Shown here in pieces: positions 1-57,578 of a stretch of 57,578 bases of DNA. Each line of letters opens with the position of its first letter. Within the stretch, counting starts at the first letter, position 1. Location of the stretch: positions 1 to 57,578 of the forward strand of contig JAEDMC010000001.1 in NCBI GenBank assembly GCA_016303225.1. The letters are read 5' to 3'. The notes beneath the pieces are model-generated. The model did no database searches, had not been told where the DNA came from, and saw nothing but the letters and a program-made list of their open reading frames with translations. The position numbers and the translations under genes are program-made. Origin of the DNA: Kiritimatiellia bacterium. Lineage in GTDB: Bacteria; Verrucomicrobiota; Kiritimatiellia; RFP12; UBA1067.

Positions 1-372
1 GATCGGCGTCGCCAGCGCGGGGAAGGAGGCGACGACGACGCAGGGATAGGGATTGATCGCCCGGGCCTTCAGCGCGGCAATCGTCTTCAGCCGCGTGCCG
101 AGGGCCGACTTGTCGTCGGCGAGCTTGGGCGGCAGCTCCAAGATTCGCGTGGGTGATTTCGCCGACAGGATCTTCAGGTCATCGGCGAGGCGATCGGCTT
201 CGGGCTGGCCGGGCGTGATGGCAAGGATGAGGCGGTCGTCGCGCGTCAACGTCAGCGCCAGAAACGCGTCGGCGGAACCGGTCAGGGACGGAATGCAAAC
301 GGAAAGCGCCTCCCCGTTTTTCCCGCGGGGGGGTGTGAAGCGCGAAGCAAAAAGCTCAAGCGCGTTTTGCAT
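1..372 (-). CDS. mfd: Transcription-repair coupling factor Mfd, N-terminal fragment (runs off left edge)
   Basis: Absent from ORF track because truncated. Hand translation from ATG 372-370: MQNALELFASRF..CIPSLTGSADAFLALTLTRDDRLILAITPGQPEADRLADDLKIL..VVVASFPAL. This resembles the UvrB-homology N-terminus of Mfd. Confidence 0.5.
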   Translation of the reverse strand, partial: MQNALELFASRFTPPRGKNGEALSVCIPSLTGSADAFLALTLTRDDRLILAITPGQPEADRLADDLKILSAKSPTRILELPPKLADDKSALGTRLKTIAALKARAINPYPCVVVASFPALATPI

Positions 373-379
373 GACGCGT

Positions 380-387
380 ATTATACA
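380..387 (-). promoter_or_regulatory. -10 box TGTATAAT, 7 nt before the mfd ATG
   Basis: Minus strand ctgTATAATacgcgtcATG. Confidence 0.55.
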
Positions 388-419
388 GAATAATCCGCAA
401 CGTGAGAAGCGCGGTCAAG

Positions 420-1613
420 TCAGAGCTTCGTCCAGCGGTTGCCGGACTTGGCCGACTTGAGCGCGGCCTCGACGAAGCGCATCGAGCGGATGCCGGCACG
501 GGCATCGGGGAAGTCTCGCGCCGTGCGCGAGACGACCGCCGCGACGAACTCGTCGTAGATGTTCCCGAGCGCCTCGACGAAGCCCTCGTGATGTCCCGCC
601 GGGAACCGCGAGGCGCGCTGCGCGCCTTCCGAGAGATCGGCCATGTAGGGCGCCTTGCGCTTGAACGTCATCTCGGGCTTCAGCGGATACTTCACCGACA
701 GGTAGTTGGGCGTCTCCTGGTCCCAATACAGCGAAGCCTTGTCGCCGTAGACGCGAAGCCGCACGCCGTTCTCCTCGCCGGTCGCCACCTTCGAGACGAC
801 GAGCGAGGCCTTGGCGGAGAAAGCGGAACCTTTCGCCGTCCGGGAGCGAGTGAGCGGAGCGGAACAAGCGGACGAACGGCCTCCCAACCGCATCAGGATT
901 GACGCGTCGTCGTCCAGCCGGTTGCCGGGCGCGAAGGACGAGAGATCGGCGAGAAGCGCCTTCGCCTCCAGTCCCGTCACGTACTCGATCATCGTGAACG
1001 CGTGGACGCCGATGTCCGCGACGACGCAGCTCGGACCCGACACCTTGGGATTCATCTTCCAGGCGTTGCGCTTGTCGAGCGGCTTCGTGAAGTCGATCTT
1101 GCGGAAGCTCCCCTGCACGTACTCGAGGACGACCTTGTCGATCTTGCCGAGCTCGCCCTTCTTCACCAGGTCGCGCGCAAGCTTCACCATCGGGTAGCCC
1201 GTGTAGGTGAAGGGAATGCCGAGGATGAGACGCTTGCGCTTCGCGATGCGGCCGAGCTCCTCCGCCTCCTTCACCGTGAGCGAGAGCGGCTTTTCGCAGA
1301 AGACGTCGAGGCCCGCTTCCAGCGCGGCCTTGGCGACCGGATAGTGCGTCTCGTTCGTCGTGCACACGACGAGGAAGTCGAGACGGTCCGCCTCTGCGGC
1401 GATCAGCTTGCGCCAGTCGGAGTAGACGCGAGTCGGATCGAGTTGCAGCTTCTCGCCGGAGACGGCGTTCACCTTGGAATCGCGCGAGAAACAGCCGGCG
1501 ACAAGGTCGGCGAGGTTATCCATCCGGATCGCCATCCGGTGAATGGGACCAATAAAGGAGCCGCGCGCTCCGCCAACCATGGCATAGGTGAGTCTCTTAG
1601 TCTTTTTCTTCAT
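420..1613 (-). CDS. Gfo/Idh/MocA family NAD(P)-dependent oxidoreductase
   Basis: 397 aa. N-terminal Rossmann segment (YAMVGGARGSFIG..), EKPL motif (VFCEKPLSLT) and a C-terminal alpha/beta domain typical of the family. Confidence 0.85.
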   Translation of the reverse strand: MKKKTKRLTYAMVGGARGSFIGPIHRMAIRMDNLADLVAGCFSRDSKVNAVSGEKLQLDPTRVYSDWRKLIAAEADRLDFLVVCTTNETHYPVAKAALEAGLDVFCEKPLSLTVKEAEELGRIAKRKRLILGIPFTYTGYPMVKLARDLVKKGELGKIDKVVLEYVQGSFRKIDFTKPLDKRNAWKMNPKVSGPSCVVADIGVHAFTMIEYVTGLEAKALLADLSSFAPGNRLDDDASILMRLGGRSSACSAPLTRSRTAKGSAFSAKASLVVSKVATGEENGVRLRVYGDKASLYWDQETPNYLSVKYPLKPEMTFKRKAPYMADLSEGAQRASRFPAGHHEGFVEALGNIYDEFVAAVVSRTARDFPDARAGIRSMRFVEAALKSAKSGNRWTKL

Positions 1614-1651
1614 GGAATCTACGCCCGCCTTTCTGGCATGAGCGGGAAATC

Positions 1652-2251
1652 CTACATACGGCCGCTCAGCGCGTCAATCAGGTCGCAGAGGCGCTTGTAG
1701 CACATGCCAAGGTCGTCGTTCGTCACCTGATACATGTACTCGCTTGCGCGGGCCATCTCGCCCTCGGCGTTCGCCAGACGCCGTTCGATCACTTCGGCGG
1801 AATCGGTGCCGCGCCCCTCCAGGCGCGCGCGCAGCTCCTCCATCGACGGCGGATTGATGAAGATGTCGACATAGCCGATCTTGAGCGGATCGGTGTTCGG
1901 AAGCTTGCGGACGTAGTCGCGCACCTTCGCCGCGCCCTGCACGTCGATGTCGAGGATCATCGAGTTGCCTTCGGCGAGCACGTCCTCGATCGGACCCTTC
2001 AGCGTGCCGTAATAGTTGTCATGCACCTTGGCATATTCAATGAAGGCGCCTTCCTTGATCAGCTCCTCGAAGCGCTCCTTCGTCTTGAAGTGGTAGTCGA
2101 GGCCGTCCTCCTCCTCGCCGCGTGGCGCACGCGTGGTGCAGCTGATGGAGTAGACGATGTCGCAGTACTCCTGCAAGATCATGTCGATGAGCGTGGACTT
2201 CCCGCAGCCCGACGGCGCGGAAAGGACAAGGAAAAGTGGCTTCGTTTTCAT
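1652..2251 (-). CDS. gmk: Guanylate kinase
   Basis: 199 aa. P-loop SAPSGCGKST, TTRAPRGEE.DG.DYHF and YYGT motifs. Confidence 0.95.
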   Translation of the reverse strand: MKTKPLFLVLSAPSGCGKSTLIDMILQEYCDIVYSISCTTRAPRGEEEDGLDYHFKTKERFEELIKEGAFIEYAKVHDNYYGTLKGPIEDVLAEGNSMILDIDVQGAAKVRDYVRKLPNTDPLKIGYVDIFINPPSMEELRARLEGRGTDSAEVIERRLANAEGEMARASEYMYQVTNDDLGMCYKRLCDLIDALSGRM

Positions 2252-2260
2252 TGGAGGAAT

Positions 2261-2266
2261 ATTATA
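2261..2266 (-). promoter_or_regulatory. -10 box TATAAT, 9 nt before the gmk ATG
   Basis: Minus strand gcTATAATattcctccaATG. No SD on the sense strand. Confidence 0.5.
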
Positions 2267-2278
2267 GCAAAGTTCGCG

Positions 2279-3247
2279 TCAGGCGAGGCCGCCGACATAG
2301 CGCGAGAGCTTCTGGCGCAGCACTTCGACGAGGCGGGCGTCGTCTTCGTAGGAAATGGACACGAGCTTCTTCGCCGCGCGCTGGTAGAGGACGTGCTTGC
2401 GCCGGCGGTTGGCATTGTACTCGGGCGTGTTCATGCCGTAGTATTCGATGTAGACGTCGAATTCCGGCAGGTAGAAGTCGGGCCTGATCGTGTCCGCACC
2501 GGAAATGCGGTAACGCTCGTCGTATTCGTACGCGATGCCTTCCCGCTCGAGAAATTCGGCGATGCGCTTCTCGCCCCAGCTCTGCACGGCGGTACCGCCC
2601 GTCGTCCGTTTCGCCTTGGCCGCGTCGACCTTGGACTCGAAGTCGTGGTTCTCGAATTCCTTTTCGTCGCTGCAGTGGCGGCAGTAGGCGCGTCCCCAGC
2701 GTTCCATTGACGTCTGGTACTGCTCCTCGTCGATGATCCGGCGGCAGCGCGTGCACCAGTGGTTCAGGAGGGCGATGCGACTGCGGTTCGCCTTCTGGAT
2801 CTCGGCGACGGCCTCGGCCGCCGCCGTCCTCACGTATCCGGGGGCGGTCTCGTCGCGAGCAACGTCCTTCAGGGGGTCGACGAAGAGGAGCGCGGCCTTC
2901 GGATATTTGCCGATTGCCTTTGCCGCGTACTGGCGGACCTGGGGATGAGGATCGTTTTCCGCAAGTTCGACGAGTCTTGGCAGGAAGTCCGGGGCGGGCT
3001 GCTCCGGCGCCATCTTGCCGAGCGCGGACGCGGCGAGCCGGCGGACGTCGGCGAAGGAACTGCCGATAAACTCCTTGAGTTCGCGCGCAGCGCCGAGGCG
3101 GTGGGTGAGTCCTTCAGGGAGAGGAAGGGCGAGCGCAGACGCGGCGATTTCGTTCGGTTTCTCAGGATCGGGATCAAAGAGATGGCTCAGCGCCCGGACA
3201 CGTTCACGCTCCTGATGCTGTTTCACTTTCAGAGGATCGCTCGCCAT
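2279..3247 (-). CDS. HEAT-repeat / zinc-ribbon / PD-(D/E)xK-like nuclease-fold fusion protein, function unknown
   Basis: 322 aa. N-terminal HEAT-like repeats (RRLAASALGKM.., DPHPQVRQYAAKAIGK, VRTAAAEAVAEI), then CTRC..CRHC, then a C-terminal SWGEKRIAEFLEREGIAYEYDERY..RPDFYLPEFDVYIEYYG module like the nuclease-fold N-domains of helicase IV-type proteins. Confidence 0.6.
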   Translation of the reverse strand: MASDPLKVKQHQERERVRALSHLFDPDPEKPNEIAASALALPLPEGLTHRLGAARELKEFIGSSFADVRRLAASALGKMAPEQPAPDFLPRLVELAENDPHPQVRQYAAKAIGKYPKAALLFVDPLKDVARDETAPGYVRTAAAEAVAEIQKANRSRIALLNHWCTRCRRIIDEEQYQTSMERWGRAYCRHCSDEKEFENHDFESKVDAAKAKRTTGGTAVQSWGEKRIAEFLEREGIAYEYDERYRISGADTIRPDFYLPEFDVYIEYYGMNTPEYNANRRRKHVLYQRAAKKLVSISYEDDARLVEVLRQKLSRYVGGLA

Positions 3248-3380
3248 TCTCTTTTTCCTTTCTTTCTTTCTTTTTTCTTTCTTTTCTCTTTTTCCGATAC
3301 GTTGCTTCTTCTTTCTTTTCTCTTCTTCCGATACGTTGCTTTTTCTGCTTTTTCTTCTTTCGTTTGCCTTTTATCTTTCA
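3248..3380. repeat. 133-bp polypyrimidine (plus) / polypurine (minus) tract with a 34-nt-period duplication
   Basis: The plus strand is almost only C/T. ccgatacgttgc occurs at 3294-3305 and 3328-3339. The tract lies directly upstream of the HEAT-fusion gene start (3247) on the minus strand. Confidence 0.9.
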
Positions 3381-3391
3381 GCATGCTGAGA

Positions 3392-3695
3392 GGACTCACT
3401 CGCATTCGCTCGTTCCGTCCTCTCAGGTGCTCGCTGCCAGCGACAACTCCTTTTCTCGGATAACTCCTTTTCTCGCTCGTTCCGTCCTCTCGGGTGCTCG
3501 CTTCCGGCGACGACTCCTTTTCTCGCTCGTTCCCTCCTCTCAGGTGCTCGCTTCCGGCGACAACTCCTTTTCTCGCTCGTTCCGTCCTCTCCGGTGCTCG
3601 CTTCAGGCGACGACTCCTTTTCTCGCTCGTTCCGTCCTCTCGGGTGTCTTCAGGCTTGACTGTCCCGGGCGGAACGAGCGAGAGCGAGTGAGTCC
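3392..3695. repeat. Spacer-less 50-bp tandem array (4 full copies plus 1 partial; first copy 67 bp) bracketed by 25-bp inverted repeats
   Basis: The anchor cgctcgttcc occurs at 3407, 3474, 3524, 3574 and 3624. Unit: cgctcgttccgtcctctcgggtgctcgcttccggcgacgactccttttct. The IR arms ggactcactcgcattcgctcgttcc (3392-3416) and ggaacgagcgagagcgagtgagtcc (3671-3695) match at 23/25 positions. Confidence 0.9.
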
Positions 3696-4387
3696 GGGAC
3701 CATCGAGAGAAATGCAGTGGCATTGCGATCCGTCAGAGTCTCCAGTTCGGAGAGCGACAGGCCTCGCAGCTCTGCCGTCTTCGCGGCGACATCGCGCACC
3801 GACGGACACGTCGCCGCATTTTCCGGCGTCCGGTCCGTCTCAAGAAGCAGGCGTTCAAGCGGGATCTTCTTCACCAGTTCCCGATAGTTGACGGCATGGT
3901 CGTTGAGAACCGCCGGCCCGACCGAGATATAGCCATTGAGCTTCACGATGTCAGGGATGAGTCCGTCGGAGCGAGAGAAGCCATGAAAGAGAAAAGACGA
4001 AGGTTGAATGCTGAAGGTTGAATTTCCACCATTCCTCATTCCTAATTCTAAATTCTGAATTTCTCTCACGACCTGGCCCCAGCACTTTGCGCCGTGAAGG
4101 ACGACGGGGCGTCTGAGCTCGAAGGCAAGCTTAAGCTGCGCGACGAAGACTTCGCGCATCCGCGGCGAAATCTCTTTCTGCTTCAGCCGGTCGAGGCCGA
4201 TCTCGCCAACGCCAGGGATGAGGGATGAGGGATGGGGGATGAGTTTTTGGCGGAGAGCCTCATCCCTCAGCCCTTCCTCTCCCAGCCCTTCCGCCTCCCA
4301 CGGATGAATGCCGAAGAAGTCGCGTCCGATCAGGAACTCCCGAACGGACGGATCCCCGCAGGACACATGGCAATGCGCATCCGTCAT
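3650..4387 (-). CDS. TatD family metal-dependent hydrolase (paralog 1)
   Basis: The true start MTDAHCHV at 4387 forms an ATGA overlap with the upstream stop. GEIGLD, VVLHG and ETD motifs are present. The ORF-track N-terminal extension to 4606 is rejected. The gene contains two micro-array insertions. Confidence 0.85.
   Translation of the reverse strand: MTDAHCHVSCGDPSVREFLIGRDFFGIHPWEAEGLGEEGLRDEALRQKLIPHPSSLIPGVGEIGLDRLKQKEISPRMREVFVAQLKLAFELRRPVVLHGAKCWGQVVREIQNLELGMRNGGNSTFSIQPSSFLFHGFSRSDGLIPDIVKLNGYISVGPAVLNDHAVNYRELVKKIPLERLLLETDRTPENAATCPSVRDVAAKTAELRGLSLSELETLTDRNATAFLSMVPDSLALARSARDSQA
3999..4066. repeat. Stutter micro-array (gaaggttgaat x2, cattcct x2, aattctr x3) inside tatD paralog 1
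   Basis: Sequence: gaaggttgaatgctgaaggttgaatttccaccattcctcattcctaattctaaattctgaatttc. It encodes the extra peptide EIQNLELGMRNGGNSTFSIQPSS. Confidence 0.85.
4214..4292. repeat. Heptamer micro-array (agggatg x4) plus inverted partner ctcatccct
   Basis: agggatg at 4214, 4221 and 4228, and ggggatg at 4235. The partner cctcatccctcagcccttcc.. lies at 4258-4292. It encodes LIPHPSSLIPG directly before GEIGLD. Confidence 0.85.
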
Positions 4388-5100
4388 TTGCCAAAGCGGA
4401 GCTTCAGCGCGATCTTGATCGACTCCGTCGCGATGCCAGGCGTGATCTTCGAGTAGCCGGCGACGCGGTCGGTGAAGACGATTGGAATCTCCTTGATCGC
4501 ACTGCCAGCCTTCCACGTGCGGTGGTTCATCTCCAGCTGGAACGAATAGCCCTTTGATCCGACCGTCGTGAAGTCGATCTTCTTCAGCGTCGACACGCGC
4601 CAGCACTTGAACCCGCCCGTCGGGTCCCTGAGCGGCATGCCTGTCACCGTGCGGATGAAGATGCCGCCCGCACGGGAGATGAGACGACGCTTGAACGGCC
4701 AGCCCGGCGTGTCGCCGCCCGGAACATAGCGCGAGCCGATGACGAGGTCTGCTCCTTCCATGGCTTCGATAAGCCGCGGGACGTCCTTCGGGTCGTGGGA
4801 GAAGTCGCAGTCCATCTGGATGACCAGATCGGCGCCGAGCTCGATCGCCTTCTGGAAGCCGGCGACGTAGGCGCGACCAAGACCTTCCTTCTTCTCGCGG
4901 TGCAGACAGTGGATGCGCGGCTCCGTTTTCATCATCTCCTCGATGACGTCTCCCGTCCCGTCCGGCGAGTTGTCGTCGACAAAGAGAAGTTCCAAGGTTT
5001 GAGTCTCGGGGTTTGACGATTGACGTTGGAGGACGGCATCGGCCATCTTCTTCACGTTGTCACGTTCGTCATACGTCGGGATCACTACGATCGCCTTCAT
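4384..5100 (-). CDS. GT2 polyprenol-phosphate mannosyltransferase (Dpm1/Ppm1-like)
   Basis: The start MKAIVVIPTYDERDN is consistent with the ispF stop at 5117. Motifs: FVDDNSPDGT, QMDCDFSHDP, GSRYV. Confidence 0.85.
   Translation of the reverse strand: MKAIVVIPTYDERDNVKKMADAVLQRQSSNPETQTLELLFVDDNSPDGTGDVIEEMMKTEPRIHCLHREKKEGLGRAYVAGFQKAIELGADLVIQMDCDFSHDPKDVPRLIEAMEGADLVIGSRYVPGGDTPGWPFKRRLISRAGGIFIRTVTGMPLRDPTGGFKCWRVSTLKKIDFTTVGSKGYSFQLEMNHRTWKAGSAIKEIPIVFTDRVAGYSKITPGIATESIKIALKLRFGK
4996..5029. repeat. Stutter micro-array (ggtttga-type) inside the GT2 gene
   Basis: Sequence: ggtttgagtctcggggtttgacgattgacgttgg. It encodes QRQSSNPETQTLE between conserved blocks. Confidence 0.7.
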
Positions 5101-5116
5101 CTTTTCTTCTCCACTG

Positions 5117-5596
5117 CTAAATTCGCGCCTCTTCCAACAGACAGACCGCATGAACCGAGATGCCGACACCGGCGCCGACGTCGTCCATCTTCTCGTTCGT
5201 CTTGCCCTTGACCGAGACTCGTCCCTTGCCGACGCTCATCACGGACGCGAGACGCTCGCGGATCAGCTCGATGCAGGGCCTGAGCTTCGGACGCTCGCAG
5301 ATGACCGTCGCGTCAACGTTGCCGATGCGATAGCCCGCGGCGCGGACCTCCCTCGTGACGGCAGCCAGGAGCTCGGTCGAATCGACGTCCTTCCACTGCG
5401 GATCCGTGTCGGGAAAATGCGAACCTATGTCCCCGAGCGCCGCCGCGCCGAGCAGCGCGTCGACGATCGCGTGGATGAGGACATCCGCGTCGGAATGTCC
5501 GGCGAGGCCGGTCTCGCCGGGAAACTCGATTCCGCCGAGGACGAGGCGACGTCCTTCGGCGAAGCGATGTGAATCATAACCAAAGCCTATGCGCAT
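5117..5596 (-). CDS. ispF: 2-C-methyl-D-erythritol 2,4-cyclodiphosphate synthase
   Basis: MRIGFGYDSHRF..GHSDADVLIHA..DIG. Start set at 5596; the ORF-track extension to 5659 is rejected. Confidence 0.95.
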   Translation of the reverse strand: MRIGFGYDSHRFAEGRRLVLGGIEFPGETGLAGHSDADVLIHAIVDALLGAAALGDIGSHFPDTDPQWKDVDSTELLAAVTREVRAAGYRIGNVDATVICERPKLRPCIELIRERLASVMSVGKGRVSVKGKTNEKMDDVGAGVGISVHAVCLLEEARI

Positions 5597-5600
5597 GGGA

Positions 5601-5657
5601 GATTTGACGTTTGGGGTTTGAGGTTCAACGTCAAACGTCAAACCCCAAACTTTGAAC
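5601..5657. repeat. Intercistronic palindromic micro-array (13-bp perfect stem)
   Basis: gtttggggtttga (5609-5621) pairs with tcaaaccccaaac (5638-5650). The 16-nt loop contains the coaC stop codon (5631-5633). Confidence 0.85.
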
Positions 5658-6155
5658 AATCTTCTGAGGATCCATCATGCGGCCCTGTCCCTTCACGCCG
5701 CAGGCAAGTTCGCCGTCGACCGGTTCGATGACCGTGACGCCGCGCGCCTTCAGGGCCGCGATGTTCTCCTGCGTGACGGGGCTTTCCCACATGCCGGTGT
5801 TCATCGCCGGGGCAATCGCGATCGGCGCGCGCGTCGCGAGCAAGGTGGCGGTCAGCAGATTGTCCGCCAGCCCGTAGCGCATCTTCGCAATCGTGTTCGC
5901 CGTCGCCGGCGCGACGAGCGCAAGGTCGCATTCGGAAAGCGCGATGTGCTCCGGCTTCCAGCTCACGATCGGCGCAAACTGCTCGACGTAAACCGGGTTC
6001 CGGGAGAGCGTCTGAAACGTCAGGGGCTTGACGAACTCGCACGCCGCCGGCGTCATCACGACCTGAATCGTGTCGCCGTTCTTGACGAAAAGGCGCACGA
6101 GCTCGACGGCCTTGTAGGCCGCGATGGAACCGGTGACGCCGAGGAGTATCTTCAT
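5631..6155 (-). CDS. coaC: Phosphopantothenoylcysteine decarboxylase-type flavoprotein (stand-alone CoaC half, no CoaB domain)
   Basis: MKILLGVTGSIAAYK..PAMN..M motifs; 175 aa from the ATG at 6155. The upstream extension to 6347 is rejected. Confidence 0.8.
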   Translation of the reverse strand: MKILLGVTGSIAAYKAVELVRLFVKNGDTIQVVMTPAACEFVKPLTFQTLSRNPVYVEQFAPIVSWKPEHIALSECDLALVAPATANTIAKMRYGLADNLLTATLLATRAPIAIAPAMNTGMWESPVTQENIAALKARGVTVIEPVDGELACGVKGQGRMMDPQKIVQSLGFDV

Positions 6156-6156
6156 A

Positions 6157-6194
6157 GGTATTGAGGTATTGAAGTGAGAGGTATTGAGGTAATG
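6157..6194. repeat. Stutter micro-array (ggtattgag x3) between rpe and coaC
   Basis: Sequence: ggtattgaggtattgaagtgagaggtattgaggtaatg. It starts 2 nt upstream of the coaC start codon. Confidence 0.8.
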
Positions 6195-6210
6195 TCTTTC
6201 GTCTAACGTC

Positions 6211-6864
6211 CTAAGCCAGTGAGACCGATGACCGAAGACATGAAACGGCTTTTGCCATGTCGGACTGTTTAAAGAGATAGCTGCCGGCGACGAACTGGTT
6301 GGCGCCGGCCTTCGCGGCGAGAACCGCCGTCTCGCCGTTGACTCCACCGTCGACCATGATGTCGAGTTCCGGACGACGCTCCCGGAGCCACGTCACCTTC
6401 GGCAAGCACTCGGCGATGAACTGCTGTCCGCCATAGCCCGGATGCACCGTCATCACCAGTGCCTCGTCAATCTCGTCCAGATACGGCGCGAGGCGTTCGA
6501 CGGGCGTCTCCGGATTCAGGACGATCGCGTTCTTGAGACCCAGCTCGCGGATTCGCTTCAGCTCCACGTGCAGGTTGCAGTCCGCCTCGACGTGCACCTG
6601 GATCGTCTCGGCGCCGGCCGCGGCGAACTTCTCCAGATAGAGATCGGGGCGCGACATCATCAGGTGGACGTTGCGGTAGAAGCCGGGAGCGGTCCGCTTT
6701 GCGAGCGCGACGACGTCGGGGCCGAACGAGAGGTTCGGGACAAAGTGCGCGTCCATGATGTCGAGGTGCAGCGCCTCGGCGCCAGAGGCCTCGGCCCGGA
6801 GAATCTCGTCCGCGAGCCGTCCAAAATCGGCTGCGAGCAACGAAGGCAGGATTTCAATCTTCAT
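6211..6864 (-). CDS. rpe: Ribulose-phosphate 3-epimerase
   Basis: 217 aa. Motifs: PSLLAADF, LHLDIMD.HFVPN, VHPGYGGQ.F. Confidence 0.95.
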   Translation of the reverse strand: MKIEILPSLLAADFGRLADEILRAEASGAEALHLDIMDAHFVPNLSFGPDVVALAKRTAPGFYRNVHLMMSRPDLYLEKFAAAGAETIQVHVEADCNLHVELKRIRELGLKNAIVLNPETPVERLAPYLDEIDEALVMTVHPGYGGQQFIAECLPKVTWLRERRPELDIMVDGGVNGETAVLAAKAGANQFVAGSYLFKQSDMAKAVSCLRSSVSLA

Positions 6865-6870
6865 AGGCTC

Positions 6871-6879
6871 ATTATATCA
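6871..6879 (-). promoter_or_regulatory. Extended -10 TGATATAAT, 6 nt before the rpe ATG
   Basis: Minus strand TGATATAATgagcctATG. Overlaps the TAA stop of the MFS gene. Confidence 0.6.
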
Positions 6880-8248
6880 TTTTAGCCCGAGGAGCGGACG
6901 GCGCCTGGTCGACGGAGATTCGTGTCCGCTTCAGCTTCTCGTCGTACCACTTCTCGATGTCGCCGAGCTGCATGCCCTTGGTCTCCGGCATACCGAAGCG
7001 CACCGCGAAGAAATAGACGAGCGCGCAGACCGCGCAGAAGAAGAACACCGGCGCGTAGCCGAAGCGCTCCCCGATCGGCAGGAACGAAAGCTGCTGGCAG
7101 GACGAGATGAAGTGGTTGGCCAGCAGGATGACGCTCATGCCGATCGCGCGGATTTTCGTCGGCAGCACCTCCGTCATCACCAGCCAGACGCAGACGCCCG
7201 GACCGACGGAGTAGAAGCCGATGAACGCGACAACGCCGACCGCGACCATCAGGCCGGTGACACCGCCCTTCGCCAGCAGGCCGTGCTCAATCGCGAAGAA
7301 CGAGCAGCCGATGAGGAGCATCGAGAGGCAGGCGCCGAGCGTACCGACGCCGAGCAGCACCTTGCGTCCGGCGCGGTCGACGAGCACGCACGCGAGCGCG
7401 GTGCCGACGAACATGACGGACTTGAACACGGTGTCGGTCCAGTTGGCGTACGTGCCGTCAAGCCCGCACGACTGGAAGATCTTCACCGAGTAGCAGAGAA
7501 CGAAAGGCAGTCCGCACAGCTTGTTGCACGAAACGATGATGAAGACGATCACGAACGGAACCACGAAGCGGCGGTCGGCGAGCATCTTGAGGGACGAGAG
7601 GACGGAATAGCCGGACGACTCCGACGCGGATTCCTTCGCACCGCCCTTTTTCCAGTCGGGCGACTCCGCCGCAAAGAGTCCGCCCAGGAAGAGCAGCACC
7701 GCCGGCACGGCCGCAATCCAGATGAGCGCCTGCCAGGCGGACGTCTTCGCGGCGACCGACACGTCCGCCGCGTCGCCTGCGCCGAACCAGTAGGCCACGG
7801 CCAGGCCGACGACGCCCGAGAGGACGATGCCGCCGATGAGGAAGAGCTGGAAGAGCCCCGTGCCCTTGCCGCGGTGCTCCGCCGGCAGCGACTCCGCGAG
7901 ATAGAGCGGCGCGACCGTGCCGACAAGGCCCATCGAGACGCCCTGGAGCGCAAAGCCCGTCACGAGCAGCGCATAACAGCCGTTGCACCAGACGATGACC
8001 GGCGCCGACAGGACGAACAGCAACGCCGAGAGTACGAGCATCCGCTTGCGGCCGAACATCTCGGCAAGCGGACCCGCGGCGAAGCCGAAGACCGTCGCGA
8101 CGATGCTCGAGGAGGCGACGAGCGTTCCCATCCGCGCGGCGCCGATGCCCATCGTCGCCTCGAAGTACGGCATGGCGACGGCGAGAATGTTGCCGCTTGC
8201 GAGTCCGTAGAGGACGCCTGCCAATCCTGATATCAAGAGTAGAAACAT
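6872..8248 (-). CDS. MFS sugar-porter family transporter
   Basis: 458 aa and about 12 TM segments. Sugar-porter signatures: GRKR.. after TM2, PLYLAE..P...RGK and PETKG near the C-terminus. Confidence 0.85.
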   Translation of the reverse strand: MFLLLISGLAGVLYGLASGNILAVAMPYFEATMGIGAARMGTLVASSSIVATVFGFAAGPLAEMFGRKRMLVLSALLFVLSAPVIVWCNGCYALLVTGFALQGVSMGLVGTVAPLYLAESLPAEHRGKGTGLFQLFLIGGIVLSGVVGLAVAYWFGAGDAADVSVAAKTSAWQALIWIAAVPAVLLFLGGLFAAESPDWKKGGAKESASESSGYSVLSSLKMLADRRFVVPFVIVFIIVSCNKLCGLPFVLCYSVKIFQSCGLDGTYANWTDTVFKSVMFVGTALACVLVDRAGRKVLLGVGTLGACLSMLLIGCSFFAIEHGLLAKGGVTGLMVAVGVVAFIGFYSVGPGVCVWLVMTEVLPTKIRAIGMSVILLANHFISSCQQLSFLPIGERFGYAPVFFFCAVCALVYFFAVRFGMPETKGMQLGDIEKWYDEKLKRTRISVDQAPSAPRAKMI

Positions 8249-8293
8249 AGCTTTATCCTACGGGAACCACCAAGAACGCAGAGATGCGCCGAG

Positions 8294-9454
8294 TTATCTG
8301 AGGGCGACGGACGCGAACATGGCCGCGGACGGCGCGAGAACGGAATCGTCGAAGTCAAAGCGCGGCGTGTGGGCGATCGGGAAGTCCTTGCCCTTGCGGA
8401 GACCGAACGTCATGTAGTAGGTCGGGATCTTGTCGCCGTAGTAGCCGAAGTCGTCCGACCCCATGCTCGGGAAGATCTGCTCGAGCGGCAAGCCGAGGAG
8501 CTTCGCATTCGTGCGGACGACCTCGCCGAGGTCGGGCGTATTGTAGGTGAGCGGCAGGAGGTCGGTGTACTTCACCTCGACCTTGCCGTTGAAAACCGCC
8601 GCGGTCGTTTCGGCGACCATTTTGATCTTCTCGCGGAGAAGCGCGTCGATCGCCTTCTCGTGGAAGCCAATCCGTCCGCCGAGCAGTCCCTCGTGCGGTG
8701 TCGCGACGGTCTGGTCGCCGGCCTGCAGCTTGAGGAGCGTGAGCGAATAGGGACGCGTCGCGCGGATGAGGGACTTGAGTCCGTCAATCTCGACGGCGAT
8801 GCGCGAGAGGATGACGGCGGGATTGACCGCCTCCTCCGGGTAGCTCCCGTGCACGCTCTTGCCCTTCACGAAGATCTCGAAGCGCGTGCCGCCCGCCATC
8901 ACCGTGCCGTCGTACCAGCCGACGTTGCCGAAGTCGCTCGTCGCGTTGAGGTGAAAGCCCCAGGCCTCGTCCACGCCGTCGAGGACGCCGCACTGCAGGA
9001 ACTCGGGCGCGCCGTCCGGCGTCGTCTCCTCGGCCGGCTGGAAGAGGAAGCGGACGTTTCGCTCGGGACGGATCTTCGAGAGGAGCATCGCCGCGCCGAG
9101 GTTCACCGCGACGTGTCCGTCGTGTCCGCACGCGTGCATCTTGCCGGGAACCTCCGACTTGTAGGTGTGGTCAGCGGGCTTGTCCTCCTGAATCGGCAGC
9201 GCGTCGATGTCGCAGCGGAGCGCGACCGTGCCCTTCGAGGGGTCCGTTCCCTTCAGCTCGGCCATGACGCCGGTCTTCATGGCGATGGGCTGCACTTCGA
9301 CGCCGGGGAGGGCGGAGAGGACCTCCCTGATCTTTTCCGTCGTGCGGAATTCCTCGAAGCCGAGTTCCGGATGACGGTGCAGGTCGCGCCGGATGTCGCG
9401 CAGCGTGTCGGCGATCTTGGCCGCCTCGCCGAGCAGAAGGTTTTTGTCGATCAT
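8294..9454 (-). CDS. M20D family amidohydrolase (N-acyl-amino-acid amidohydrolase / hippurate hydrolase-like)
   Basis: 386 aa. Motifs: HRHPELGFEE, MHACGHDGH, FQPAEE. An SD-like ggaaggaaag lies upstream. Confidence 0.85.
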   Translation of the reverse strand: MIDKNLLLGEAAKIADTLRDIRRDLHRHPELGFEEFRTTEKIREVLSALPGVEVQPIAMKTGVMAELKGTDPSKGTVALRCDIDALPIQEDKPADHTYKSEVPGKMHACGHDGHVAVNLGAAMLLSKIRPERNVRFLFQPAEETTPDGAPEFLQCGVLDGVDEAWGFHLNATSDFGNVGWYDGTVMAGGTRFEIFVKGKSVHGSYPEEAVNPAVILSRIAVEIDGLKSLIRATRPYSLTLLKLQAGDQTVATPHEGLLGGRIGFHEKAIDALLREKIKMVAETTAAVFNGKVEVKYTDLLPLTYNTPDLGEVVRTNAKLLGLPLEQIFPSMGSDDFGYYGDKIPTYYMTFGLRKGKDFPIAHTPRFDFDDSVLAPSAAMFASVALR

Positions 9455-9482
9455 TTCGTCTTTCCTTCCGTACTGCGAACAT

Positions 9483-10391
9483 TTAGAGCTTCTCGCAGAT
9501 CTCGCGAAGCTTCTCGACGGAGAACGCCCAGAAGTTCTTCTCGAAGTCGGCCGAGAACGCCGCGATGTGCGGCGTGACGACGCACTTCGGATGCTGCAGG
9601 AGACGGCTCTTCACGTCTGGCGGTTCCGCGCACATGACGTCGATCGCCGCGCCGCCGATCGTCCCGTTGTCGAGCGCGTCCGCAAGCGCCTCCTCGTCGA
9701 TGACGGGTCCGCGCGACGTGTTGATGAGAAGCGCGTTCCTCTTCATGAGCCTGAGGCGCTCGGCGTTGATGAGGCCCTTCGTCTCGGGCGTGAGCGGACA
9801 GTGCACGCTCACGTAGTCGGACTCCTTCAGGAGCGTCTCGAGGTCAGTCGAGTCCGGTGCGAACGGATCGTAGTGCAGCGTCTTCATGTCGAAGCCGCTC
9901 ATCATCTTCTCGACGCGGCGTGCGATGTTGCCGTAGCCGATGAGGCCGAGCGTGCGGTGCGAGATGTGCCAGTCCATGCCCTCGACCTTGCCCCACTCGT
10001 AGCCCGCCTTCGCGCGTGCGCAGTACTGGGGGATCTGGCGGATGTAGCTGATCAGGAGCGCGACCGCGTGTTCGGCGACGCACTCGGCGATCGACGCGGG
10101 CGTGTTGTAGACCCCGACGCCGTGCGCCTTCGCCCAATCGCAGGGAAGCGAGTCCAGTCCGGAACCCGAGCGGAACAGCGCCTTCAGGTTGGGGAGCTTC
10201 TCAAGCGCCTCCGGCTTCAGGCAGAGGTTCGGACCGAACATCCAGAAGATCTCGCAGTCGCCGAACTCCTTCAGCAGTTCGTCCGGCGTCTCGCACCGCT
10301 TGCACTTGATTTCGGCGAACTCGCGGATCGCCTCAATCGTACCCTCGGGAAAGCGCTCTTCCTCGGCCGTCACCATTGCAATCTTATGCAT
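9483..10391 (-). CDS. D-isomer-specific 2-hydroxyacid dehydrogenase family protein
   Basis: 302 aa. NAD motif GLIGYGNIARRV, then NTSRG..ID and PH catalytic segments. Confidence 0.85.
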   Translation of the reverse strand: MHKIAMVTAEEERFPEGTIEAIREFAEIKCKRCETPDELLKEFGDCEIFWMFGPNLCLKPEALEKLPNLKALFRSGSGLDSLPCDWAKAHGVGVYNTPASIAECVAEHAVALLISYIRQIPQYCARAKAGYEWGKVEGMDWHISHRTLGLIGYGNIARRVEKMMSGFDMKTLHYDPFAPDSTDLETLLKESDYVSVHCPLTPETKGLINAERLRLMKRNALLINTSRGPVIDEEALADALDNGTIGGAAIDVMCAEPPDVKSRLLQHPKCVVTPHIAAFSADFEKNFWAFSVEKLREICEKL

Positions 10392-10400
10392 AGTCTCGCA

Positions 10401-10409
10401 ATTATATCA
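10401..10409 (-). promoter_or_regulatory. Extended -10 TGATATAAT, 9 nt before the 2-hydroxyacid dehydrogenase ATG
   Basis: Minus strand TGATATAATtgcgagactATG. Confidence 0.6.
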
Positions 10410-10415
10410 CATCCC

Positions 10416-13400
10416 TCAACGTTCCCAGGGCTTGGGTTCCCGGGCGGCGAGGTAAATCTTCGGTTCGGGGCGGAACGTCGTGTCCGCCTGCGGAACGATC
10501 TTCGAGAGCTCCGAGAGGAACGAGAGCGAGCCCGCCACGCGGAAGCCTTCGCCGAGGTCGACGTCGAGGACGCGCCCCGTCGGGTAGTGCAGCTCGATGA
10601 TCACCGGGAGCTTGCCCGGATTCTTCACAATCGCCTCGCGGAGGCGGTTCACCTTCGCACGGATCTCCGGATCGACATACTGCATCTTGATGCGGAGTCC
10701 CTTCGAGACGAGCGGCAGCGCGTGCTCGAGCGGATAAGCCTCCTTCACCGTAAAGCTCAGGTCGCCGACCTGCGGATGCTCCTTGTGGACGTCTTCCTTC
10801 GCGTACGTCACGCGGTGCGAGACCTCGCCGCAGACCATCACGAGCTGATCGACCTTCTCCTCGAGCCCCAGCGCCGCGGCCTTCTCCCACACCTTCGCGA
10901 ACGCCGAGCCTTCGCCGCGGCCGACGCCGTCGTCCATCTGCAGGATCGCCCACTTGCCGCCGACCGATCCGTCGGGGCGCGGCTTCGGCGTCTTCACCAG
11001 GCACCCGCTCAGCATCGCGACGACGCGTACGTCCAGCTTCTTCAAGAGGATCTTGTCGACGTTCTTGCGGATCGCCTTCTTCTCCGCGTTGACCGCCTTG
11101 TCGAACTTCTCCTTGTCGAACATCGAGACTTCGCCCTTCGCCCGCACGACGTTGCGCGCCATCGACTTCAGCTGCCAGTCGTTCTCCTTCGCCTGCTTGA
11201 GCAGCGCCTCCACCGAACCTTCGTCGACAGGCGCGGCCTCGGGAGGGGCGTCGTCGTCGGACGGAGACGACTGCGACTGCTGGGACTGCGGTGACACGTC
11301 GGCAGCTTCGGGATCGCCTTCGGGGAGCTCCTCTTCGGGCTCCTTCTTCTTCTCGATCATCGAAAGCGAGAACGGCAGCGACTCATAGGTCTCCTCGCCG
11401 TCGGGGCCCTTGCCGACGTCGACCATCACGGTCGAGAGCTCGGAGACGACCTTGCGGCAGGCGGCCATCGGATCGCCCGAGATGTACACGCCGCACAGGT
11501 CGCGTTCGTTCTTGAGGTCTTCCGCCGGGGCGAACGGGGGACAGTCCCTCAGCTCGTCGTCGCTGTAGGTCTCCTCGCCGCCGGCCATCAGGTCGAAGAA
11601 GCTCGTCTGCGCGCTGGCCTTTTCCTTCGCGCGCGCCTGCGCCTTCTTGAGGACGTACTCGATGTTGTTGAAGAGCTTCGCGCGATTCGGCTCCAAGGTC
11701 GCGAAACCGCCGACGCGCGTCAGGTTCTCGAGAACGCGCTTGTTGACGACGTTCGAGCCCGCGAGGCGCATGCAGAAGTCGACGAAGCCGGTGTAGGGTC
11801 CGTTCGCCTCGCGCTCCGCGACGATCGCCTCCGCCGCGGCGGAACCGACGCCCTTGATGCCGCCGAGGCCGTAGCGGATGCCCTTCGCGTCGGGGGTCGG
11901 GACGAACCGCGCGCCGGACTCGTTGACGTCGGGGAGTCGCAGCTCGAGGCCGATTTCCTTCGCTTCCGCGACGAAGCCGGGGAGCTTGTCGAAGTTGCCG
12001 ATTTCGGACGAGATCTGGGCGCACATGAACTCGGCCGGATAGTGCGCCTTCAGGTAGCCCGTCTGATACGCGACCCAGGCGTAGCAGACCGAGTGCGACT
12101 TGTTGAACGCGTACGACGCGAACGCCTCCCAGTCGGTCCAGATCTTGTCGATGAGCTTGCGCGCCTCGGCTTCGTCCTGCCACTTGTCGATGCGGAACTT
12201 CGGGTTCGCGAGGCAGCCCTTGACGAACTTCTCCTTCAGCTCCGCCATGATGTCCATGAGCTTCTTGCCCATCGCCTTGCGGAGCTTGTCCGACTCGCCG
12301 CGCGTGAAGCCGGCGAGGTCGCGCGAGAGCAACATCACCTGTTCCTGATAGACCGTGATGCCGTACGTGTCCTTGAGGCGCGCCTCCATCTCCGGGTGGT
12401 CGTAGGTGACGGGCTTGCGGCCCTGCTTGCGGTCGATGAAGTCGGGGATGTAGCCCATGGGGCCCGGACGGTACAGCGCGTTCATGGCGACGAGGTCCGT
12501 CAGCTTCTCGGGCTGCAGCTCCATGAGGTACTTCTTCATGCCCGCCGATTCGAACTGGAAGAGTCCGGTCGTCTCGCCGCGGCCGAAGAGCTGGTAGGTC
12601 TCCTTGTCGTCGTCGGGAATCTTGTCCGTGTCGAGCTCGCCCGCCTCGTTGCGAATCTTCTCCGGCACGCGCGGATTGTTCTTCCCGAGAAGCGCGACGC
12701 ACTCCTTCTCGACGGAAAGCGTCTTCAATCCGAGGAAGTCCATCTTCAGAAGTCCGACCGGCTCGACGAAGTGTCCGTCATACTGAGTCGTCAGCAGCTT
12801 GTCTTCCTTCTTCCCTTCACCTTCGCCCTTCGCTTTCTTCCCGCCTCCTTTTTCCGGCGTCGGCATGACGGGGAGGGTTTCGGCGATCGGATCGCGGGAG
12901 ATGATGACGCCGCAGGCGTGGACGCCCGGCTGGCGGATGCAGCCCTCGAGGCGTCCGGCGCGTTCCATGAGCTTATGGACGACGGGATCGTCGGAGTTGA
13001 ACGCGGCCTCGAGCTCGGGGGATTCCTTGCGGGCCTTCTTGAAGTTGATCTTCGGCGTGTCGGGGACGTACGAGGCGAGCTTGTTCGTGTCCGCCAGCGG
13101 ATAGTCCATCACGCGGCCGACGTCCTTGATCGCCGACTTCGCGGCCATCTGTCCGAACGTCACGATGTGCGCGACGTGGTCCGCCCCGTAGCGGCGCGTC
13201 ACGTAGTCGAGGACGCGCTCGCGGCCGGCGTCGTCGAAGTCGACGTCGATATCGGGCATGGAGATGCGGTCGGGGTTGAGGAAGCGTTCGAACAGGAGGT
13301 CGTACTTGAGCGGATCGACGTTGGTGATCCAGAGCGCATAGGCGACGGCCGAACCCGCGGCGGATCCGCGCCCGGGGCCGACCCACACGCCGCACTCCTC

Positions 13401-14657
13401 GCGTGCGGCGCGGATGTAGTCGCGGACGATGAGGAAGTAGCCGGGAAAGCCCATCAGCTTGATCGTGTCGAGCTCGAACTGCACGCGTTCCTTCACGTCC
13501 TGCGGAATGACGCCTTCGGCGTCGCCCCAGCGGATCTTCGCGCCGGCCCAGACGAGCGAGGCGAGATAGTCGGCCTCGAACTTGATGCGAAGCACCTTCT
13601 CGTATCCGCCCAGGCGGTCGAAGTTGTTGGGCTTCTGGACGTTGAACTCGGCCTTCAGCTTCTCCTCGTCGAACTCCTTCGCGTAGCCCTCCTCGGTGCC
13701 GAACTCGACCGGAATCGCAAACTTCGGCATGATCGGCGGCGAGTCGAGCTCGTACTCCTCGATCATGTCCGCGACGGCCTTCGTGTTCGCGACGACTTCG
13801 GGACATTCGGCGAAGAGGGCGCGCATCTCCTCCTCGGTCTTGAAGTATTCCTGGCCGGTGTAGACCATGCGCTTCTCGTCGGACATCTTCTTGCCCGTCG
13901 AAAGCGCGAGGAGGACGTCATGCGAATCGTCGTCCGCCGCGTCGAGAAAGTGGACGTCGTTCGTGGCGATGACGCGGATGTCGAGCTTCTTCCCGAGCTC
14001 GAGCATGCCCTTGACGACCTTGACCTGGCGCTCGTAGAGGTCGACGAAGTCGGCCTGCGCAGAGAGCGGGATGTCGGGACCGGACTTCGCGGCCTTGTGG
14101 ACCATCACCTCGAGCGAGTAGTTTTCGCCGAAGAGGTCCTTGTACCACTTCGCGGCGCGCTCGGCCTCGGCCATGTTCCCCGCGTCGATCGCGTGCGCGA
14201 CTTCGCCGGCGATGCACGCGGCGGAGCAGTGGAGACCCTCGTGGTATTTCTCGAGGAGGGCGTGGTCGATTCGCGCGTTGTGGTAGAAGCCGTTGATGTG
14301 CGCCTCGGACATGAGGCGGACGAGGTTGTGGTACCCCGTCTTGTTCATCGCGTGGAGGCAAAGGTGATGGCGGTACTCGTTCTTGTCGCGCGACTTGTAG
14401 TCGCCGGACGAGGTGACGTACGCCTCGCAGCCGAGGATGGGCTTGACGCGGACGCCGGCGAGGTCGCCGTAGGTCTTCTCCTTCTTAGACCGGCACTCGT
14501 CGTAGAAGCTCTTCAGGGCGAAGAGGTTGCCGTGGTCTGTGACCGCCAGGGCGGGCATGCCGAGAGAGCGCGCCTTGCGGACGAGCGGCACGATCTGGCA
14601 CTGCCCGTCGAGAAGCGAATAGGTCGTGTGCAGGTGAAGATGAACGAAATCTGACAT
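10416..14657 (-). CDS. dnaE: DNA polymerase III subunit alpha
   Basis: PHP domain FVHLHLHTTYSLLDG plus polymerase core and OB fold. ATG at 14657 is preferred over GTG at 14660. Contains low-complexity inserts (GGGKKAKGEGEGKKEDK; SPQSQQSQSSPSDDD). Confidence 0.97.
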   Translation of the reverse strand: MSDFVHLHLHTTYSLLDGQCQIVPLVRKARSLGMPALAVTDHGNLFALKSFYDECRSKKEKTYGDLAGVRVKPILGCEAYVTSSGDYKSRDKNEYRHHLCLHAMNKTGYHNLVRLMSEAHINGFYHNARIDHALLEKYHEGLHCSAACIAGEVAHAIDAGNMAEAERAAKWYKDLFGENYSLEVMVHKAAKSGPDIPLSAQADFVDLYERQVKVVKGMLELGKKLDIRVIATNDVHFLDAADDDSHDVLLALSTGKKMSDEKRMVYTGQEYFKTEEEMRALFAECPEVVANTKAVADMIEEYELDSPPIMPKFAIPVEFGTEEGYAKEFDEEKLKAEFNVQKPNNFDRLGGYEKVLRIKFEADYLASLVWAGAKIRWGDAEGVIPQDVKERVQFELDTIKLMGFPGYFLIVRDYIRAAREECGVWVGPGRGSAAGSAVAYALWITNVDPLKYDLLFERFLNPDRISMPDIDVDFDDAGRERVLDYVTRRYGADHVAHIVTFGQMAAKSAIKDVGRVMDYPLADTNKLASYVPDTPKINFKKARKESPELEAAFNSDDPVVHKLMERAGRLEGCIRQPGVHACGVIISRDPIAETLPVMPTPEKGGGKKAKGEGEGKKEDKLLTTQYDGHFVEPVGLLKMDFLGLKTLSVEKECVALLGKNNPRVPEKIRNEAGELDTDKIPDDDKETYQLFGRGETTGLFQFESAGMKKYLMELQPEKLTDLVAMNALYRPGPMGYIPDFIDRKQGRKPVTYDHPEMEARLKDTYGITVYQEQVMLLSRDLAGFTRGESDKLRKAMGKKLMDIMAELKEKFVKGCLANPKFRIDKWQDEAEARKLIDKIWTDWEAFASYAFNKSHSVCYAWVAYQTGYLKAHYPAEFMCAQISSEIGNFDKLPGFVAEAKEIGLELRLPDVNESGARFVPTPDAKGIRYGLGGIKGVGSAAAEAIVAEREANGPYTGFVDFCMRLAGSNVVNKRVLENLTRVGGFATLEPNRAKLFNNIEYVLKKAQARAKEKASAQTSFFDLMAGGEETYSDDELRDCPPFAPAEDLKNERDLCGVYISGDPMAACRKVVSELSTVMVDVGKGPDGEETYESLPFSLSMIEKKKEPEEELPEGDPEAADVSPQSQQSQSSPSDDDAPPEAAPVDEGSVEALLKQAKENDWQLKSMARNVVRAKGEVSMFDKEKFDKAVNAEKKAIRKNVDKILLKKLDVRVVAMLSGCLVKTPKPRPDGSVGGKWAILQMDDGVGRGEGSAFAKVWEKAAALGLEEKVDQLVMVCGEVSHRVTYAKEDVHKEHPQVGDLSFTVKEAYPLEHALPLVSKGLRIKMQYVDPEIRAKVNRLREAIVKNPGKLPVIIELHYPTGRVLDVDLGEGFRVAGSLSFLSELSKIVPQADTTFRPEPKIYLAAREPKPWER
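11269..11289. repeat. gactgc hexamer micro-repeat in the dnaE linker
   Basis: gactgc at 11269, 11275 and 11284. It encodes the SQQSQS part of an acidic/Ser-rich insert. Confidence 0.6.
12803..12855. repeat. Pyrimidine-only low-complexity tract inside dnaE
   Basis: Sequence: cttccttcttcccttcaccttcgcccttcgctttcttcccgcctcctttttcc. It encodes GGGKKAKGEGEGKKEDK. Confidence 0.6.
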
Positions 14658-14664
14658 CACCCAT

Positions 14665-14670
14665 ATTATA
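14665..14670 (-). promoter_or_regulatory. -10 box TATAAT, 7 nt before the dnaE ATG (14657)
   Basis: Minus strand ggTATAATatgggtgATG. Confidence 0.55.
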
Positions 14671-14676
14671 CCAAAA

Positions 14677-14691
14677 GTGCCTGACCGGCAC
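14677..14691 (-). terminator. Weak hairpin plus T-run after rpoN, abutting the dnaE -10 box
   Basis: Minus strand gtgcc-ggtca-ggcac followed by tttt and then ggTATAAT. The stem is only 5 bp. Confidence 0.3.
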
Positions 14692-14734
14692 CCTTACGCG
14701 TCTTTCCGCGGCGTGATAGGACTGCCGCTCCCGA

Positions 14735-16117
14735 TCAATGGGCACGCCGGGCGCTTGTGCCGGGAATGCCAGCGAGCCCACGGTACTTGGCGACCGTGCG
14801 GCGGGCGACGGGGAAGCCCTCGCCCTTCAGCATGTCTGACAGTTTCTCATCCGACAGCGGATGCGCCTTGTCCTCCGCCTCGACCATCGCCCGCAGGCGG
14901 TCCAGCACGCGGTCTTTCACGACCGCCTCGCCGGAATCCGTCACAATCCCCTGCGAGAAGAAACGCCTGAGCTCGACGACCCCCTTCGGTGTGGATGCGT
15001 ACTTGCCGTTCACCGTCCGCGAAACCGTCGTGTAATGTATGCCGAGCTTGTCCGCGACCTCCTGCATCGTCAGAGGCTTGAGGCCCTTCAGTCCCTGCTC
15101 GAAGAACCCGGGCTGCCGGTCGAAGATTTCCTGGGCGATGGCGGCGATCGTGTCGCGACGGTGCGCGACGGCGTCGACAAGCGCATTGGCGGCGGCGATG
15201 CGCTCACGGATGTAGGCCTTCGTCTCCGCGGTCGTCTCCGGATCCTCCAGCATGGTGACGTACTTGGACGAGATGCGGATTTCGGGGAGGCTCCGCGCGT
15301 CCACTCGCGCAACCCATCCGTCCGCGCAACGGACGGCATGAACCTCGGGATTGACGTATTCCGTTCCGCGCACGTCGTGTCGATAGGCGCGCCCGGGACG
15401 CGGGTCAAGCGTCCGCAACGCCACGAGGGCCTCCGCGTCCTCGACCTGGCCGGCGGCGACCGCCTCAAGTTTTCCGATCAGCTGCGCGACGCGTGCGCGC
15501 AAGGCGGGGTCATCGATCTTGTCGAGCTGGGCAGAGAGGCATTCCGCAAGCGTTGTCGCGCCGCAGCCGGGCGGATCGAGTTCGCGGATCTGCGCAAGGA
15601 GTGACCGCACCTTCGACTCCGGTTCGCCGGAGACCATCACGATGTCCGGCAGCGAACCGACGAAGAGTCCGTCGTCGTTGAGTTCGCCAATCAGCATTTC
15701 GGCGAGCGGATAGTCGGCTTCCTCAATGTCGGACGCTGGAAGCTGGCCGACAAGGTGCTGTTCGAGCGTCTCTTCGCGGACCTGGTTCTCGAAGAACTTC
15801 TCGCGACGGGCCATCGCGTCGGGGTCTGATCCGTTCTTGCCGCGCGCGATGCCGTCCATGTAGGCCGCCTCGCGTATGTCGTCGTCCTCGGGATAGTCGG
15901 AGACGCGTTCGTCTTCGGCAAGCTGCCGTTCGCATTCGGAGACTGTCGTTTTTTCAAGTGTCGGCTCGATGTCGTCGATGACGGGATTCTTCGCCATCTC
16001 GGCGATGAGTTCGCTACGAAGTTCCGGCAAGCTCATTGCCAGCATCCTGATACCCTGACGCATCTGCGGCGCCAGGATCTGCCGCTGCGAGTGAGTCTGG
16101 GAGAGCGCCCCGGTCAT
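14735..16117 (-). CDS. rpoN: RNA polymerase sigma-54 factor
   Basis: 460 aa. Gln-rich N-terminus (LSQTHSQRQILAPQMRQ), HTH, and RpoN box ARRTVAKYR near the C-terminus. Confidence 0.95.
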   Translation of the reverse strand: MTGALSQTHSQRQILAPQMRQGIRMLAMSLPELRSELIAEMAKNPVIDDIEPTLEKTTVSECERQLAEDERVSDYPEDDDIREAAYMDGIARGKNGSDPDAMARREKFFENQVREETLEQHLVGQLPASDIEEADYPLAEMLIGELNDDGLFVGSLPDIVMVSGEPESKVRSLLAQIRELDPPGCGATTLAECLSAQLDKIDDPALRARVAQLIGKLEAVAAGQVEDAEALVALRTLDPRPGRAYRHDVRGTEYVNPEVHAVRCADGWVARVDARSLPEIRISSKYVTMLEDPETTAETKAYIRERIAAANALVDAVAHRRDTIAAIAQEIFDRQPGFFEQGLKGLKPLTMQEVADKLGIHYTTVSRTVNGKYASTPKGVVELRRFFSQGIVTDSGEAVVKDRVLDRLRAMVEAEDKAHPLSDEKLSDMLKGEGFPVARRTVAKYRGLAGIPGTSARRAH

Positions 16118-16440
16118 CAGTGTCCGGCGCGGTCGTCGGTCTTCTCGGGGAAGGCGACCTTCACGCCCTTTTCATCAATCGCGTAGCGGATGTTCGCCTG
16201 AGCGATCTGCATTGAATCGTACTTCAAGGTCAGCGTCTTCGCCTGCATGTCCCAGACGTAGGAGTCCTTCCGCACACCCGAATACTTCGCGAGCGCGGCG
16301 ACGACCGTCTCCTTTTGCGCCTCAGTGAGCGACGGCATCGTCACCGTCATCTCACGAATATCCTCGCGGCGACAGCCGCAGAAGAGAAAGGAAAAAGTAA
16401 AAAGTAAAAGTGAAAAAGTATGGAAGATTGTTTTGTTCAT
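16117..16440 (-). CDS. Small lipoprotein with HMA-like ferredoxin fold, no CxxC
   Basis: MNKTIFHTFSLLLFTFSFLFCGC signal/lipobox-like segment followed by a beta-alpha-beta-beta-alpha-beta-like body. The alternative TTG start at 16458 is in frame. Confidence 0.55.
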   Translation of the reverse strand: MNKTIFHTFSLLLFTFSFLFCGCRREDIREMTVTMPSLTEAQKETVVAALAKYSGVRKDSYVWDMQAKTLTLKYDSMQIAQANIRYAIDEKGVKVAFPEKTDDRAGH

Positions 16441-16481
16441 GTCTTTGCCTTTCGTCAAAAGTCGTTTACTTTTTCACTTTT
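16406..16481. repeat. 15-bp perfect inverted repeat flanking the lipoprotein start codon (aaaagtr micro-array family)
   Basis: aaaagtgaaaaagta at 16406-16420 and tactttttcactttt at 16467-16481. The 46-nt spacer holds the ATG at 16440-16438. Confidence 0.9.
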
Positions 16482-16486
16482 CCTTT

Positions 16487-17683
16487 TTACTTAAAAGTTG
16501 AAACGTCTTTGTCCGGGCCGAAGGGCGAAAGCTCTCTCAGATTCCTGATAACCGGCGGGAGCTTCTCGAGCACGTAGTCGACCTCGTCCATCGTGTTGTA
16601 GCGCGAGAGCGAGAAGCGTACCGAACCATGCACCGCCGTGAACGGCACGCCCATCGCGCGGATCACGTGGCTCGGATCGAGCGAGCCGGACGCGCAGGCG
16701 GAACCGGTCGAAATGCAGATGCCGAGGTCGGAGAGGTGATAGGCGATCGCTTCGCCCTCTATATACTCGAAGCTGACGTTCAGCGTGTTCGGCAAACGAT
16801 GTGTGCGGTCACCGTTGACGCGGACGTTCGGACAGCTCACGAGGATTCCCGCCTCGAGCTTGTCGCGGAGGGCGGTGAGCTTCACCGTCTCGTCCGCCAT
16901 CCCGAGCCGCGCGAGTTCGCAGGCCTTGGCAAGACCGACGATGTAGGGAACGTTCTCCGTGCCCGCACGGCGGGTGCGCTCCTGATGTCCGCCCAGCATG
17001 AACGGCTTCAGCTTGGTGCCCTTGCGGACGTAGAAGATGCCGACGCCCTTCGGCGCGTGGAACTTGTGTCCGCTCATCGACAGCATGTCGACGGGAACCT
17101 TCTTCACGTCCACCGGAATCTTGCCCGCGACCTGCACGGCGTCCGTATGGAGAATCGCCCCGTGCGCCCTGCAGATCTCCGCCACCTTCTCAATCGGAAA
17201 GAGAACGCCCGTCTCGTTGTTGGCCCACATGATCGAAACCAGCGTGGCTGGTTTCGAGGTTGAAGGTTTGGAGAGTTCGGCCTCGAGCTGCGCGAGGTCG
17301 AGCTGGCCGGTGGAGTCAACAGGGAGTTCGACGACCTCGTGGCCGAGGGCCTTCAGGCGGCGGCAGGGCTGGAGAACGGCGGGATGCTCGACGGCCGTGG
17401 TGATGACCTTGAGGTCCCTGCCAAAATAATCCGCCGTGCCGCGGATTGCGGAATTGTCGGACTCCGTCGCGCAGGACGTGAAGATGATCTCGTCGGGGTC
17501 GGCGTTCAGGAAGCGCGCAACTTCCTCGCGCGCAGCGTCCACGTGTTTCGCGACCGAGCCGCCGAACGCGTGCATCGAGCTCGGGTTGCCGTAGAGCTCG
17601 CCGAAAAACGGCAGCATCGCATCCCGCACCTCGGGAGCGACCTGTGTCGTCGCATTGTTGTCAAAATAAACCGTCTTGGACAT
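16487..17683 (-). CDS. nifS: Cysteine desulfurase (NifS/IscS class)
   Basis: 398 aa. YFDNNATT.., PLP-lysine segment SMSGHKFHAPKG and GSACASG active-site loop. Confidence 0.9.
   Translation of the reverse strand: MSKTVYFDNNATTQVAPEVRDAMLPFFGELYGNPSSMHAFGGSVAKHVDAAREEVARFLNADPDEIIFTSCATESDNSAIRGTADYFGRDLKVITTAVEHPAVLQPCRRLKALGHEVVELPVDSTGQLDLAQLEAELSKPSTSKPATLVSIMWANNETGVLFPIEKVAEICRAHGAILHTDAVQVAGKIPVDVKKVPVDMLSMSGHKFHAPKGVGIFYVRKGTKLKPFMLGGHQERTRRAGTENVPYIVGLAKACELARLGMADETVKLTALRDKLEAGILVSCPNVRVNGDRTHRLPNTLNVSFEYIEGEAIAYHLSDLGICISTGSACASGSLDPSHVIRAMGVPFTAVHGSVRFSLSRYNTMDEVDYVLEKLPPVIRNLRELSPFGPDKDVSTFK
17250..17275. repeat. Stutter micro-array in nifS
   Basis: Sequence: ggtttcgaggttgaaggtttggagag. 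It encodes the extra KPSTSKPA segment. Confidence 0.6.
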
Positions 17684-17692
17684 AGGCGTGAT

Positions 17693-17698
17693 ATTATA
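17693..17698 (-). promoter_or_regulatory. -10 box TATAAT, 9 nt before the nifS ATG
   Basis: Minus strand ggTATAATatcacgcctATG. Confidence 0.55.
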
Positions 17699-17707
17699 CC
17701 ACTTTCG

Positions 17708-19477
17708 TCAAAGGACGATGTTGTCGAGATCGGGGATGTGGGCTCGCATCCAGGTTTCGCAGACGGCGAGGATCTCCGCGGCCGTCGCGCCGTCGCCCAT
17801 CGCCTCGACGGCCTTGAGATAGTCGTCGAGGTCAGCGCGCGTGAGCCGCGAAAGGAGCTTGGCCATGAGCGGAATGTAGGTTGCGGACATCGACAGGAAG
17901 TCCACGCCCATCGCGGCCCAGAGCACGCCGACGATCGGATCGGACGCTGACTCGCCGCAGACGCTCACGTAGATGCCGTTCCTCTTGGCCGCTGCGATCG
18001 TCCTCTTCATGAGCTTCAGGACCGCGGGATTCGTCGGCTGATAGAGATGCGCGACGGCCTCGTTGCCGCGGTCCGCCGCCATCGTGTACTGGATGAGGTC
18101 GTTCGTGCCGATGGAAAAGAACTTCACATACTTCGCAAGCGCGTCGGCGTTGATCGCCGCGGACGGCACCTCGATCATCGCGCCGACGGGGAGGTCGCGG
18201 TCGTAGGCGATGCCCTCGGCGTCGAGCTGTTCCGTGACCTGCGCGAACATCTTGGCAGCGGCCTGCAGCTCCTCGACACAGGAAACCATCGGATACATGA
18301 TGCCGACCTTGCCGAAGACGGACGCGCGCAGGATTGCGCGGAGCTGCTTCTTGAAAACATCGGGGTTCGAAAGCAAATAACGGATCGATCGGTTGCCGAG
18401 GAAGGGATTCGCCTCCTTCGAGGAAATGCCGCGAACGAGCTTGTCGCCGCCGATGTCAAGCGTACGGATGGCGATGGTCGAGCGGTCGCCGAGGGTCTTC
18501 GCGAACTTCGCCGCGTCGCTGTAGGCCTCGAACTGCTCCTCCTCCGTCGGTTCGAGTTCGCGGTTGAGCCAGAGGTATTCGCTACGGTAAAGCCCGACGC
18601 CGCGCGCGCCCTGCGCCTTGATGTCCGCAACCGGCACGCCGGGGTGGATGTTCGCGTAGAGCGGAATGTCGCTGCCGTCCTTCAGCGTACCGGCGGGAGC
18701 GCCGGTCGCGACGTCCTCGACGAGTTCGCGCTGGCGTTCGATGAGATCGGAGAAGTCGCGGATCGCGGAAGCCGTCGGAAAAATGGTGATGGCGCCGTTG
18801 GTGCCGTCGAGAAGCAGCGTCTCCCCGGCAATCGCACGATGGGTGATGTCCCCGAGGCCCGTGACGGCGGGGATGCCCATCGCGCGGGAGAGGAGGGCGA
18901 CGTGGCTCGTCGTCGATCCGCCGTTGGTGGCGAAGCCGAGAACAAGGTCGCGCGGCAGGCGCACGGTCTCGGAGGGCGTCAGGTCGTCCGCAACGACAAT
19001 GGAGGGGACCTTCAGCTCGGTGGTCGGATCTTCCGCGAAGCCGGTGAGGGCCTTGAGGAGGCGGCGTTCGACGTCGTCAAGGTCGCGCACGCGCTCGCGG
19101 AAATAGGGGTCGTTCATCTGCGCGAACTGCCGGCGCGCGTGATTGGCCGTGCGGCGCACGGCGGTTTCGGCGTTGATGCGGTCCTCGCGGATGTACTTTT
19201 CGGTTTCGTCTACGAGGACGATGTCGTCAAGCATCATCAGGTGGCACTCGAAGACACGCACGTCCTTGCCGCCCGTGTGCTCCTTCACTGCCGAAATCAG
19301 CTTCTCAAGATCGCCCTTCGTCTCCACAAGAGCGCGCTTCAGGCGCAGAAGCTCGTCCGCCTCGCGCCCGGGTTTGACGACATATTGGGGGATGGGGATT
19401 TCGCCGTCCCCTCGGTAGATGAATGCGGGACCGACGGCAAAGCCACGCGCCGTCGCCAAGCCCGCAATCGTCCGCAT
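17708..19477 (-). CDS. ptsI: Phosphoenolpyruvate-protein phosphotransferase (PTS enzyme I)
   Basis: Start MRTIAGLATARGFAVGPAF. Motifs: GGSTTSHVALLSRAMGIPAV (phospho-His) and FFSIGTNDL. The ATG at 19495 is an alternative start. Confidence 0.9.
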   Translation of the reverse strand: MRTIAGLATARGFAVGPAFIYRGDGEIPIPQYVVKPGREADELLRLKRALVETKGDLEKLISAVKEHTGGKDVRVFECHLMMLDDIVLVDETEKYIREDRINAETAVRRTANHARRQFAQMNDPYFRERVRDLDDVERRLLKALTGFAEDPTTELKVPSIVVADDLTPSETVRLPRDLVLGFATNGGSTTSHVALLSRAMGIPAVTGLGDITHRAIAGETLLLDGTNGAITIFPTASAIRDFSDLIERQRELVEDVATGAPAGTLKDGSDIPLYANIHPGVPVADIKAQGARGVGLYRSEYLWLNRELEPTEEEQFEAYSDAAKFAKTLGDRSTIAIRTLDIGGDKLVRGISSKEANPFLGNRSIRYLLSNPDVFKKQLRAILRASVFGKVGIMYPMVSCVEELQAAAKMFAQVTEQLDAEGIAYDRDLPVGAMIEVPSAAINADALAKYVKFFSIGTNDLIQYTMAADRGNEAVAHLYQPTNPAVLKLMKRTIAAAKRNGIYVSVCGESASDPIVGVLWAAMGVDFLSMSATYIPLMAKLLSRLTRADLDDYLKAVEAMGDGATAAEILAVCETWMRAHIPDLDNIVL

Positions 19478-19484
19478 CGGCCCC

Positions 19485-19769
19485 TTATTGCTCATCCGGA
19501 ATGTCGAACTTGCGCGCCACCAGGGCCTCCAGTTCGTCCAGGGCTTCCTTCGCCTGGACTCCTGAGGCCGAGACGTTGAGGACCGTGCCGCACACTGCCT
19601 CAAGCGTCATCAGCGCCATGATCGACTTGCCGGAAACGACGTTGCCGTCCTTCTCGACCTCGACATCCGCGTCAAAACGGCTGGCCGTCTTGGCGAAGAG
19701 TCCGGCCGGGCGGACATGCATTCCGTATTTGTTGAGGAGCTTCAGCTGCCGCGTCATTTTTTCAGCCAT
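19485..19769 (-). CDS. ptsH: Phosphocarrier protein HPr
   Basis: GMHVRPA (His15) and GKSIM (Ser46) are both present. Start MAEKMTRQ. Confidence 0.9.
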   Translation of the reverse strand: MAEKMTRQLKLLNKYGMHVRPAGLFAKTASRFDADVEVEKDGNVVSGKSIMALMTLEAVCGTVLNVSASGVQAKEALDELEALVARKFDIPDEQ

Positions 19770-20781
19770 TGCGTTTACCCTTCCTCTTGCTCTTCTCTTT
19801 TTTGTCAAATTGCATAATGTCCGCGCGCTTGCGCAAGCGTTCGGACAGTTCCTGGACCGGATCGTATCCGGACATGATCAGCTTCTGCTGCATCGCCGCG
19901 GTCTCGACCAGGTTGACGAGATCGCGCCCCGCCGAAACGGGGATAACGACGTTCGGGACGTCGACGCCGAGGATATTCTTCACGCGCCGCGTCTGACCGA
20001 TACGGTCGATCTCGCCCTTCACGTCGTCGAGCCGCTTGAAGGTGATGATCAGCTCAAGGTGCTTTTCGCCGCGAACCGCACAAACGCCGAACACGCTCGG
20101 GATGTGCATGATGCCGATGCCGCGGATCTCCATGAACCCGGCCGTTGCGGCCGAGGCGGAGCCGAACAGGATGTTGTTGCCGACATCCTTGCGGATGCAC
20201 GTGAGGTCGTCCGCCACCAGCGCGCAACCACGCTTGACGAGACCGAGCGCGGTCTCGGACTTGCCGAGGCCTGGATCGCCCTCGAAGAGGACGCCGAGCC
20301 CGCAGACCTCGACCATCGTCCCGTAAATGGATGTCGTCGGCGCGCCGAGCTTCTCGAGGACGAACGCGCAATGGTGCATGAAGGCACTCGTCGTCATCGG
20401 CGTCGACAGCAGGACCGCGCCCGCCTTCACGGCAAACGCGGTTTCACTTGCCTTCGGCTGACGGCCGCAGGTGAAGATGAAGCAAAACGCCTTCCGGTCG
20501 AGGAGCGCCTTCATCCGCTCGTGGCGCGTCACGTCGTCAAGCGAATCGAGATAGGTCATCTCGGCGTTGCCGAAAATCTGCAGCCGATCCCAGGCGAAGT
20601 GCTCGTAGAAGCCCGTGAGCGCCAGGCCGGGACGGTTGACGATCGGCTCCTCGATCTTCCGGTTCAGGTTTTCCGCGCCCGCAACGAGCGTGAGGGACAG
20701 CGCTTCGCGGCCGGCTTCGTAGAAGTCGGCCACGGTGAAGGTGTTGCCCTTCGCGCTCGAACGGGTCGGAAGACTTTGCAT
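19762..20781 (-). CDS. hprK: HPr kinase/phosphorylase
   Basis: 339 aa. P-loop GDPGLGKSETAL and the C-terminal kinase domain signature. Confidence 0.95.
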   Translation of the reverse strand: MQSLPTRSSAKGNTFTVADFYEAGREALSLTLVAGAENLNRKIEEPIVNRPGLALTGFYEHFAWDRLQIFGNAEMTYLDSLDDVTRHERMKALLDRKAFCFIFTCGRQPKASETAFAVKAGAVLLSTPMTTSAFMHHCAFVLEKLGAPTTSIYGTMVEVCGLGVLFEGDPGLGKSETALGLVKRGCALVADDLTCIRKDVGNNILFGSASAATAGFMEIRGIGIMHIPSVFGVCAVRGEKHLELIITFKRLDDVKGEIDRIGQTRRVKNILGVDVPNVVIPVSAGRDLVNLVETAAMQQKLIMSGYDPVQELSERLRKRADIMQFDKKEKSKRKGKRNG

Positions 20782-20783
20782 GA

Positions 20784-21119
20784 TCAGTTCTTCGCAGACG
20801 CGGCGCGCTGCTTGCGGACCGTGCCTTTGCGTGCCTTGACGCGCATTCTCAGGAGCTGACGCTCGGCGCGCGCGGCAGCGGCGTCGATGACGCTCTTCGC
20901 GGACTCCGAAAACTCCTTCGCGCCGACTGCGGTCTCGCCGAGTCGGTTCGCAACGACTTCCGCCATGTACATGTGCTTCTTGACGTCGACGTCGATCACA
21001 ATTGCGACCTTCGTCACCTTCGGAAATCTCTCCTTCAGGAGCGCCATGCGCTTTTCGGCGTACTCCTTCATCGACTCGATCCGCACGTCACTGTGCCTCA
21101 TCGTAACTTCAATGCTCAT
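20784..21119 (-). CDS. hpf: Ribosome hibernation promoting factor (sigma-54 modulation protein family)
   Basis: MSIEVTMRH.. short HPF/RaiA fold in the canonical position after lptB. Confidence 0.85.
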   Translation of the reverse strand: MSIEVTMRHSDVRIESMKEYAEKRMALLKERFPKVTKVAIVIDVDVKKHMYMAEVVANRLGETAVGAKEFSESAKSVIDAAAARAERQLLRMRVKARKGTVRKQRAASAKN

Positions 21120-21155
21120 TTTCTGTCCTCCTTTTTGACTACCAACTACTCTCAA

Positions 21156-21938
21156 CTACATTCTGAAGTTCTCGCCGAGATACTTCTCGCGAACTTCCGG
21201 ATCGTAGACCAAATCCTCGCTCGTCCCCTCACGGAGAAGACGCCCGTCGTAGACAAGATACGCTCGGTTGACGACCGACAGCGTCTCGCGGACGTTGTGG
21301 TCGGTGATGACGATGCCGAGCCCTTCGGACGCCAACCGACGGATGATGTCCTGAATCTCGTTCACCGAAAGGGGATCGACGCCGGCGAATGGCTCGTCAA
21401 GCATCAGGATCGCCGGATTCCGCACAAGCGCACGCGCGATCTCGAGCTTGCGGCGTTCTCCGCCCGACAGCGTGTAAGCCGGCTGCTTCGCGACCTTCAT
21501 AAGGTCAAACGGGCTGAGCAGCTCCTCCGCACGCTGCGCACGCTCCTTACGCGAAAGCGGCAACGTCTCGAGAATCGCCATCACGTTGTCCCACACCGAA
21601 AGCTTGCGGAAGACGCTTGCCTCCTGCGCGAGATAGCCGAGGCCCTTGCGCGCGCGGACGTAGACGGGAAGTCGCGTGATGTCCTCGCCGCGGAACCGGA
21701 CCGTTCCGGCCTCCGGCTTCACGAGCCCGACGATCATGTAAAACGTCGTCGTCTTGCCTGCGCCGTTGGGACCGAGGATGCCGATGATCTCGCCACAGCT
21801 GCACTTCACGTTCATGCCGTTGACGACAGTCCGATCGCCATAGACCTTCACCAGACCCGTAGCCGTCAGATCGGCGTCTTCGTTCGCCGTCCGCTCGCGA
21901 ACCATTGCACCCATCGCCTCCATCACCAAGTCACTCAT
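21156..21938 (-). CDS. lptB: LPS export ABC transporter ATP-binding protein
   Basis: GPNGAGKTT, LSGGERRKLEIARAL and LMLDEPFAGVDP motifs. The ATGA overlap with the lptA stop sets the start at 21938. The 455-aa ORF-track extension is rejected. Confidence 0.95.
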   Translation of the reverse strand: MSDLVMEAMGAMVRERTANEDADLTATGLVKVYGDRTVVNGMNVKCSCGEIIGILGPNGAGKTTTFYMIVGLVKPEAGTVRFRGEDITRLPVYVRARKGLGYLAQEASVFRKLSVWDNVMAILETLPLSRKERAQRAEELLSPFDLMKVAKQPAYTLSGGERRKLEIARALVRNPAILMLDEPFAGVDPLSVNEIQDIIRRLASEGLGIVITDHNVRETLSVVNRAYLVYDGRLLREGTSEDLVYDPEVREKYLGENFRM

Positions 21939-22471
21939 AGCAGCTTCGCTCCTCCGTTCCCATCGGCCGTAATCCTGGGTTTCTCGACCTCCGCCTGCTC
22001 GGAACCCAGCCAAAACCTGATCCGCAGACCCTCCAGCGAACGAGCGCCGCCCCTGCCGTCGCTCAGGCTGGCTAAGGATTTCTTCCCATCGCCAAACATC
22101 TCGATTTCTCCCCTTTGCCGACGATAGGTCGCCATCGCGCAGGTTCCGACGCGGTTTTCGTTGGTAATCGACACCGCCCCAACCGCGACTACGCGGCTCA
22201 ACTCGTTCGTACCGGCGAGGAATATGTAGAGCTTGTCGGCGCACATCACGAAATCCTCGGAATAGCGCACGCATACGTCGCCCTCGAACATCACCACGCC
22301 CGCCTTCATGTCGAAGTCGCTCGTGCGGCTCGTGATCCGCGCCGACGTGACCTCTTGCTTCGCGGAGGACGCAACCGTCTTCACCGTTGTCGCAACCGGC
22401 GCAACCGGAGTTTCGGTCGGCGGATCCAGCAACAGTGTCACAGTCAGGAGAGATGTCAGGAGCGCGGTCAT
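21935..22471 (-). CDS. lptA: LptA/OstA-like periplasmic LPS transport protein
   Basis: 178 aa. Signal peptide and OstA-type beta-jellyroll pattern, in the position upstream of lptB. Confidence 0.65.
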   Translation of the reverse strand: MTALLTSLLTVTLLLDPPTETPVAPVATTVKTVASSAKQEVTSARITSRTSDFDMKAGVVMFEGDVCVRYSEDFVMCADKLYIFLAGTNELSRVVAVGAVSITNENRVGTCAMATYRRQRGEIEMFGDGKKSLASLSDGRGGARSLEGLRIRFWLGSEQAEVEKPRITADGNGGAKLL

Positions 22472-23049
22472 TGCAAGCCTCCCCCGAATTTAAGGTCAGA
22501 CGACTCCACAACGGATCCGCCAAATACCTTGATGTAGGAATCGGGCGCCGAGAAGTAGACGCCCTTACCTTCGAATGACGTCTTCCCCTGTGTCACTCTC
22601 GCCGCGCCTTCCGCCCAGCCGCTTTTCGAATTGCGGTCCACAAGGCAATTCTGAGCCACAAGCCGCGCCTCGACGGCACCTCCTTTGGCAAGTTTTCTGA
22701 CTTCGACGTCTTCAGCCCAGACAAAGCCCTCTGCCAGAAAATACTGCGCCCTTCCGGCGTGCACCAGGACCTTCACGGACCCGTCGCCATATGTCTCGAC
22801 GGGAATCGTCACGTTCTCCGCAGGTTCCTTCACCTTCGCGCAACAATTCGTGTAGGCGGACATCAGTCGCTCGGCCTCGCGCGCAAAGAGCTCGCGCTTC
22901 CCATGCCACTCCGCCGAATCGAAGGCATAGGTCGAAGGGATGAGGAATGAGGAATGAGGGATGAGATGGGGAACGAAAAGAGAATACAGCAGGACAAGTG
23001 CGAAAAAATTTCGCACGCGACTCGTTCGCTTGCTCCTAACTATTCTCAT
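22468..23049 (-). CDS. LptC-like membrane-anchored protein
   Basis: 193 aa with an N-terminal TM anchor and a beta-rich body. It lies upstream of lptA with a 4-nt overlap. The assignment rests on position and shape only. Confidence 0.45.
   Translation of the reverse strand: MRIVRSKRTSRVRNFFALVLLYSLFVPHLIPHSSFLIPSTYAFDSAEWHGKRELFAREAERLMSAYTNCCAKVKEPAENVTIPVETYGDGSVKVLVHAGRAQYFLAEGFVWAEDVEVRKLAKGGAVEARLVAQNCLVDRNSKSGWAEGAARVTQGKTSFEGKGVYFSAPDSYIKVFGGSVVESSDLKFGGGLQ
22937..22971. repeat. Heptamer micro-array (gggatga/ggaatga x5) in the LptC-like anchor
   Basis: Sequence: gggatgaggaatgaggaatgagggatgagatgggg. It encodes PHLIPHSSFLIPS. Confidence 0.85.
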
Positions 23050-23055
23050 GCCGCC

Positions 23056-23064
23056 ATTATATCA
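23056..23064 (-). promoter_or_regulatory. Extended -10 TGATATAAT, 6 nt before the lptC-like ATG
   Basis: Minus strand TGATATAATggcggcATG. The IS left end is 47 bp further upstream. Confidence 0.6.
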
Positions 23065-23211
23065 AAAGGAGGCGAAAAATTCCATCCGCCAGAACGCGGA
23101 TCGGTTACCGGCATGGTGATTAATTTCATTCTCGATCCGCCGCGTTCCCATTGGATTTCCGCCCGCCCTTAACAAAAGAGGCGATTTTTGAGATGATATG
23201 CTCGTCCCATT

Positions 23212-24561
23212 TTGGAGCAGGCACATCTCATGAACGGGAAAATCAGGATTCGGCACATCTACAAGGCGACGGAACTCAAGCGGTTCGGCAAGCTCGAAGG
23301 CAAGTACCACCACATGGGCGAAACCCATTCCGGGGGCGACACCATGCGCATTGTCTTCGAGGATGAAAACGGGAAATGGCTGGCGCTGATGGTCTGGGGC
23401 TCGGCCTGCTACCACCTGCGACCGAGGGACGAATACATCGGATGGAACATGGCGCTGCGGCGGGCGCGGCAGAAGCTCGTCCTCAACAACAGGCGCTTCA
23501 CCATCCTCGCAAAGCCCGGAACACACCCGAACCTCGCCTCGCAGTGCCTCGGCCTCGCCTTGCGCGAGCTGCCGCGGATGTGGCAGAGGAAGTTCCACTA
23601 CCGCCCCCTCCTGGCCGAGACGTTCTGCGACATCAACCATTCGCCCGGAACGTGCTACAAGGCCGCGAACTGGATCCCTCTCGGCGTGACCAAGGGCTTC
23701 TCGCGGGTCAACCGGCAGGAATGCGACTTCTACATCCCGAACGACGACCCGAAGACAATCTGGGTCGCGCCCTTCGCCCGCGACGCCGTCGAGCTGCTCA
23801 ACTCCCCGAACCTTCCCGACGAATGCCTGGAGGGCGCGCACTGCGACGCCGACGGGGTTCTCCCCGTCTCGCCGGCACAGGCGGAATCGCTCTACGAGGC
23901 CATGCGCGGGGTCAGGGACTGGCGTGACGACAACAAGTCCATCCCCGCGGCCTCCATGCTGTCGATCGTCGTCATGGCGATGATGAGCGGGGCGAACTCG
24001 GTCAAGGCCGTCTGGAGGTTCGGGGAGCGGCTCACGATGGCCCAGCGCAGGCAACTCTGCCTGAGGCACGACAAGGACAAGTTCGGCAAGCCGCTGAAGG
24101 CATACTTCAAGGTCCCCTCCTACGTCACGTTCTACAAGTTCCTGAAGAAGCTCGACCTCGCCGACTTCGGAGAGAGGCTCAGCGCCTGGCTCCAGTCGCA
24201 GGAAGGGACGCTGCCCCGCAGGCTCGCGCTCGACGGGAAGTTCGTCAAGGAGGTCATGGGCGTCGTCTCGATGGTCGACTGCGAGACGGGCGCGCCCGTG
24301 GCGGTCGCGTCGTCCCGGCGGAAGGAGGGGACGATCGGCGAGTGCGAGCTTCCGAAGGGACAGAAGCTCATCCGCGACCAGGACCTCACCAACGCCCTCG
24401 TCTGCGCGGACGCGCTCCACGGGCAGCAGGACACCGCCCGCGCCATCCTTGACGCGAACGGGGACTACCTGCTGCAGATCAAGGAGAACCAGAAGACGAT
24501 CCTCAGGAACGCGGAGAACGTCGCCAAGGCCCGAGAACCGAACGGCGTCAAAAAAAAGTAG
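23212..24561 (+). CDS. ISAs1 transposase, upstream frame: DUF4338-like N-domain plus DDE_Tnp_1-associated domain plus first part of the DDE domain
   Basis: 449 aa. YHHMGE..LMVWGSACYHLRPRDEYIGW..LNNRRFTIL..LASQCLGLALRELP..LLETF-like..GTCYKAANW is the DUF4338 pattern. DWRDDNKSIPAASMLSIVVMAMMSGANS and LALDGKF..ADALHGQQDTARAIL..GDYLLQIKENQ are the ISAs1 pattern. The frame ends at a TAG right after the A8 run. Confidence 0.75.
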   Translation: MEQAHLMNGKIRIRHIYKATELKRFGKLEGKYHHMGETHSGGDTMRIVFEDENGKWLALMVWGSACYHLRPRDEYIGWNMALRRARQKLVLNNRRFTILAKPGTHPNLASQCLGLALRELPRMWQRKFHYRPLLAETFCDINHSPGTCYKAANWIPLGVTKGFSRVNRQECDFYIPNDDPKTIWVAPFARDAVELLNSPNLPDECLEGAHCDADGVLPVSPAQAESLYEAMRGVRDWRDDNKSIPAASMLSIVVMAMMSGANSVKAVWRFGERLTMAQRRQLCLRHDKDKFGKPLKAYFKVPSYVTFYKFLKKLDLADFGERLSAWLQSQEGTLPRRLALDGKFVKEVMGVVSMVDCETGAPVAVASSRRKEGTIGECELPKGQKLIRDQDLTNALVCADALHGQQDTARAILDANGDYLLQIKENQKTILRNAENVAKAREPNGVKKK

Positions 24562-25016
24562 AGTCAAACCGCAGCCGGATCGAAACGCGCATCACCCGCA
24601 TCTACGCGCTCGACGATCCCGTCCAACTCGGAATGTTCGGCGCACACACGCTCGTCCGGACATGGCGGAAGACCGAACACCTGGCGGGAAAGCTCAAGGG
24701 CACGACGAGCATGGAAATCTCCTATCACGCCTCGTCGGTCCGCATCAACGCACGGCATGACGCCGGGTTCTTCGCGGACGGTGTGCGCGGCGAATGGAGC
24801 GTGGAGAAGTACCACGCGCGGAGGGACGGGACATACTGCGAAGACATCCGCACCCGTCGTTGCGACGAGAACGTGACTGGCGCCCTGATGCTCGCGAGAA
24901 CCCTCGCGCTCTACTTCTTCGCGAAGAGCGGCATGTCCAACTGCCAGGCGTTCAAGGAGAAAATGCAGGCAAATCCAGACATGGTATTCGACCTCGTCAT
25001 GGGAAAGGAGGTCTAA
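24558..25016 (+). pseudogene. ISAs1 transposase C-terminal part in the -1 frame (frameshift at A8 run 24550-24557)
   Basis: The -1 frame reads through the A8 run: ..KKVESNRSRIETRITRIYAL..EISYHASS..GEWSVEKYHARRDGTYCEDIRTRR..ALMLARTLALYFF. These are ISAs1 C-terminal motifs. The ORF track lists only 24633-25016. Confidence 0.7.
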
Positions 25017-25031
25017 AGTAAATCACCATGG

Positions 25032-25886
25032 TTACCGGTCAAAAGCCTCTAGTATCGCAGGCGTAACATCCTGCAGGGAATTCACCCGATCGCGAATCCA
25101 CTCCTCTCCTGGACCAAAGACTATGAACGGCACGGGGTTGCGCGTGTGACCGCGCTCGCCAATCGACTCGATGTTTCCGTGATCGGCCGTCATCACGAGC
25201 GTGATGCCCGCCGCCTCGGTGCACCGTACAAGCGCGGCAAGGAACCGATCGTAGACCCGCAGGACCGCGCAGGCGCGCGCATAGTCCATCGAATGCCCGG
25301 AAACGTCCGTCTGAAAAAACTCATACAGTGTGAAGTCATTGGCGAGCGCCAGTCGAAAGAGGTGTTCCGCAGACCTCTGCGGTGTGACGACCGGAATGTC
25401 AGGATAGCGATCTTGAATCGTTTCCCGCGTCAGGTCCTGCATCAGCGCCCGATCAGACATCAGATCTTCCGCAAGGGAAATCGATTCCGGAACCGTTAAC
25501 GCCATCACAGTTGTCACCGACTTGAATCGCCGCGCAGCAATCTCGCTGACATCATCCACGAGATACGCATCGGCAAAGCGCACGCGCTTGTTGCGTTTGC
25601 GCAATTCCATGAACAGATTGTTGTCTTCAATGATCTTGCGAAGCTCCTGCCCGGGAAAACCCTCGCAATGCCGCCCAATTGCCGCCGAACAGTTCACCCC
25701 CGTGAACATCGTCGCCTGCCCTGTAGCAGACTGAGGCAACCCTTCGACACCCAAACAAGCGTCGATTGGCTTTGAGTGACACTCAATCAACCGCCAAAGC
25801 GTCGGACACACTTCTTTGTTCAATGGATTGTCCGCTGCCGGTTCTCGAAGCCCCACCCCGTCTATGAATAGATAAATGACTTTCAA
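25032..25886 (-). CDS. Alkaline-phosphatase-superfamily metalloenzyme (cofactor-independent phosphoglycerate mutase / phosphopentomutase-like)
   Basis: 284 aa. Motifs: LFIDGVG, QSATGQATMFTG, TADHGN. TTG start. Its TAA stop lies inside the IS target duplication. Confidence 0.65.
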   Translation of the reverse strand: MKVIYLFIDGVGLREPAADNPLNKEVCPTLWRLIECHSKPIDACLGVEGLPQSATGQATMFTGVNCSAAIGRHCEGFPGQELRKIIEDNNLFMELRKRNKRVRFADAYLVDDVSEIAARRFKSVTTVMALTVPESISLAEDLMSDRALMQDLTRETIQDRYPDIPVVTPQRSAEHLFRLALANDFTLYEFFQTDVSGHSMDYARACAVLRVYDRFLAALVRCTEAAGITLVMTADHGNIESIGERGHTRNPVPFIVFGPGEEWIRDRVNSLQDVTPAILEAFDR

Positions 25887-25894
25887 GTTCCAAA

Positions 25895-25900
25895 ATTATA
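25895..25900 (-). promoter_or_regulatory. -10 box TATAAT, 8 nt before the TTG start of the metalloenzyme gene
   Basis: Minus strand ggTATAATtttggaacTTG. Confidence 0.5.
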
Positions 25901-26098
25901 CCACAAAAATGATAAAATAAGCAAGTAGGCTTTCATGTTGATAATCATTTGATAATTGTAGACAGAATTTCACAACTTCTTCTTGACAAACTCCATTTTA
26001 GCTTTAAATGATTGATTTTATTCACAATAGTATAATTTCGTGACTTGATTGCCGCATAATGTTATATTGTAAATTGTTCATAATCAAGTTAACAATTT

Positions 26099-26107
26099 TG
26101 GTATAAT
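26099..26107 (+). promoter_or_regulatory. Extended -10 TGGTATAAT, 11 nt before the mnmG ATG
   Basis: TGGTATAATatcttcgtcttATG. Confidence 0.55.
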
Positions 26108-26118
26108 ATCTTCGTCTT

Positions 26119-27897
26119 ATGAAAAACTACTGCTTGGACTCTTTCCCAGTGATTGTTGTTGGTGGCGGACATTCCGGCGCTGAAGCAGCACTAGCAGCTT
26201 CGCGTATGGGTATTCGCACTCTTCTTATAACGGCATGCAAAAATGCTCTAGCACGAATGCCCTGTAATCCTTCCATTGGAGGTTTGGCAAAAAGTCATCT
26301 GGTTTATGAGTTGGATGCTCTTGGTGGTGAGATGGGACGCAATGCTGATGCTACTGCCCTTCAGTCTAAAATACTCAATCGAAGCAAGGGCCCGGCTGTA
26401 TGGGCAACACGATGCCAATGTGCAAAGACAGAATATACTGTAAGAATGCAGCAGGTCATCAACCAGCAAGATTCTTTAACCGTTCTCGAAGATTCCGTCA
26501 TTTCACTTATCATCAAAAACGATCATATAATTGGTGTACAGACCGATTCTCATGGATCTATTTTTTCACAAGCTGTCATCATCACTTCAGGCACATCCTT
26601 GCGAGGACGCGTATGGATAGGCAAACATTGCACCGACTCTGCGGGAGACAATAGACCTTCAATCAATCAGCTTTCCTTCTCTCTTGCTGAAAAAGGATTT
26701 GATTTGATTCGTCTCAAAACTGGTACACCTCCTCGACTTAAAGCTTCAAGTTGCAATTTTTCTCAATGCATCCCTCAAGAGGGTGAACATCCGCATCCGT
26801 TGTTCCACGTGGAACAAGATCTCGATCATGACCATGTTCCACGTGGAACATTACCCGAATTTCCCTGTTGGATGACCCATACAACTGAAAAAACTCATCA
26901 AATTATAAGAGAAAACCTGACTTGTTCAGCATTGTATGGAGGTGAAATCACAGGAACCGGAGTAAGATATTGTCCATCAATAGAAGATAAAATTGTTCGC
27001 TTTACTTCAGCGCAACAACATCATGTCATGCTGGAACCAGAAGACTCTTCTGGACAAATCATTTATCCAAATGGGTTGAGTTGTTGTTTGCCAAAGACAA
27101 TACAAGAACAAATGGTACATTCAGTACCAGGTTTAGAAACAGCAGAGTTTCTTGCATACGCTTATGCAATTGAATATGACGGAATTAATTCTCTTGAACT
27201 GAAGCATACACTAGAATCAAAACGAATAAACGGCCTATTCTTTGCTGGACAAATTAACGGCACAACTGGATATGAAGAGGCCGCTGCACAGGGAATTATG
27301 GCAGGCATCAATGCAGCACTACTTATTAAGGAAAAAGAGCCTTTGATTCTCAGTCGGCAAGATGCCTATATTGGTGTAATGATTGATGACCTAGTCACAA
27401 AAGGTACAGATGAACCCTATCGTATGTTTACGAGCCGAGCTGAAAGACGTCTAATACTCAGACAGGATAATGCTCGCTACCGTTTACTTGATGCAGCAAC
27501 AAAAGCCGGTATTCTTACTCCGAAAATTCTCGATGCAAGAAAACGCGAATTTGAATTTATTAACTCTTGCGTTGAACATAATCTCAATCCTAAATTGCAA
27601 CCTGAATTCAAGACATTTGCAAATGCAAAAATGTTAATTCAAGAAATAGATATTATACGACATTACCAGCCTTATATTGAACAAGAAAAGAAAGCAGCCG
27701 AAAAAGCAAAACTGGATGAATCAATCTGTCTGCCAAAATGGTTGGATTATGACAAGTGTACAGCTGTTAGATATGAAAGCCGCGAAAAGCTCAAAAAATA
27801 CCGGCCGGAAACACTTGCACAAGCTGGACGAATACCAGGTGTCAATCCAGCCGATGTAGCTGTCTTAGCGATTATTATTAAGCGGGGACATCATTAA
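26119..27897 (+). CDS. mnmG: tRNA uridine 5-carboxymethylaminomethyl modification enzyme MnmG (GidA)
   Basis: 592 aa. FAD motif [14 protein letters not shown], then RLKTGTPPR and YCPSIEDK. Confidence 0.95.
26800..26817. promoter_or_regulatory. parS site 1 (18-bp perfect palindrome)
   Basis: ttGTTCCACGTGGAACaa. The 16-bp core TGTTCCACGTGGAACA is the perfectly symmetric form of the parS consensus TGTTNCACGTGAAACA. Confidence 0.8.
26834..26851. promoter_or_regulatory. parS site 2 (18-bp perfect palindrome)
   Basis: atGTTCCACGTGGAACat, centred 34 bp from site 1 and also inside the mnmG coding sequence. Confidence 0.8.
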
Positions 27898-27985
27898 AGT
27901 TATTAACAAAAATTGTTGATATGTTGATGATATAAGTAGACTTCTTCCTTTGCCATTCGTCAGTTGATTTTTGTATAATTAGGCA
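27898..27985. promoter_or_regulatory. DnaA-box cluster overlapping the dnaA promoter
   Basis: Boxes: ttattaaca 27900-27908, tgttgatat 27914-27922, tgttgatga 27922-27930, agttgattt 27962-27970. TATAAT at 27974-27979. Confidence 0.65.
27974..27979 (+). promoter_or_regulatory. -10 box TATAAT, 6 nt before the dnaA GTG (27986)
   Basis: ttgTATAATtaggcaGTG. Confidence 0.5.
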
Positions 27986-29419
27986 GTGTTAATAACTAGG
28001 TGGATTTCGAATATGAATGAAACGATAGACATCACGTCGAAGGAAATGTGGGAACGCGCGAAGGAAATTTATCTTTCCACATTGCATTCGGTAGAGGAGA
28101 AGAGTCAGGTCGATCGATACCTGTCAATGATTCTTTCCGTTTCGCGCAAGGGAGATAACTTCATCGTGTTGACTTCAAACGCGTATGCAGCCGACTATCT
28201 CAAAGACAATTATTCGGAACGTTTGCGAAAGTGCTTGGAACTTGTAGCCGATGGAGAAAAAATCGGTTTGGAATTCAAGTATGATGAAACGGCAAAGCCT
28301 GCGATCATCATGCCGCATAACCAAATGGGCAGACAGTCTTATTCAAATGCAACGTCGACCTTTATATCGACGATGCCGTTGAATGAAGAATACACGTTTG
28401 AAGAATTCGTTCGAGGGCCGTCCAACAGCTGGGCATTGGCGGCAGCTCAAGGCGTTGTTTCAAATCCAGGAAAAAGCGGTTACAATCCGCTGTTCATTCA
28501 TGGTGGAACTGGCCTTGGAAAAACACATCTGATGCAAGCCATCGGTAACGAACTGAAGCGACGCAACGCCAATATGGCAATCTGCTATCTGACGGCGGAA
28601 ACATTTCTGAATGAATATGTAAACGCATTGAAGAACGGTCAAATTGAAACGTTCAGAAACCGTTACCGCACAATTGACTTATTGATGGTAGACGATGTGC
28701 AGTTTTTGCAAAAGGGCAAACAATTTCAGGAAGAGTTCTTCAATACATTTTGCGCCCTCTGGCAGGCTCATAAGCAAATCGTGATGACTTCAGATGTTGC
28801 GCCTAAAAACTTGCCGGCAGTGGAAGAAAGGCTCATTTCACGCTTTGAAGGGGGCATGGTTCAGGAAATAGAATCTCCAAATTACGAGACAAGACTGGCC
28901 ATTTTGCGTAAGAAATCTGAATCAATGAAACCGGCAATACCAGATTACGCCCTGGAATTCATTGCTGATACCATTAAAAGCCATGTTCGTGCAATGGAAG
29001 GTGCATTACATCGTGTCAGCATCTTTAGATCTATGGACCCAACAGAAAACCTGACTAAAGAAACACTGTCAAAACTGCTGAAGGATTTCATAGAAAAAGA
29101 GCAGACTCTCAAAAAGCTGAACATCGAAGAAATACAAGCTGTCGTAGCCAAAAAATATTCAGTAACAATAACGCAAATTCTTTCAGCCGAAAGAACCCAG
29201 TCAATTGTTACTCCACGACAGTTAGCAATGTACATTGCCAGAAAATTCACAACTAAAAGTTTACCGGAGATTGCAAAGCTCTTTGAAAAAACTCATGCCA
29301 CTATTATTCATGGTGTCAAAAACATCGAAAAGAGACTTGACGTAGAATCCGATCTCAAGGCAACCTTAGCCGAAATACTTTCCGAATTCGGCTATAATCT
29401 CTCTGATAAAATGGACTGA
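27986..29419 (+). CDS. dnaA: Chromosomal replication initiator protein DnaA
   Basis: Motifs: GGTGLGKTHLMQAIGN, LMVDDVQFL and C-terminal DNA-binding ..RQLAMYIARKFT..SLPEIAKLF.KTHATIIHG. GTG 27986 lies 6 nt after the -10 box; the ATG at 28013 (MNETIDI) is an alternative start. Confidence 0.95.
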   Translation: MLITRWISNMNETIDITSKEMWERAKEIYLSTLHSVEEKSQVDRYLSMILSVSRKGDNFIVLTSNAYAADYLKDNYSERLRKCLELVADGEKIGLEFKYDETAKPAIIMPHNQMGRQSYSNATSTFISTMPLNEEYTFEEFVRGPSNSWALAAAQGVVSNPGKSGYNPLFIHGGTGLGKTHLMQAIGNELKRRNANMAICYLTAETFLNEYVNALKNGQIETFRNRYRTIDLLMVDDVQFLQKGKQFQEEFFNTFCALWQAHKQIVMTSDVAPKNLPAVEERLISRFEGGMVQEIESPNYETRLAILRKKSESMKPAIPDYALEFIADTIKSHVRAMEGALHRVSIFRSMDPTENLTKETLSKLLKDFIEKEQTLKKLNIEEIQAVVAKKYSVTITQILSAERTQSIVTPRQLAMYIARKFTTKSLPEIAKLFEKTHATIIHGVKNIEKRLDVESDLKATLAEILSEFGYNLSDKMD

Positions 29420-29685
29420 TGAGATGCTAACAACATGAAGACAAAGTGAATAAAAAGGTTTCACAAAAAATTGAATTGTCAACAGGCGAATTTGAAATCA
29501 ACATCGGTTTAAAACAATCTATTCAAAGAGTCAACAGACCAGACAAGCTCAAACTCCAATGAAATCAATCTAAAAATGAGTTGTCAACAGAATCAACATT
29601 CCTAATAATAATAATTTGTCCTACTTTATCTAACAGCTAATATTTGATACAATCAAATAACGAGTTAATAAGAAGGAGAATAAAA
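29420..29685. promoter_or_regulatory. Candidate oriC core: five same-orientation DnaA boxes, (TAA)4 DnaA-trio-like run, AT-rich segment
   Basis: Boxes: ttgtcaaca 29475-83, aaatcaaca 29495-503, gagtcaaca 29528-36, ttgtcaaca 29581-89, gaatcaaca 29590-98. Next comes tcc, then taataataataa at 29603-29614, then AT-rich sequence up to the dnaN promoter. Confidence 0.65.
29645..29653 (+). promoter_or_regulatory. Extended -10 TGATACAAT upstream of dnaN (32-nt leader with SD AAGGAG)
   Basis: TGATACAAT at 29645, SD at 29672-77, ATG at 29686. Confidence 0.5.
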
Positions 29686-30780
29686 ATGAAATTAAAAATA
29701 GTACGGTCTAAATTTTTGGAGGGACTGAAGTCAGTTCAGAACATCGTTGCCGGGAAAGGCTCGTTGCCGATTCTTCAGAATGTTCTTCTTGAAGTCGGCG
29801 GCGGTGAAATCAAGATGACGACAACTGACTTAGACATTTCAATTAAGGCGAGTTGTGGATGTGAAGTCGAGGAGAGTGGGAGCACGACATTACCCGTTAA
29901 ACTGCTTTTCAATGCCATCACGAAAGTCGCTGAGGGTGAGGTGGAGATTGAAGTTGACGAAAAGGAAAGGGCTTCAATCAGCGCCGGCAATGCGCGATAC
30001 AAACTGGTAGGTTTGCCTGAAAAGGAATTTCCTCGATTGCCCAAGGATGAAGACGCTTATGTCTATACGGTTTCTCAGCAGGTGTTCAAGGAAATGCTGA
30101 AGAAAGTGTCGTATGCGGCAAGTCAGGACGATACGCGCAGAACGCTGAAGGGCGTGTTGATGAGCTTTAAGGACAACAAGCTCACAATGGTGGCGACAGA
30201 TGGGCGCAGACTGGCGTTGGTTGAAAATGAAGTTGAATTTTTGAAAGATGCCGAGAAGGACATCGTTCTTCCATCAAAGGCGGTGGCTGAACTTCAAAGA
30301 TGCCTTTTGGGAGAAGGAGACCTTTCATTAATCGTACAGAAATCTCAGATTTGCTTCAAGCTTGACAACGTGATGATCTATTCGAAGGTCATAGATGACG
30401 CCTATCCAAATTATAAGCAGGTCATACCGAAGGAAACTGCTGAACACATCACCGTGGATCGTCAATTGATGTTGGATGCACTTGATCGGGCAAGCGTGAT
30501 GACGATGGACGAAGCGCATTCGACCAAACTCATCTTTGAAAGCGGCAAACTGACTGTTACATCAGCAGCATCGGACATCGGTGAAGCAAAGGATGTTGTT
30601 CCAATCAAATATGCAGGGGAAAAAATAGAGATCATGTTCAATCCCTCTTATGTGATGGATCCGCTTAAGGCCATTGACGACGATGAAATCACGTTCAATG
30701 TCAATGACGAACATTCTCCCGCCGTCATCAAGTGTTCTATTCCGTTTCTGTATGTGCTGATGCCTCTGCGCATCAGCTAA
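29686..30780 (+). CDS. dnaN: DNA polymerase III subunit beta (sliding clamp)
   Basis: MKLKIVRSKFLEGLK... three-domain clamp length. A canonical SD AAGGAG lies 8 nt upstream. The ORF-track TTG at 29644 is rejected. Confidence 0.95.
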   Translation: MKLKIVRSKFLEGLKSVQNIVAGKGSLPILQNVLLEVGGGEIKMTTTDLDISIKASCGCEVEESGSTTLPVKLLFNAITKVAEGEVEIEVDEKERASISAGNARYKLVGLPEKEFPRLPKDEDAYVYTVSQQVFKEMLKKVSYAASQDDTRRTLKGVLMSFKDNKLTMVATDGRRLALVENEVEFLKDAEKDIVLPSKAVAELQRCLLGEGDLSLIVQKSQICFKLDNVMIYSKVIDDAYPNYKQVIPKETAEHITVDRQLMLDALDRASVMTMDEAHSTKLIFESGKLTVTSAASDIGEAKDVVPIKYAGEKIEIMFNPSYVMDPLKAIDDDEITFNVNDEHSPAVIKCSIPFLYVLMPLRIS

Positions 30781-30781
30781 A

Positions 30782-32029
30782 GTGAAAATGAAGATCTGGA
30801 CAGATAAGAACTTTCCCATAATCATCTCCTGTGCCAAGCAATTGTCCCGCTGGACCGAGGCGGAAGTGCTTGATATGGGCTATAAGCCCATTGAGGTGAC
30901 AGAAAACACGGTGGTTGTTCGCGGTGACATGCGCGACATGATGAGGCTGAATCTCTTTCTCAGGACGGCGCATCGGGTTCTGGTTCCGCTTCTGAGGACG
31001 ACTTGCAGAAACATACGCGACCTCTATCAGGCCGTGCTGTCAATCGACTGGGAAAACTTGCTGGAAGCAGACGGATACTTTTCCGTGTCATCGGTTGTTC
31101 ATAACTATACGATCCGCGACACACGTCTGCCTTCTCTCCATACCAAGGATGCGATTGCAGACCGTATGCGCGAGAAGTGTCAGCGACGTCCTGATTCCGG
31201 AGGAGAGAACAAAGGGGCTGCCGTTTTCGTCTATTGGGAAAAAGACGAAGCGATCATTTACCTTGATACTTCGGGAGAACCTCTTTCGAAACGTGGCTAT
31301 CGCAAGATACCAGGTTCTGCACCGATGCAGGAAACGCTTGCCGCAGCTTGCATCATGGCTATGCACTGGGACTCCAAGACGCCGTTTCTCTCACCGATGT
31401 GCGGTAGCGGTACACCTGCCATTGAGGCGACGATGATTGCGATGAACCGAGCCCCAGGTGCCCTGAAGGGGCATTTCGCATTTCAGTCAATCAAAGGATA
31501 CGGACGAATCATTCCAGGAGAATCCGCGCCAACGGTTGCTCCTCGCCAGCACTCGGGCGCATCGCCCGAACAGATCTGGAAAGAAATCGTGTTAGAAGCA
31601 AAATCACATGAGACGACGGATAACCTTCCGCCGATCATCGCAACCGACATCTCGCCTGAAGCGGTCGAAAACGCACATACGAATGCGATTGCCGCCGGTG
31701 TTGCTCCTTACATTACCTTCAAGGCTTGTGACTTTGCCGAAACTCCCATTCCAGAAGCGAAGGGGTGCATCTTCTTCAATCCCGAATATGGCATTCGTCT
31801 GGGGAATCCAAAGGAATTGGCGCCAGTCTACGAGCGCATTGGAACGTTTCTGCATGAAAAGTGTCCGGGATGGATGGGTGCGCTCATCACCGGAAGCCAG
31901 GAGCTTTCGCATCTCGTCAATCTTTACTACAAGACGCGCATCCCGTTTTTCAACGGACCGATCGACTGTCGGCTGTTCCTCTACGAGGGATGCGAACTGA
32001 AAGGTCAGAATATCAATGGAAATGAGTGA
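30782..32029 (+). CDS. THUMP-domain class I SAM-dependent RNA methyltransferase (RlmL/UPF0020-like)
   Basis: 415 aa. Motifs: PMCGSGTPAIEA, DISPEAVENA, FFNPEYGIRLG (NPPY-type). Confidence 0.75.
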   Translation: MKMKIWTDKNFPIIISCAKQLSRWTEAEVLDMGYKPIEVTENTVVVRGDMRDMMRLNLFLRTAHRVLVPLLRTTCRNIRDLYQAVLSIDWENLLEADGYFSVSSVVHNYTIRDTRLPSLHTKDAIADRMREKCQRRPDSGGENKGAAVFVYWEKDEAIIYLDTSGEPLSKRGYRKIPGSAPMQETLAAACIMAMHWDSKTPFLSPMCGSGTPAIEATMIAMNRAPGALKGHFAFQSIKGYGRIIPGESAPTVAPRQHSGASPEQIWKEIVLEAKSHETTDNLPPIIATDISPEAVENAHTNAIAAGVAPYITFKACDFAETPIPEAKGCIFFNPEYGIRLGNPKELAPVYERIGTFLHEKCPGWMGALITGSQELSHLVNLYYKTRIPFFNGPIDCRLFLYEGCELKGQNINGNE

Positions 32030-32651
32030 GTTTCTCAATCGCACGCAAGATAAAGGTCCTGCTGTGCGTACACCTGAAGAAGTTCCCGTTGAGGAAGAGC
32101 TGGACGTGCAAAAGGCCGTCATCGAATCTCTGGCAGCCGACAAGGCCGAACAGGACGAACGTATTGGTTTGCTGACGAAGGAAAACGAGTCTCTGAAATT
32201 TGAAATTTCACGTCTCAAATCTCAAATTTCAGATTACGAATCAAAAATTGGAGAATTGAAGGTTGCGTTGGCCAAGGTCGGCGATGTCCTTGCCGCGAAT
32301 GCCGAAGGCGAAGCATCCAACAAAGTTGCTTTGATTGATCGTGATCCGGAATTGAACGATCGTTTCCCTGGAGAGACGCGCGATCACGTTCTGGAAGTCA
32401 TCAAGGAGGCACGCGAGGAAGCCGAAAAAGATGGCCGCATCCGCCGTGCCCAGATTCTTGAAAGTGTCCTTGTCGCCAATGTACCGCTGGGTAACTTGAC
32501 CAAAAAGCGCGAGGCGCTCAAAAAGTTTTTTGCAGAAAACGCCAATATCCTTTCTGGTCCAGTGATTGCAGAACTTGAAAAATGCGGGATTAGCCATAAA
32601 AATGGCGATCAATATTTACTGCCGGACGAAATTATCAAACGGACTTATTGA
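32016..32651 (+). CDS. Coiled-coil protein, function unknown
   Basis: 211 aa. Heptad-rich segment LLTKENESLKFEISRLKSQISDYESKIGELKVALAKV. No family recognised. Confidence 0.6.
   Translation: MEMSEFLNRTQDKGPAVRTPEEVPVEEELDVQKAVIESLAADKAEQDERIGLLTKENESLKFEISRLKSQISDYESKIGELKVALAKVGDVLAANAEGEASNKVALIDRDPELNDRFPGETRDHVLEVIKEAREEAEKDGRIRRAQILESVLVANVPLGNLTKKREALKKFFAENANILSGPVIAELEKCGISHKNGDQYLLPDEIIKRTY
32192..32238. repeat. Stutter micro-array (gaaattt x2 / ctcaaat x2) with a 10-bp internal inverted repeat, inside the coiled-coil gene
   Basis: Sequence: tctgaaatttgaaatttcacgtctcaaatctcaaatttcagattacg. ctgaaatttg (32193-32202) pairs with caaatttcag (32223-32232). Confidence 0.8.
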
Positions 32652-32772
32652 TATTTATCAACAATCTTATCAACCTATGTTGATATTATTGTTAATATGT
32701 TGATAAATCTGTTGATAGAGTTGATAACTAGCCCCTTGTCAGTTGATAAAATAAAGTCCATAATATGCGCCC
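32652..32772. promoter_or_regulatory. Densest DnaA-box cluster (7 boxes in about 95 bp) overlapping the promoter of the XRE gene
   Basis: Forward boxes: TTATCAACA 32655-63 and TTATCAACC 32667-75. Reverse boxes: tgttgatat 32678-86, tgttgataa 32698-706, tgttgatag 32710-18, agttgataa 32719-27 and 32741-49. Confidence 0.7.
32759..32764 (+). promoter_or_regulatory. -10-like CATAAT, 8 nt before the XRE gene GTG
   Basis: CATAATatgcgcccGTG, immediately after the 7-box DnaA cluster. Confidence 0.4.
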
Positions 32773-33255
32773 GTGACAAAGTTGAGTCCAGAGATTTGCC
32801 TGAAGATTAAGGAAGCTCGCCGTGCGGCGAAGCTTTCACAGAGCATTGTCGCAGCAGAGGTTGGCTGTAAACAATCGGCCCTTTCAATGTTCGAACAGGG
32901 TGATGGGACGAAGCTTAACGAAGAAGTTGTCAACAAGCTGGCTCAGAGGTTTGGCATTTCGTTGACGGAGAAAGAGCCTGAACCGATTCGGGAGGTGCCG
33001 ACGAATTTTGCGGTGCCTTCGGAAATCCGAGTGCATGGTTTTTGTCCAAACGCACACTGTCCGTCGAACAAGATCTACGAAGTCGACGGAAGGACCTATG
33101 CCTTGCCGAACCGACTGACAGCGGATCCAGTCGGTGGGAAGTTTTGCGCGCTTTGTGGAGAGATTCTTGAAAAACGCTGTCCCAACTGCGGAGCGCCTTT
33201 GCATGACGGAGCGATCTGTTCAATCTGCGGCGACCCCTATGTTTCCATTCGGTAG
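32773..33255 (+). CDS. XRE-family HTH protein with a C-terminal multi-Cys zinc-ribbon domain
   Basis: 160 aa. HTH: IKEARRAAKLSQSIVAAEVGCKQSALSMFEQG. Cys pairs: CPNAHC, CALCG, CPNCG, CSICG. GTG start. Confidence 0.75.
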   Translation: MTKLSPEICLKIKEARRAAKLSQSIVAAEVGCKQSALSMFEQGDGTKLNEEVVNKLAQRFGISLTEKEPEPIREVPTNFAVPSEIRVHGFCPNAHCPSNKIYEVDGRTYALPNRLTADPVGGKFCALCGEILEKRCPNCGAPLHDGAICSICGDPYVSIR

Positions 33256-33276
33256 TCCCCCGACATCCGTTTTTTT

Positions 33277-33285
33277 TGATATAAT
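33277..33285 (+). promoter_or_regulatory. Extended -10 TGATATAAT upstream of the kinase gene (25-nt leader)
   Basis: Preceded by a T8 run. aaagga SD-like sequence before the ATG at 33311. Confidence 0.55.
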
Positions 33286-33310
33286 CATCACTTGAAAGGA
33301 ATTTCGAGAG

Positions 33311-34342
33311 ATGTCTAACAGAACTTATTCGCAGGATGAACTCTCCGCCGTACTCAAGGGCTTCGGCATCACAGATCAGACGGATGTGAGCCGCTATGGC
33401 TCAGGACACATCAACGACACGTTCAAGGTTGAGACGAAGCGGGGTGTCCGTTACATTTTGCAGCGCGTCACCGACGCCTTCGACAAGGACATCCTCAAGT
33501 CGAACATCATCCGCGTCACTAACCATCTGAAGTCCAAGGGCGTGAAGACGCTCGACGTCCTCGGGTACGAGAATCCGTGGCGTCTTTATGCCTTCCTCGA
33601 GGGCTATACGTCAGTCGACGTCATTACGGATCCCGCGCAGGCGGAGCTCGCGGCCGGTGCGTTCGCTGCGTTTCAGAATGCGCTTGCGGATCTGCCAGAA
33701 CCGCAGCTTCTCCCCGTCATTCCGAAGTTCCACGATACGGTCGACCGCATTCGGCTTCTTGATGAGGCGGCTGCGGCGGACATAAAGGGCCGCAAGGCGT
33801 CTGTGCAGGCGGAGCTTGATTTCGTGAATCGCCGTCGCGAAGAGGCGGCTAAGATCGTGACCATGATGGCGAAGGGCGAGATTCCCGAGCGGATTACGCA
33901 CAACGACACGAAGATCAACAACGTGATGCTTGCGCCCGACGGTACGAACGTTGTCATCGACCTTGACACAACGATGCCGGGTTCGGCGCTCTACGACTTC
34001 GGTGACATGGTGCGCACCTCGTCCGCGGCGGCGGCCGAAGACGAGAAGGACCTATCGAAGGTCTATTCGAAGAAGAAGTACTTCGAGGCGCTCGTGAAGG
34101 GCTATCTCGCGCAGGCGAAGTTCCTCACCGACGCGGAGAAGGCGAACCTCGCATTTTCGGGCCGTCTCATCACGCTCACGATCGGCATCCGTTTCCTCAC
34201 CGACTATCTTGCCGGCGACACCTATTTCCACACGGCCTACGAAGGCCATAACCTTGTCCGCTGCCATACGCAGTTCAAGATGGTCGAGTCGATGGAGGCC
34301 CAGGCCTCCGAGTACGAGGCAATCGTCCGGAAGTATGCCTAA
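33311..34342 (+). CDS. APH/ChoK-fold phosphotransferase, N-acetylhexosamine 1-kinase-like
   Basis: 343 aa. Motifs: GSGHINDTF, ITHNDTKINNVM, IDLDT. Confidence 0.7.
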   Translation: MSNRTYSQDELSAVLKGFGITDQTDVSRYGSGHINDTFKVETKRGVRYILQRVTDAFDKDILKSNIIRVTNHLKSKGVKTLDVLGYENPWRLYAFLEGYTSVDVITDPAQAELAAGAFAAFQNALADLPEPQLLPVIPKFHDTVDRIRLLDEAAAADIKGRKASVQAELDFVNRRREEAAKIVTMMAKGEIPERITHNDTKINNVMLAPDGTNVVIDLDTTMPGSALYDFGDMVRTSSAAAAEDEKDLSKVYSKKKYFEALVKGYLAQAKFLTDAEKANLAFSGRLITLTIGIRFLTDYLAGDTYFHTAYEGHNLVRCHTQFKMVESMEAQASEYEAIVRKYA

Positions 34343-36712
34343 ATGAAAAACAAGAAGTTGTTTTTGGTGGTCGCGGCAATTTTCGCAGCGGCGGGTGTTT
34401 TTGGCTCCACTGAGATGATTCCGGCGTATCCGGACTTCAACCTCCCGCGCGTGGAGGAGATGATGTTCCTGGTGCTGCAGATTGGCATCATCATCTTCGC
34501 GGCGAAGCTGGGCGGTATGGTCGCCGCTTGGATGAAGCTGCCGTCGATTCTCGGCGAGCTCGCGGCGGGCATCGTGATCGGGCCGTGGGCCTTGGGGGGC
34601 ATCGGGTTCGGTACTGGCGTGTTCCAGTACGGGCTCTTCCACGGCGCAGCGTTGAAGGTGATGAATGCGGCGGCGTATCTTCCCGACGGCACGGCAGCTC
34701 CCCTGCAGACGATGTTCGGCACCACGGTCGGCGGCGGGTTCATGTTTGACGCGACGAGCGAATCGCTCTATGGCATCGCGACGCTCGCGTCGGTGATTCT
34801 GCTGTTCCTGTCGGGACTTGAGACGAACCTGAAGATGTTCCTCAAGTATTCGTTCGTGGGCCTGATGGTCGGCCTCGGCGGCGTGATCGTCTCGTTCGTT
34901 CTCGGCGACCTGTGCGCCGTCTACCTTCTCCCGAAGTTCTTCGCGGTCTTTGCGGAAGGCGGCAAGCACTGCCTCGTCGGCATTCCGCTGGCGGAGGCGA
35001 TGACGCGCGAGGCGCCGCTCTACATGGGCATCATGTCGACGGCAACGTCGGTCGGTATCACGGCGCGCATCCTCTCCGAGAAGAAGAAGATGGACTCCGA
35101 GGAGGGCGTCACGATCATGGCAGGCGCCGTGATCGACGATGTGCTCGGCCTCATCGTCCTCGCGATAGGCAACGGCATCATCGCGGCGAACCACGCGGCG
35201 GCGAAGACCGGCGCGGCGGGCGGAGCGATGGATTGGGGTGAAATTGGCTTTGTGGCCCTCAAGGCGTTCGGCGTGTGGCTGGGTGCGACGGCGGTCGGTC
35301 TCGTCTTCGCGCGGTACATCGCGAAGTTCCTGAAGAACGTCTTCAAGAGCCCGGTCGTCATCGCGACGATGGCCTTCGGACTTGCGCTGGTCCTCGCGGG
35401 TTTCTTCGAGTTCATGGGGCTTGCGATGATCATCGGCGCGTATGTGATGGGCCTCGCGCTCTCGCGCACCGATCTCAAGCATCCGATCCAGGAGATGCTG
35501 ACGCCCGTCTACACGTTCCTCGTGCCGATCTTCTTCTGCTCGATGGGCATGATGGTCGACGTGAGCGCGCTTTGTTCGAAGCCGGTCCTCGTCTTCGGAG
35601 GCATCTACACGGTCTTGGCGGTCGCGACGAAGATCATCGGCTGCATGGTGCCGTCGATGTGCTGCGGTTTCAATGCGCTGGGCGGACTCCGCATCGGCGC
35701 GGGCATGGTCCCGCGCGGCGAGGTTGCGCTCATCATCGCGGGTCTCGGCCTCTCGTCCGGCTACCTCACGCAGGAGATCTTCGGCATCGGCATCATGATG
35801 ACGCTCGTCACGACCGTCGTCGCGCCGCCCGCGCTGGTCGGGCTTTTCGCGCCCAAGGCGAAGGGCGTGCGGCATCCGAAGCCCAGCAAGGACGGCTCGC
35901 GCAACGTCTCCTTCGAACTCGGTTCGCCGATGGTCGCGCAGGTCATGATCGCGAAGCTGATCCAGGAGCTCCGCAACGAAGGCTTCTACCTGAGCGAGCT
36001 GTCGCCCGATGACCACATCTGGGCGGCGGCGATGGACGACATCGAGTTCTCCATCCGCCGCGACGGTTCGGTCATCCGCTTCGCCTGCACGCCTGCACAG
36101 GAGGCGATGGTGATGACGGCGTGGATGGAGGTCGTGAGCCAGATGAACGAGCTCGCGCGCGCGATTGCCAAACCCATCCGCCGCGAGGACGTCGAGAAGA
36201 TCCTGAAGGAGCCGGTGGTCAAGGCCGGGCGGTCCGGTGTTGGCCGCTATGTGCAGGGTTTCGTGATGCTGCCGAAGTTCCGCGCGGCGTCAAAGCAGGA
36301 GGCGATCGAGAAGATTGTGAATGAGATCGCGAAGACTTGTCCGCACCACGTGGCGGATGCCGCGGCCGCGACGGCCGCCGTGCTGAGGCGCGAGGAGTCG
36401 ATGCCGACCGGGCTCGACCATGGCATCGCCGTGCCGCACGGTCGCTCCTCCGTGGTGACCGGCATCGCCGGTGCGGTCGCGATTCTTGACAACGAGGGAA
36501 CGGCGAACGGCTGCATTCCGGACTACGAAACGATCGACAACTCTCCGTTGCAGATCATCGTCCTCACGCTTGCGAACGACGCGCAGCAGACGCCGTACCT
36601 GCAGCTCATGAGCTTCATCTCTCGTGCGCTCCGCGCGGACGACGGGTACAGGCGCCTCCTGGCCTGCCAGACGCCCGAGGAGATGCGGAAGTTCTTCCGC
36701 ATGACGAAATAG
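34343..36712 (+). CDS. CPA2 (Kef-type) cation:proton antiporter fused to a C-terminal PTS EIIA(Ntr/fructose-type) domain
   Basis: 789 aa. About 12-13 TM segments (..LGELAAGIVIGP..), a linker, then an EIIA-2 pattern ..REESMPTGLDHGIAVPHGR.. with the phospho-His. Confidence 0.8.
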   Translation: MKNKKLFLVVAAIFAAAGVFGSTEMIPAYPDFNLPRVEEMMFLVLQIGIIIFAAKLGGMVAAWMKLPSILGELAAGIVIGPWALGGIGFGTGVFQYGLFHGAALKVMNAAAYLPDGTAAPLQTMFGTTVGGGFMFDATSESLYGIATLASVILLFLSGLETNLKMFLKYSFVGLMVGLGGVIVSFVLGDLCAVYLLPKFFAVFAEGGKHCLVGIPLAEAMTREAPLYMGIMSTATSVGITARILSEKKKMDSEEGVTIMAGAVIDDVLGLIVLAIGNGIIAANHAAAKTGAAGGAMDWGEIGFVALKAFGVWLGATAVGLVFARYIAKFLKNVFKSPVVIATMAFGLALVLAGFFEFMGLAMIIGAYVMGLALSRTDLKHPIQEMLTPVYTFLVPIFFCSMGMMVDVSALCSKPVLVFGGIYTVLAVATKIIGCMVPSMCCGFNALGGLRIGAGMVPRGEVALIIAGLGLSSGYLTQEIFGIGIMMTLVTTVVAPPALVGLFAPKAKGVRHPKPSKDGSRNVSFELGSPMVAQVMIAKLIQELRNEGFYLSELSPDDHIWAAAMDDIEFSIRRDGSVIRFACTPAQEAMVMTAWMEVVSQMNELARAIAKPIRREDVEKILKEPVVKAGRSGVGRYVQGFVMLPKFRAASKQEAIEKIVNEIAKTCPHHVADAAAATAAVLRREESMPTGLDHGIAVPHGRSSVVTGIAGAVAILDNEGTANGCIPDYETIDNSPLQIIVLTLANDAQQTPYLQLMSFISRALRADDGYRRLLACQTPEEMRKFFRMTK

Positions 36713-36719
36713 TTGGTAG

Positions 36720-38036
36720 ATGGTAGTCTGGGGTGATACCATTGCGGCGATCGCCACCGCGCCTGGGCGCGGTGGCGTTGCTGTCGTCAGGGTCAGCGGG
36801 AGTGAGGCGTTCAGCATCGCTGAACGCCTCACAAGAATCAGGGATCAGGGACCGGGGATCAGGGTCGGCAGAATCGCAAATGTCGACGAAGGGGTCATCC
36901 TGTTCTTCAAAGGTCCTCACAGCTATACCGGCGAGGACGTGGTGGAGTTCCAGTGTCATGGCGGCACGGTGACGCCGCGGCGGGTGCTGGAGGCGTGTCT
37001 TGCGACCGGTGCGCGGCTGGCGCGGCGCGGCGAGTTCACCGAGCGCGCGTTTCTGAACGGCAAGCTCGACTACGATCAGGCGGAATCTGTCCTCGATCTC
37101 GTCGATGCGAAGACCGCTCGTGCGGCAGACGCTGCGCTGGAGGGACTTTCCGGACGCAAACGGCGCGAGCTTAAGTCGTTGTACGATTCCGCTCTCGACC
37201 TGTCGACGCGGCTCGAGCACGCGCTTGACGTTGACGAAGGCGAGCTCGCGGACGATTACGTCCGCGAGCTTGGATCTCAGATCTCAGATCTCAGATCCCG
37301 GATTTCAGGGGCATTGCGTCGGGCGAACGAGGGGAAGATCCTGCGGGAGGGCGCGCTCGTGGTGCTGGCCGGGCCGCCGAACGCCGGCAAGTCGTCGCTG
37401 ATGAACGCGCTGCTGGAGGAGAACCGCGCGATCGTCAGCGACATCCCCGGCACGACGCGCGACTCAATCGAAGAGTGGCTGGACCTCGACGGCTGGCCGA
37501 TCCGCCTCGTCGACACCGCAGGTCTCCGCACGTCGCAGGACGAGGTCGAAGGCGAAGGCGTCCGTCGTGCCGAAGACCTGATTGCGAAGGCCGATCTCGT
37601 CCTTTGGTTGAGAAACAGTGAAGCTGGCGAACCGCTTAACGGCTCAATTGCTCAATTGCTGAACCGCTTAACCTCTCAACCGCTTAATCTCTCAACCAAG
37701 TGCGATCTCGTCCGCGGACCTGGTCTCAACGTCTCCGCGAAGACGGGTGAGGGTCTTGACGAGCTGAAGCGGGAGATTGTCGCGAAGCTCAAGGAAAAGG
37801 CCGAAACGAGCGTTGTCGATTTGCCGGAAGGCAACTTCGTCGCCCTTCGCGAGGCACTGACGTTGCTGGAAACGGGCGAAGGACAGGAGACGGGAGAGGG
37901 ACGACAAGAAGAGGATCTCGTCTTGACGGCCAATGCCGTGCGCGCCGCCGCCGAGCGCTTGGGCGCGGCAATCGGCGTAACGTATTCGAGTAATCTGCTG
38001 GACAATCTTTTTTCCCGTTTCTGCGTTGGAAAATGA
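36720..38036 (+). CDS. mnmE: tRNA modification GTPase MnmE (TrmE)
   Basis: DTIAAIATAPGRGGVAVVRVSG, G1 GPPNAGKSSLMN, DTAG, and the C-terminal CVGK tetrapeptide. Carries four low-complexity inserts. Confidence 0.93.
   Translation: MVVWGDTIAAIATAPGRGGVAVVRVSGSEAFSIAERLTRIRDQGPGIRVGRIANVDEGVILFFKGPHSYTGEDVVEFQCHGGTVTPRRVLEACLATGARLARRGEFTERAFLNGKLDYDQAESVLDLVDAKTARAADAALEGLSGRKRRELKSLYDSALDLSTRLEHALDVDEGELADDYVRELGSQISDLRSRISGALRRANEGKILREGALVVLAGPPNAGKSSLMNALLEENRAIVSDIPGTTRDSIEEWLDLDGWPIRLVDTAGLRTSQDEVEGEGVRRAEDLIAKADLVLWLRNSEAGEPLNGSIAQLLNRLTSQPLNLSTKCDLVRGPGLNVSAKTGEGLDELKREIVAKLKEKAETSVVDLPEGNFVALREALTLLETGEGQETGEGRQEEDLVLTANAVRAAAERLGAAIGVTYSSNLLDNLFSRFCVGK
36804..36868. repeat. 12-bp perfect hairpin followed by a gggatca-type micro-array in the mnmE 5' region
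   Basis: gaggcgttcagc (36804-15), atc, gctgaacgcctc (36819-30), then aatcagggatcagggaccggggatcagggtcgg (36836-68). Confidence 0.85.
37272..37311. repeat. Heptamer micro-array gatctca x3 (+gatcccggatttca)
   Basis: Exact copies at 37273, 37280 and 37287. Encodes SQISDLRSRIS in mnmE. Confidence 0.9.
37629..37697. repeat. Composite micro-array (gaaccgcttaac x2, gctcaatt x2, ctctcaac x2)
   Basis: Encodes EPLNGSIAQLLNRLTSQPLNLS in the mnmE G-domain region. Confidence 0.85.
37869..37905. repeat. 18-nt-period repeat (acgggngarggr x2)
   Basis: Encodes ETGEGQETGEGR near the mnmE C-terminus. Confidence 0.7.
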
Positions 38037-38042
38037 TATAAT
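38034..38042 (+). promoter_or_regulatory. Extended -10 TGATATAAT whose TGA is the mnmE stop codon
   Basis: A 52-nt leader to the pilC-like ATG is made almost entirely of the gtctaaagtcaaacg repeat. Confidence 0.55.
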
Positions 38043-38055
38043 TAGGAAAACTAGG

Positions 38056-38093
38056 CGTCTAAAGTCAAACGTCTAAGGTCTAAAGTCAAACGC
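38056..38093. repeat. 15-nt direct repeat x2 (gtctaaagtcaaacg) filling the pilC/gspF-like leader
   Basis: Copies at 38057-38071 and 38078-38092. The second copy ends 2 nt before the ATG at 38095. Confidence 0.9.
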
Positions 38094-38094
38094 T

Positions 38095-39393
38095 ATGGCA
38101 ACATTTCAGTATATCGCGAAGGATTCTGCAGGTAACGAGACTCGGGGCACGGTTGAGGCCGGTGACCGCAATTCGGCGATTGCCGCCGTACGGGCTCAAG
38201 GGCTTCTGCCGACGGCGCTCGGCGAAGTGAAGTCGTCTTCTGCGAAGCCGAAGGCGAAGGCTCCGACTCCGCAGAAGAAGAAGTCTGGCTTGAACAAGGA
38301 CATCAACATCAACCTGAAGCTGCCGAGCTGGATGCGGGGCAAAATCAAGACCAAGATCCTCACTCAGTTCACCCGTCAGCTGGCGACGCTTGTCAACGCG
38401 GGCTTGCCGTTGATGCGCGGCATTGAGGTTCTGAAGCGTCAGATGAAGGATCCCCAGATGGTCGAGGCCCTGAACGGCATCGGCGAGAACATCGCAGCCG
38501 GCGGAACGTTCTCCGAGTCGCTCACGCAGTATCCGAAGATTTTCGACCATCTTTACGTCAACATGGTCAAGGCAGGTGAAGCGGGCGGCGTTCTTGAAGT
38601 CGTCCTCGGCCGTCTCGCCGAATTCGCCGAGAAGAGCGAGAAGATCAAGAACAAGGTGAAGGGCGCGATGATCTACCCGATCGTGGTTCTCGTTGCCGCA
38701 ATCGGCATCACGGCGTTCCTGCTCGTGGCGGTCATTCCGAAATTCCAGCAGGTGTTCAACGACATGCTGGGTGGCGCGGCTCTGCCGCCGATCACGCAGT
38801 TCGTGATCGACGCGTCTGGCTTCGTGCAGCACAATGGCCTGCAGATCTTCCTGGCGGTCGTCGCCTTCGTGGTGCTGATGAAGATCGTCGGCAAGACGGA
38901 GAAGGGAGCCTACTTCTTCGACGTTCTGAAGCTGAAGATGCCGGTCACCGGCACGCTGACCCAACGGTCCGCGGTTTCGAAGTTCACGCGCACGCTCGGC
39001 ACGCTTCTCTCGTCCGGCGTGCCGATCCTGCAGTCGCTGACGATCACCCGCGATACGACGGGTAACCGGGTGCTCACGGAGGCGATTCAGAACGTGCATG
39101 ACTCGGTGAAGGAAGGCGAGTCAATGACCCAGCCGCTCTCGCAGTGCAAGGTGTTCCCGCCGATGGTCGTCTCGATGGTCGAGGTCGGCGAGGAGACCGG
39201 CGCGCTTGCCGACATGCTCACGCGCATCGCCAACACCTATGACGATGAAGTTGACAATGCCGTCGCCGGCATGACTGCGGCGATCGAACCGACGCTGATC
39301 ATCGTCCTCGCCGTCGTCGTCGGCACGATCGTCATCGCCATGTTTCTCCCGATGGTCAAGATCATCGGATCCGTCTCCGGCGCCGGCGCCTGA
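38095..39393 (+). CDS. Type II secretion / type IV pilus platform protein (GspF/PilC family)
   Basis: 432 aa. MATFQYIAKDSAGNETRGTVEA.. N-terminus and two T2SSF repeats, each followed by TM segments. Confidence 0.85.
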   Translation: MATFQYIAKDSAGNETRGTVEAGDRNSAIAAVRAQGLLPTALGEVKSSSAKPKAKAPTPQKKKSGLNKDININLKLPSWMRGKIKTKILTQFTRQLATLVNAGLPLMRGIEVLKRQMKDPQMVEALNGIGENIAAGGTFSESLTQYPKIFDHLYVNMVKAGEAGGVLEVVLGRLAEFAEKSEKIKNKVKGAMIYPIVVLVAAIGITAFLLVAVIPKFQQVFNDMLGGAALPPITQFVIDASGFVQHNGLQIFLAVVAFVVLMKIVGKTEKGAYFFDVLKLKMPVTGTLTQRSAVSKFTRTLGTLLSSGVPILQSLTITRDTTGNRVLTEAIQNVHDSVKEGESMTQPLSQCKVFPPMVVSMVEVGEETGALADMLTRIANTYDDEVDNAVAGMTAAIEPTLIIVLAVVVGTIVIAMFLPMVKIIGSVSGAGA

Positions 39394-40673
39394 TGAAGAC
39401 CTGGGTCTGCGGGCATCGCAATCCCGACGTTGATTCGGTGGCGAGCGCCTGTGCGCTCGCCGATCTCCGGCGGCGGACGGGACTCGCGGACGTCGAGGCG
39501 ATTTGCGCCGGGCGTCTGCCACCGCGCGCGCAATGGGTCTTCGACCATTTCCAGCTGCCGCCGATTTGCGCGAAGCGTGACGTCTACGTGCGCGTTCGGG
39601 ACTTGATGGACACCTCCGTGCCGACGATTGACGCGTCCGTGCCGTTGGTGGACGCGCTTAAGTCGCTACAGGTGAGCGGACAGTCTTCGCTGCCGGTGCG
39701 CGACGCCGAGGGTCGCTTTGTCGGCATGCTGCGCCCCGCCGAACTTCTGTCGCTCTTCATCGCGAAGTCCGACCTCTCGATGCCGGTTGGCGAGGTGTCG
39801 TTGCACCAGACGGAGCCGCTCGTCGACACGGATCGCGTGCACGACATCCGCCAGTCTGCGATCCGCAACTCTCACAATCACTTTCCTGTCGTCGACGAGC
39901 GCGGACGGCTGATCGGGACGGTACTGAAGCGCGCTTTTGCAGAAGAGCCGCCGTACCGGATGATCCTCGTCGACCACAACGAGACGGAGCAGGGCATTCC
40001 CGGTGCGGAGGAGATACCCGTCGTCGAAGTCGTCGATCATCATCGCATCGCGTTCGCGCCGACGAAGGATCCGATCCGCTATATGGCGGACGCCGTCGGT
40101 TCGACGTGCACGCTCGTCGCGAAGATGTACCGCGGCGCCGGAGAGCGTCCGACCCGCGAAATCGCCGGTGTTCTCATCGCCGGCATTGTCTCCGACACGC
40201 TCCTCTTCCAGTCGCCGACGACGACGGAGACGGACCGCCAGATGTGCGCATGGCTTGAGAAGCTCTGCGGCGAGACAGCTGCGTCGGTTATGGAGGGGCT
40301 GATGTCCGTCACCTCGCCGCTCACGTCGATGTCTCCCGAAGAGGCGATTGCAATCGACGCGAAGACCTATTCGGAAGGCGGCTGCAAGTTTGTCCTCGCG
40401 CAGATCGAGGAGTCGAATCTCACGCTTTTCCACCGTAAGTCCGGGGACCTCACAGCCGCCATGGAGCGGACGGTCAAGGAGGATGGTCTCGACTTCATGG
40501 CGCTGATGGTGACGGATCCCGCGCGCGGCAATTCGGAACTCCTCTTCTGCGGATCCGAGTCGGTCCGCCGTGCCCTGCCGTATCGCCGGAGCGAACGCGG
40601 CACGCTGCTGATGCCGGGCGTCCTCTCGCGCAAGAAGCAGCTTCTTCCCGAAATCCTCTCGGCTTTGCAGTGA
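39393..40673 (+). CDS. DHH/DHHA2 phosphoesterase with inserted CBS pair (CBS-type family II inorganic pyrophosphatase-like)
   Basis: 426 aa. Motifs: GHRNPDVDS, ILVDHNE, VVDHHR. A CBS pair lies between motifs I and II. C-terminal DHHA2. Confidence 0.75.
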   Translation: MKTWVCGHRNPDVDSVASACALADLRRRTGLADVEAICAGRLPPRAQWVFDHFQLPPICAKRDVYVRVRDLMDTSVPTIDASVPLVDALKSLQVSGQSSLPVRDAEGRFVGMLRPAELLSLFIAKSDLSMPVGEVSLHQTEPLVDTDRVHDIRQSAIRNSHNHFPVVDERGRLIGTVLKRAFAEEPPYRMILVDHNETEQGIPGAEEIPVVEVVDHHRIAFAPTKDPIRYMADAVGSTCTLVAKMYRGAGERPTREIAGVLIAGIVSDTLLFQSPTTTETDRQMCAWLEKLCGETAASVMEGLMSVTSPLTSMSPEEAIAIDAKTYSEGGCKFVLAQIEESNLTLFHRKSGDLTAAMERTVKEDGLDFMALMVTDPARGNSELLFCGSESVRRALPYRRSERGTLLMPGVLSRKKQLLPEILSALQ

Positions 40674-40888
40674 TGCTCGTCACGCTTCAGATCGTCCGCA
40701 TCATCGCCGTCATCGCGCTCGTCTGCGTGGCGGGTGCGATGGTCACGCCCAAGGGCCGCATTCCGCTTGCTTTCCGCGGCGTTGCGAAACTCTTCAAAAT
40801 CTCCGCCGAAGAGCAAAAGGTCCCCGGCTGGAAAAAGCTCGTTGCCTTCCTGCTTATTCTTGGTGCAATCATCATAGCTGCGATATGA
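40670..40888 (+). CDS. Small two-TM membrane protein
   Basis: 72 aa, hydrophobic at both ends. Start and stop overlap both neighbours (translational coupling). Confidence 0.5.
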   Translation: MMLVTLQIVRIIAVIALVCVAGAMVTPKGRIPLAFRGVAKLFKISAEEQKVPGWKKLVAFLLILGAIIIAAI

Positions 40889-41574
40889 AACTCGAAAAGA
40901 TCGTAACCTGGCTCGACCAGACGCTCAACGTCGCCGCCTTCGACGACGTCTCCAACAATGGGATTCAGATCGAAAGGTCAGAGGTCGGAGGTCAGAGGTC
41001 CGAAGTGAAGCTGGTGGCGTTTGCAGTGGATGCAAGCGTGAAGGCGGTAAAGGCCGCGGCGAAAGCCGGCGCGCAGCTTCTCGTCGTCCACCACGGCATT
41101 TCCTGGGGCGGCGGCATTCGGCGGATCGAAGGCGGCATCTACAACGTCGTCAAGGCGGCGATGGACGCGAACCTCGCGATCTACGCCTGTCATCTGCCGC
41201 TCGACGCGCATCCGACCCTCGGGAACAATGCGCAGCTCGCGAAGTATTTCGGACTCAAGAAAGTGCATCCGGCGTTTTCCTATCACGGCAACGTGATCGG
41301 CGTCATCGGGACGAATCTTCACGGACAGCTGATTGGAATTTGCTCGGGCGGTGCAGGCGAGTTCGCCGAGGAGGCGAAGAAACTCGGCTGCGGACTCTAT
41401 GTCACCGGCGAGGCGAGCTGGGGCGACGTCATTGCCGCTGAGAACTGCGGGATAGAGATGATTTGCGCAGGTCACTACGAAACGGAGGTCTTCGGCATCC
41501 GCGCCGTTGCGAAGGCGATGGCGAAAGCGCTGAAGGTGAAAACGGTCGACCTTTCGCAAAACGGTCCGATATGA
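40885..41574 (+). CDS. Nif3-like dinuclear metal centre protein (YbgI family)
   Basis: 229 aa. NNGIQIE.., LLVVHHGISWGG, C-terminal AGHYETE. Confidence 0.85.
   Translation: MKLEKIVTWLDQTLNVAAFDDVSNNGIQIERSEVGGQRSEVKLVAFAVDASVKAVKAAAKAGAQLLVVHHGISWGGGIRRIEGGIYNVVKAAMDANLAIYACHLPLDAHPTLGNNAQLAKYFGLKKVHPAFSYHGNVIGVIGTNLHGQLIGICSGGAGEFAEEAKKLGCGLYVTGEASWGDVIAAENCGIEMICAGHYETEVFGIRAVAKAMAKALKVKTVDLSQNGPI
40975..41010. repeat. Heptamer micro-array aggtcrg x4 in the nif3-like gene
   Basis: aggtcag, aggtcgg, aggtcag, aggtccg from 40975. Encodes RSEVGGQRSEV. Confidence 0.85.
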
Positions 41575-41580
41575 TATAAT
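41572..41580 (+). promoter_or_regulatory. Extended -10 TGATATAAT whose TGA is the nif3-like stop codon
   Basis: A 36-nt leader with SD aggag precedes the tig ATG at 41617. Confidence 0.55.
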
Positions 41581-41616
41581 TTACCGACATTTAGAATCAT
41601 AGGAGAAATCTAGAGA

Positions 41617-42801
41617 ATGAAGACCAGCAGCAAGAGCCAGGACAAGTGCCAGGTCAAGCTCAGCGTGACGCTTGAGGCGGACGAGATGAACGCAATCGTG
41701 AAGGACGTGGAGAAGGTGTTTCTCCGCGAGGCGCAGCTTCCCGGCTTCCGCAAGGGCAAGGTGCCTCTGCAGATCATCCGCAAGGAGTTTGCGGACGGCC
41801 TCAAGCAGGAAATACAGCGTGCGATGTTCCAGAAAAACTATCCCGAAGCGATTAAGGCCGAGGCAATCGAAGAGGTTGCGCTCGCAAACGTCGAGGATCT
41901 GAAGTACGACGAGAAGGGCGGATCCTTCGTGGCGATCGTCGAGACGAAGCCGAAGTTCAAGTTGCCGACGTACAAGGGCCTGAAGATCGAGTTCAAGGAC
42001 GCGAAGGTCGATGATGCCGCGGTCGCGGATCAGCTCGAGCGCCTGCGCGCCGCGTATGCGAAGTACGAGGACGCCAAGGAGGGCGACGCCGTCCAAGACG
42101 GCGACTTCATCCAGATCGACTATGAGGGCATGGTCGGCAAGAAGAAGATCCTCGAGATCAATCCCGAGGCGAAGATCGTCGCCGAGGGCAAGGGCTTCTG
42201 GACGCAGGTTGAAGAAGGCCGCTTCCTCCCCGAGATCCTCGATGCCGTCAAGGGCATGAAGGCTGGCGAGACGAAGGAGGGCATCAAGGCGAAGTTCGAC
42301 AAGGAGTCCGCTCCCGAAGGGCTGAAGGGCGAGAAGGCCACCTACACGGTGACGCTCAAGAGCTTCCGCCGTCGCATCCTCCCCGACGACAAGGAATTTG
42401 CCGAGAAGGCAAAGGCCGAGAGCTTTGAGAAGCTGCAGGCGACGATCCGCGAGTCGCTCGAGAAGAGCGCCGTCGACAACGAGACGATGCGTCGCGAGAA
42501 CGAGGCGGTCGAGCTCCTGATGAAGAAGGTCGACTTCGACGTTCCCGAGAGCCAGGTCCGCCGTGCGATGGACGGCTATCTGCAGGAGCTCGCGCAGCGC
42601 GCGCAGTACTCCGGCCTCAACGCCGAGTATTTCGAGAAGAACCGCGACAAGATTCTGAAGGACGCGGAGGCTGCCGCCACCAAGCAGGTCCGCCTCTGGT
42701 ACGTCCTCGAGGCCATCGCCACCGCCGAGAAGATCGAGGCGAAGGACGAGGAGAAGGGCAAGAAGGTCATTGAGTTCGTCCTCGCGAACGCCAAGAATTA
42801 A
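41617..42801 (+). CDS. tig: Trigger factor
   Basis: 394 aa. GFRKGKVP signature and a PPIase-like middle domain. Lies upstream of clpP-clpX. Confidence 0.9.
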
Positions 42802-42802
42802 A

Positions 42803-43381
42803 ATGAAGAACTACATGATTCCCTATGTGGTCGAGCAGACCGGGAAGGGCGAGCGGACATATGACATCTACTCGCGCCTCCTCCTCGACCGCATCGTCTT
42901 CATCTCCGGAGAAGTGAATGACGAGATGGCCAACGCCATCTGCGCTCAGCTTCTCTTCTTGCAGTCGCAGGACGCGAAGAAGGAGATTTCCGTCTACGTC
43001 AACTCGCCTGGCGGCAGCGTCACGGCGGGTCTCGCGATCTACGACACGATGCAGTTCGTGAAGTGTCCGATCGCGACCTATTGCATCGGCCAGGCCGCGT
43101 CCATGGGCGCGGTGCTGCTGACGGCCGGTGCCAAGGGCCGCCGCTTCGCGCTCCCCAATGCGCGCATCATGATCCACCAGCCGTGGGGCGGTGCCGAAGG
43201 CAAGGCCTCCGACATCGAGATTACCGCGAAGGAGATCCTGCGCCTGAAGGAGATTCTGAACGGCATCCTCGCGAAGCATTCCGGCCAGAAGATGGCGGAT
43301 GTCGTCAAGGACACCGACCGCGACCACTTCATGTCCGCCGAAGAGGCGAAGAAGTGGGGCCTGATCGACGAAGTGCTGTGA
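42803..43381 (+). CDS. clpP: ATP-dependent Clp protease proteolytic subunit
   Basis: [24 protein letters not shown]. Catalytic Ser context GQAASMGA, plus IHQP. The ORF-track start at 42770 is rejected. Confidence 0.95.
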
Positions 43382-44652
43382 AAGAAGAAGAATACATCTG
43401 CTCGTTTTGCGGTCGCTCCTCCCGCGAGGTGACGATCATTCCGGGGGCGGACGGCAACATCTGCATCGACTGCGTCAAGCACGCGAACGAGATGGTGACG
43501 CGTCACGAGAAGCAGGCGACCGGTGCGCCGCCCTTGCCGCCGACTCCGACGCCGAAGGCCATCAAGGAGTTTCTTGACCAGTATGTGATCGGTCACGACG
43601 AGACGAAGAAGGTGCTCGCCGTCGCTGTACACAATCACTACCGGCGGCTCGAGGCCGCGCAGGAAAGAGAAGGGCGCAACCGTACAGCGAGCGAGCGCAG
43701 CGGAAAGAGCTGCGCGGTTGCATCCGCAGACGACGTCGAGATCGAAAAGAGCAACATCCTTCTGATCGGACCGACGGGAACCGGCAAGACACTGATGGCG
43801 AAGACGCTTGCGAAGATTCTGGGCGTGCCGTTCGCGATCGGCGACGCGACCGTCCTCACGCAGGCCGGCTATGTCGGCGAAGACGTCGAGAACCTCGTGC
43901 GCTATCTGCTGCAGAACGCGGACGGCAACGTCGAACTCGCGAAGCGCGGCATCATCTACGTGGACGAGATTGACAAGATCGCCTCGAAGACGGACAATGT
44001 CTCCATCACGCGTGACGTCGGCGGAGAAGGCGTCCAGCAGACCCTGCTGAAGCTCGTCGAAGGGACGGTCTGCCGCATTCCGCCGAAGGGCGGACGCAAG
44101 CATCCCGACCAGGAGTACATCGAGGTCGACACCTCCAACATCCTCTTCATCTGCGGCGGCGCGTTCGTCGGTCTCGACAAGATCGTCGCCGAACGCAAGG
44201 GCAAGAACGTCATCGGCTTCGGCACCATCGCGAAAGGGGAAGCGGCGTCCTCGCCGCTTCGGAAAGAGAATGAGATCAATCCGCAGGACGTCCGTCCCGA
44301 GGACCTCGTCAAGTTCGGCCTCATTCCGGAGTTCACCGGACGTCTCCCGGTCATTACTTCGCTGAAGGATCTCTCCGAAGACGATCTCGTGCGCGTTCTC
44401 ACCGAGCCGAAGAACTCTCTGGTGAAGCAGTATCAGAAGCTTCTCGCAATGGACGGCGTGGAGCTCGTCTTCGAACCGAAGGCGCTCAAGGAGCTTGCCA
44501 AAATCGCGCTTGCACGCAAGACGGGCGCGCGCGGCCTCCGCGCCGAAATGGAGCGTCTGATGACCGACGTCATGTACGAGGCGCCCGGCAACGCGAAGAT
44601 GAAGAAAGTCGTTGTTACGCCGAAGATGATTCAGGAGAAATTAGGAAGTTAG
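43378..44652 (+). CDS. clpX: ATP-dependent Clp protease ATP-binding subunit ClpX
   Basis: The GTG at 43378 overlaps the clpP TGA. Zinc finger CSFCGR..C..C, Walker A GPTGTGKT, and IYVDEIDK. The upstream part of the 529-aa ORF is rejected. Confidence 0.95.
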
Positions 44653-44730
44653 AATTATCAATGAGGAATTGTGAATGAGGGAACACCGCCATTCTGAAAT
44701 TCTGAATTTTAAATTCTAAATTCATGATTC
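44653..44730. repeat. Intergenic composite micro-array (aatgagg-type plus attctga/aattcta-type)
   Basis: aattatcaatgaggaattgtgaatgaggg .. attctgaaattctgaattttaaattctaaattc. It shares the 12- and 13-nt strings aattctaaattc and aaattctgaattt with the tatD-1 insert at 4044-4062. Confidence 0.85.
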
Positions 44731-44745
44731 ACCGTTGAACCAATC

Positions 44746-45075
44746 ATGCAACTGACATTGTTAAAAGCCAAACTTCATCGAATCAAGGTCACGGAAGCGT
44801 GCCTTGACTACGAGGGATCGCTGACGCTCGATCCGGATGACATGGAGGCGGTCGGCATCGTCCCCTACGAGAAGATTCTCTGCGCCGATGTTGAGAACGG
44901 CAACCGCTTCGAGACCTACGCGATTGCCGGAGCACGCGGCAGCCATGTCTGCTGCCTGAATGGCGCCGCTGCTCACAAGGGTCAGGTCGGCGACCGCCTG
45001 ATCGTCATGTGTTTCGCGCAGATGGGCGAGGAGGAGGCGAAGGGCTGGACACCGAGGGTCAAGCACTTTGTCTGA
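44746..45075 (+). CDS. panD: Aspartate 1-decarboxylase
   Basis: MQLTLLKAKLHR..YEGS self-cleavage site. 109 aa. Confidence 0.93.
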   Translation: MQLTLLKAKLHRIKVTEACLDYEGSLTLDPDDMEAVGIVPYEKILCADVENGNRFETYAIAGARGSHVCCLNGAAAHKGQVGDRLIVMCFAQMGEEEAKGWTPRVKHFV

Positions 45076-46861
45076 CTTTCTCCTTTCCCTGAAAGACGTC
45101 TCCCTCGCCTTCGGCGGACCGCAGGTCCTGGATAAGGTTTCGCTCTCGATTCACAAGGGGCTTCGCGCGGCGCTTACAGGCCGCAATGGCGAGGGCAAGT
45201 CGACGCTCTTCAAGGTCATTGCCGGCACGCTCGAGCCTGACAACGGCGAGATCGTCAGGGCTCCGGGACTCAAGGTGGTTTACGTGAGCCAGGGGGTGGA
45301 GGATTTAGGCGTCGATCGAGATCTGTCGGCGTCTCATCCCCGTTCCGGCGGTCAGATCCGCCGCGCCCGTCTCGAGGAGGCGATTCTCTCTCAGCCCGAC
45401 GTCTTGCTGCTTGACGAGCCGACGAACCATCTCGACGTCGAGGCGATCGACTGGCTTGAGGGGATGATCCGCCGCCAGCGCGAGATGGCGGTCCTCATTG
45501 TCACGCACGACCGGCGTTTTCTGAAGCGTGTCGCGACGAAGATCTTCGACCTCGATCGCGGAGAGCTTTCAGGCTGGGAGTGTGACTATCCGACGTTCGT
45601 GAAGCGCAAGGCGGAGCTGATGGCGGACGAAGCCGTCTACTGGGAGCGCAAGTCGAAGAAGCTCGCGCAGGAAGAGGCGTGGATTCGCCGCGGCGTCAAG
45701 GCGCGCACCACCCGCAACGAGGGACGTGTCGCCGCGCTCATGAAGCTGCGCGAAGAATTCGCCGCACGCCGCACGCAGGTCGGCACCGCGACGATGAAGC
45801 TCGACACCGCCGCCCCCGGCGGCGTCAGGGTTTTGAAGATCGAGAAGTTGGGCTTCGGGTACGAGTTGGAGTCTCAAGTCGGAGTTGGAGAGCGGAATTT
45901 CAGCATCCATTCTCCAACTCCAAACTCCAACTTGATTTTCTCCAACTTCACCGCCGATGTCCTCCGCGGCGAGCGTATCGGCATTCTTGGTCGCAATGGC
46001 GCGGGCAAGACCACGCTCCTCAGGCTTCTGACCGGACGACTCCAGCCGACCGAGGGTTCGGTCACCATCGGAACGAACGTCCAGATGACGTTCCTCGATC
46101 AGCTCCGGAGCGAGATGAATCCAGAGCTAACCGTCGGCGAGAACATCGCGAAGGACCGCGACGAGGTAATCGTCGGCGGCGTGAAGAAACACGTCTACTC
46201 GTACCTTTCCGACTTTCTCTTCTCGCCCGAACGCGTGCGCACGCCGGTGAAGGCGCTTTCCGGCGGAGAACGCGCGCGTCTCATGCTCGCGAAACTCTTC
46301 TTGAAGCCAGCGAATCTGCTCGTGATGGACGAGCCGACCAATGACCTTGACATCGAGACCTTGGAGCTTCTCGAGGAGCAGCTCCTGAACTACAAGGGCA
46401 CGCTCCTCCTCGTCTCGCACGACCGCGAGTTCCTTGACAACGTCGTGACCTCGACGTTCGTTCTGGAAGGCGACGGCACGGTTAAGCAGTTCCCAGGCGG
46501 GTATGCGGACTACGTGCGTCAGCGGGGAAATTCAAACACAGGGGTACAGCGGCACAGAGCTGAAGAGCCGTGCAGTTCGAAACCTGGGGTTCAAGACCCA
46601 GCCCTATCAGCGTCTCCGTGTCTCTGTGTCAAAAACAAGAAGCTGAGCTACAACGAGAAACGCGAACTCGAGCAACTGCCCGCAAGGATCGAGGCGCTGG
46701 AAAAGGAGATCGCGGAGATCGAGGCCTTTCTTTCGGATGGCACCAACTACGCGAAAGATCCCCTCCGCTGCAAATCCAGTTCTGAGCGTCTGCCGCTCGC
46801 GAGAACCGAACTCGACGTCGCCGAGAGCCGCTGGCTCGAACTCGAAGAGCGAAGCGCTTGA
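45068..46861 (+). CDS. ABC-F family ATPase (Uup/YheS-like) with a shortened first NBD
   Basis: Two NBDs (GRNGEGKST / GRNGAGKTT; LLLDEPTNHLD / LVMDEPTNDLD) and a C-terminal coiled coil. Only about 46 aa separate Walker A from the SGGQ signature in NBD1. Confidence 0.85.
   Translation: MSDFLLSLKDVSLAFGGPQVLDKVSLSIHKGLRAALTGRNGEGKSTLFKVIAGTLEPDNGEIVRAPGLKVVYVSQGVEDLGVDRDLSASHPRSGGQIRRARLEEAILSQPDVLLLDEPTNHLDVEAIDWLEGMIRRQREMAVLIVTHDRRFLKRVATKIFDLDRGELSGWECDYPTFVKRKAELMADEAVYWERKSKKLAQEEAWIRRGVKARTTRNEGRVAALMKLREEFAARRTQVGTATMKLDTAAPGGVRVLKIEKLGFGYELESQVGVGERNFSIHSPTPNSNLIFSNFTADVLRGERIGILGRNGAGKTTLLRLLTGRLQPTEGSVTIGTNVQMTFLDQLRSEMNPELTVGENIAKDRDEVIVGGVKKHVYSYLSDFLFSPERVRTPVKALSGGERARLMLAKLFLKPANLLVMDEPTNDLDIETLELLEEQLLNYKGTLLLVSHDREFLDNVVTSTFVLEGDGTVKQFPGGYADYVRQRGNSNTGVQRHRAEEPCSSKPGVQDPALSASPCLCVKNKKLSYNEKRELEQLPARIEALEKEIAEIEAFLSDGTNYAKDPLRCKSSSERLPLARTELDVAESRWLELEERSA
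45863..45949. repeat. Inverted micro-array (gagttggag-type versus ctccaac-type) in the ABC-F gene
   Basis: ggagttggaga (45881-91) pairs with tctccaactcc (45911-21), with extra copies on each side. Encodes ELESQVGVGERNFSIHSPTPNSNLIFSNF. Confidence 0.85.
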
Positions 46862-46898
46862 CCAGAAAAAACCTAAAGCATTCTCATGCACTGGAAAA

Positions 46899-46907
46899 TG
46901 GTATAAT
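46899..46907 (+). promoter_or_regulatory. Extended -10 TGGTATAAT, 7 nt before the NUDIX ATG
   Basis: TGGTATAATcattgtcATG. Confidence 0.6.
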
Positions 46908-46914
46908 CATTGTC

Positions 46915-47343
46915 ATGAGCGAAGAAAAACACATTGAAACGATTGCGCGCGGCGTTTGCGTTGCGGACGGAAAGATCCTGCTCTGCTTCCCGAAGGACCG
47001 GAGCTATGCCTATCTTCCCGGCGGACACATCGAGTTCGGCGAGACGGGGCGCGTCGCGCTCGTGCGCGAGATGAAGGAGGAGACCGGACTCGACGCGACC
47101 GCGGGCGACCTTCTTGGCGTCGTCGAGTCGAGCTTCGTCCAGAAGGGCGAGCAGCACTGCGAGATCAATCTCATATACAAGATGGGGATTAGTGGTCAGG
47201 GATCGGGGATTAGGGAGGAGATAATGAGTTGCGAGGACTGGATTTGCTTCGATTGGATCGACTGTGATAAAATAGATTCCGTCAATCTTCTCCCTCCCGA
47301 AATGAAACCCTATTGCTATTCTTCCCCATCCCCTAATCCCTAA
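46915..47343 (+). CDS. NUDIX hydrolase
   Basis: NUDIX box GGHIEFGETGRVALVREMKEETGL. The ATG at 46915 lies 7 nt after TGGTATAAT. The ORF-track start at 46858 is rejected. Confidence 0.85.
   Translation: MSEEKHIETIARGVCVADGKILLCFPKDRSYAYLPGGHIEFGETGRVALVREMKEETGLDATAGDLLGVVESSFVQKGEQHCEINLIYKMGISGQGSGIREEIMSCEDWICFDWIDCDKIDSVNLLPPEMKPYCYSSPSPNP
47184..47218. repeat. Micro-array ggggattag-type in the NUDIX gene
   Basis: Sequence: ggggattagtggtcagggatcggggattagggagg. Encodes GISGQGSGIRE. Confidence 0.8.
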
Positions 47344-47361
47344 TCTCTACCCACTGACCCC
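47324..47361. repeat. Inverted partner micro-array (ccctaatc-type) spanning the NUDIX stop up to the rsmI start
   Basis: Sequence: ccccatcccctaatccctaatctctacccactgacccc. ccctaatccc (47331-40) is the reverse complement of gggattaggg (47206-15). Confidence 0.8.
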
Positions 47362-47362
47362 T

Positions 47363-48067
47363 ATGCTACACGTCGTCGCCACTCCAATCGGGAATCTCGG
47401 CGATCTTTCGCCGCGGGCGCTGGAGGCGTTCAAGTCCGCAGCGGTCATCGCGTGCGAGGACACTCGGCGCACCTGGCAGCTGCTGACGCATTTCGGGATT
47501 CCCCGTCCCGCCGACATGTTCTCCTACCGCCAGGGCAACGAGGAGCGCATCACCGAGCGGATTGTCGCGGACGTGAGGGCTGGCAAGGAGGTGGCGCTCT
47601 GTTCGGACGGAGGATATCCCGCGATTTCCGATCCCGGCTACCGCGTCATCCGCACCTGCGCGCAGGAGGGAATTCCCTATGAGGTCATCCCCGGCGCAAG
47701 CGCCGTCAACGTCGCGCTGCTGATGAGCGGACTCTCCACGTCGTCCTTTACCTTCCGCGGTTTTCCTCCGCGCGGACCGGGCGCGCTCCGCAACTGGTTC
47801 GCTGAAGATGCGGACAAGGAGCACACGCTCATCTGCTACGAGTCGCCGTTCCGCATTGCCGCAACGCTCGAGGCCGCGCTCGATGCGCTTGGCGACCGCG
47901 AGGCGGCGGTCTGCATCGAGCTCACGAAGCTGCACGAGCGCGTGAGCCGCGGCTATCTTTCCGATCTCGTCGCGGAATACAAGGACGCGAAGGTCAAGGG
48001 CGAAGTCGCCTTGGTCATTGCGGGGAACAATCCCAAGTTCAGGAAAAGGACGAATGATGAATGCTAA
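47363..48067 (+). CDS. rsmI: 16S rRNA (cytidine1402-2'-O)-methyltransferase
   Basis: MLHVVATPIGNLGDLSPRA..ACEDTR.. tetrapyrrole-methylase-fold signature. Confidence 0.9.
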   Translation: MLHVVATPIGNLGDLSPRALEAFKSAAVIACEDTRRTWQLLTHFGIPRPADMFSYRQGNEERITERIVADVRAGKEVALCSDGGYPAISDPGYRVIRTCAQEGIPYEVIPGASAVNVALLMSGLSTSSFTFRGFPPRGPGALRNWFAEDADKEHTLICYESPFRIAATLEAALDALGDREAAVCIELTKLHERVSRGYLSDLVAEYKDAKVKGEVALVIAGNNPKFRKRTNDEC

Positions 48068-48086
48068 CTTCATCATTTGATTCGGC

Positions 48087-48578
48087 ATGATCGTTCTTGG
48101 CATAGACACCTCCTTGCGTTCGACCGGCTACGGCGTGCTCTCTGTCGAGGGCAGTCGCATGCGGTGCGTTGCCTGCGGGAACATCCCCAATAAGGCGACG
48201 TTGCCGCTCACGGCCTGCTTGAAGATGATTCATGCGAAAGTCGTGGAGCTCATCGCGACGCACAAGCCGGACGTCATGGCGATTGAGTCGGTCATCTACG
48301 GCAAGAACGCCGGGACGATGCTCGTCCTCGGCGAAGCGCGCGGCGCGGTGCTGACGGCGGCGGTCGATGCGGACGTGCCGGTCTACGAATACGAGCCGCG
48401 GCGGATGAAGAAAGCGATCTGTGGCAACGGCCTTGCGGAAAAGGAACAGACTCAGCGGATGGTCAAGACGCTCCTCGGCCTCGCCGAACTCCCGCAGAAC
48501 GACGCGGCCGACGCCCTCGGCCTCGCCATCTGTCATGTCCACGCCAACTCCCTCATCTCCCGCGAGAAACCCATCTGA
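48087..48578 (+). CDS. ruvC: Crossover junction endodeoxyribonuclease RuvC
   Basis: MIVLGIDTSLRSTGYGV.., ..AIE.. and DAADALGLAICH motifs. Confidence 0.93.
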   Translation: MIVLGIDTSLRSTGYGVLSVEGSRMRCVACGNIPNKATLPLTACLKMIHAKVVELIATHKPDVMAIESVIYGKNAGTMLVLGEARGAVLTAAVDADVPVYEYEPRRMKKAICGNGLAEKEQTQRMVKTLLGLAELPQNDAADALGLAICHVHANSLISREKPI

Positions 48579-48631
48579 AATCAGGCCCCGCGAAACCCCA
48601 ATTTGAGATTTGAGATTTGAAATCTGATTTC
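48575..48631. repeat. Micro-array atttgag x2 (+atttgaaatctgatttc) with flanking inverted ctgaaatcag
   Basis: The reverse complement contains ctcaaatctcaaat, identical to 32214-32227. ctgaaatcag at 48575-84 opposes ctgatttc at 48624-31. Confidence 0.8.
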
Positions 48632-48782
48632 TGCGAACTGTGTCCGCGCCGATGCGGAAAACGACCTGGCTATTGCGGCGCGGGGAACTGCCCTCGCGTC
48701 TTCCGGTGGGGACCTCACTTCGGCGCGATGACGCTCTGTACGAATGCTTGAAAACACATAAGGAACAAGGAGTAAGGCACCG

Positions 48783-50303
48783 ATGAACAAAATGACGGTA
48801 ATGATGGCGGTCGCGCTGATGGCGGCCGGGGTGACGGCCAGGACGCACGAGGTCTCGGCGTGGAAGGGCGAGACGCTCGCCTTCGAGTTCGAGACGGCGG
48901 TTGAGAAGACCGAGATCGGCTTTCAGCCGAAACTGGAGGGACTGCCCGCCGGCTTCGTCGGTAAGATCGGTCTGGCGCGTCCAGTCAAGTTCGAGCGTCA
49001 GCCGCACAGCGGCGAGTTCATCACGGCGCGTGACCGCGTCGAATGGAACGCGAAGGAGACCGCCCTCGCCGCGGGCTGTCCGCGGCTCGTCGTCGTCGAG
49101 GTGAAGGTGCCGGCGAGCGCGAAGCCCGGCACCGTGACGTTCAAGGCGAGCGGCGACGAGGTGAAGCTCACCGTCGTCGATCGCGTCCTGCCGCCGGCGA
49201 AGGAGTGGAAGTACTTCCTCGACCTCTGGCAACATCCGTGGGCCGTCTCGCGCTGGGAGAACGCGAAGCCGTTCTCGAAGGCGCACTATGACGCGATGCG
49301 TCCCCTCTGGACCGCGCTCGCGGACTGCGGACAGAAGGTGCTGACGACGACGCTGACGAAGCTTCCCTGGAACCACCAGTGCTTCGACGGCTACGACACG
49401 ATGATCCGCCACATCCGCAAGGCGGACGGCACATGGACGTTCGACTACTCCGTCTTCGACGAGTATGTCGCCTTCGGCAAGAGCTGCGGCATCGGACCCT
49501 ACATCGCCTGCTACACGATGGTGCCGTGGAAGTACTTCGTCTATGGCGAGACGGAGGACGGCAAGGAGCTGAAGATCCAGGCCAATCCCGGCACGGCGGC
49601 GTTCGAGGACTACTGGAAGCCGTTCCTCGTCGACTTCGTGAAGCACCTCAAGGAGAAGGGCTGGTTCGAACAGACTTACATCTCGATGGACGAGCGTGCG
49701 CCCGAGGACATGCGCAAGATCTCGGCTTTTGTCGTCAAGTATGGCGAGGGCCTGAAAATCGCGACGGCCGGCAACTTCGATCCGTCGACCATGCCCGACC
49801 TGAAGCTCCAGAACTACTCGCCGGTCATCGATACGGTGACGGACGATTTCCTCGCGAAGAACCTCGAGCAGCGTCGGAAGGCCGGTTTCATCACGACCTA
49901 CTACGTCTGCTGCGCACCGCACCAGCCGAACACCTTCATGGACTCGCCGCTCCCCGAGGCGTTCTGGCTCGGGTTCTATCCCGCCGCGAAGGGACTGGAC
50001 GGACTTCTCCGCTGGGCCTACAACAGCTGGCCGTATGATCCGCGCCATGATGCGAGCTACGGCAACTGGCGCGCGGGAGACACCTACTTCATCTATCAGG
50101 ACGCCTCGCCGTCCGTCCGTCTCCTCGAGCTCCGCAACGGCATCATCGCGGCGGAGAAGTTCCGCATCCTGAAGGAAGAGGGCAAGCGTGACGCCGAACT
50201 CGCCGAGCTCGCAGCGAAGTATGACTATTTCAAGGCCAGGAAGCAAGGCGTCGATCTCGCGCCGCTCCGTGCCGAAACCCTCAAGGTGGTGAACGCGAAA
50301 TGA
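48783..50303 (+). CDS. Secreted DUF4091/GH123-like glycoside hydrolase candidate
   Basis: 506 aa with a signal peptide and SD aaggag. The family call is from memory of the ..LDLWQHPW...Y..M..W pattern only. Confidence 0.5.
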   Translation: MNKMTVMMAVALMAAGVTARTHEVSAWKGETLAFEFETAVEKTEIGFQPKLEGLPAGFVGKIGLARPVKFERQPHSGEFITARDRVEWNAKETALAAGCPRLVVVEVKVPASAKPGTVTFKASGDEVKLTVVDRVLPPAKEWKYFLDLWQHPWAVSRWENAKPFSKAHYDAMRPLWTALADCGQKVLTTTLTKLPWNHQCFDGYDTMIRHIRKADGTWTFDYSVFDEYVAFGKSCGIGPYIACYTMVPWKYFVYGETEDGKELKIQANPGTAAFEDYWKPFLVDFVKHLKEKGWFEQTYISMDERAPEDMRKISAFVVKYGEGLKIATAGNFDPSTMPDLKLQNYSPVIDTVTDDFLAKNLEQRRKAGFITTYYVCCAPHQPNTFMDSPLPEAFWLGFYPAAKGLDGLLRWAYNSWPYDPRHDASYGNWRAGDTYFIYQDASPSVRLLELRNGIIAAEKFRILKEEGKRDAELAELAAKYDYFKARKQGVDLAPLRAETLKVVNAK

Positions 50304-51247
50304 CGACAGTCCTGATCGCAGCCGGCCTGTGCCTCGCAGCACGGGGACACGTGACGCTCGACGCCTATCCCGTTGCCTGCAAAGAAGCCGCGACTGTCGC
50401 CGATCGCGCGCCGTCGCTCTTGCCGGTGGGCAAGTCGTTCAAGCTCGTCTGGCACGACGAGTTCGACGGCACGACGCTCGACGAGTCGAAGTGGAGCTAT
50501 CGCACGAACTTCTGGGGACGGAACGCGCACTGGTTCGCGAAGCCGGAGGACGGCTGTGTCGAGGTGAAGGACGGCGTCGTGAAGCTGAAGGTGAAGAAGC
50601 TTCCGAACGGACAGTTCGTCTCGCCGCAGCTGCAGACGGGCGAACTCATGTGGGACGTCCCGAATCTCGAGAACCCGAAGGGCTTCTGGTATCTGGGCAA
50701 GCGCATGAAGCCGAAGTTCGCGCATCGCTACGGCTATTACGAGTGCCGTTGCCGGCTGCAGCAGCAGCCGGGGTGGTGGAGCGCGTTCTGGATGCAGACC
50801 GAGATGCAGGGCGCGTGCCTCGATCCGGGTCTCGCGGGCATCGAGCAGGACATCATGGAGTCGTTCGACCCCGGCGAGATCATCGTCTCCAGCTACCACT
50901 ACAACGGATACGGTCCGGACTACAGGGGCTTCCACATTCCGGCTGCCTACGACGAAAAGCCGAGATACGACGGTAAGCTGACGCTTGACTTGGACAAGAC
51001 CGTCTACCACACGTTCGGACTCCTCTGGGAACCGGACGGCTACTCGATTTACATCGACGGACGTTTCCGCGGCAAGAACGACAAGGCGGTCTCGCATATT
51101 CCCGAGTTCTTGCTGGTCTCGACGGAGTGCAAGTGGTACCGCAAGAACCGCATGACGGGCAAGGCCGATCCGGCTCTCGAACAGGCTGCCGCGGCCAAGG
51201 ACGATTTCGTCGTCGACTATGTCCGCGTCTACGACATCGTGCAGTAA
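50300..51247 (+). CDS. Glycoside hydrolase family 16 (beta-glucanase-like)
   Basis: Signal peptide. WHDEFDG..LD.SKW, catalytic E.D..E as GIEQDIMES, and a C-terminal Y.RVY. Confidence 0.85.
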   Translation: MTTVLIAAGLCLAARGHVTLDAYPVACKEAATVADRAPSLLPVGKSFKLVWHDEFDGTTLDESKWSYRTNFWGRNAHWFAKPEDGCVEVKDGVVKLKVKKLPNGQFVSPQLQTGELMWDVPNLENPKGFWYLGKRMKPKFAHRYGYYECRCRLQQQPGWWSAFWMQTEMQGACLDPGLAGIEQDIMESFDPGEIIVSSYHYNGYGPDYRGFHIPAAYDEKPRYDGKLTLDLDKTVYHTFGLLWEPDGYSIYIDGRFRGKNDKAVSHIPEFLLVSTECKWYRKNRMTGKADPALEQAAAAKDDFVVDYVRVYDIVQ

Positions 51248-51261
51248 CAGCACGGGTTTTA

Positions 51262-51270
51262 TGATATAAT
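51262..51270 (+). promoter_or_regulatory. Extended -10 TGATATAAT upstream of the ROK-like gene (41-nt leader with SD)
   Basis: SD aaaggag at 51297-51303, ATG at 51312. Confidence 0.55.
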
Positions 51271-51311
51271 TTCACAAAGTCTTTCATCACACAACTAAAG
51301 GAGATACGAAT

Positions 51312-52712
51312 ATGGCATGTTCCTGCGGTAAGAAGGGTTGCACGTGCAATTCCGAGTTCATCGCGCCGATGGGCGCGCTCTGGCAAGTCTATGATGGCAT
51401 TGGCTCGAAGGCGAACGCCGACATCGTCTCAATCGCATGGGAGCGCGAAGAGGGCAAGATCTTCCGTTATGACCTGCCGGTGCCGAAGCGCCTCGATCCT
51501 GCCGCTGCGAAGTTCGTCAGTCACGTCGTCGAGCGCATTGCGAAGTTTGCGCTCTGGGCTGCCGGCGGCTGGAAGCTCTATCTCGCGGGTCCCGACGCGG
51601 TCGTGCAGCCCGTCGCCAAGGCCTACACGAAGAAGGGCCTTCGCAAGTTCGACTATGACTTCTTCTCGTCCATCTACGGGCGTCCCGTCGAGGCGGTCGT
51701 CGTCCCGCTCAAGAAGATGCCGGAGTTCAACGAGAAGCTCCAACAGGTGAAGACCGTCGCGGACGGCTGCCGCATCGGCTTCGACCTTGGCGCGTCCGAC
51801 TTCAAGATCTCCGCGCTCAACAAGGGCAAGGTCGTCTTCTCGAAGGAATTTCCGTGGGATCCGCGCAACAATGCCGATCCGGAATACCACTATTCGATGC
51901 TCACGGCCGGCCTCAAGGAGGCGGCCAAGGCGTTGCCGCGCGTCGATGCGATCGGCGGCTCCACGGCGGGCGTTCTCGTCGGGCAGAAGCTTGGCCTCGC
52001 CTCGCTCCTCCGCGCCGTCAAGGAGAAGAACCCCTCGAAGTTCGAGCAGGGTCAGAACATGTTCTACCGCATCGAGAAGGACTGGGGCGTTCCCTTCGCC
52101 GTCTACAACGACGGTGACGTCACTGCGCTCGCGGGCATGATCTCGATGAACAAGAACGGCATTCTCGGCGTCGCGATGGGCTCTTCCGAGGCCGTCGGCT
52201 ACGTTGACCCGAAGCGCCGTATGACGGGTCGCATCTGCGAGCTCGCGTTCGCTCCGGTCGACTTCAATCCGTGCGCGCCGAAGGACGAGTGGTCGGGCGA
52301 CTACGGCGTCGGCGCGATGGCGTTCTCGCAGCAGGCGGCGAACTGGCTCGCCGAGAAGTACGGCTTCAAGTTCCCGAAGTCCATGAAGCTCCCCGAGCGC
52401 CTCAAGGTCGTCCAGGCCGCGATGGAGAAGGGCGACGAGAAGGCCGTCAAGGTCTACCTCGAGATCGGCCGCTTCCTCGCGCACGCGATTCCGTGGTACA
52501 ACGAGTTCTACGACTACGAGAACATGATGATCCTCGGGCGCGTCACGTCCGGCCTCGGCGGCTCGATCATCCTCGAGAGCGCAAAGCGCTTCCTCAAGGA
52601 CGTCTACCCCGAGTGGGCCGAAAAGATCGATGTCTTCATGCCCGATGAACAGGCGCGCCGCCTCGGCCAGTCCGTTGCCGCCGCGCAGATTCCGGTGATC
52701 AAGAAAAGGTAA
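51312..52712 (+). CDS. ROK/ASKHA-fold sugar-kinase-like protein with an extra N-terminal domain
   Basis: 466 aa. IGFDLGASDFK, AIGGSTAGV and NDGDVTALAG patterns. Cys-rich N-terminus MACSCGKKGCTC. Confidence 0.5.
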   Translation: MACSCGKKGCTCNSEFIAPMGALWQVYDGIGSKANADIVSIAWEREEGKIFRYDLPVPKRLDPAAAKFVSHVVERIAKFALWAAGGWKLYLAGPDAVVQPVAKAYTKKGLRKFDYDFFSSIYGRPVEAVVVPLKKMPEFNEKLQQVKTVADGCRIGFDLGASDFKISALNKGKVVFSKEFPWDPRNNADPEYHYSMLTAGLKEAAKALPRVDAIGGSTAGVLVGQKLGLASLLRAVKEKNPSKFEQGQNMFYRIEKDWGVPFAVYNDGDVTALAGMISMNKNGILGVAMGSSEAVGYVDPKRRMTGRICELAFAPVDFNPCAPKDEWSGDYGVGAMAFSQQAANWLAEKYGFKFPKSMKLPERLKVVQAAMEKGDEKAVKVYLEIGRFLAHAIPWYNEFYDYENMMILGRVTSGLGGSIILESAKRFLKDVYPEWAEKIDVFMPDEQARRLGQSVAAAQIPVIKKR

Positions 52713-52713
52713 G

Positions 52714-52986
52714 ATGAAAAAAGCAATTATTACCGTCGTCGGCAAGGATACGGTCGGGATTCTCGCGAAGACCTGCACCTACCTTGCCGCGGCGAAGATC
52801 AACATCCTGGACATCTCTCAGACGGTTGTCCAGGATTACTTCAACATGATGATGATCGTCGACGTCTCGAAGTGCCGCAAGCCCTTCGAGGCCGTCGCGG
52901 CCGACCTCGGCGAACTTGGTCTCAAGATGGGTCTCAAGATCCGCTGCCAGAAGTCCGAGATCTTTGAGAAGATGCACCGGGTATGA
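52714..52986 (+). CDS. ACT domain protein (UPF0237 family)
   Basis: 90 aa. [13 protein letters not shown].. ACT fold. Has the classic pairing with a downstream UPF0210 gene. Confidence 0.85.
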
Positions 52987-54350
52987 TCAACATCTCAGAA
53001 GTTCTTGAAACCAACAAGATGATTCTCGAGGAGAATCTCGATGTCCGGACCATCACGATGGGCATCTCTCTCCTCGACTGCGCGGACGCGTCGCTGAAGA
53101 AGACGTGTGACAACGTCTATGCGAAGCTGATGCGCCTTGCGAAGAAACTGGTGAAGACCGGGGATGAGATCGGCCGCGAGTTCGGCGTCCCGATCGTCAA
53201 CAAGCGCATCTCGATTACGCCTGCGGCGATCGTCGGCTCGGCCTGCTGCAGGAAACCGGCCGACTTTGTGAAGATCGCGAAGACGCTTGATCGTGCGGCA
53301 AAGAAGCTCGGCGTCAATTTCATCGGCGGTTACTCGGCCGTCGTGTCGAAGGGCATGACGCCGGCGGATGAGATGCTCATTCGCTCCATCCCCGAGGCGA
53401 TGGCGACGACCGAGCGCCTCTGCTCGTCCGTCAACGTCGGCTCGACGAAGACTGGCATCGACATGGACGCCGTGCGCCTCATGGGCGAGATCATCAAGGA
53501 GACGGCCGAAAGGACGAAGGACCGCGACTCGCTCGGGTGCGCGAAGCTCGTCGTCCTCTGCAATGCGCCGGACGACAATCCGTTCATGGCGGGCGCCTTC
53601 CATGGCGTCACTGAAGGCGATGCGGTCATCAACGTCGGCGTCTCGGGTCCGGGCGTCGTCAACTACGTCCTCAAGAACACCTGCCGCGGCGCGGATTTCG
53701 AGACCCTCTGCGAGACGATCAAGAAGACCGCGTTCAAGATTACGCGTGTCGGACAGCTCGTCGCTCAGGAGGCGTCGAAGCGCCTTGGCGTCCCGTTCGG
53801 CATCATCGACCTTTCGCTCGCGCCGACTCCGGCCGTGGGCGATTCGGTTGCGGACATCCTGAAGGAAATCGGTCTCGAGCATCCGGGCGCACCGGGCACG
53901 ACCGCGGCGCTTGCGCTTCTCAACGACCAGGTGAAGAAGGGCGGTGTCATGGCCAGCTCCTACGTCGGCGGACTCTCCGGCGCGTTCATCCCGGTCTCCG
54001 AGGACCAGGGCATGATCGACGCGGTGAACGCGGGCGCGCTCACGATCGAGAAGCTCGAGGCGATGACCTGCGTCTGCTCGGTCGGCCTTGACATGATTGC
54101 CATTCCCGGCGCCACGAGCGCCGCGTCCATCTCCGGCATCATCGCCGACGAGGCCGCGATCGGCATGGTCAACCAGAAGACGACCGCCGTCCGCGTCATT
54201 CCCGTCGCGGGCAAGAAGGTGGGCGAGACCGTCGAGTTCGGCGGACTTCTCGGACATGCCCCGATTATGAAGGTCTCGAAGTTCTCCTGCGAGAAGCTGA
54301 TTTCCCGCAAGGGACGCATCCCCGCGCCGATACATTCCTTTAAGAACTAA
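52983..54350 (+). CDS. UPF0210 (DUF711) family protein
   Basis: 455 aa. ..[13 protein letters not shown].. N-terminus. 4-nt overlap with the ACT gene. Confidence 0.85.
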
Positions 54351-54392
54351 GCCGAATCTTCGCGAATCGGTTTGAACGCTGGAAGAAATTGA

Positions 54393-56033
54393 ATGACGCT
54401 GATCAAAAACGGAACGATCATCGACGGTCAAGGCACGCTTGCCTTTGTCGGTGACGTTCTCGTTGAAGACGATCGAATCGTCGAGGTTATTCCTGCTGGC
54501 GAACTTCAAAACTTCAAAACCTCAGAACCTCAAAACCTCATCGACGCCTCCGGCCTCATCGTCTCGCCTGGTTTCATCGATGCTCACACGCATTCAGACG
54601 CCTATCTCGTGATTGAGCCCGACGCGCCGTCGAAGGTGACGCAGGGCATCACGACGGAGATCAACGGACAGTGCGGCGGCAGCGTTGCGCCGCGTTACGG
54701 CGAGGCGCGCCTCAGCTCTGACTGGGCCGCGGTTCTGGGCGGCCGCCTCACCTGGCGTTCGCTCGCCGAGTACCGCGAGGTGCTTGCCGCGGCGAAGCCC
54801 GCGGTCAACACCGTTCAGTTCATCGGCCACAATACGCTGCGGTCTTCGGTCATCGGTTATGCCGCGCGCGCTGCCGGCGACGAAGACTTGCGCGAGATGT
54901 CGCGTCTTCTCGACGAATCGCTTGATGCGGGCGGCTGGGGCCTCACGACGGGGCTCATCTACCAGCCCGGCAAGTATTCGACGCCGGCGGAAGTCGTGGC
55001 GCTCGCAAAGGTTGCAGCGGCGAAGGGCGGGTATTACGCGACGCACATGCGCAGCGAGGGCGACCACATTCTCGAGGCGATCGACGAGGTGATCGAGCTC
55101 GTGAAGGCGACGGGCATCAGGGCGGAGATCTCGCATCTGAAGACGAGCGGACGGAAGAACTGGCACAAGATCGACGCGGTCCTCGATAAGATCGAAGGCG
55201 CGATGAGCGAGGGGCTTCTCCTGGGAAGCGATCGCTATCCGTATTGTGCGGCGGGCACCGATCTTGACGTCGTTCTCCCCGACTGGGCGCAGGAGGGCGG
55301 AGCACCAGCAGAGCTGGCGCGATTGCAGATTTCAAATCTCAGATCTCAGATCATTGAGGAGATCAATGCGCTTGACCGCGACTGGTCGACGGTGATGATC
55401 GGCGGCACGTGGGCGGAGGAGAACAAGCGGTACAGCGGCAAGACGGTCGCGGAGATCTTAGGACTTGAGACATTAGACTTTAGACCGGGCCTCGCGTCTT
55501 CCGTCTCAAGTCCTCTCAAGTCTTCCGTCTTAAGTCTTAAGTCCTCCCCTGGCGAGCTCATCACCTCAATTCTCCTGGCGGACGGCTGCAAGACGGGCGC
55601 GTTTTTCTTCGGCATGTCCGAGGAGAATCTGGCGAAGATCTATTCGCGTCCGTGGATTGTGCCGGGGAGTGACGCGTCGTTGCGTGCGCCGTGGGGCCCG
55701 CTCGGCAAGGATCATCCGCATCCGCGCGCGTATGCGACGATGCCGGAGTTCTATCGTCGTGTGCGTGCGCTCGGGTTCAGCCGCGAGGAGACGGTCGCGC
55801 AGATGACGTCCGTCATCGCGGACCGCTTCGGAATAAGGGGCCGCGGACGGATCGAAAAGGGCGCGTATGCAGACCTCGTCATTTGGAATGAGGCGGAGTT
55901 CAAGGCCAAGGCGACGTTTACCGATCCGCACCAGTTCACTGGCGGCGTGAAGGCCGTGATGACGAACGGCGTCATTTCCTATTGCGACGGCAAGTTCACC
56001 GGCAACCGCGGCGGGAGGTTTTTGGAGAGATGA
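54393..56033 (+). CDS. N-acyl-D-amino-acid deacylase (D-aminoacylase) family amidohydrolase
   Basis: 546 aa. SPGFIDAHTHSD, ATHMRSEG and ISHLK motifs. Carries three micro-array inserts. Confidence 0.8.
   Translation: MTLIKNGTIIDGQGTLAFVGDVLVEDDRIVEVIPAGELQNFKTSEPQNLIDASGLIVSPGFIDAHTHSDAYLVIEPDAPSKVTQGITTEINGQCGGSVAPRYGEARLSSDWAAVLGGRLTWRSLAEYREVLAAAKPAVNTVQFIGHNTLRSSVIGYAARAAGDEDLREMSRLLDESLDAGGWGLTTGLIYQPGKYSTPAEVVALAKVAAAKGGYYATHMRSEGDHILEAIDEVIELVKATGIRAEISHLKTSGRKNWHKIDAVLDKIEGAMSEGLLLGSDRYPYCAAGTDLDVVLPDWAQEGGAPAELARLQISNLRSQIIEEINALDRDWSTVMIGGTWAEENKRYSGKTVAEILGLETLDFRPGLASSVSSPLKSSVLSLKSSPGELITSILLADGCKTGAFFFGMSEENLAKIYSRPWIVPGSDASLRAPWGPLGKDHPHPRAYATMPEFYRRVRALGFSREETVAQMTSVIADRFGIRGRGRIEKGAYADLVIWNEAEFKAKATFTDPHQFTGGVKAVMTNGVISYCDGKFTGNRGGRFLER
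54501..54540. repeat. Octamer micro-array (acttcaaa x2, acctcaga, acctcaaa, acctca)
   Basis: Encodes ELQNFKTSEPQNL in the N-terminal beta-domain of the deacylase. Confidence 0.85.
55326..55353. repeat. Heptamer micro-array gatttca/aatctca/gatctca
   Basis: Sequence: cagatttcaaatctcagatctcagatca. Encodes QISNLRSQI. Same subfamily as 37273, 32192 and 48601. Confidence 0.85.
55457..55547. repeat. Inverted micro-array pair (aggacttgagac / gtctcaagtcct plus gtcttaa copies)
   Basis: 12-bp perfect IR at 55460-71 and 55503-14. Encodes LGLETLDFRPGLASSVSSPLKSSVLSLKSSPG. Confidence 0.85.
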
Positions 56034-56791
56034 GGCTTTACGATACTCATTGTCACTTCGAGCGTGCCGATCCGACGGAGATCGCGTTGATTCTCGAACG
56101 CGCGAAAGCGGCCGGAGTCGAGAAACTGATGGCAGTCGGCGGTTCGTCATCGCTGAACGAATCGGCCGCGCTCGCCGTCGAGGTTGCTGCGGAGTCTGTC
56201 GTTGCGCCGCAGGTTGTCTGCGCCGTCGGGTTGGATCGGGACCAGGTCGGGAAGACTTGCGCGCCTCAAACCTCAAACCTCAAACCTCAGACTTCTCTCC
56301 GCGCATGGGGTGAGATCGGCCTCGACTACCACTATTCGCCCGAGACGCGCGAGCAGCAGCTCGCGCTCTTTGCCGAGCAGCTCGAGGAAGCGAGGCGGCG
56401 TGACCTGCCGGTCGTCATTCATACGCGTGAGGCCGATGACGACACGGTGGCATTGCTCCGCGAGATCCCGTCCCGCGGCATCATCCACTGCTACACGGGC
56501 ACGGTGGAGTTCGCGAAGCGGTTTCTCGACCTCGGCTTCTACATTTCGATTTCGGGCATCGTCACGTTCAAGCCGGCGGAGAACGTGCGGGAGGTCGCGC
56601 GGATCCTGCCCGACGACCGGTTTCTCATCGAAACGGACTCGCCGTTTCTCGCGCCGGTGCCGATGCGGGGGAATCCAAACGAACCGGCGTTCATCCGTCA
56701 TACCTGCGAGTTCCTTGCGAACCTCCGGGGCGTTTCGGCCGACGCCTTCGCCGACCTGACGTTTGCCAATGCGGAAAGTGTGCTGGGATGA
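56030..56791 (+). CDS. TatD family metal-dependent hydrolase (paralog 2)
   Basis: MRLYDTHCHF, GEIGLDYHY, VVIHTR, ETDSPFL. ATGA overlap with the upstream stop. The ORF-track start at 55982 is rejected. Confidence 0.9.
   Translation: MRLYDTHCHFERADPTEIALILERAKAAGVEKLMAVGGSSSLNESAALAVEVAAESVVAPQVVCAVGLDRDQVGKTCAPQTSNLKPQTSLRAWGEIGLDYHYSPETREQQLALFAEQLEEARRRDLPVVIHTREADDDTVALLREIPSRGIIHCYTGTVEFAKRFLDLGFYISISGIVTFKPAENVREVARILPDDRFLIETDSPFLAPVPMRGNPNEPAFIRHTCEFLANLRGVSADAFADLTFANAESVLG
56264..56295. repeat. Heptamer micro-array cctcaaa x3 + cctcaga
   Basis: Exact copies at 56264, 56271 and 56278. Encodes PQTSNLKPQTS just before GEIGLD of tatD paralog 2. Confidence 0.9.
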
Positions 56792-57351
56792 CGGCGCAGT
56801 TTGACGAGTACTTCATGAAGATGGCCTTGCGCGAGGCGGAGAAGGCCGCGTCGGAGGACGAGGTGCCGCTCGGGGCGGTCGTTGTCGCGCCGGCGGTTCT
56901 GGAGCCGGCTCATGACGGACATCCCGCCGTCTTTGATCCGAATCCCGCCGTGGCGCGAATTCTCGGCCGGGCGCACAACATGTCCGAGGGGATGAAGGAC
57001 GCGACGGCGCATGCGGAGATGCTGGCGATGTCCGCGGCGTTTCAGGCCGTCGGCGACTGGCGGCTCACGGGTGCTCGGCTGTACGTGACGAAGGAGCCGT
57101 GTCCGATGTGCGCGGGCGCGATCGTTCTCGCGCGGCTGGATGCGGTCGTCTGGGGTGTCAGCGACCCGAAGCGCGGCGGCGGGACGGCTTTCGGCATCTT
57201 CGACCATCCCGGCATTAACCACCATCCCGCGATCGTCGCCGGCATTTGCGAAATGGAGTCAAAGGCGATGCTGCAGAGTTTTTTCCAAGCGAGACGAAGT
57301 GCTCGGTCAGTCAACACCGCTCACGCGGTCTTGACCGACCTCGGCATCTGA
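56788..57351 (+). CDS. tadA: tRNA adenosine(34) deaminase
   Basis: HAEMLAM and PCPMCAGA zinc motifs. An insertion of about 20 aa after GAVVV contains the direct repeat atcccgccgt at 56921 and 56942. Confidence 0.9.
   Translation: MTAQFDEYFMKMALREAEKAASEDEVPLGAVVVAPAVLEPAHDGHPAVFDPNPAVARILGRAHNMSEGMKDATAHAEMLAMSAAFQAVGDWRLTGARLYVTKEPCPMCAGAIVLARLDAVVWGVSDPKRGGGTAFGIFDHPGINHHPAIVAGICEMESKAMLQSFFQARRSARSVNTAHAVLTDLGI
56921..56951. repeat. 10-nt direct repeat (atcccgccgt x2, 21-nt period) within the tadA insertion
   Basis: Encodes HPAVFDPNPAV. The region is not present in the canonical TadA loop as I remember it. Confidence 0.6.
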
Positions 57352-57377
57352 GCATCTGAGCAAAAGTGCATCTGAGC
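57344..57377. repeat. Octamer micro-array gcatctga x3 overlapping the tadA stop
   Basis: gcatctga at 57344 and 57352, and gcatctgagc at 57368. Confidence 0.85.
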
Positions 57378-57443
57378 TTTTCGAGGCATGACAGTCGGGA
57401 CAATCTCCGCGCGCACAGGGATTGGCACGTCCACACGAGAAAG

Positions 57444-57479
57444 GCCCAGATGCTCAATCGCCCAGATGCCCAAATGCTG
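57444..57479. repeat. Inverted partner micro-array (cccagatgc x2, ccaaatgc)
   Basis: cagatgc is the reverse complement of gcatctg. Lies about 70 nt downstream of the first array. Confidence 0.75.
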
Positions 57480-57567
57480 TAGTCGGGCGCTCGATGTCGC
57501 GAAGCGGTGTTGAGTGACCGACTACTGGAGATATAATGAGAGGCCTGTTCTCCTGAAAGCCGGATTC

Positions 57568-57576
57568 TGATACAAT
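57568..57576 (+). promoter_or_regulatory. Extended -10 TGATACAAT at the right edge (a second TATAAT at 57532-57537)
   Basis: The motif matches the window-wide box. The downstream gene lies outside the window. Confidence 0.35.
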
Positions 57577-57578
57577 CA

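Follow-up and report, generated by a model that had tools for sequence, protein, structure and literature searches.

Degenerate heptanucleotide arrays and inverted pairs at gene junctions and within housekeeping genes of a Kiritimatiellia bacterium

Census and gene-junction arrays

The window, a 57,578-nt stretch from a gut or rumen Kiritimatiellia (PVC group) within which the replication origin falls, carries a dispersed family of degenerate 7- and 8-nt arrays, many in inverted pairs, located at gene junctions and in frame within conserved genes, as the first-pass annotation had described. With tandem arrays called by TRF and 30 dinucleotide shuffles in 2-kb blocks as the null, period-7 arrays gave 23 rows against 1.93 expected (12-fold), period-8 arrays 9 against 2.7, and rows of every period 74 against 16.6 ± 3.6, placing repeat density well above the shuffled controls proposed in that annotation. 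All of the tandem arrays that it quoted were recovered, exactly or within a few bases, and array sizes form a continuous range from 17 to 90 nt. Many arrays do lie in coding frame, although the counted in-gene share, with housekeeping genes as hosts, is about two-thirds instead of about half; density per base is ~7 times higher in the non-coding ~5% of the window. The features at gene junctions and gene ends are as follows.

5599..5650, minus strand: hairpin of GAGGTTT/AACGTCA-type units between the flavoprotein stop and the IspF start (I22)
6156..6191, minus strand: 8-nt array, sense-strand CAATACCT x4.6, abutting the flavoprotein ATG at 6155 (TRF)
38057..38087, plus strand: intergenic GTCTAAA x4.4, ending 7 nt ahead of the T2SS-F start codon (TRF)
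44639..44729, plus strand: inverted pair in the ClpX-PanD spacer, GAATTATCAATGAG x2.1 and ATTCTAA x4.6 (TRF and I3)
48052..48076, plus strand: 25-nt stutter-plus-hairpin, GAATGAT GAATGCT ... TTCATCAT, at the TP_methylase gene end (strain comparison)
48601..48640, plus strand: intergenic ATTTGAG x2.9 downstream of RuvC (strain comparison)

Among strains that are ~99% identical, junction arrays are longer or shorter by 7 or 14 nt, and in-gene arrays are constant in length. The hairpin at 5599..5650 (fold z -4.4) ends 2 nt ahead of the IspF ATG at 5596, and 14 nt of it (two units, at 5633) are missing in 7 of 10 strains, a difference that alters the C-terminus of the flavoprotein, whose length goes from 174-176 to 184 aa. 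The array at 48601 has one additional 7-nt unit in L042 and L046, and the ClpX-PanD pair (fold z -2.7) differs by several SNPs; in the sister locus L050, 21 nt of the array at 38057..38087 are missing. The 25-nt insert at 48052 (fold z -3.9) is found in the window and four strain loci, is missing in six, and segregates as one unit. Since strains differ from one another by +7 and 14 nt, the earlier argument against slippage as an explanation was too strong. SNP density is 3.7% in arrays and 1.95% outside (p = 0.01), the in-gene arrays also being more polymorphic than their surroundings among these strains. Between sister species arrays have been gained, lost or replaced at corresponding sites, the junction arrays at 34336, 27895 and 38044 being present in one and absent from another.

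Arrays within genes

4030..4065, minus strand: in-frame stutter array of CATTCCT / ATTCTRA in the gene for TatD paralog a (3650-4387; TRF)
4214..4300, minus strand: inverted pair in frame in TatD paralog a (TRF and I16)
22936..22965, minus strand: AGGAATG/AGGGATG x4.3 in the ORF that precedes lptB, in frame and close to its N-terminus, peptide LIPHSSFLIP (TRF)
32192..32233, plus strand: hairpin in a helix-rich ORF (32016-32651; inverted-repeat scan, I23)
36802..36864, plus strand: MnmE array 1, palindrome and ATCAGGG x4.0, peptide IRDQGPGIR (TRF)
37243..37308, plus strand: MnmE array 2, palindrome and GATCTCA x5.1, peptide SQISDLRSRIS (TRF)
37630..37697, plus strand: MnmE array 3, 8-nt unit AACCGCTC x8.5 (TRF)
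40975..41000, plus strand: AGGTCAG x3.7 in NIF3, peptide RSEVGGQRSEV, +6 aa versus YbgI (TRF)
45864..45932, plus strand: 69-nt in-frame hairpin in ABC-F, AGTTGGAG / CTCCAAA arms (I13, I14)
54502..54540, plus strand: 8-nt array AACCTCAA x4.9 in a D-aminoacylase-like amidohydrolase, +6 aa (TRF)
55326..55352, plus strand: CAGATCT x3.9 in the amidohydrolase, peptide QISNLRSQI (TRF)
55460..55543, plus strand: inverted pair in the amidohydrolase, GACTTTA x3.4 and a GTCTTCC-GTCTCAA-GTCTTAA composite (TRF and I17)
56264..56289, plus strand: perfect CCTCAAA x3.7 in TatD paralog b, peptide PQTSNLKPQTS (TRF)

In 12 of the in-gene arrays with at least 2.7 copies the sense-strand units are stop-free, and stop-containing units are intergenic. 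The peptides quoted previously and most of the host genes were right, with three qualifications: the array assigned to NifS extends over no more than the final codon and the gene junction, the repeat in the GT2 gene is weak (2.8 copies), and the name LptC comes solely from the position of the ORF upstream of lptB.

MnmE carries three arrays. A perfect 14-bp palindrome (36802-36832) is followed after 5 nt by ATCAGGG x4.0, and a perfect 12-bp palindrome (37243-37270, encoding ELAD/VREL) after 3 nt by GATCTCA x5.1. Among the sister loci, L048 and L049 are identical at the first of these sites, and L050, in which the palindrome arms match at 6/14, has a 78-nt hairpin insertion there instead; arm matches of the second palindrome are 12/12 in the window, 9/12 in L050 and 1/12 in L048/L049. 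Array 2 rewrites a helix in a length-neutral way, its segment being equally long in every ortholog (28 orthologs and Nostoc MnmE). Array 3 covers a G-domain helix and the strand preceding the TKCD motif, a site occupied by TCTCACCC x9 in L048, CGTCTTCCGTCTCG x2.9 in L049 and AACCGCTT x7.5 in L050. Array residues are polymorphic at 28%, versus 9% in the remaining protein (p = 4.5e-4). Each of the 102 close variants of MnmE that were analysed has 438 aa; the in-gene arrays are not length-variable, contrary to the suggestion of a hypermutable insertion process.

The two TatD paralogs have arrays at an equivalent structural position. In paralog a, AGGGATG x4.3 (4214-4243) and a complement-containing arm (4258-4300), 94% complementary, make the protein ~7 aa longer than YcfH in the segment that separates the HP motif from GEIGLD; the pair folds as RNA at -28 kcal/mol (z -2.1), and strains differ there by SNPs only. 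The array at 4030..4065 likewise shows SNPs and zero indels across 10 strains. In paralog b the array takes the place of the helix preceding GEIGLD at unchanged length, the alignment with YcfH (1yix) being ungapped there. Contrary to the earlier claim, the arrays do not always add peptides: MnmE arrays 2 and 3 and that of TatD paralog b replace existing helices or strands with a change of 0 to +2 residues.

The ABC-F hairpin, which precedes the second ATPase domain and accounts for ~20 additional aa by alignment with E. coli Uup, folds at -37.8 kcal/mol (z -6.95). The amidohydrolase pair at 55460..55543 (z -3.3) lies within a region of ~60 additional aa. The hairpin at 32192..32233 has 17-nt arms (94% complementary, z -3.0), of which positions 32192-32212, one arm and the loop, are a 21-nt in-frame insertion that is missing from L048, L049 and L050 and matches the adjoining TCTCAAA array in reverse complement (16/17).

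Inverted pairs, unit families and shared strings

16387..16492, minus strand: inverted pair AAAGTAA x4.9 / TTTACTT x4.0 (TRF and inverted-repeat scan, I2, I7)
47182..47364, plus strand: inverted arms around the NUDIX C-terminus (inverted-repeat scan, I1)
57340..57477, plus strand: weak inverted pair of 8-nt arrays, GCATCTGA x4.2 / complement x4.8 (TRF and I11)

Seven inverted repeats score at least 14 (0.18 expected), four of them array pairs. All eight inverted pairs reported previously were found, with another at 44639/44698, and most fold into stable hairpins (z -2.1 to -7). The top-scoring inverted repeat of the window, at 16387..16492, has 26-nt arms that are 96% complementary around a 46-nt loop (z -3.7), with the same irregular units in both arms (16395/16467), and covers both the end of the NifS-like gene and the part of a small lipoprotein-like ORF that encodes its signal peptide. 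The longest, at 47182..47364, has 34-nt arms made of GGGATT-type units (47182-47215) and CCCTAAT x2.7 (47331-47364), with many SNPs among strains. The pair at 57340..57477, at and past the end of the TadA-like deaminase gene, is 77% complementary, with a fold z of just -1.7.

The units fall into two sequence families, the 22 canonical units showing 19 one-mismatch links versus 5.0 ± 2.3 for composition-matched random heptamers. Exact matches between distant sites were located where they had been reported for aattctaaattc (4044 and 44712), aaattctgaattt (4050 and 44697) and ctcaaatctcaaat (32214, and 48601 in reverse complement); gggatgagg also occurs, but at 4215, 4222 and 22937 instead of 4221 and 22955. 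The array at 4030..4065 has 12-13-mers in common with 44691-44723 and a 14-mer with 22943 (reverse complement), and that at 48601 has a 16-mer in common with 32213 in reverse complement. The array at 55326..55352 matches MnmE array 2 in unit and reading frame, with a 17-mer in common with 37274. ATCTCAGATCTCAGATC occurs in MnmE and in the amidohydrolase; GTCTTCCGTCTCRAGTCCT, from the composite at 55460..55543, recurs in another reading frame in MnmE of L048/L049. Across two sister species, a GTCT-core composite is present at three gene sites that are not homologous, in different reading frames, and its one match in public metagenomes is in an unrelated contig of 68% GC. Words of at least 12 nt that occur twice are common in the window (837 pairs), as the first-pass annotation had allowed, yet array-to-array pairs are enriched (9 versus the ~0.3 predicted for arrays that occupy 1.8% of the window, ~30-fold over footprint) and make up ~4 of 18 shared words of at least 16 nt.

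Origin of the arrays

We propose that slippage in a 7-nt register and short-range template switching, filtered by selection on frame and stop codons, probably gave rise to the arrays, and consider this the best explanation of the array excess, unit-step polymorphism, between-species turnover and inverted-copy insertion seen here. Slippage would add or remove units; copying of the nascent or opposite strand would yield either a reverse-complement arm next to the array or a perfect palindrome; and out-of-register copying would overwrite adjoining bases, spreading the repeat at unchanged length. Within genes, selection would keep in-frame, sense-stop-free versions in tolerant segments, with length then frozen, and at gene junctions unit number would continue to drift. 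If junction arrays have a function, e.g. as G-poor leaders immediately before start codons, it would be a secondary one.

The templated snap-back envisaged previously finds direct support in the 21-nt insertion at 32192, which copies its neighbour array inverted, and in the graded palindrome at 37243-37270. Fold-back copying is further argued for by the perfect hairpins that precede MnmE arrays 1 and 2 by 3-5 nt and by the matching irregular units of the 16395/16467 arms, and turnover at one tolerant site by the three different arrays at MnmE site 3 in sister species. Comparisons of MnmE array 2 with orthologs and of TatD paralog b with YcfH argue for length-neutral rewriting, of which template switching would be the cause, as judged from a handful of events with a putative polarity set by parsimony against loci 15-22% divergent; insertion followed by compensating deletion could be another route. 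Against slippage and switching, the units are not arbitrary, the 25-nt stutter-plus-hairpin segregates whole, and the model accounts for neither the 7-nt register nor the restriction to some lineages. Local slippage alone would not lead one to expect the recurrence of the ATCTCAGATCTCAGATC and GTCTTCCGTCTCRAGTCCT composites at unrelated loci.

Period-7 arrays are also in excess in sister species (7 versus 1.0 expected) and in unrelated Phycisphaerae-like loci (27 versus 0.9), with quite different units in the latter, and 28 other Kiritimatiellia loci show no period-7 enrichment (25 versus 18.1). This patchy enrichment with differing units points to a process rather than one particular element.

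It is unlikely that the junction arrays are instead selected G-poor unstructured translation leaders or mRNA-stabilising or processing hairpins, with the in-gene copies as by-products; some G-rich GGGATN-unit arrays could then be quadruplex or protein-binding sites. Such selection would fit the sense-oriented arrays ending 0-7 nt ahead of start codons (6156-6191, 5599-5625, 38057-38087), the similar placement in sister species and L030, the density in non-coding DNA, the folding of most pairs and the retention of MnmE array 1 in L048/L049, and Beggiatoaceae TAACTGA repeats have the same preference for sites just before start codons (PMC4679880). It fits poorly with the turnover of three junction arrays between sister species, unit number varying between strains, the higher SNP density in arrays and the two-thirds located in genes; moreover, terminator-like sites never coincide with arrays and are unenriched overall (12 versus 16.4 expected), and the arrays match no Rfam family.

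We regard as similarly improbable that the arrays are non-autonomous MITE-, REPIN- or RPE-like hairpins copied by an enzyme encoded elsewhere and then decayed by slippage. The unit families, the words shared between arrays, the recurrent GTCT-core composite, the presence or absence of the 25-nt hairpin as a whole, and the entire in-frame hairpins in ABC-F (69 nt) and L050 MnmE (78 nt), which resemble the in-frame palindromic repeats found in essential genes of Rickettsia (PMC10969869), would all be expected of mobile elements, and the Rickettsia elements are a precedent against the earlier view that classical REP/MITE elements are not normally tolerated in such genes. However, the array flanks examined are without conserved ends, terminal inverted repeats or target-site duplications, sizes are continuous, several arrays are length-neutral, the source of the insertion at 32192 is the adjoining array and not a distant copy, the Phycisphaerae-like loci combine the same architecture with unrelated units, the composite has a single metagenome match, in an unrelated contig, and the sole transposase within the window is a fragmented ISAs1 copy. 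Chance, composition or assembly artefact, to which four GC-rich two-copy rows at chance level (11129, 17781, 36082, 45760) and the general frequency of shared 12-14-mers might point, is refuted by the excesses of period-7 arrays and inverted repeats and by the recurrence of the same arrays in 20 independent metagenome assemblies.

The arrays belong to the class of heptanucleotide, and some octanucleotide, repeats of cyanobacteria, Xanthomonas and Beggiatoaceae, heptamers being the most frequent long simple-sequence repeat, with polymerase slippage proposed as their origin (PMC4679880). Template switching is a known source of perfect hairpins and multi-base gene changes (PMC8794818; PMC8604942, PMC7202029). 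The phenomenon is not novel as a class, since degenerate units and frequent convergent inverted pairs, as in the Kiritimatiellia host, are already known in Xanthomonas (PMC4692102). The arrays described here differ in three respects: about two-thirds are placed within housekeeping genes, several are length-neutral rewrites of helices or strands already present instead of insertions, and short perfect palindromes adjoin two of them.

Excess, pairing and placement of the arrays

The degenerate 7- and 8-nt tandem arrays of this window are real. In the comparison with dinucleotide-shuffled sequence that the first-pass annotation had proposed, made here on the window with shuffling in 2-kb blocks, repeat density was far above that of the shuffles, with 74 TRF rows against 16.6 ± 3.6. 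The excess was concentrated at period 7 (23 rows versus 1.93 shuffled) and period 8 (9 versus 2.7), and the 23 period-7 rows were dispersed across 4-57 kb with their units head to tail; four GC-rich two-copy rows were at chance level. Because the same arrays recur in 20 independent assemblies of this species, an assembly artefact is ruled out. The examples, peptides and exact shared strings quoted earlier were all present, apart from two small slips of coordinate, and the eight inverted pairs claimed were all found among the 25 longest inverted repeats of the window, the top three included, as was a ninth pair at 44639/44698. Seven inverted repeats scored at least 14 on our own scorer versus 0.18 expected, and four of these were array pairs. 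When segments were folded as hairpins, 8 of 10 gave z values between -2.1 and -6.95; folding was weak for the pair 57340/57440 (z -1.7), as it was for a stretch at 48560-48645, downstream of RuvC (z -0.3).

The 12-14-nt strings that had been taken to connect distant loci are less telling than proposed: words of this length are often shared in the window (837 pairs), so that one shared string proves little alone. Sharing from array to array is nevertheless enriched about 30-fold, with 9 pairs versus approximately 0.3 expected from the 1.8% footprint of the arrays. The units are also related to one another, as 22 canonical units gave 19 one-mismatch links versus 5.0 ± 2.3 for composition-matched random heptamers, and they fall into two clusters, one of YCTCAAA / GTCTNNN type with 12 units and one of GGGATN type with 4. 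A public metagenome search with the composite string GTCTTCCGTCTCRAGTCCTC gave one match, in an unrelated contig of 68% G+C, and is uninformative on dispersal within this genome. That contig (L061) carries, at 397-423 and 555-575, the same GTCTTCC-GTCTCGA-GTCCTCA composite as the amidohydrolase array of the window.

Of 28 non-trivial arrays, approximately 18 lie wholly within genes and approximately 10 are intergenic or at gene junctions; thus, while array density per base is about 7-fold higher at junctions and in non-coding DNA, two thirds of the arrays are still genic. In 12 of the in-gene arrays with at least 2.7 copies, the sense-strand unit is free of stops in all three frames, and the stop-containing units ATTCTAA, GTCTAAA and ATTTGAG are intergenic. 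Three junction arrays terminate 0-7 nt ahead of a start codon.

Junction arrays that end close to start codons, with distance to the ATG
6156-6191: flavoprotein, 0 nt
5599-5625: IspF, 2 nt
38057-38087: T2SS-F, 7 nt

A function of the arrays as terminators was dropped, as a scan of 37.9-57.6 kb for intrinsic terminators found 12 sites versus 16.4 expected and placed none of them at an array.

Variation among strains, sister species and other lineages

Among strain loci 98-99.4% identical to the window, indels were rare and concentrated at repeats, and unit number varied between close strains at junction arrays only. Unit-step polymorphisms show slippage directly.

Length differences among strains
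48601: ATTTGAG array, one extra unit (+7 nt) in two strains
5599-5650: hairpin, 14-nt (two-unit) difference at 5633 in 7/10 strains, altering the flavoprotein C-terminus
48052: 25-nt stutter-plus-hairpin, in five loci and missing from six
48559-48586: 28-nt unit cccgcgagaaacccatctgaaatcaggc overlapping the RuvC gene end (stop 48578), tandem copy number one, two or three, depending on the strain

The repeats of contingency loci (phase variation) are short tandems in which slippage changes unit number and frame shifts switch genes on or off. The arrays resemble them in being short tandem repeats with slippage-driven changes in unit number, but a phase-variable role was rejected, given the housekeeping hosts, the absence of indels in gene-internal arrays across 20 strain loci, and the constant length of MnmE, all 102 analysed variants of which (at least 95% identity) are 438 aa. 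Polymorphic residues nonetheless made up 28% of the MnmE arrays versus 9% of MnmE outside them (Fisher p = 4.5e-4), and at the DNA level SNP density was 3.7% in arrays versus 1.95% elsewhere (p = 0.01), with only 19 strain SNPs falling inside arrays. Because they lack indels yet show excess polymorphism, the in-gene arrays behave as length-frozen segments under relaxed constraint and not as contingency loci. An apparent +7/-7 indel pair in ClpX of one strain (L046) lies in a divergent, probably recombinant segment and was set aside as a stutter event.

At fixed sites, arrays have turned over between the window and the sister species, represented by L050 (85% DNA identity to the window) and by L048 and L049 (78%).

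Arrays in the window and sister loci
MnmE site 3 (37630-37697): AACCGCTC x8.5 in the window, AACCGCTT x7.5 in L050, TCTCACCC x9 in L048, CGTCTTCCGTCTCG x2.9 in L049
APH / Na-H exchanger junction: GTTAAGCG x5-7 array in the sisters, missing from the window
After gidA: GAGAATT x4 array in L050, absent from the window
Within MnmE: 78-nt in-frame hairpin in L050, absent from the window
32192: 21-nt in-frame insertion in the window, missing in all three sisters
37243-37308 (palindrome plus MnmE array 2): 66-nt block, equal length in all four loci

The 32192 insertion is the reverse complement (16/17) of the adjoining TCTCAAA array, with which it makes a hairpin. In the window, the block at 37243-37308 consists of a perfect 12-bp palindrome followed by GATCTCA x5; the arms of this palindrome (37243-37270) match at 12/12 positions in the window, 9/12 in L050 and 1/12 in L048/L049, which have only CTCAAGT x2.1 at the position of the array. 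A second perfect palindrome, of 14 bp, precedes MnmE array 1 (ATCAGGG x4.0) by 5 nt, the two together spanning 36802-36864. The first ~500 nt of mnmE are near-identical between the window (36720-37300) and L048/L049 (10001-10580), and the rest of the region is ~78% identical, a pattern which suggests recent recombination between species.

Period-7 arrays outside the species
Sister species (L048, L050): 7 observed vs 1.0 expected
Three Phycisphaerae-like loci: 27 observed vs 0.9 expected
28 other Kiritimatiellia loci: 25 observed vs 18.1 expected
Six other phyla: 7 observed vs 7.1 expected

The units of the Phycisphaerae-like loci are quite unlike those of the window; long ORFs hold about half of the arrays there, and inverted pairs occur as well. 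The same phenomenon is seen at L031 3608-3738 and at L030 1181-1263 and 4210-4313, with examples that include back-to-back arrays. A CGAACCA array of 14.7 copies lies in frame in a Phycisphaerae-like MnmE, where the peptide NHEPRIT is repeated, and Phycisphaerae-like metagenome-assembled genomes have an array pair that ends at the MnmE start codon.

Insertion, in-place rewriting and known repeat classes

Changes in length were judged against solved homologs and orthologs, and arrays were placed on structure via sequence alignments; an AlphaFold2 model of MnmE (13-sequence alignment) had a mean pLDDT of 37 and hence was not used for placement. The proposal that the in-gene arrays are inserted segments holds for some of them (ABC-F, NIF3, TatD_a and the amidohydrolase) and fails for MnmE array 2 and TatD_b, which are length-neutral.

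Length change at in-gene arrays
ABC-F hairpin: ~+20 aa
NIF3 array: +6 aa
Amidohydrolase, first array: +6 aa
Amidohydrolase, later arrays: inside a region of ~+60 aa
TatD_a: ~+7 aa
TatD_b (PQTSNLKPQTS, 56264-56289): none; takes the place of the helix before GEIGLD
MnmE array 2 (SQISDLRSRIS): none versus 28 Kiritimatiellia orthologs; ISD...IS of Nostoc MnmE kept
MnmE array 3: +2 aa; spans a G-domain helix and the strand ahead of the NKxD-type motif
ORF 32016-32651: in-frame insertion of +7 aa

The arrays of the two TatD paralogs occupy an identical structural position, which points to tolerance of the site and not to its targeting.

The arrays belong to a known class, the heptanucleotide long simple-sequence repeats of the STRR / Xanthomonas type, heptamers being, in many genomes, the most frequent kind of long simple-sequence repeat (PMC4679880). 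They share with this class dispersed 7-nt tandems in excess over composition, related units, strain variation in unit number and inverted pairs; they depart from it in that the described systems are predominantly intergenic (about 85-93%). This is an unusual variant, marked by the many arrays within essential coding sequence, by rewriting in place that leaves length unchanged, and by association with palindromes. In Xanthomonas, GGGAATC or (GGGANTN)n units form dispersed degenerate 7-nt arrays, mostly of about four units, that are 89-93% intergenic, share one G-rich core, include 70-75 nearby convergent inverted pairs and are not conserved gene by gene across sister species (Rehm et al. 2015, PMC4692102). 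The window is similar in its dispersed degenerate arrays, its nine inverted pairs, the lack of conservation of sites across sisters and its GGGATN subfamily (AGGGATG, ATCAGGG, GGGGATT), and differs from that description in that about two thirds of the arrays are genic, the units are for the most part AT-richer (of YCTCAAA or GTCTNNN type), and length-neutral coding changes and adjoining perfect palindromes are found. Cyanobacterial STRR / GGGGAYT and Beggiatoaceae TAACTGA repeats comprise one or a few units per genome; in Beggiatoa, 145/170 sets are intergenic, with in-ORF copies at protein ends or in hypothetical proteins, and TAACTGA arrays mostly end ~1 nt before start codons, only 10-11 lying in ORFs, in the stop-free orientation (PMC4679880, PMC4692102). 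The heptamer period, two to six copies, variant units within one array, ends 0-7 nt before start codons and stop-free in-ORF copies are common to those systems and this one; here, in contrast, numerous units occur together, and the arrays are found between conserved motifs of MnmE, TatD, NIF3, ABC-F and amidohydrolase. Among the papers searched, none connected heptamer repeats with PVC phyla.

As the more likely mechanism we propose slippage, which the unit-step polymorphisms show, together with short-range template switching. The inverted-copy insertion at 32192, the lineage-specific perfect palindromes beside arrays and the inverted arms with identical irregular units are products expected of such switching; the length-neutral arrays probably arose by copying out of register by 7-8 nt; and where arrays persist is explained by selection that keeps the frame, excludes stops and spares structurally tolerant sites. 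Template switching is a recognised source of perfect hairpins and clustered changes in genes, one event making or perfecting a reverse-complement repeat along with clustered multi-base changes, coding sequence included (PMC8794818, PMC8604942, PMC7202029). Such an event would fit both the insertion at 32192 and the palindrome at 37243-37270, although the described events are sporadic, do not seed dozens of loci and are not known to be tied to a 7-nt direct-repeat register. For the register itself, PMC4679880 relays the polymerase-contact idea of Mrazek et al. A further reading, which we hold to be rather doubtful as it stands, is that templated misalignment is unusually active in this lineage and, independently, in a Phycisphaerae group, and that re-priming in a 7-8-nt register together with fold-back rewrites short DNA where it stands, even in helices and strands of proteins that are essential. 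Its cause could lie in some oddity of the replisome or of DNA repair; the DnaE of the window, at 1414 aa, is unusually long.

A less likely rival to slippage and template switching, a copy-and-paste element or conversion between arrays, is favoured by the grouping of units in families and by the composite strings common to unrelated genes, but for a copy-and-paste element, no shared ends, target duplications or enzyme were found in the array flanks and genes of the window. No target-site duplication accompanies the 21-nt, 25-nt, 69-nt or 78-nt insertions, and the fragmented ISAs1 copy on the 57.6-kb contig has no sequence similarity to the arrays. As in MITEs and Rickettsia palindromic elements, some copies are in-frame insertions in housekeeping genes (ABC-F, NIF3) or in ORF 32016; no fixed-length consensus with terminal inverted repeats was seen, array flanks having no shared ends and sizes running from 17 to 90 nt. 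The Rickettsia elements are ~150 bp, fall into defined families and encode a conserved peptide (PMC10969869); they too place palindromic DNA in frame within unrelated housekeeping genes without destroying them, and the arrays differ from them in their smaller size, 7-nt stutter build and lack of a consensus element, and in that some are not insertions. The length-neutral arrays could alternatively reflect insertion followed by a compensating deletion. REP/REPIN sequences, which are conserved 20-40-nt imperfect palindromes, extragenic and accompanied by a RAYT gene, were rejected, since no palindrome sequence is conserved within the window and the majority of copies are genic.

If templated misalignment is indeed unusually active, it would leave a recognisable mutational signature and provide a steady supply of novel hairpins and protein segments. 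The data show that repeats of this type can overwrite coding sequence and leave its length unchanged; the resulting multi-residue changes would mislead ordinary substitution models and also make strong mRNA hairpins inside genes. With hundreds of metagenome strains at ~99% identity and sister species at 78-85%, this lineage is a useful natural system for studying the origin of heptamer repeats and the reason for their 7-nt register; array birth, inverted copying, replacement and freezing are visible in it, many of the events lying within well-understood essential genes, so that each outcome can be compared with a solved structure.

Origin region and gene content

The window is ~61% G+C and ~95% coding (~5% non-coding), and its MnmE has close homologs only in rumen and gut metagenome-assembled genomes of Kiritimatiellia (PVC group), with a top identity of 64% within a collection of species representatives. 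The window spans the replication origin, because it has the gene order gidA-dnaA-dnaN-rlmL ... mnmE, a switch of genes from minus to plus strand at ~26 kb, and the cumulative GC skew minimum there.

Origin region, 25887-30780
26119-27897: gidA
27986-29419: dnaA
29644-30780: dnaN

These three genes are only 40-41% G+C versus 61% for the genome; in sister loci their values are 44-48%. A DnaA-box-like word, TTATCAACA, is present three times (25936, 32655, 32698) versus 0.09 expected, adjoining short repeats of the TGTTGATAA type, and the gidA coding region contains the perfect 16-nt palindrome TGTTCCACGTGGAACA in two copies, 18 nt apart (26801-26850).

Annotation is otherwise that of ordinary housekeeping genes: DnaE, sigma-54, PtsI, HprK, LptB, MnmE, T2SS-F, NIF3, trigger factor, ClpP/X, PanD, ABC-F, RuvC, two TatD paralogs and a TadA-like deaminase. 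A scan with Rfam covariance models at gathering thresholds gave 0 matches in the window, and a scan of it for tRNA and tmRNA found none. DnaE (Pol III alpha, 10416-14660) has 1317-1328 aa in the sister species versus 1414 aa here; roughly 1160 aa is typical of bacteria. The LptB ORF (21156-22523) has an N-terminal extension of ~215 aa ahead of the ATPase domain, which may be a fused or mis-started upstream gene. The fragmented ISAs1-family transposase (23212-25016) lies on the strand opposite to its neighbours; its first ORF, of 449 aa, also matches DruA and DDE_Tnp_1_assoc, and the remainder of the transposase is at 24633-25016. In the TatD-HEAT spacer (3247-3683), CT-rich repeats (3247-3360) are joined by a 50-nt tandem repeat (x3.7, 94% matches, 3463-3646) and an inverted copy of part of its unit (3667-3683), and the spacer varies from 248 to 402 nt among strains.

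Follow-up and report, generated by a model that had tools for sequence, protein, structure and literature searches.

Why should a few kilobases of a chromosome that carry the essential genes mnmG, dnaA, and dnaN be so much poorer in G+C than the DNA on either side of them? The locus lies in a contig from a gut Kiritimatiellae bacterium (the window, i.e., the whole stretch of 57,578 nucleotides analyzed here), for which an initial annotation had described a graded low-GC trough centered on the origin and had offered two readings: horizontal replacement of the origin module, or an origin-centered mutational or selection gradient. Sliding-window GC and third-codon-position GC (GC3) confirmed that approximately 8 kb at the putative replication origin, including these three genes, has a much lower G+C content than other chromosomal DNA. 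More specifically, GC was 0.443 in the trough core (positions 25700 to 33300) versus 0.616 in the remainder of the window, and the minimum among 1-kb windows (0.383, at 27001 to 28000) corresponded to z = -9.5 against 1-kb windows located outside 25 to 34.5 kb (mean GC 0.618, sd 0.025, minimum 0.562).

The same contrast was evident at third codon positions. GC3 was 0.29 in mnmG, 0.45 in dnaA, 0.51 in dnaN, 0.58 in a THUMP methyltransferase gene, 0.46 in a gene for a 211-aa hypothetical protein, and 0.56 in an XRE-family gene, whereas the 35 other genes spanned 0.64 to 0.91 (e.g., 0.77 for an APH-family kinase gene and 0.88 for an antiporter gene), without overlap between the two ranges (Mann-Whitney p = 1e-4). 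The proposed switch of third positions to A/T between mnmE (0.72) and mnmG was thus borne out. All 18 of the 18 degenerate amino-acid families took part in the shift, rather than certain codon boxes only, and intergenic DNA in the trough was AT-rich as well (spacer GC 0.27 to 0.30). At mnmG 4-fold sites (A 0.39, C 0.19, G 0.08, T 0.34), GC skew on the plus strand was -0.38 versus about +/-0.05 in the flanks. The description of the trough as graded held for its shoulders but not for its interior. In the left shoulder (21935 to 25699, minus strand, disregarding an inserted insertion sequence [IS]), GC3 recovered from 0.64 in a metalloenzyme gene through 0.65 in LptC and 0.75 in LptA, reaching 0.80 in LptB, and in the right shoulder, formed by the APH-family kinase gene (33301 to 34342, plus strand), it climbed from 0.66 to 0.84 along the gene. 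The interior resembled gene-wise plateaus more than a smooth gradient, and GC3 jumped from ~0.27 where mnmG ends to 0.58 where dnaA begins.

The gene identifications were right according to NCBIfam, with the adjacent dnaA (TIGR00362, 454 bits) and dnaN (TIGR00663, 303 bits) each scoring above its cut-off. The conserved block is limited on the left by the metalloenzyme-family (phosphomutase-like) gene (25032 to 25886, minus strand), which diverges from mnmG across a spacer (25887 to 26118, GC 0.27) where gene strand switches and which holds two TGGTATAAT boxes (25895 to 25903, minus strand; 26099 to 26107, plus strand) and one DnaA-box-like site (25936). It is followed, on the plus strand, by mnmG (26119 to 27897), with the lowest GC3 of the window; by a spacer (27898 to 28012, GC 0.30) with a dnaA promoter-like site and TGTTGAT repeats (27913 to 27933); and by dnaA (28013 to 29419, 468 aa), in which GC3 drops to 0.32 to 0.36 toward the 3' end. 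The dnaA-dnaN spacer (29420 to 29685, GC 0.29), within which the trough midpoint falls (~29.5 kb), carries five TCAACA-type boxes, all on one strand (29477 to 29598), and then a DnaA-trio-like TAATAATAATAAT (29603 to 29615); it is the probable unwinding site. Downstream lie, also on the plus strand, dnaN (29686 to 30780, 364 aa), the THUMP/RlmL-like RNA methyltransferase gene (30788 to 32029), and the gene for the conserved 211-aa coiled-coil protein (32016 to 32651). A feature at 32192 to 32238 that had been called a micro-array turned out to be a heptad-like repeat plus an inverted repeat inside this coiled-coil gene. A further spacer (32652 to 32772, GC 0.30) with at least four TTGATA/TATCAA box-like repeats precedes the last conserved member of the block, an XRE-family regulator gene (32773 to 33255, plus strand) encoding helix-turn-helix and double-zinc-ribbon domains.

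Several features identify the trough region as the putative chromosomal origin region. At 26 kb gene orientation switches completely, with only minus-strand genes to its left (the inserted IS excepted) and only plus-strand genes to its right, and the cumulative GC-skew minimum lies at 27 to 27.5 kb. Of 15 DnaA-box-like sites in the window, 13 fall within 25.9 to 32.9 kb. The exact TTATCCACA motif (<=1 mismatch) was not enriched across the whole window, because the local box variant is of the TCAACA type. Three box clusters, located, relative to the 3' end of dnaA, at -1.5 kb, 0 to +0.25 kb, and +2.75 to +3.5 kb, were kept across 58 to 63 species, while a permuted control motif gave a flat profile; in the window, the mnmG-dnaA spacer and the spacer upstream of the XRE gene represent the first and third of them. 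The trough takes in all three clusters.

A compositional contrast of this kind could by itself reflect a chimeric metagenome assembly in which a high-GC contig was joined to a low-GC one. We consider such a mis-join practically negligible as an explanation, as 25 independent contigs of the species (18 to 59 kb, from various studies and assemblers, 99 to 99.6% identical) cover the trough together with its left edge, and almost all of them the right edge as well; relatives show the same structure, and hundreds of indexed assemblies carry a near-identical DnaA. The earlier argument for long residence and against a chimera is therefore sustained. None of these 25 assemblies (L001-L005, L093-L102, and L103-L112) contains the IS, an element with ISAs1-like DDE_Tnp_1_assoc and DruA-like domains (23112 to 25029, plus strand) flanked by a 9-bp target duplication (GGTTACCGG) and carrying terminal inverted repeats, with a GC3 of 0.91. 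It is strain-specific and lies outside the phenomenon, 0.7 kb from the trough edge.

The proximity of this IS to a contiguous block of atypical GC and codon usage had been taken as a hint of horizontal replacement of the origin module; in this reading, the donor would be low in GC and the composition still unameliorated. Against this reading stands, besides the private nature of the IS, the distribution of the block. The arrangement of the metalloenzyme gene diverging from mnmG-dnaA-dnaN-THUMP-hypothetical-XRE, together with the trough, recurs in ~60 gut/rumen Kiritimatiellae species, across which DnaA identity falls smoothly from 93% down to 43%; of the 63 Kiritimatiellae loci examined, a large majority have it at the same location, and its presence is not patchy. 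In a 58-species meta-profile, GC was depressed from -4 to +3.5 kb, with a trough depth of >0.05 in 49 species and >0.10 in 20, compared with a mean depth of 0.022 at 18 non-Kiritimatiellae control loci, none of them from high-GC bacteria. Divergence of the trough genes follows that of GC-normal neighbors: identity to L006 was 93% for DnaA and 97% for DnaN versus 95% for the metalloenzyme and 96% for APH, and protein distance matrices of trough genes correlated positively with that of the metalloenzyme gene (rho 0.43 to 0.59). The closest named DnaA comes from a Kiritimatiellae genome, and no tRNA gene, integrase, or att repeats were found, the private IS being the sole mobile element. Moreover, when the window species was compared with L009 or with species still further removed, identity at 4-fold sites was 0.27 to 0.38 (random expectation, 0.25 to 0.29). 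As synonymous sites are thus randomized between species beyond the closest relative, a composition acquired by transfer could not have survived passively, and even an ancestral transfer could not account for the present composition. We therefore regard horizontal transfer as extremely improbable. The recurrence of the dip at one location in dozens of relatives shows instead that the trough is inherited and actively maintained, i.e., a lineage trait at steady state and neither foreign DNA nor a product of assembly. Of the two initial readings, it is the origin-centered gradient that the data favor; a lineage trait was also an outcome that the initial annotation itself had named as refuting transfer.

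We next ask whether the trough belongs to the genes or to their position. Codon tuning of individual genes, through regulatory AT-ending codons, or low expression with relaxed codon selection would fit the plateau-like profile by gene, and one gene-specific component does exist: mnmG GC3 was below that of dnaA in 36 of 38 species regardless of orientation or distance, and mnmE, which lies outside the trough, was also 0.1 to 0.19 below its neighbors. Thus, mnmG carries an extra effect atop the positional one. As an account of the whole trough, however, gene-specific tuning is very unlikely, because every codon family shifts rather than just those decoded by MnmEG-modified tRNAs, intergenic DNA is affected too, and the low-expression IS transposase gene has a GC3 of 0.91. 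Composition also changed with location. An antiporter gene situated 5 to 6 kb outside the block had a GC3 of 0.76 to 0.88, whereas an antiporter gene placed between mnmG and dnaA matched dnaA (e.g., 0.53/0.54, 0.65/0.66, and 0.63/0.62). The gradient is also obeyed by unrelated genes, whichever strand they are on; in L021, GC3 formed a monotonic V over 19 genes (0.66 to 0.12 to 0.54). GC3 of mnmG was still low in 9 to 10 species in which this gene is inverted, and GC3 of the block genes covaried among species (rho 0.64 to 0.88). The dnaA of L052, which lacks boxes, dnaN, and a nearby strand switch, had no trough, which for dnaA counts against gene-specific tuning. These results show that the effect is positional, being set by distance from the origin rather than by gene identity.

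To separate mutation from fixation, we considered third-position polymorphism among 22 strains, picked by DnaA protein allele, with alleles polarized by minor-allele frequency and with small counts. In the flanks (GC3 0.81), singletons comprised 41 GC-to-AT versus 9 AT-to-GC changes (p = 6e-6 against 1:1), implying an equilibrium GC of ~0.48. In the trough (GC3 0.46), the corresponding counts were 25 and 14 (not significant), with an implied equilibrium of ~0.32; window mnmG (0.29) and dnaA/dnaN of L021 (0.12 to 0.14) lie at or below the estimated equilibrium. Among polarized differences between sister species, the implied equilibrium was 0.42 in troughs and in flanks alike; deep troughs were balanced (289:293), and shallow troughs and flanks showed a GC-to-AT excess. 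These data suggest that the trough is near an AT-biased mutational equilibrium and that the flanks are kept up by a GC-favoring fixation bias. Given the GC3 of the IS transposase gene, ordinary translational selection is not the force that raises GC. Decay of linkage disequilibrium within 1 kb and four-gamete incompatibility were the same in trough and flanks, at low power and with metagenome consensus sequences that can scramble haplotypes, so a recombination cold spot was not seen. The ratio pi/thetaW was 0.74 in the trough versus 0.98 in the flanks (22 strains), and common synonymous variants were ~2.8-fold rarer in the trough (16 strains), both being low-power estimates from consensus assemblies.

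The explanation that we prefer, and to which we give an even chance, is that the origin sits inside a vertically inherited domain whose composition stays AT-rich at steady state because a GC-favoring bias is largely ineffective there. The domain extends ~4 kb to each side of the dnaA-dnaN spacer, with shoulders out to 7 to 9 kb. Mutation would be AT-biased throughout the genome of the organism, and a weak GC-favoring fixation bias (selection on GC, GC-biased conversion, or GC-biased repair) would keep most third positions at ~0.8 to 0.9 GC. Within a few kilobases of oriC this bias would largely fail, leaving synonymous and intergenic positions to settle at the equilibrium set by mutation, ~0.3 to 0.5 GC. 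GC-to-AT input about twice as high near the origin may contribute, and mnmG, as well as mnmE wherever it is located, would undergo an additional gene-specific GC3 drop of ~0.1 to 0.2. It is this balance of mutation and fixation bias that we infer, rather than observe. The gene-wise steps inside the trough, and the GC3 of window mnmG and of L021 dnaA/dnaN at or below the estimated equilibrium, speak against it.

Two other forces could act at the same place. Local mutagenesis linked to initiation might raise C-to-T changes near oriC, either through single-stranded exposure (with the helicase ahead of replisome assembly, or in abortive initiations) or because a less accurate polymerase copies the first few kilobases. 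GC-to-AT singletons per GC site were indeed 2.1-fold commoner in the trough (p = 0.007), with AT-to-GC singletons per AT site unchanged, and since a fixation bias of the inferred size barely alters singleton counts, some truly higher local mutation input is plausible. The distance-dependent V profile of L021, the exaggerated skew of replication type at the 4-fold sites of mnmG (below zero in 27 of the 29 species with mnmG co-oriented with dnaA), and the ~1.3- to 1.6-fold higher 4-fold divergence of trough genes from L006 point the same way, and error-prone Pol I, which leaves a kilobase-scale mutational footprint beside the ColE1 plasmid origin, may offer a parallel. As the main cause, mutagenesis is nonetheless unlikely: by calculation, a two-fold GC-to-AT rise with unchanged fixation bias predicts a GC3 of ~0.68, not the observed 0.46; per-site differences between sister species in the trough relative to the flank were not consistently higher (2.6x, 0.6x, 0.44x, and 0.89x), nor did the implied equilibrium differ between the two; nucleotide diversity was lower in the trough (pi 6.8 versus 10.8 per kb); and L045 and L046 have the same origin architecture and almost no coding trough. 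Alternatively, selection opposing the genome-wide GC-raising force might favor easily melted or protein-bound AT-rich DNA around the origin, as a broad low-stability or nucleoid-protein-binding domain that serves initiation or its control. Such selection would fit the coincidence of the trough with the span of the conserved box clusters, the spacers below the estimated equilibrium, the GC3 of mnmG and the L021 core at or below it, and the survival of the domain through complete synonymous turnover. Trough-wide GC3, however, is at or slightly above mutational equilibrium, so no AT-favoring force is needed, and in the trough derived GC-to-AT alleles did not segregate at frequencies above those of AT-to-GC ones. 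Spread over the synonymous sites of 8 to 18 kb, the per-site strength would be extremely weak, and depth spans 0 to 0.21 among species sharing one origin layout. To our knowledge, other high-GC bacteria make do with AT-rich elements of a few hundred base pairs only. We judge this selection to be quite unlikely.

It is conceivable, though we are doubtful, that in these bacteria replication initiation itself marks the surrounding base composition in a heritable way. A zone of a few kilobases at oriC would receive extra C-to-T damage at each initiation or escape GC-biased repair or conversion, and a V-shaped GC3 well, with a depth varying by species, would result. If true, this would constitute a previously undescribed class of origin-centered substitution gradient and a natural experiment separating mutation from fixation bias in bacterial GC content.

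The trough may be compared with several known systems. Like a genomic island, it is a contiguous block of deviant GC and codon usage with an IS nearby; unlike one, it consists of essential, vertically inherited genes shared by ~60 species, has graded edges without island hallmarks, and has a maintained rather than donor-inherited composition. With the ColE1 Pol I footprint it shares a kilobase-scale, distance-dependent effect beside an origin, but that footprint was demonstrated on plasmids by means of an engineered error-prone polymerase, whereas polymorphism here indicates at most ~two-fold extra mutation input. Bipartite origins flank dnaA in Bacillus subtilis and Helicobacter pylori, and our locus resembles origins and unwinding elements of this type in its position at dnaA-dnaN, its DnaA-box clusters on both sides of dnaA, and its AT-rich spacer with a trio-like TAA repeat adjoining the last box. 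The AT-rich origin elements known to us are noncoding and tens to a few hundred base pairs long; here, in contrast, AT enrichment covers ~8 kb (up to ~18 kb in L021), includes third codon positions of 6 to 7 genes, and is accompanied by a third box cluster 3 kb downstream. Within-genome GC3 heterogeneity is debated in terms of GC-biased gene conversion versus recombination-enhanced selection (PMC11879095), and the reported effects amount to a few GC3 points between gene classes. Our reading likewise opposes AT-biased mutation to a GC-favoring fixation bias of varying strength along the genome, but the drop here is of 35 to 55 GC3 points at one fixed place, with no detectable local recombination deficit. 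Replication-linked structure usually takes the form of GC skew and of GC3 falling toward the terminus, with AT enrichment over hundreds of kilobases. Recombination, which is positively correlated with GC, usually peaks near Ori (PMC11879095). Here, too, composition is tied to replication landmarks and is affected most strongly at synonymous sites, but sign and scale are opposite, the trough being a sharp AT-rich well of a few kilobases at the origin itself.

Sliding-window GC and per-gene GC at third codon positions (GC3) bore out the low GC that the initial annotation had reported for mnmG, dnaA and dnaN, and the trough is both real and striking. The window has an overall GC of 59.4%, and the mean of the 1-kb windows lying outside 25-34.5 kb is 0.618 (sd, 0.025; minimum, 0.562), whereas the lowest 1-kb value within 25-34.5 kb is 0.383 (z = -9.5); GC is 0.443 for 25700-33300 versus 0.616 for the remaining window. 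More specifically, GC3 is 0.29 in mnmG, 0.45 in dnaA, 0.51 in dnaN, 0.58 in the THUMP methyltransferase gene, 0.46 in a 211-aa coiled-coil gene and 0.56 in an XRE regulator gene, relative to 0.64-0.91 in 35 other genes of the window; it is 0.77 in the APH-type kinase gene right of the XRE gene and 0.88 in the antiporter gene beyond. The identities originally given to mnmG, dnaA, dnaN, mnmE and the THUMP methyltransferase (RlmL-like) agree with NCBIfam. Codon positions 1 and 2 of the trough genes shift much less than position 3, all 18 of 18 degenerate amino-acid families shift jointly, and the four intra-trough spacers have a GC of 0.27-0.30. The left shoulder comprises LptA (GC3, 0.75), LptC (0.65) and the metalloenzyme gene (0.64); on the right, GC3 climbs from 0.66 to 0.84 along the kinase gene. 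Within the trough, the GC3 profile is nearer to gene-wise plateaus than to a smooth slope.

Sequence indexes list this DnaA protein, or a near-identical variant of it, for hundreds of contigs from gut metagenomes, those of pigs included. We compared 25 further contigs of the species (L001-L005, L093-L102 and L103-L112), originating from different studies and assemblers, and found the same gene order over the trough edges, 99-99.6% identity and the same GC profile. The trough is not an artefact. The insertion sequence (IS) at 23112-25029, lying between an LptC-like gene and the metalloenzyme gene, is ISAs1-like, with terminal inverted repeats, a 9-bp target duplication (GGTTACCGG), DruA-like N-terminal and DDE_Tnp_1_assoc domains, and a reading frame broken into two ORFs (23212-24561 and 24633-25016). 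It is found in 0 of the 25 other assemblies, the window strain being the sole carrier among the 26 compared; thus, its proximity to the left edge, previously read as a hint of transfer, is irrelevant to the trough. Its transposase gene has a GC3 of 0.91, indicating that the GC-raising force of the genome acts on a mobile element too.

Genes to the left of 26 kb are all on the minus strand (the inserted IS excepted) and those to the right are all on the plus strand, and cumulative GC skew reaches its minimum at 27-27.5 kb. A local DnaA-box variant, [AT][AGT]TCAACA, has 13 of its 15 window sites within 25.9-32.9 kb. The dnaA-dnaN spacer, at which the trough has its midpoint (~29.5 kb), carries five same-strand box-like sites (29477-29598) followed by TAATAATAATAAT, and the spacer upstream of the XRE gene carries at least four. 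Across 58-63 related species, box-like motifs concentrate at three fixed places (the spacer between dnaA and dnaN and the sequences preceding dnaA and the XRE gene), whereas a permuted control motif gave a flat profile. Together, these features mark the region as the probable chromosomal origin, and the trough extends over mnmG and all three box clusters. The canonical DnaA box TTATCCACA (at most one mismatch) is not enriched over the whole window (5 found versus 4 expected), the local boxes being TCAACA-type. A perfect DnaA-trio run of at least four TAA/TAG units occurs in just 6 of 62 dnaA-dnaN spacers, so this feature is weakly conserved. The third box-like cluster (32652-32772 in the window; in relatives, at +2.75 to +3.5 kb counted from the 3' end of dnaA) is clade-conserved, 3 kb downstream of dnaA and directly upstream of a conserved gene for an XRE-HTH plus double-zinc-ribbon regulator; it may belong to the origin, titrate DnaA or act as an operator for the regulator itself. 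Rfam, tRNA and promoter/terminator scans added nothing to this picture.

Separately, the extended -10 motif TGNTATAAT occurs 13 times in the window versus 0.21 expected (minus strand, 2261, 6871, 10401, 14665, 17693, 23056 and 25895; plus strand, 26099, 33277, 38034, 41572, 46899 and 51262). In at least eight cases it ends just 5-12 nt 5' of a start codon (e.g., tgatataatgagcctATG and tggtataatatcacgcctATG), a spacing which implies that many genes would be transcribed as leaderless mRNAs. dnaN differs, having a classical AAGGAG ribosome-binding site.

Two readings of the trough had been proposed, i.e., replacement of the origin module by horizontal transfer or an origin-centred gradient, and comparison with relatives decides between them. 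Among named DnaA proteins, the nearest (84% identity) belongs to a Kiritimatiellae genome, and the gene block with its trough also occurs on contigs with DnaA at 93%, 85% and 84% identity. Among ~60 gut and rumen Kiritimatiellae loci (one genome per species; DnaA identity from 77% down to 43%), the order metalloenzyme gene, mnmG-dnaA-dnaN-THUMP-(hypothetical)-XRE is kept and the outer flanks vary. When species are aligned at the dnaA 3' end, mean GC is 0.07-0.16 lower from -4 kb to +3.5 kb. We scored depth as the difference between distal GC and the GC found within 2 kb of the 3' end of dnaA; 49 of 58 species scored above 0.05, and 20 of 58 above 0.10; the deepest trough is that of relative L021 (0.212), followed by the window species (0.186), and the mean is 0.022 in 18 non-Kiritimatiellae loci from the same scan (all low-GC genomes). 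Inside the clade, dnaA GC3 spans 0.14-0.94, and GC3 of the block genes co-varies between species (rho, 0.64-0.88). Relative to L006, trough-gene identities (DnaA 93%, DnaN 97%, THUMP 94%) match those of GC-normal neighbours (metalloenzyme 95%, APH 96%, antiporter 92%); relative to L013, DnaA is 76-77% identical, PtsI 77% and HprK 87%, and protein distance matrices correlate positively. Identity at 4-fold sites is 41-60% between the window species and L006, and 0.27-0.38 against L009 and more distant relatives, where 0.25-0.29 is expected at random. Third positions have thus turned over completely, many times, inside the clade while the trough has stayed; wherever the genes first came from, the trough is a steady state that is being maintained. 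Accordingly, horizontal transfer is rejected in favour of the origin-centred gradient, with a trough shared by relatives and a composition that depends on position. Four public records titled Muribaculaceae, Clostridiales bacterium CCNA10, Clostridium sp. CAG:138 and Limosilactobacillus gorillae (L022, L046, L067 and L070, respectively) carry a Kiritimatiellae-type origin block with the same synteny and a DnaA 44-66% identical; an error of labelling or binning is probable for these contigs or bins.

Rearrangements separate position from gene identity. The antiporter gene has flank-level GC3 (0.76-0.88) where it lies 5-6 kb right of dnaA (window species, L006 and L034), and GC3 equal to that of dnaA in 11 species of a more distant subclade in which it lies between mnmG and dnaA (0.53/0.54, 0.65/0.66, 0.63/0.62 and 0.70/0.64, among others). 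Likewise, the composition of the metalloenzyme gene follows its position when moved to the right edge (L021 and L036), and mnmG inverted in 9-10 species still has low GC3. The most extreme trough, on the 19.7-kb L021 contig (CALCDB010000112.1), shows GC3 falling and rising again as a monotonic V across 19 genes of both strands: 0.66, 0.61, 0.59, 0.61, 0.47, 0.48, 0.40 and 0.38 on the left arm; mnmG 0.31, dnaA 0.14, dnaN 0.12 and THUMP 0.15 in the core; and 0.21, 0.22, 0.31, 0.28, 0.34, 0.40 and 0.54 on the right arm (contig ends, 0.54-0.66; dnaA-dnaN spacer GC, 0.12). Shoulders are also graded in L017, L036, L041 and L054. In L052 (JAEDMN010000018.1), dnaA (48% identity; GC3, 0.94) follows a DnaB-like gene within an array of co-directional genes, and its surroundings have no DnaA boxes, dnaN, mnmG, AT-rich spacer or trough; dnaA apparently does not adjoin the origin in this lineage. 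L045 and L046 have box clusters with almost no coding trough, so the strength of the effect is species-specific. GC3 is lower in mnmG than in dnaA in 36 of 38 species (mean difference, -0.14), and mnmE, outside the trough, lies 0.1-0.19 under its neighbours. Hence, the trough is positional, with a gene-specific extra for mnmG superimposed. Codon tuning to MnmEG-dependent tRNAs is ruled out since every codon family shifts, as is transcription-linked deamination at mnmG, the coding strand being short of G, not C; comparison of replication-linked and gene-linked skew using inverted mnmG had a mixed outcome.

Both MnmEG subunits evolve fast. mnmE (36720-38036; GC3, 0.72 versus 0.82-0.88 for neighbours) has 73% amino-acid identity to L006 versus 92-96% for its neighbours, and contains an 8-bp tandem repeat (AACCGCTC x 8.5; 37630-37697); MnmG is the fastest-evolving block protein (84% versus 93-97%). 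Constraint on both subunits may be relaxed in this GC3-rich lineage.

Polymorphism was assessed at third positions of 22 strains aligned over 21.4 kb, a sample of metagenome consensus sequences from strains chosen by DnaA protein allele that yields small counts, with alleles polarised by minor-allele frequency; L006 was unreliable as an outgroup, its 4-fold sites being about half saturated. At compositional equilibrium under mutation alone, GC-to-AT and AT-to-GC singletons are expected at 1:1. We observed 41:9 in the flanks (GC3, 0.81; p = 6e-6 versus 1:1; implied equilibrium GC3, ~0.48) and 25:14 in the trough (GC3, 0.46; not significant; implied equilibrium, ~0.32). The flanks thus stand far above the mutation-input level and need a GC-favouring fixation bias, and the trough is close to mutational equilibrium. 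With these values, a rough two-allele calculation puts the scaled bias at ~1.5-2.2 for the flanks and ~0-0.6 for the trough. Polarised differences between sister species imply an equilibrium of 0.42 (all sites), equal in troughs and flanks; the two directions of change balance each other in deep troughs (289:293 and 14:21), and there is a GC-to-AT excess in shallow troughs and flanks. GC-to-AT singletons per GC site are 2.1-fold commoner in the trough (p = 0.007), with AT-to-GC singletons per AT site the same; if mutational, this rise would bring GC3 down to just ~0.68, about one-third of the observed drop, and sister-species divergence has no consistent excess in troughs. Trough diversity is lower and shifted to rare variants (pi, 6.8 versus 10.8 per kb; pi/thetaW, 0.74 versus 0.98). 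At low power, no recombination cold spot was seen: LD decays within 1 kb throughout, and four-gamete incompatibility is uniform, although that test is saturated everywhere and so uninformative. Among the 22 strains, the metalloenzyme gene (25032-25886) is almost devoid of synonymous polymorphism, with a single SNP across its 282 third positions (pi, 0.3 per kb versus 6-22 per kb for neighbours), which looks like a very local recent sweep adjoining the origin.

The best-supported explanation is that GC-raising fixation bias fails locally around oriC, which would expose AT-biased mutation there, possibly assisted by extra origin-proximal GC-to-AT input. Such a failure could have several causes: linked selection acting on the origin and the dnaA-dnaN genes might reduce the local effective population size, the region might escape a GC-biased process of repair or conversion, or selection for low duplex stability might oppose the bias. 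The trough bears on a long-standing and still debated question, namely which force (selection, or biased gene conversion or repair) keeps many bacterial genomes GC-rich when mutation is AT-biased in all of them: one chromosome holds, side by side, DNA kept at GC3 ~0.85 and DNA relaxed to ~0.3-0.5, in dozens of species and at differing depths. Public gut metagenomes contain this species in abundance, so that read-level population genetics could relate fixation bias, mutation bias and recombination to the distance from oriC.

In practice, tools that detect foreign DNA from its composition will report the origin region as an island, and contigs of this kind may be put in the wrong bin when binning relies on composition. 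Gene callers whose training reflects the GC-rich bulk produce wrong starts and strands within the trough, inconsistencies attributable to its atypical composition. In L003, L004 and L093-L112 (locus coordinates 14004-15243), the XRE gene is called at 160 or 122 aa from an identical ORF, and the 211-aa gene is swapped for an antisense call in some of these strains. Truncation of the XRE gene in many strains is ruled out, as the ORF is intact and start choice differs between gene callers.

In high-GC bacteria outside the clade, dnaA regions are not known to dip by more than a few GC points. The literature searched held no account of a coding GC trough centred on the origin, be it for Kiritimatiellae or elsewhere. 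A survey of 145 species found recombination usually highest near Ori and positively correlated with GC (PMC11879095), so an AT-rich origin well is contrary to the usual trend. The trough is regional compositional heterogeneity in a new form, lineage-wide, steady-state and origin-centred: known AT-rich origin elements are non-coding and at most a few hundred bp long, whereas the trough includes coding DNA; known compositional islands are foreign DNA, whereas the trough is a lineage-wide steady state; and the known ori-ter GC3 trend is opposite in sign and much larger in scale.
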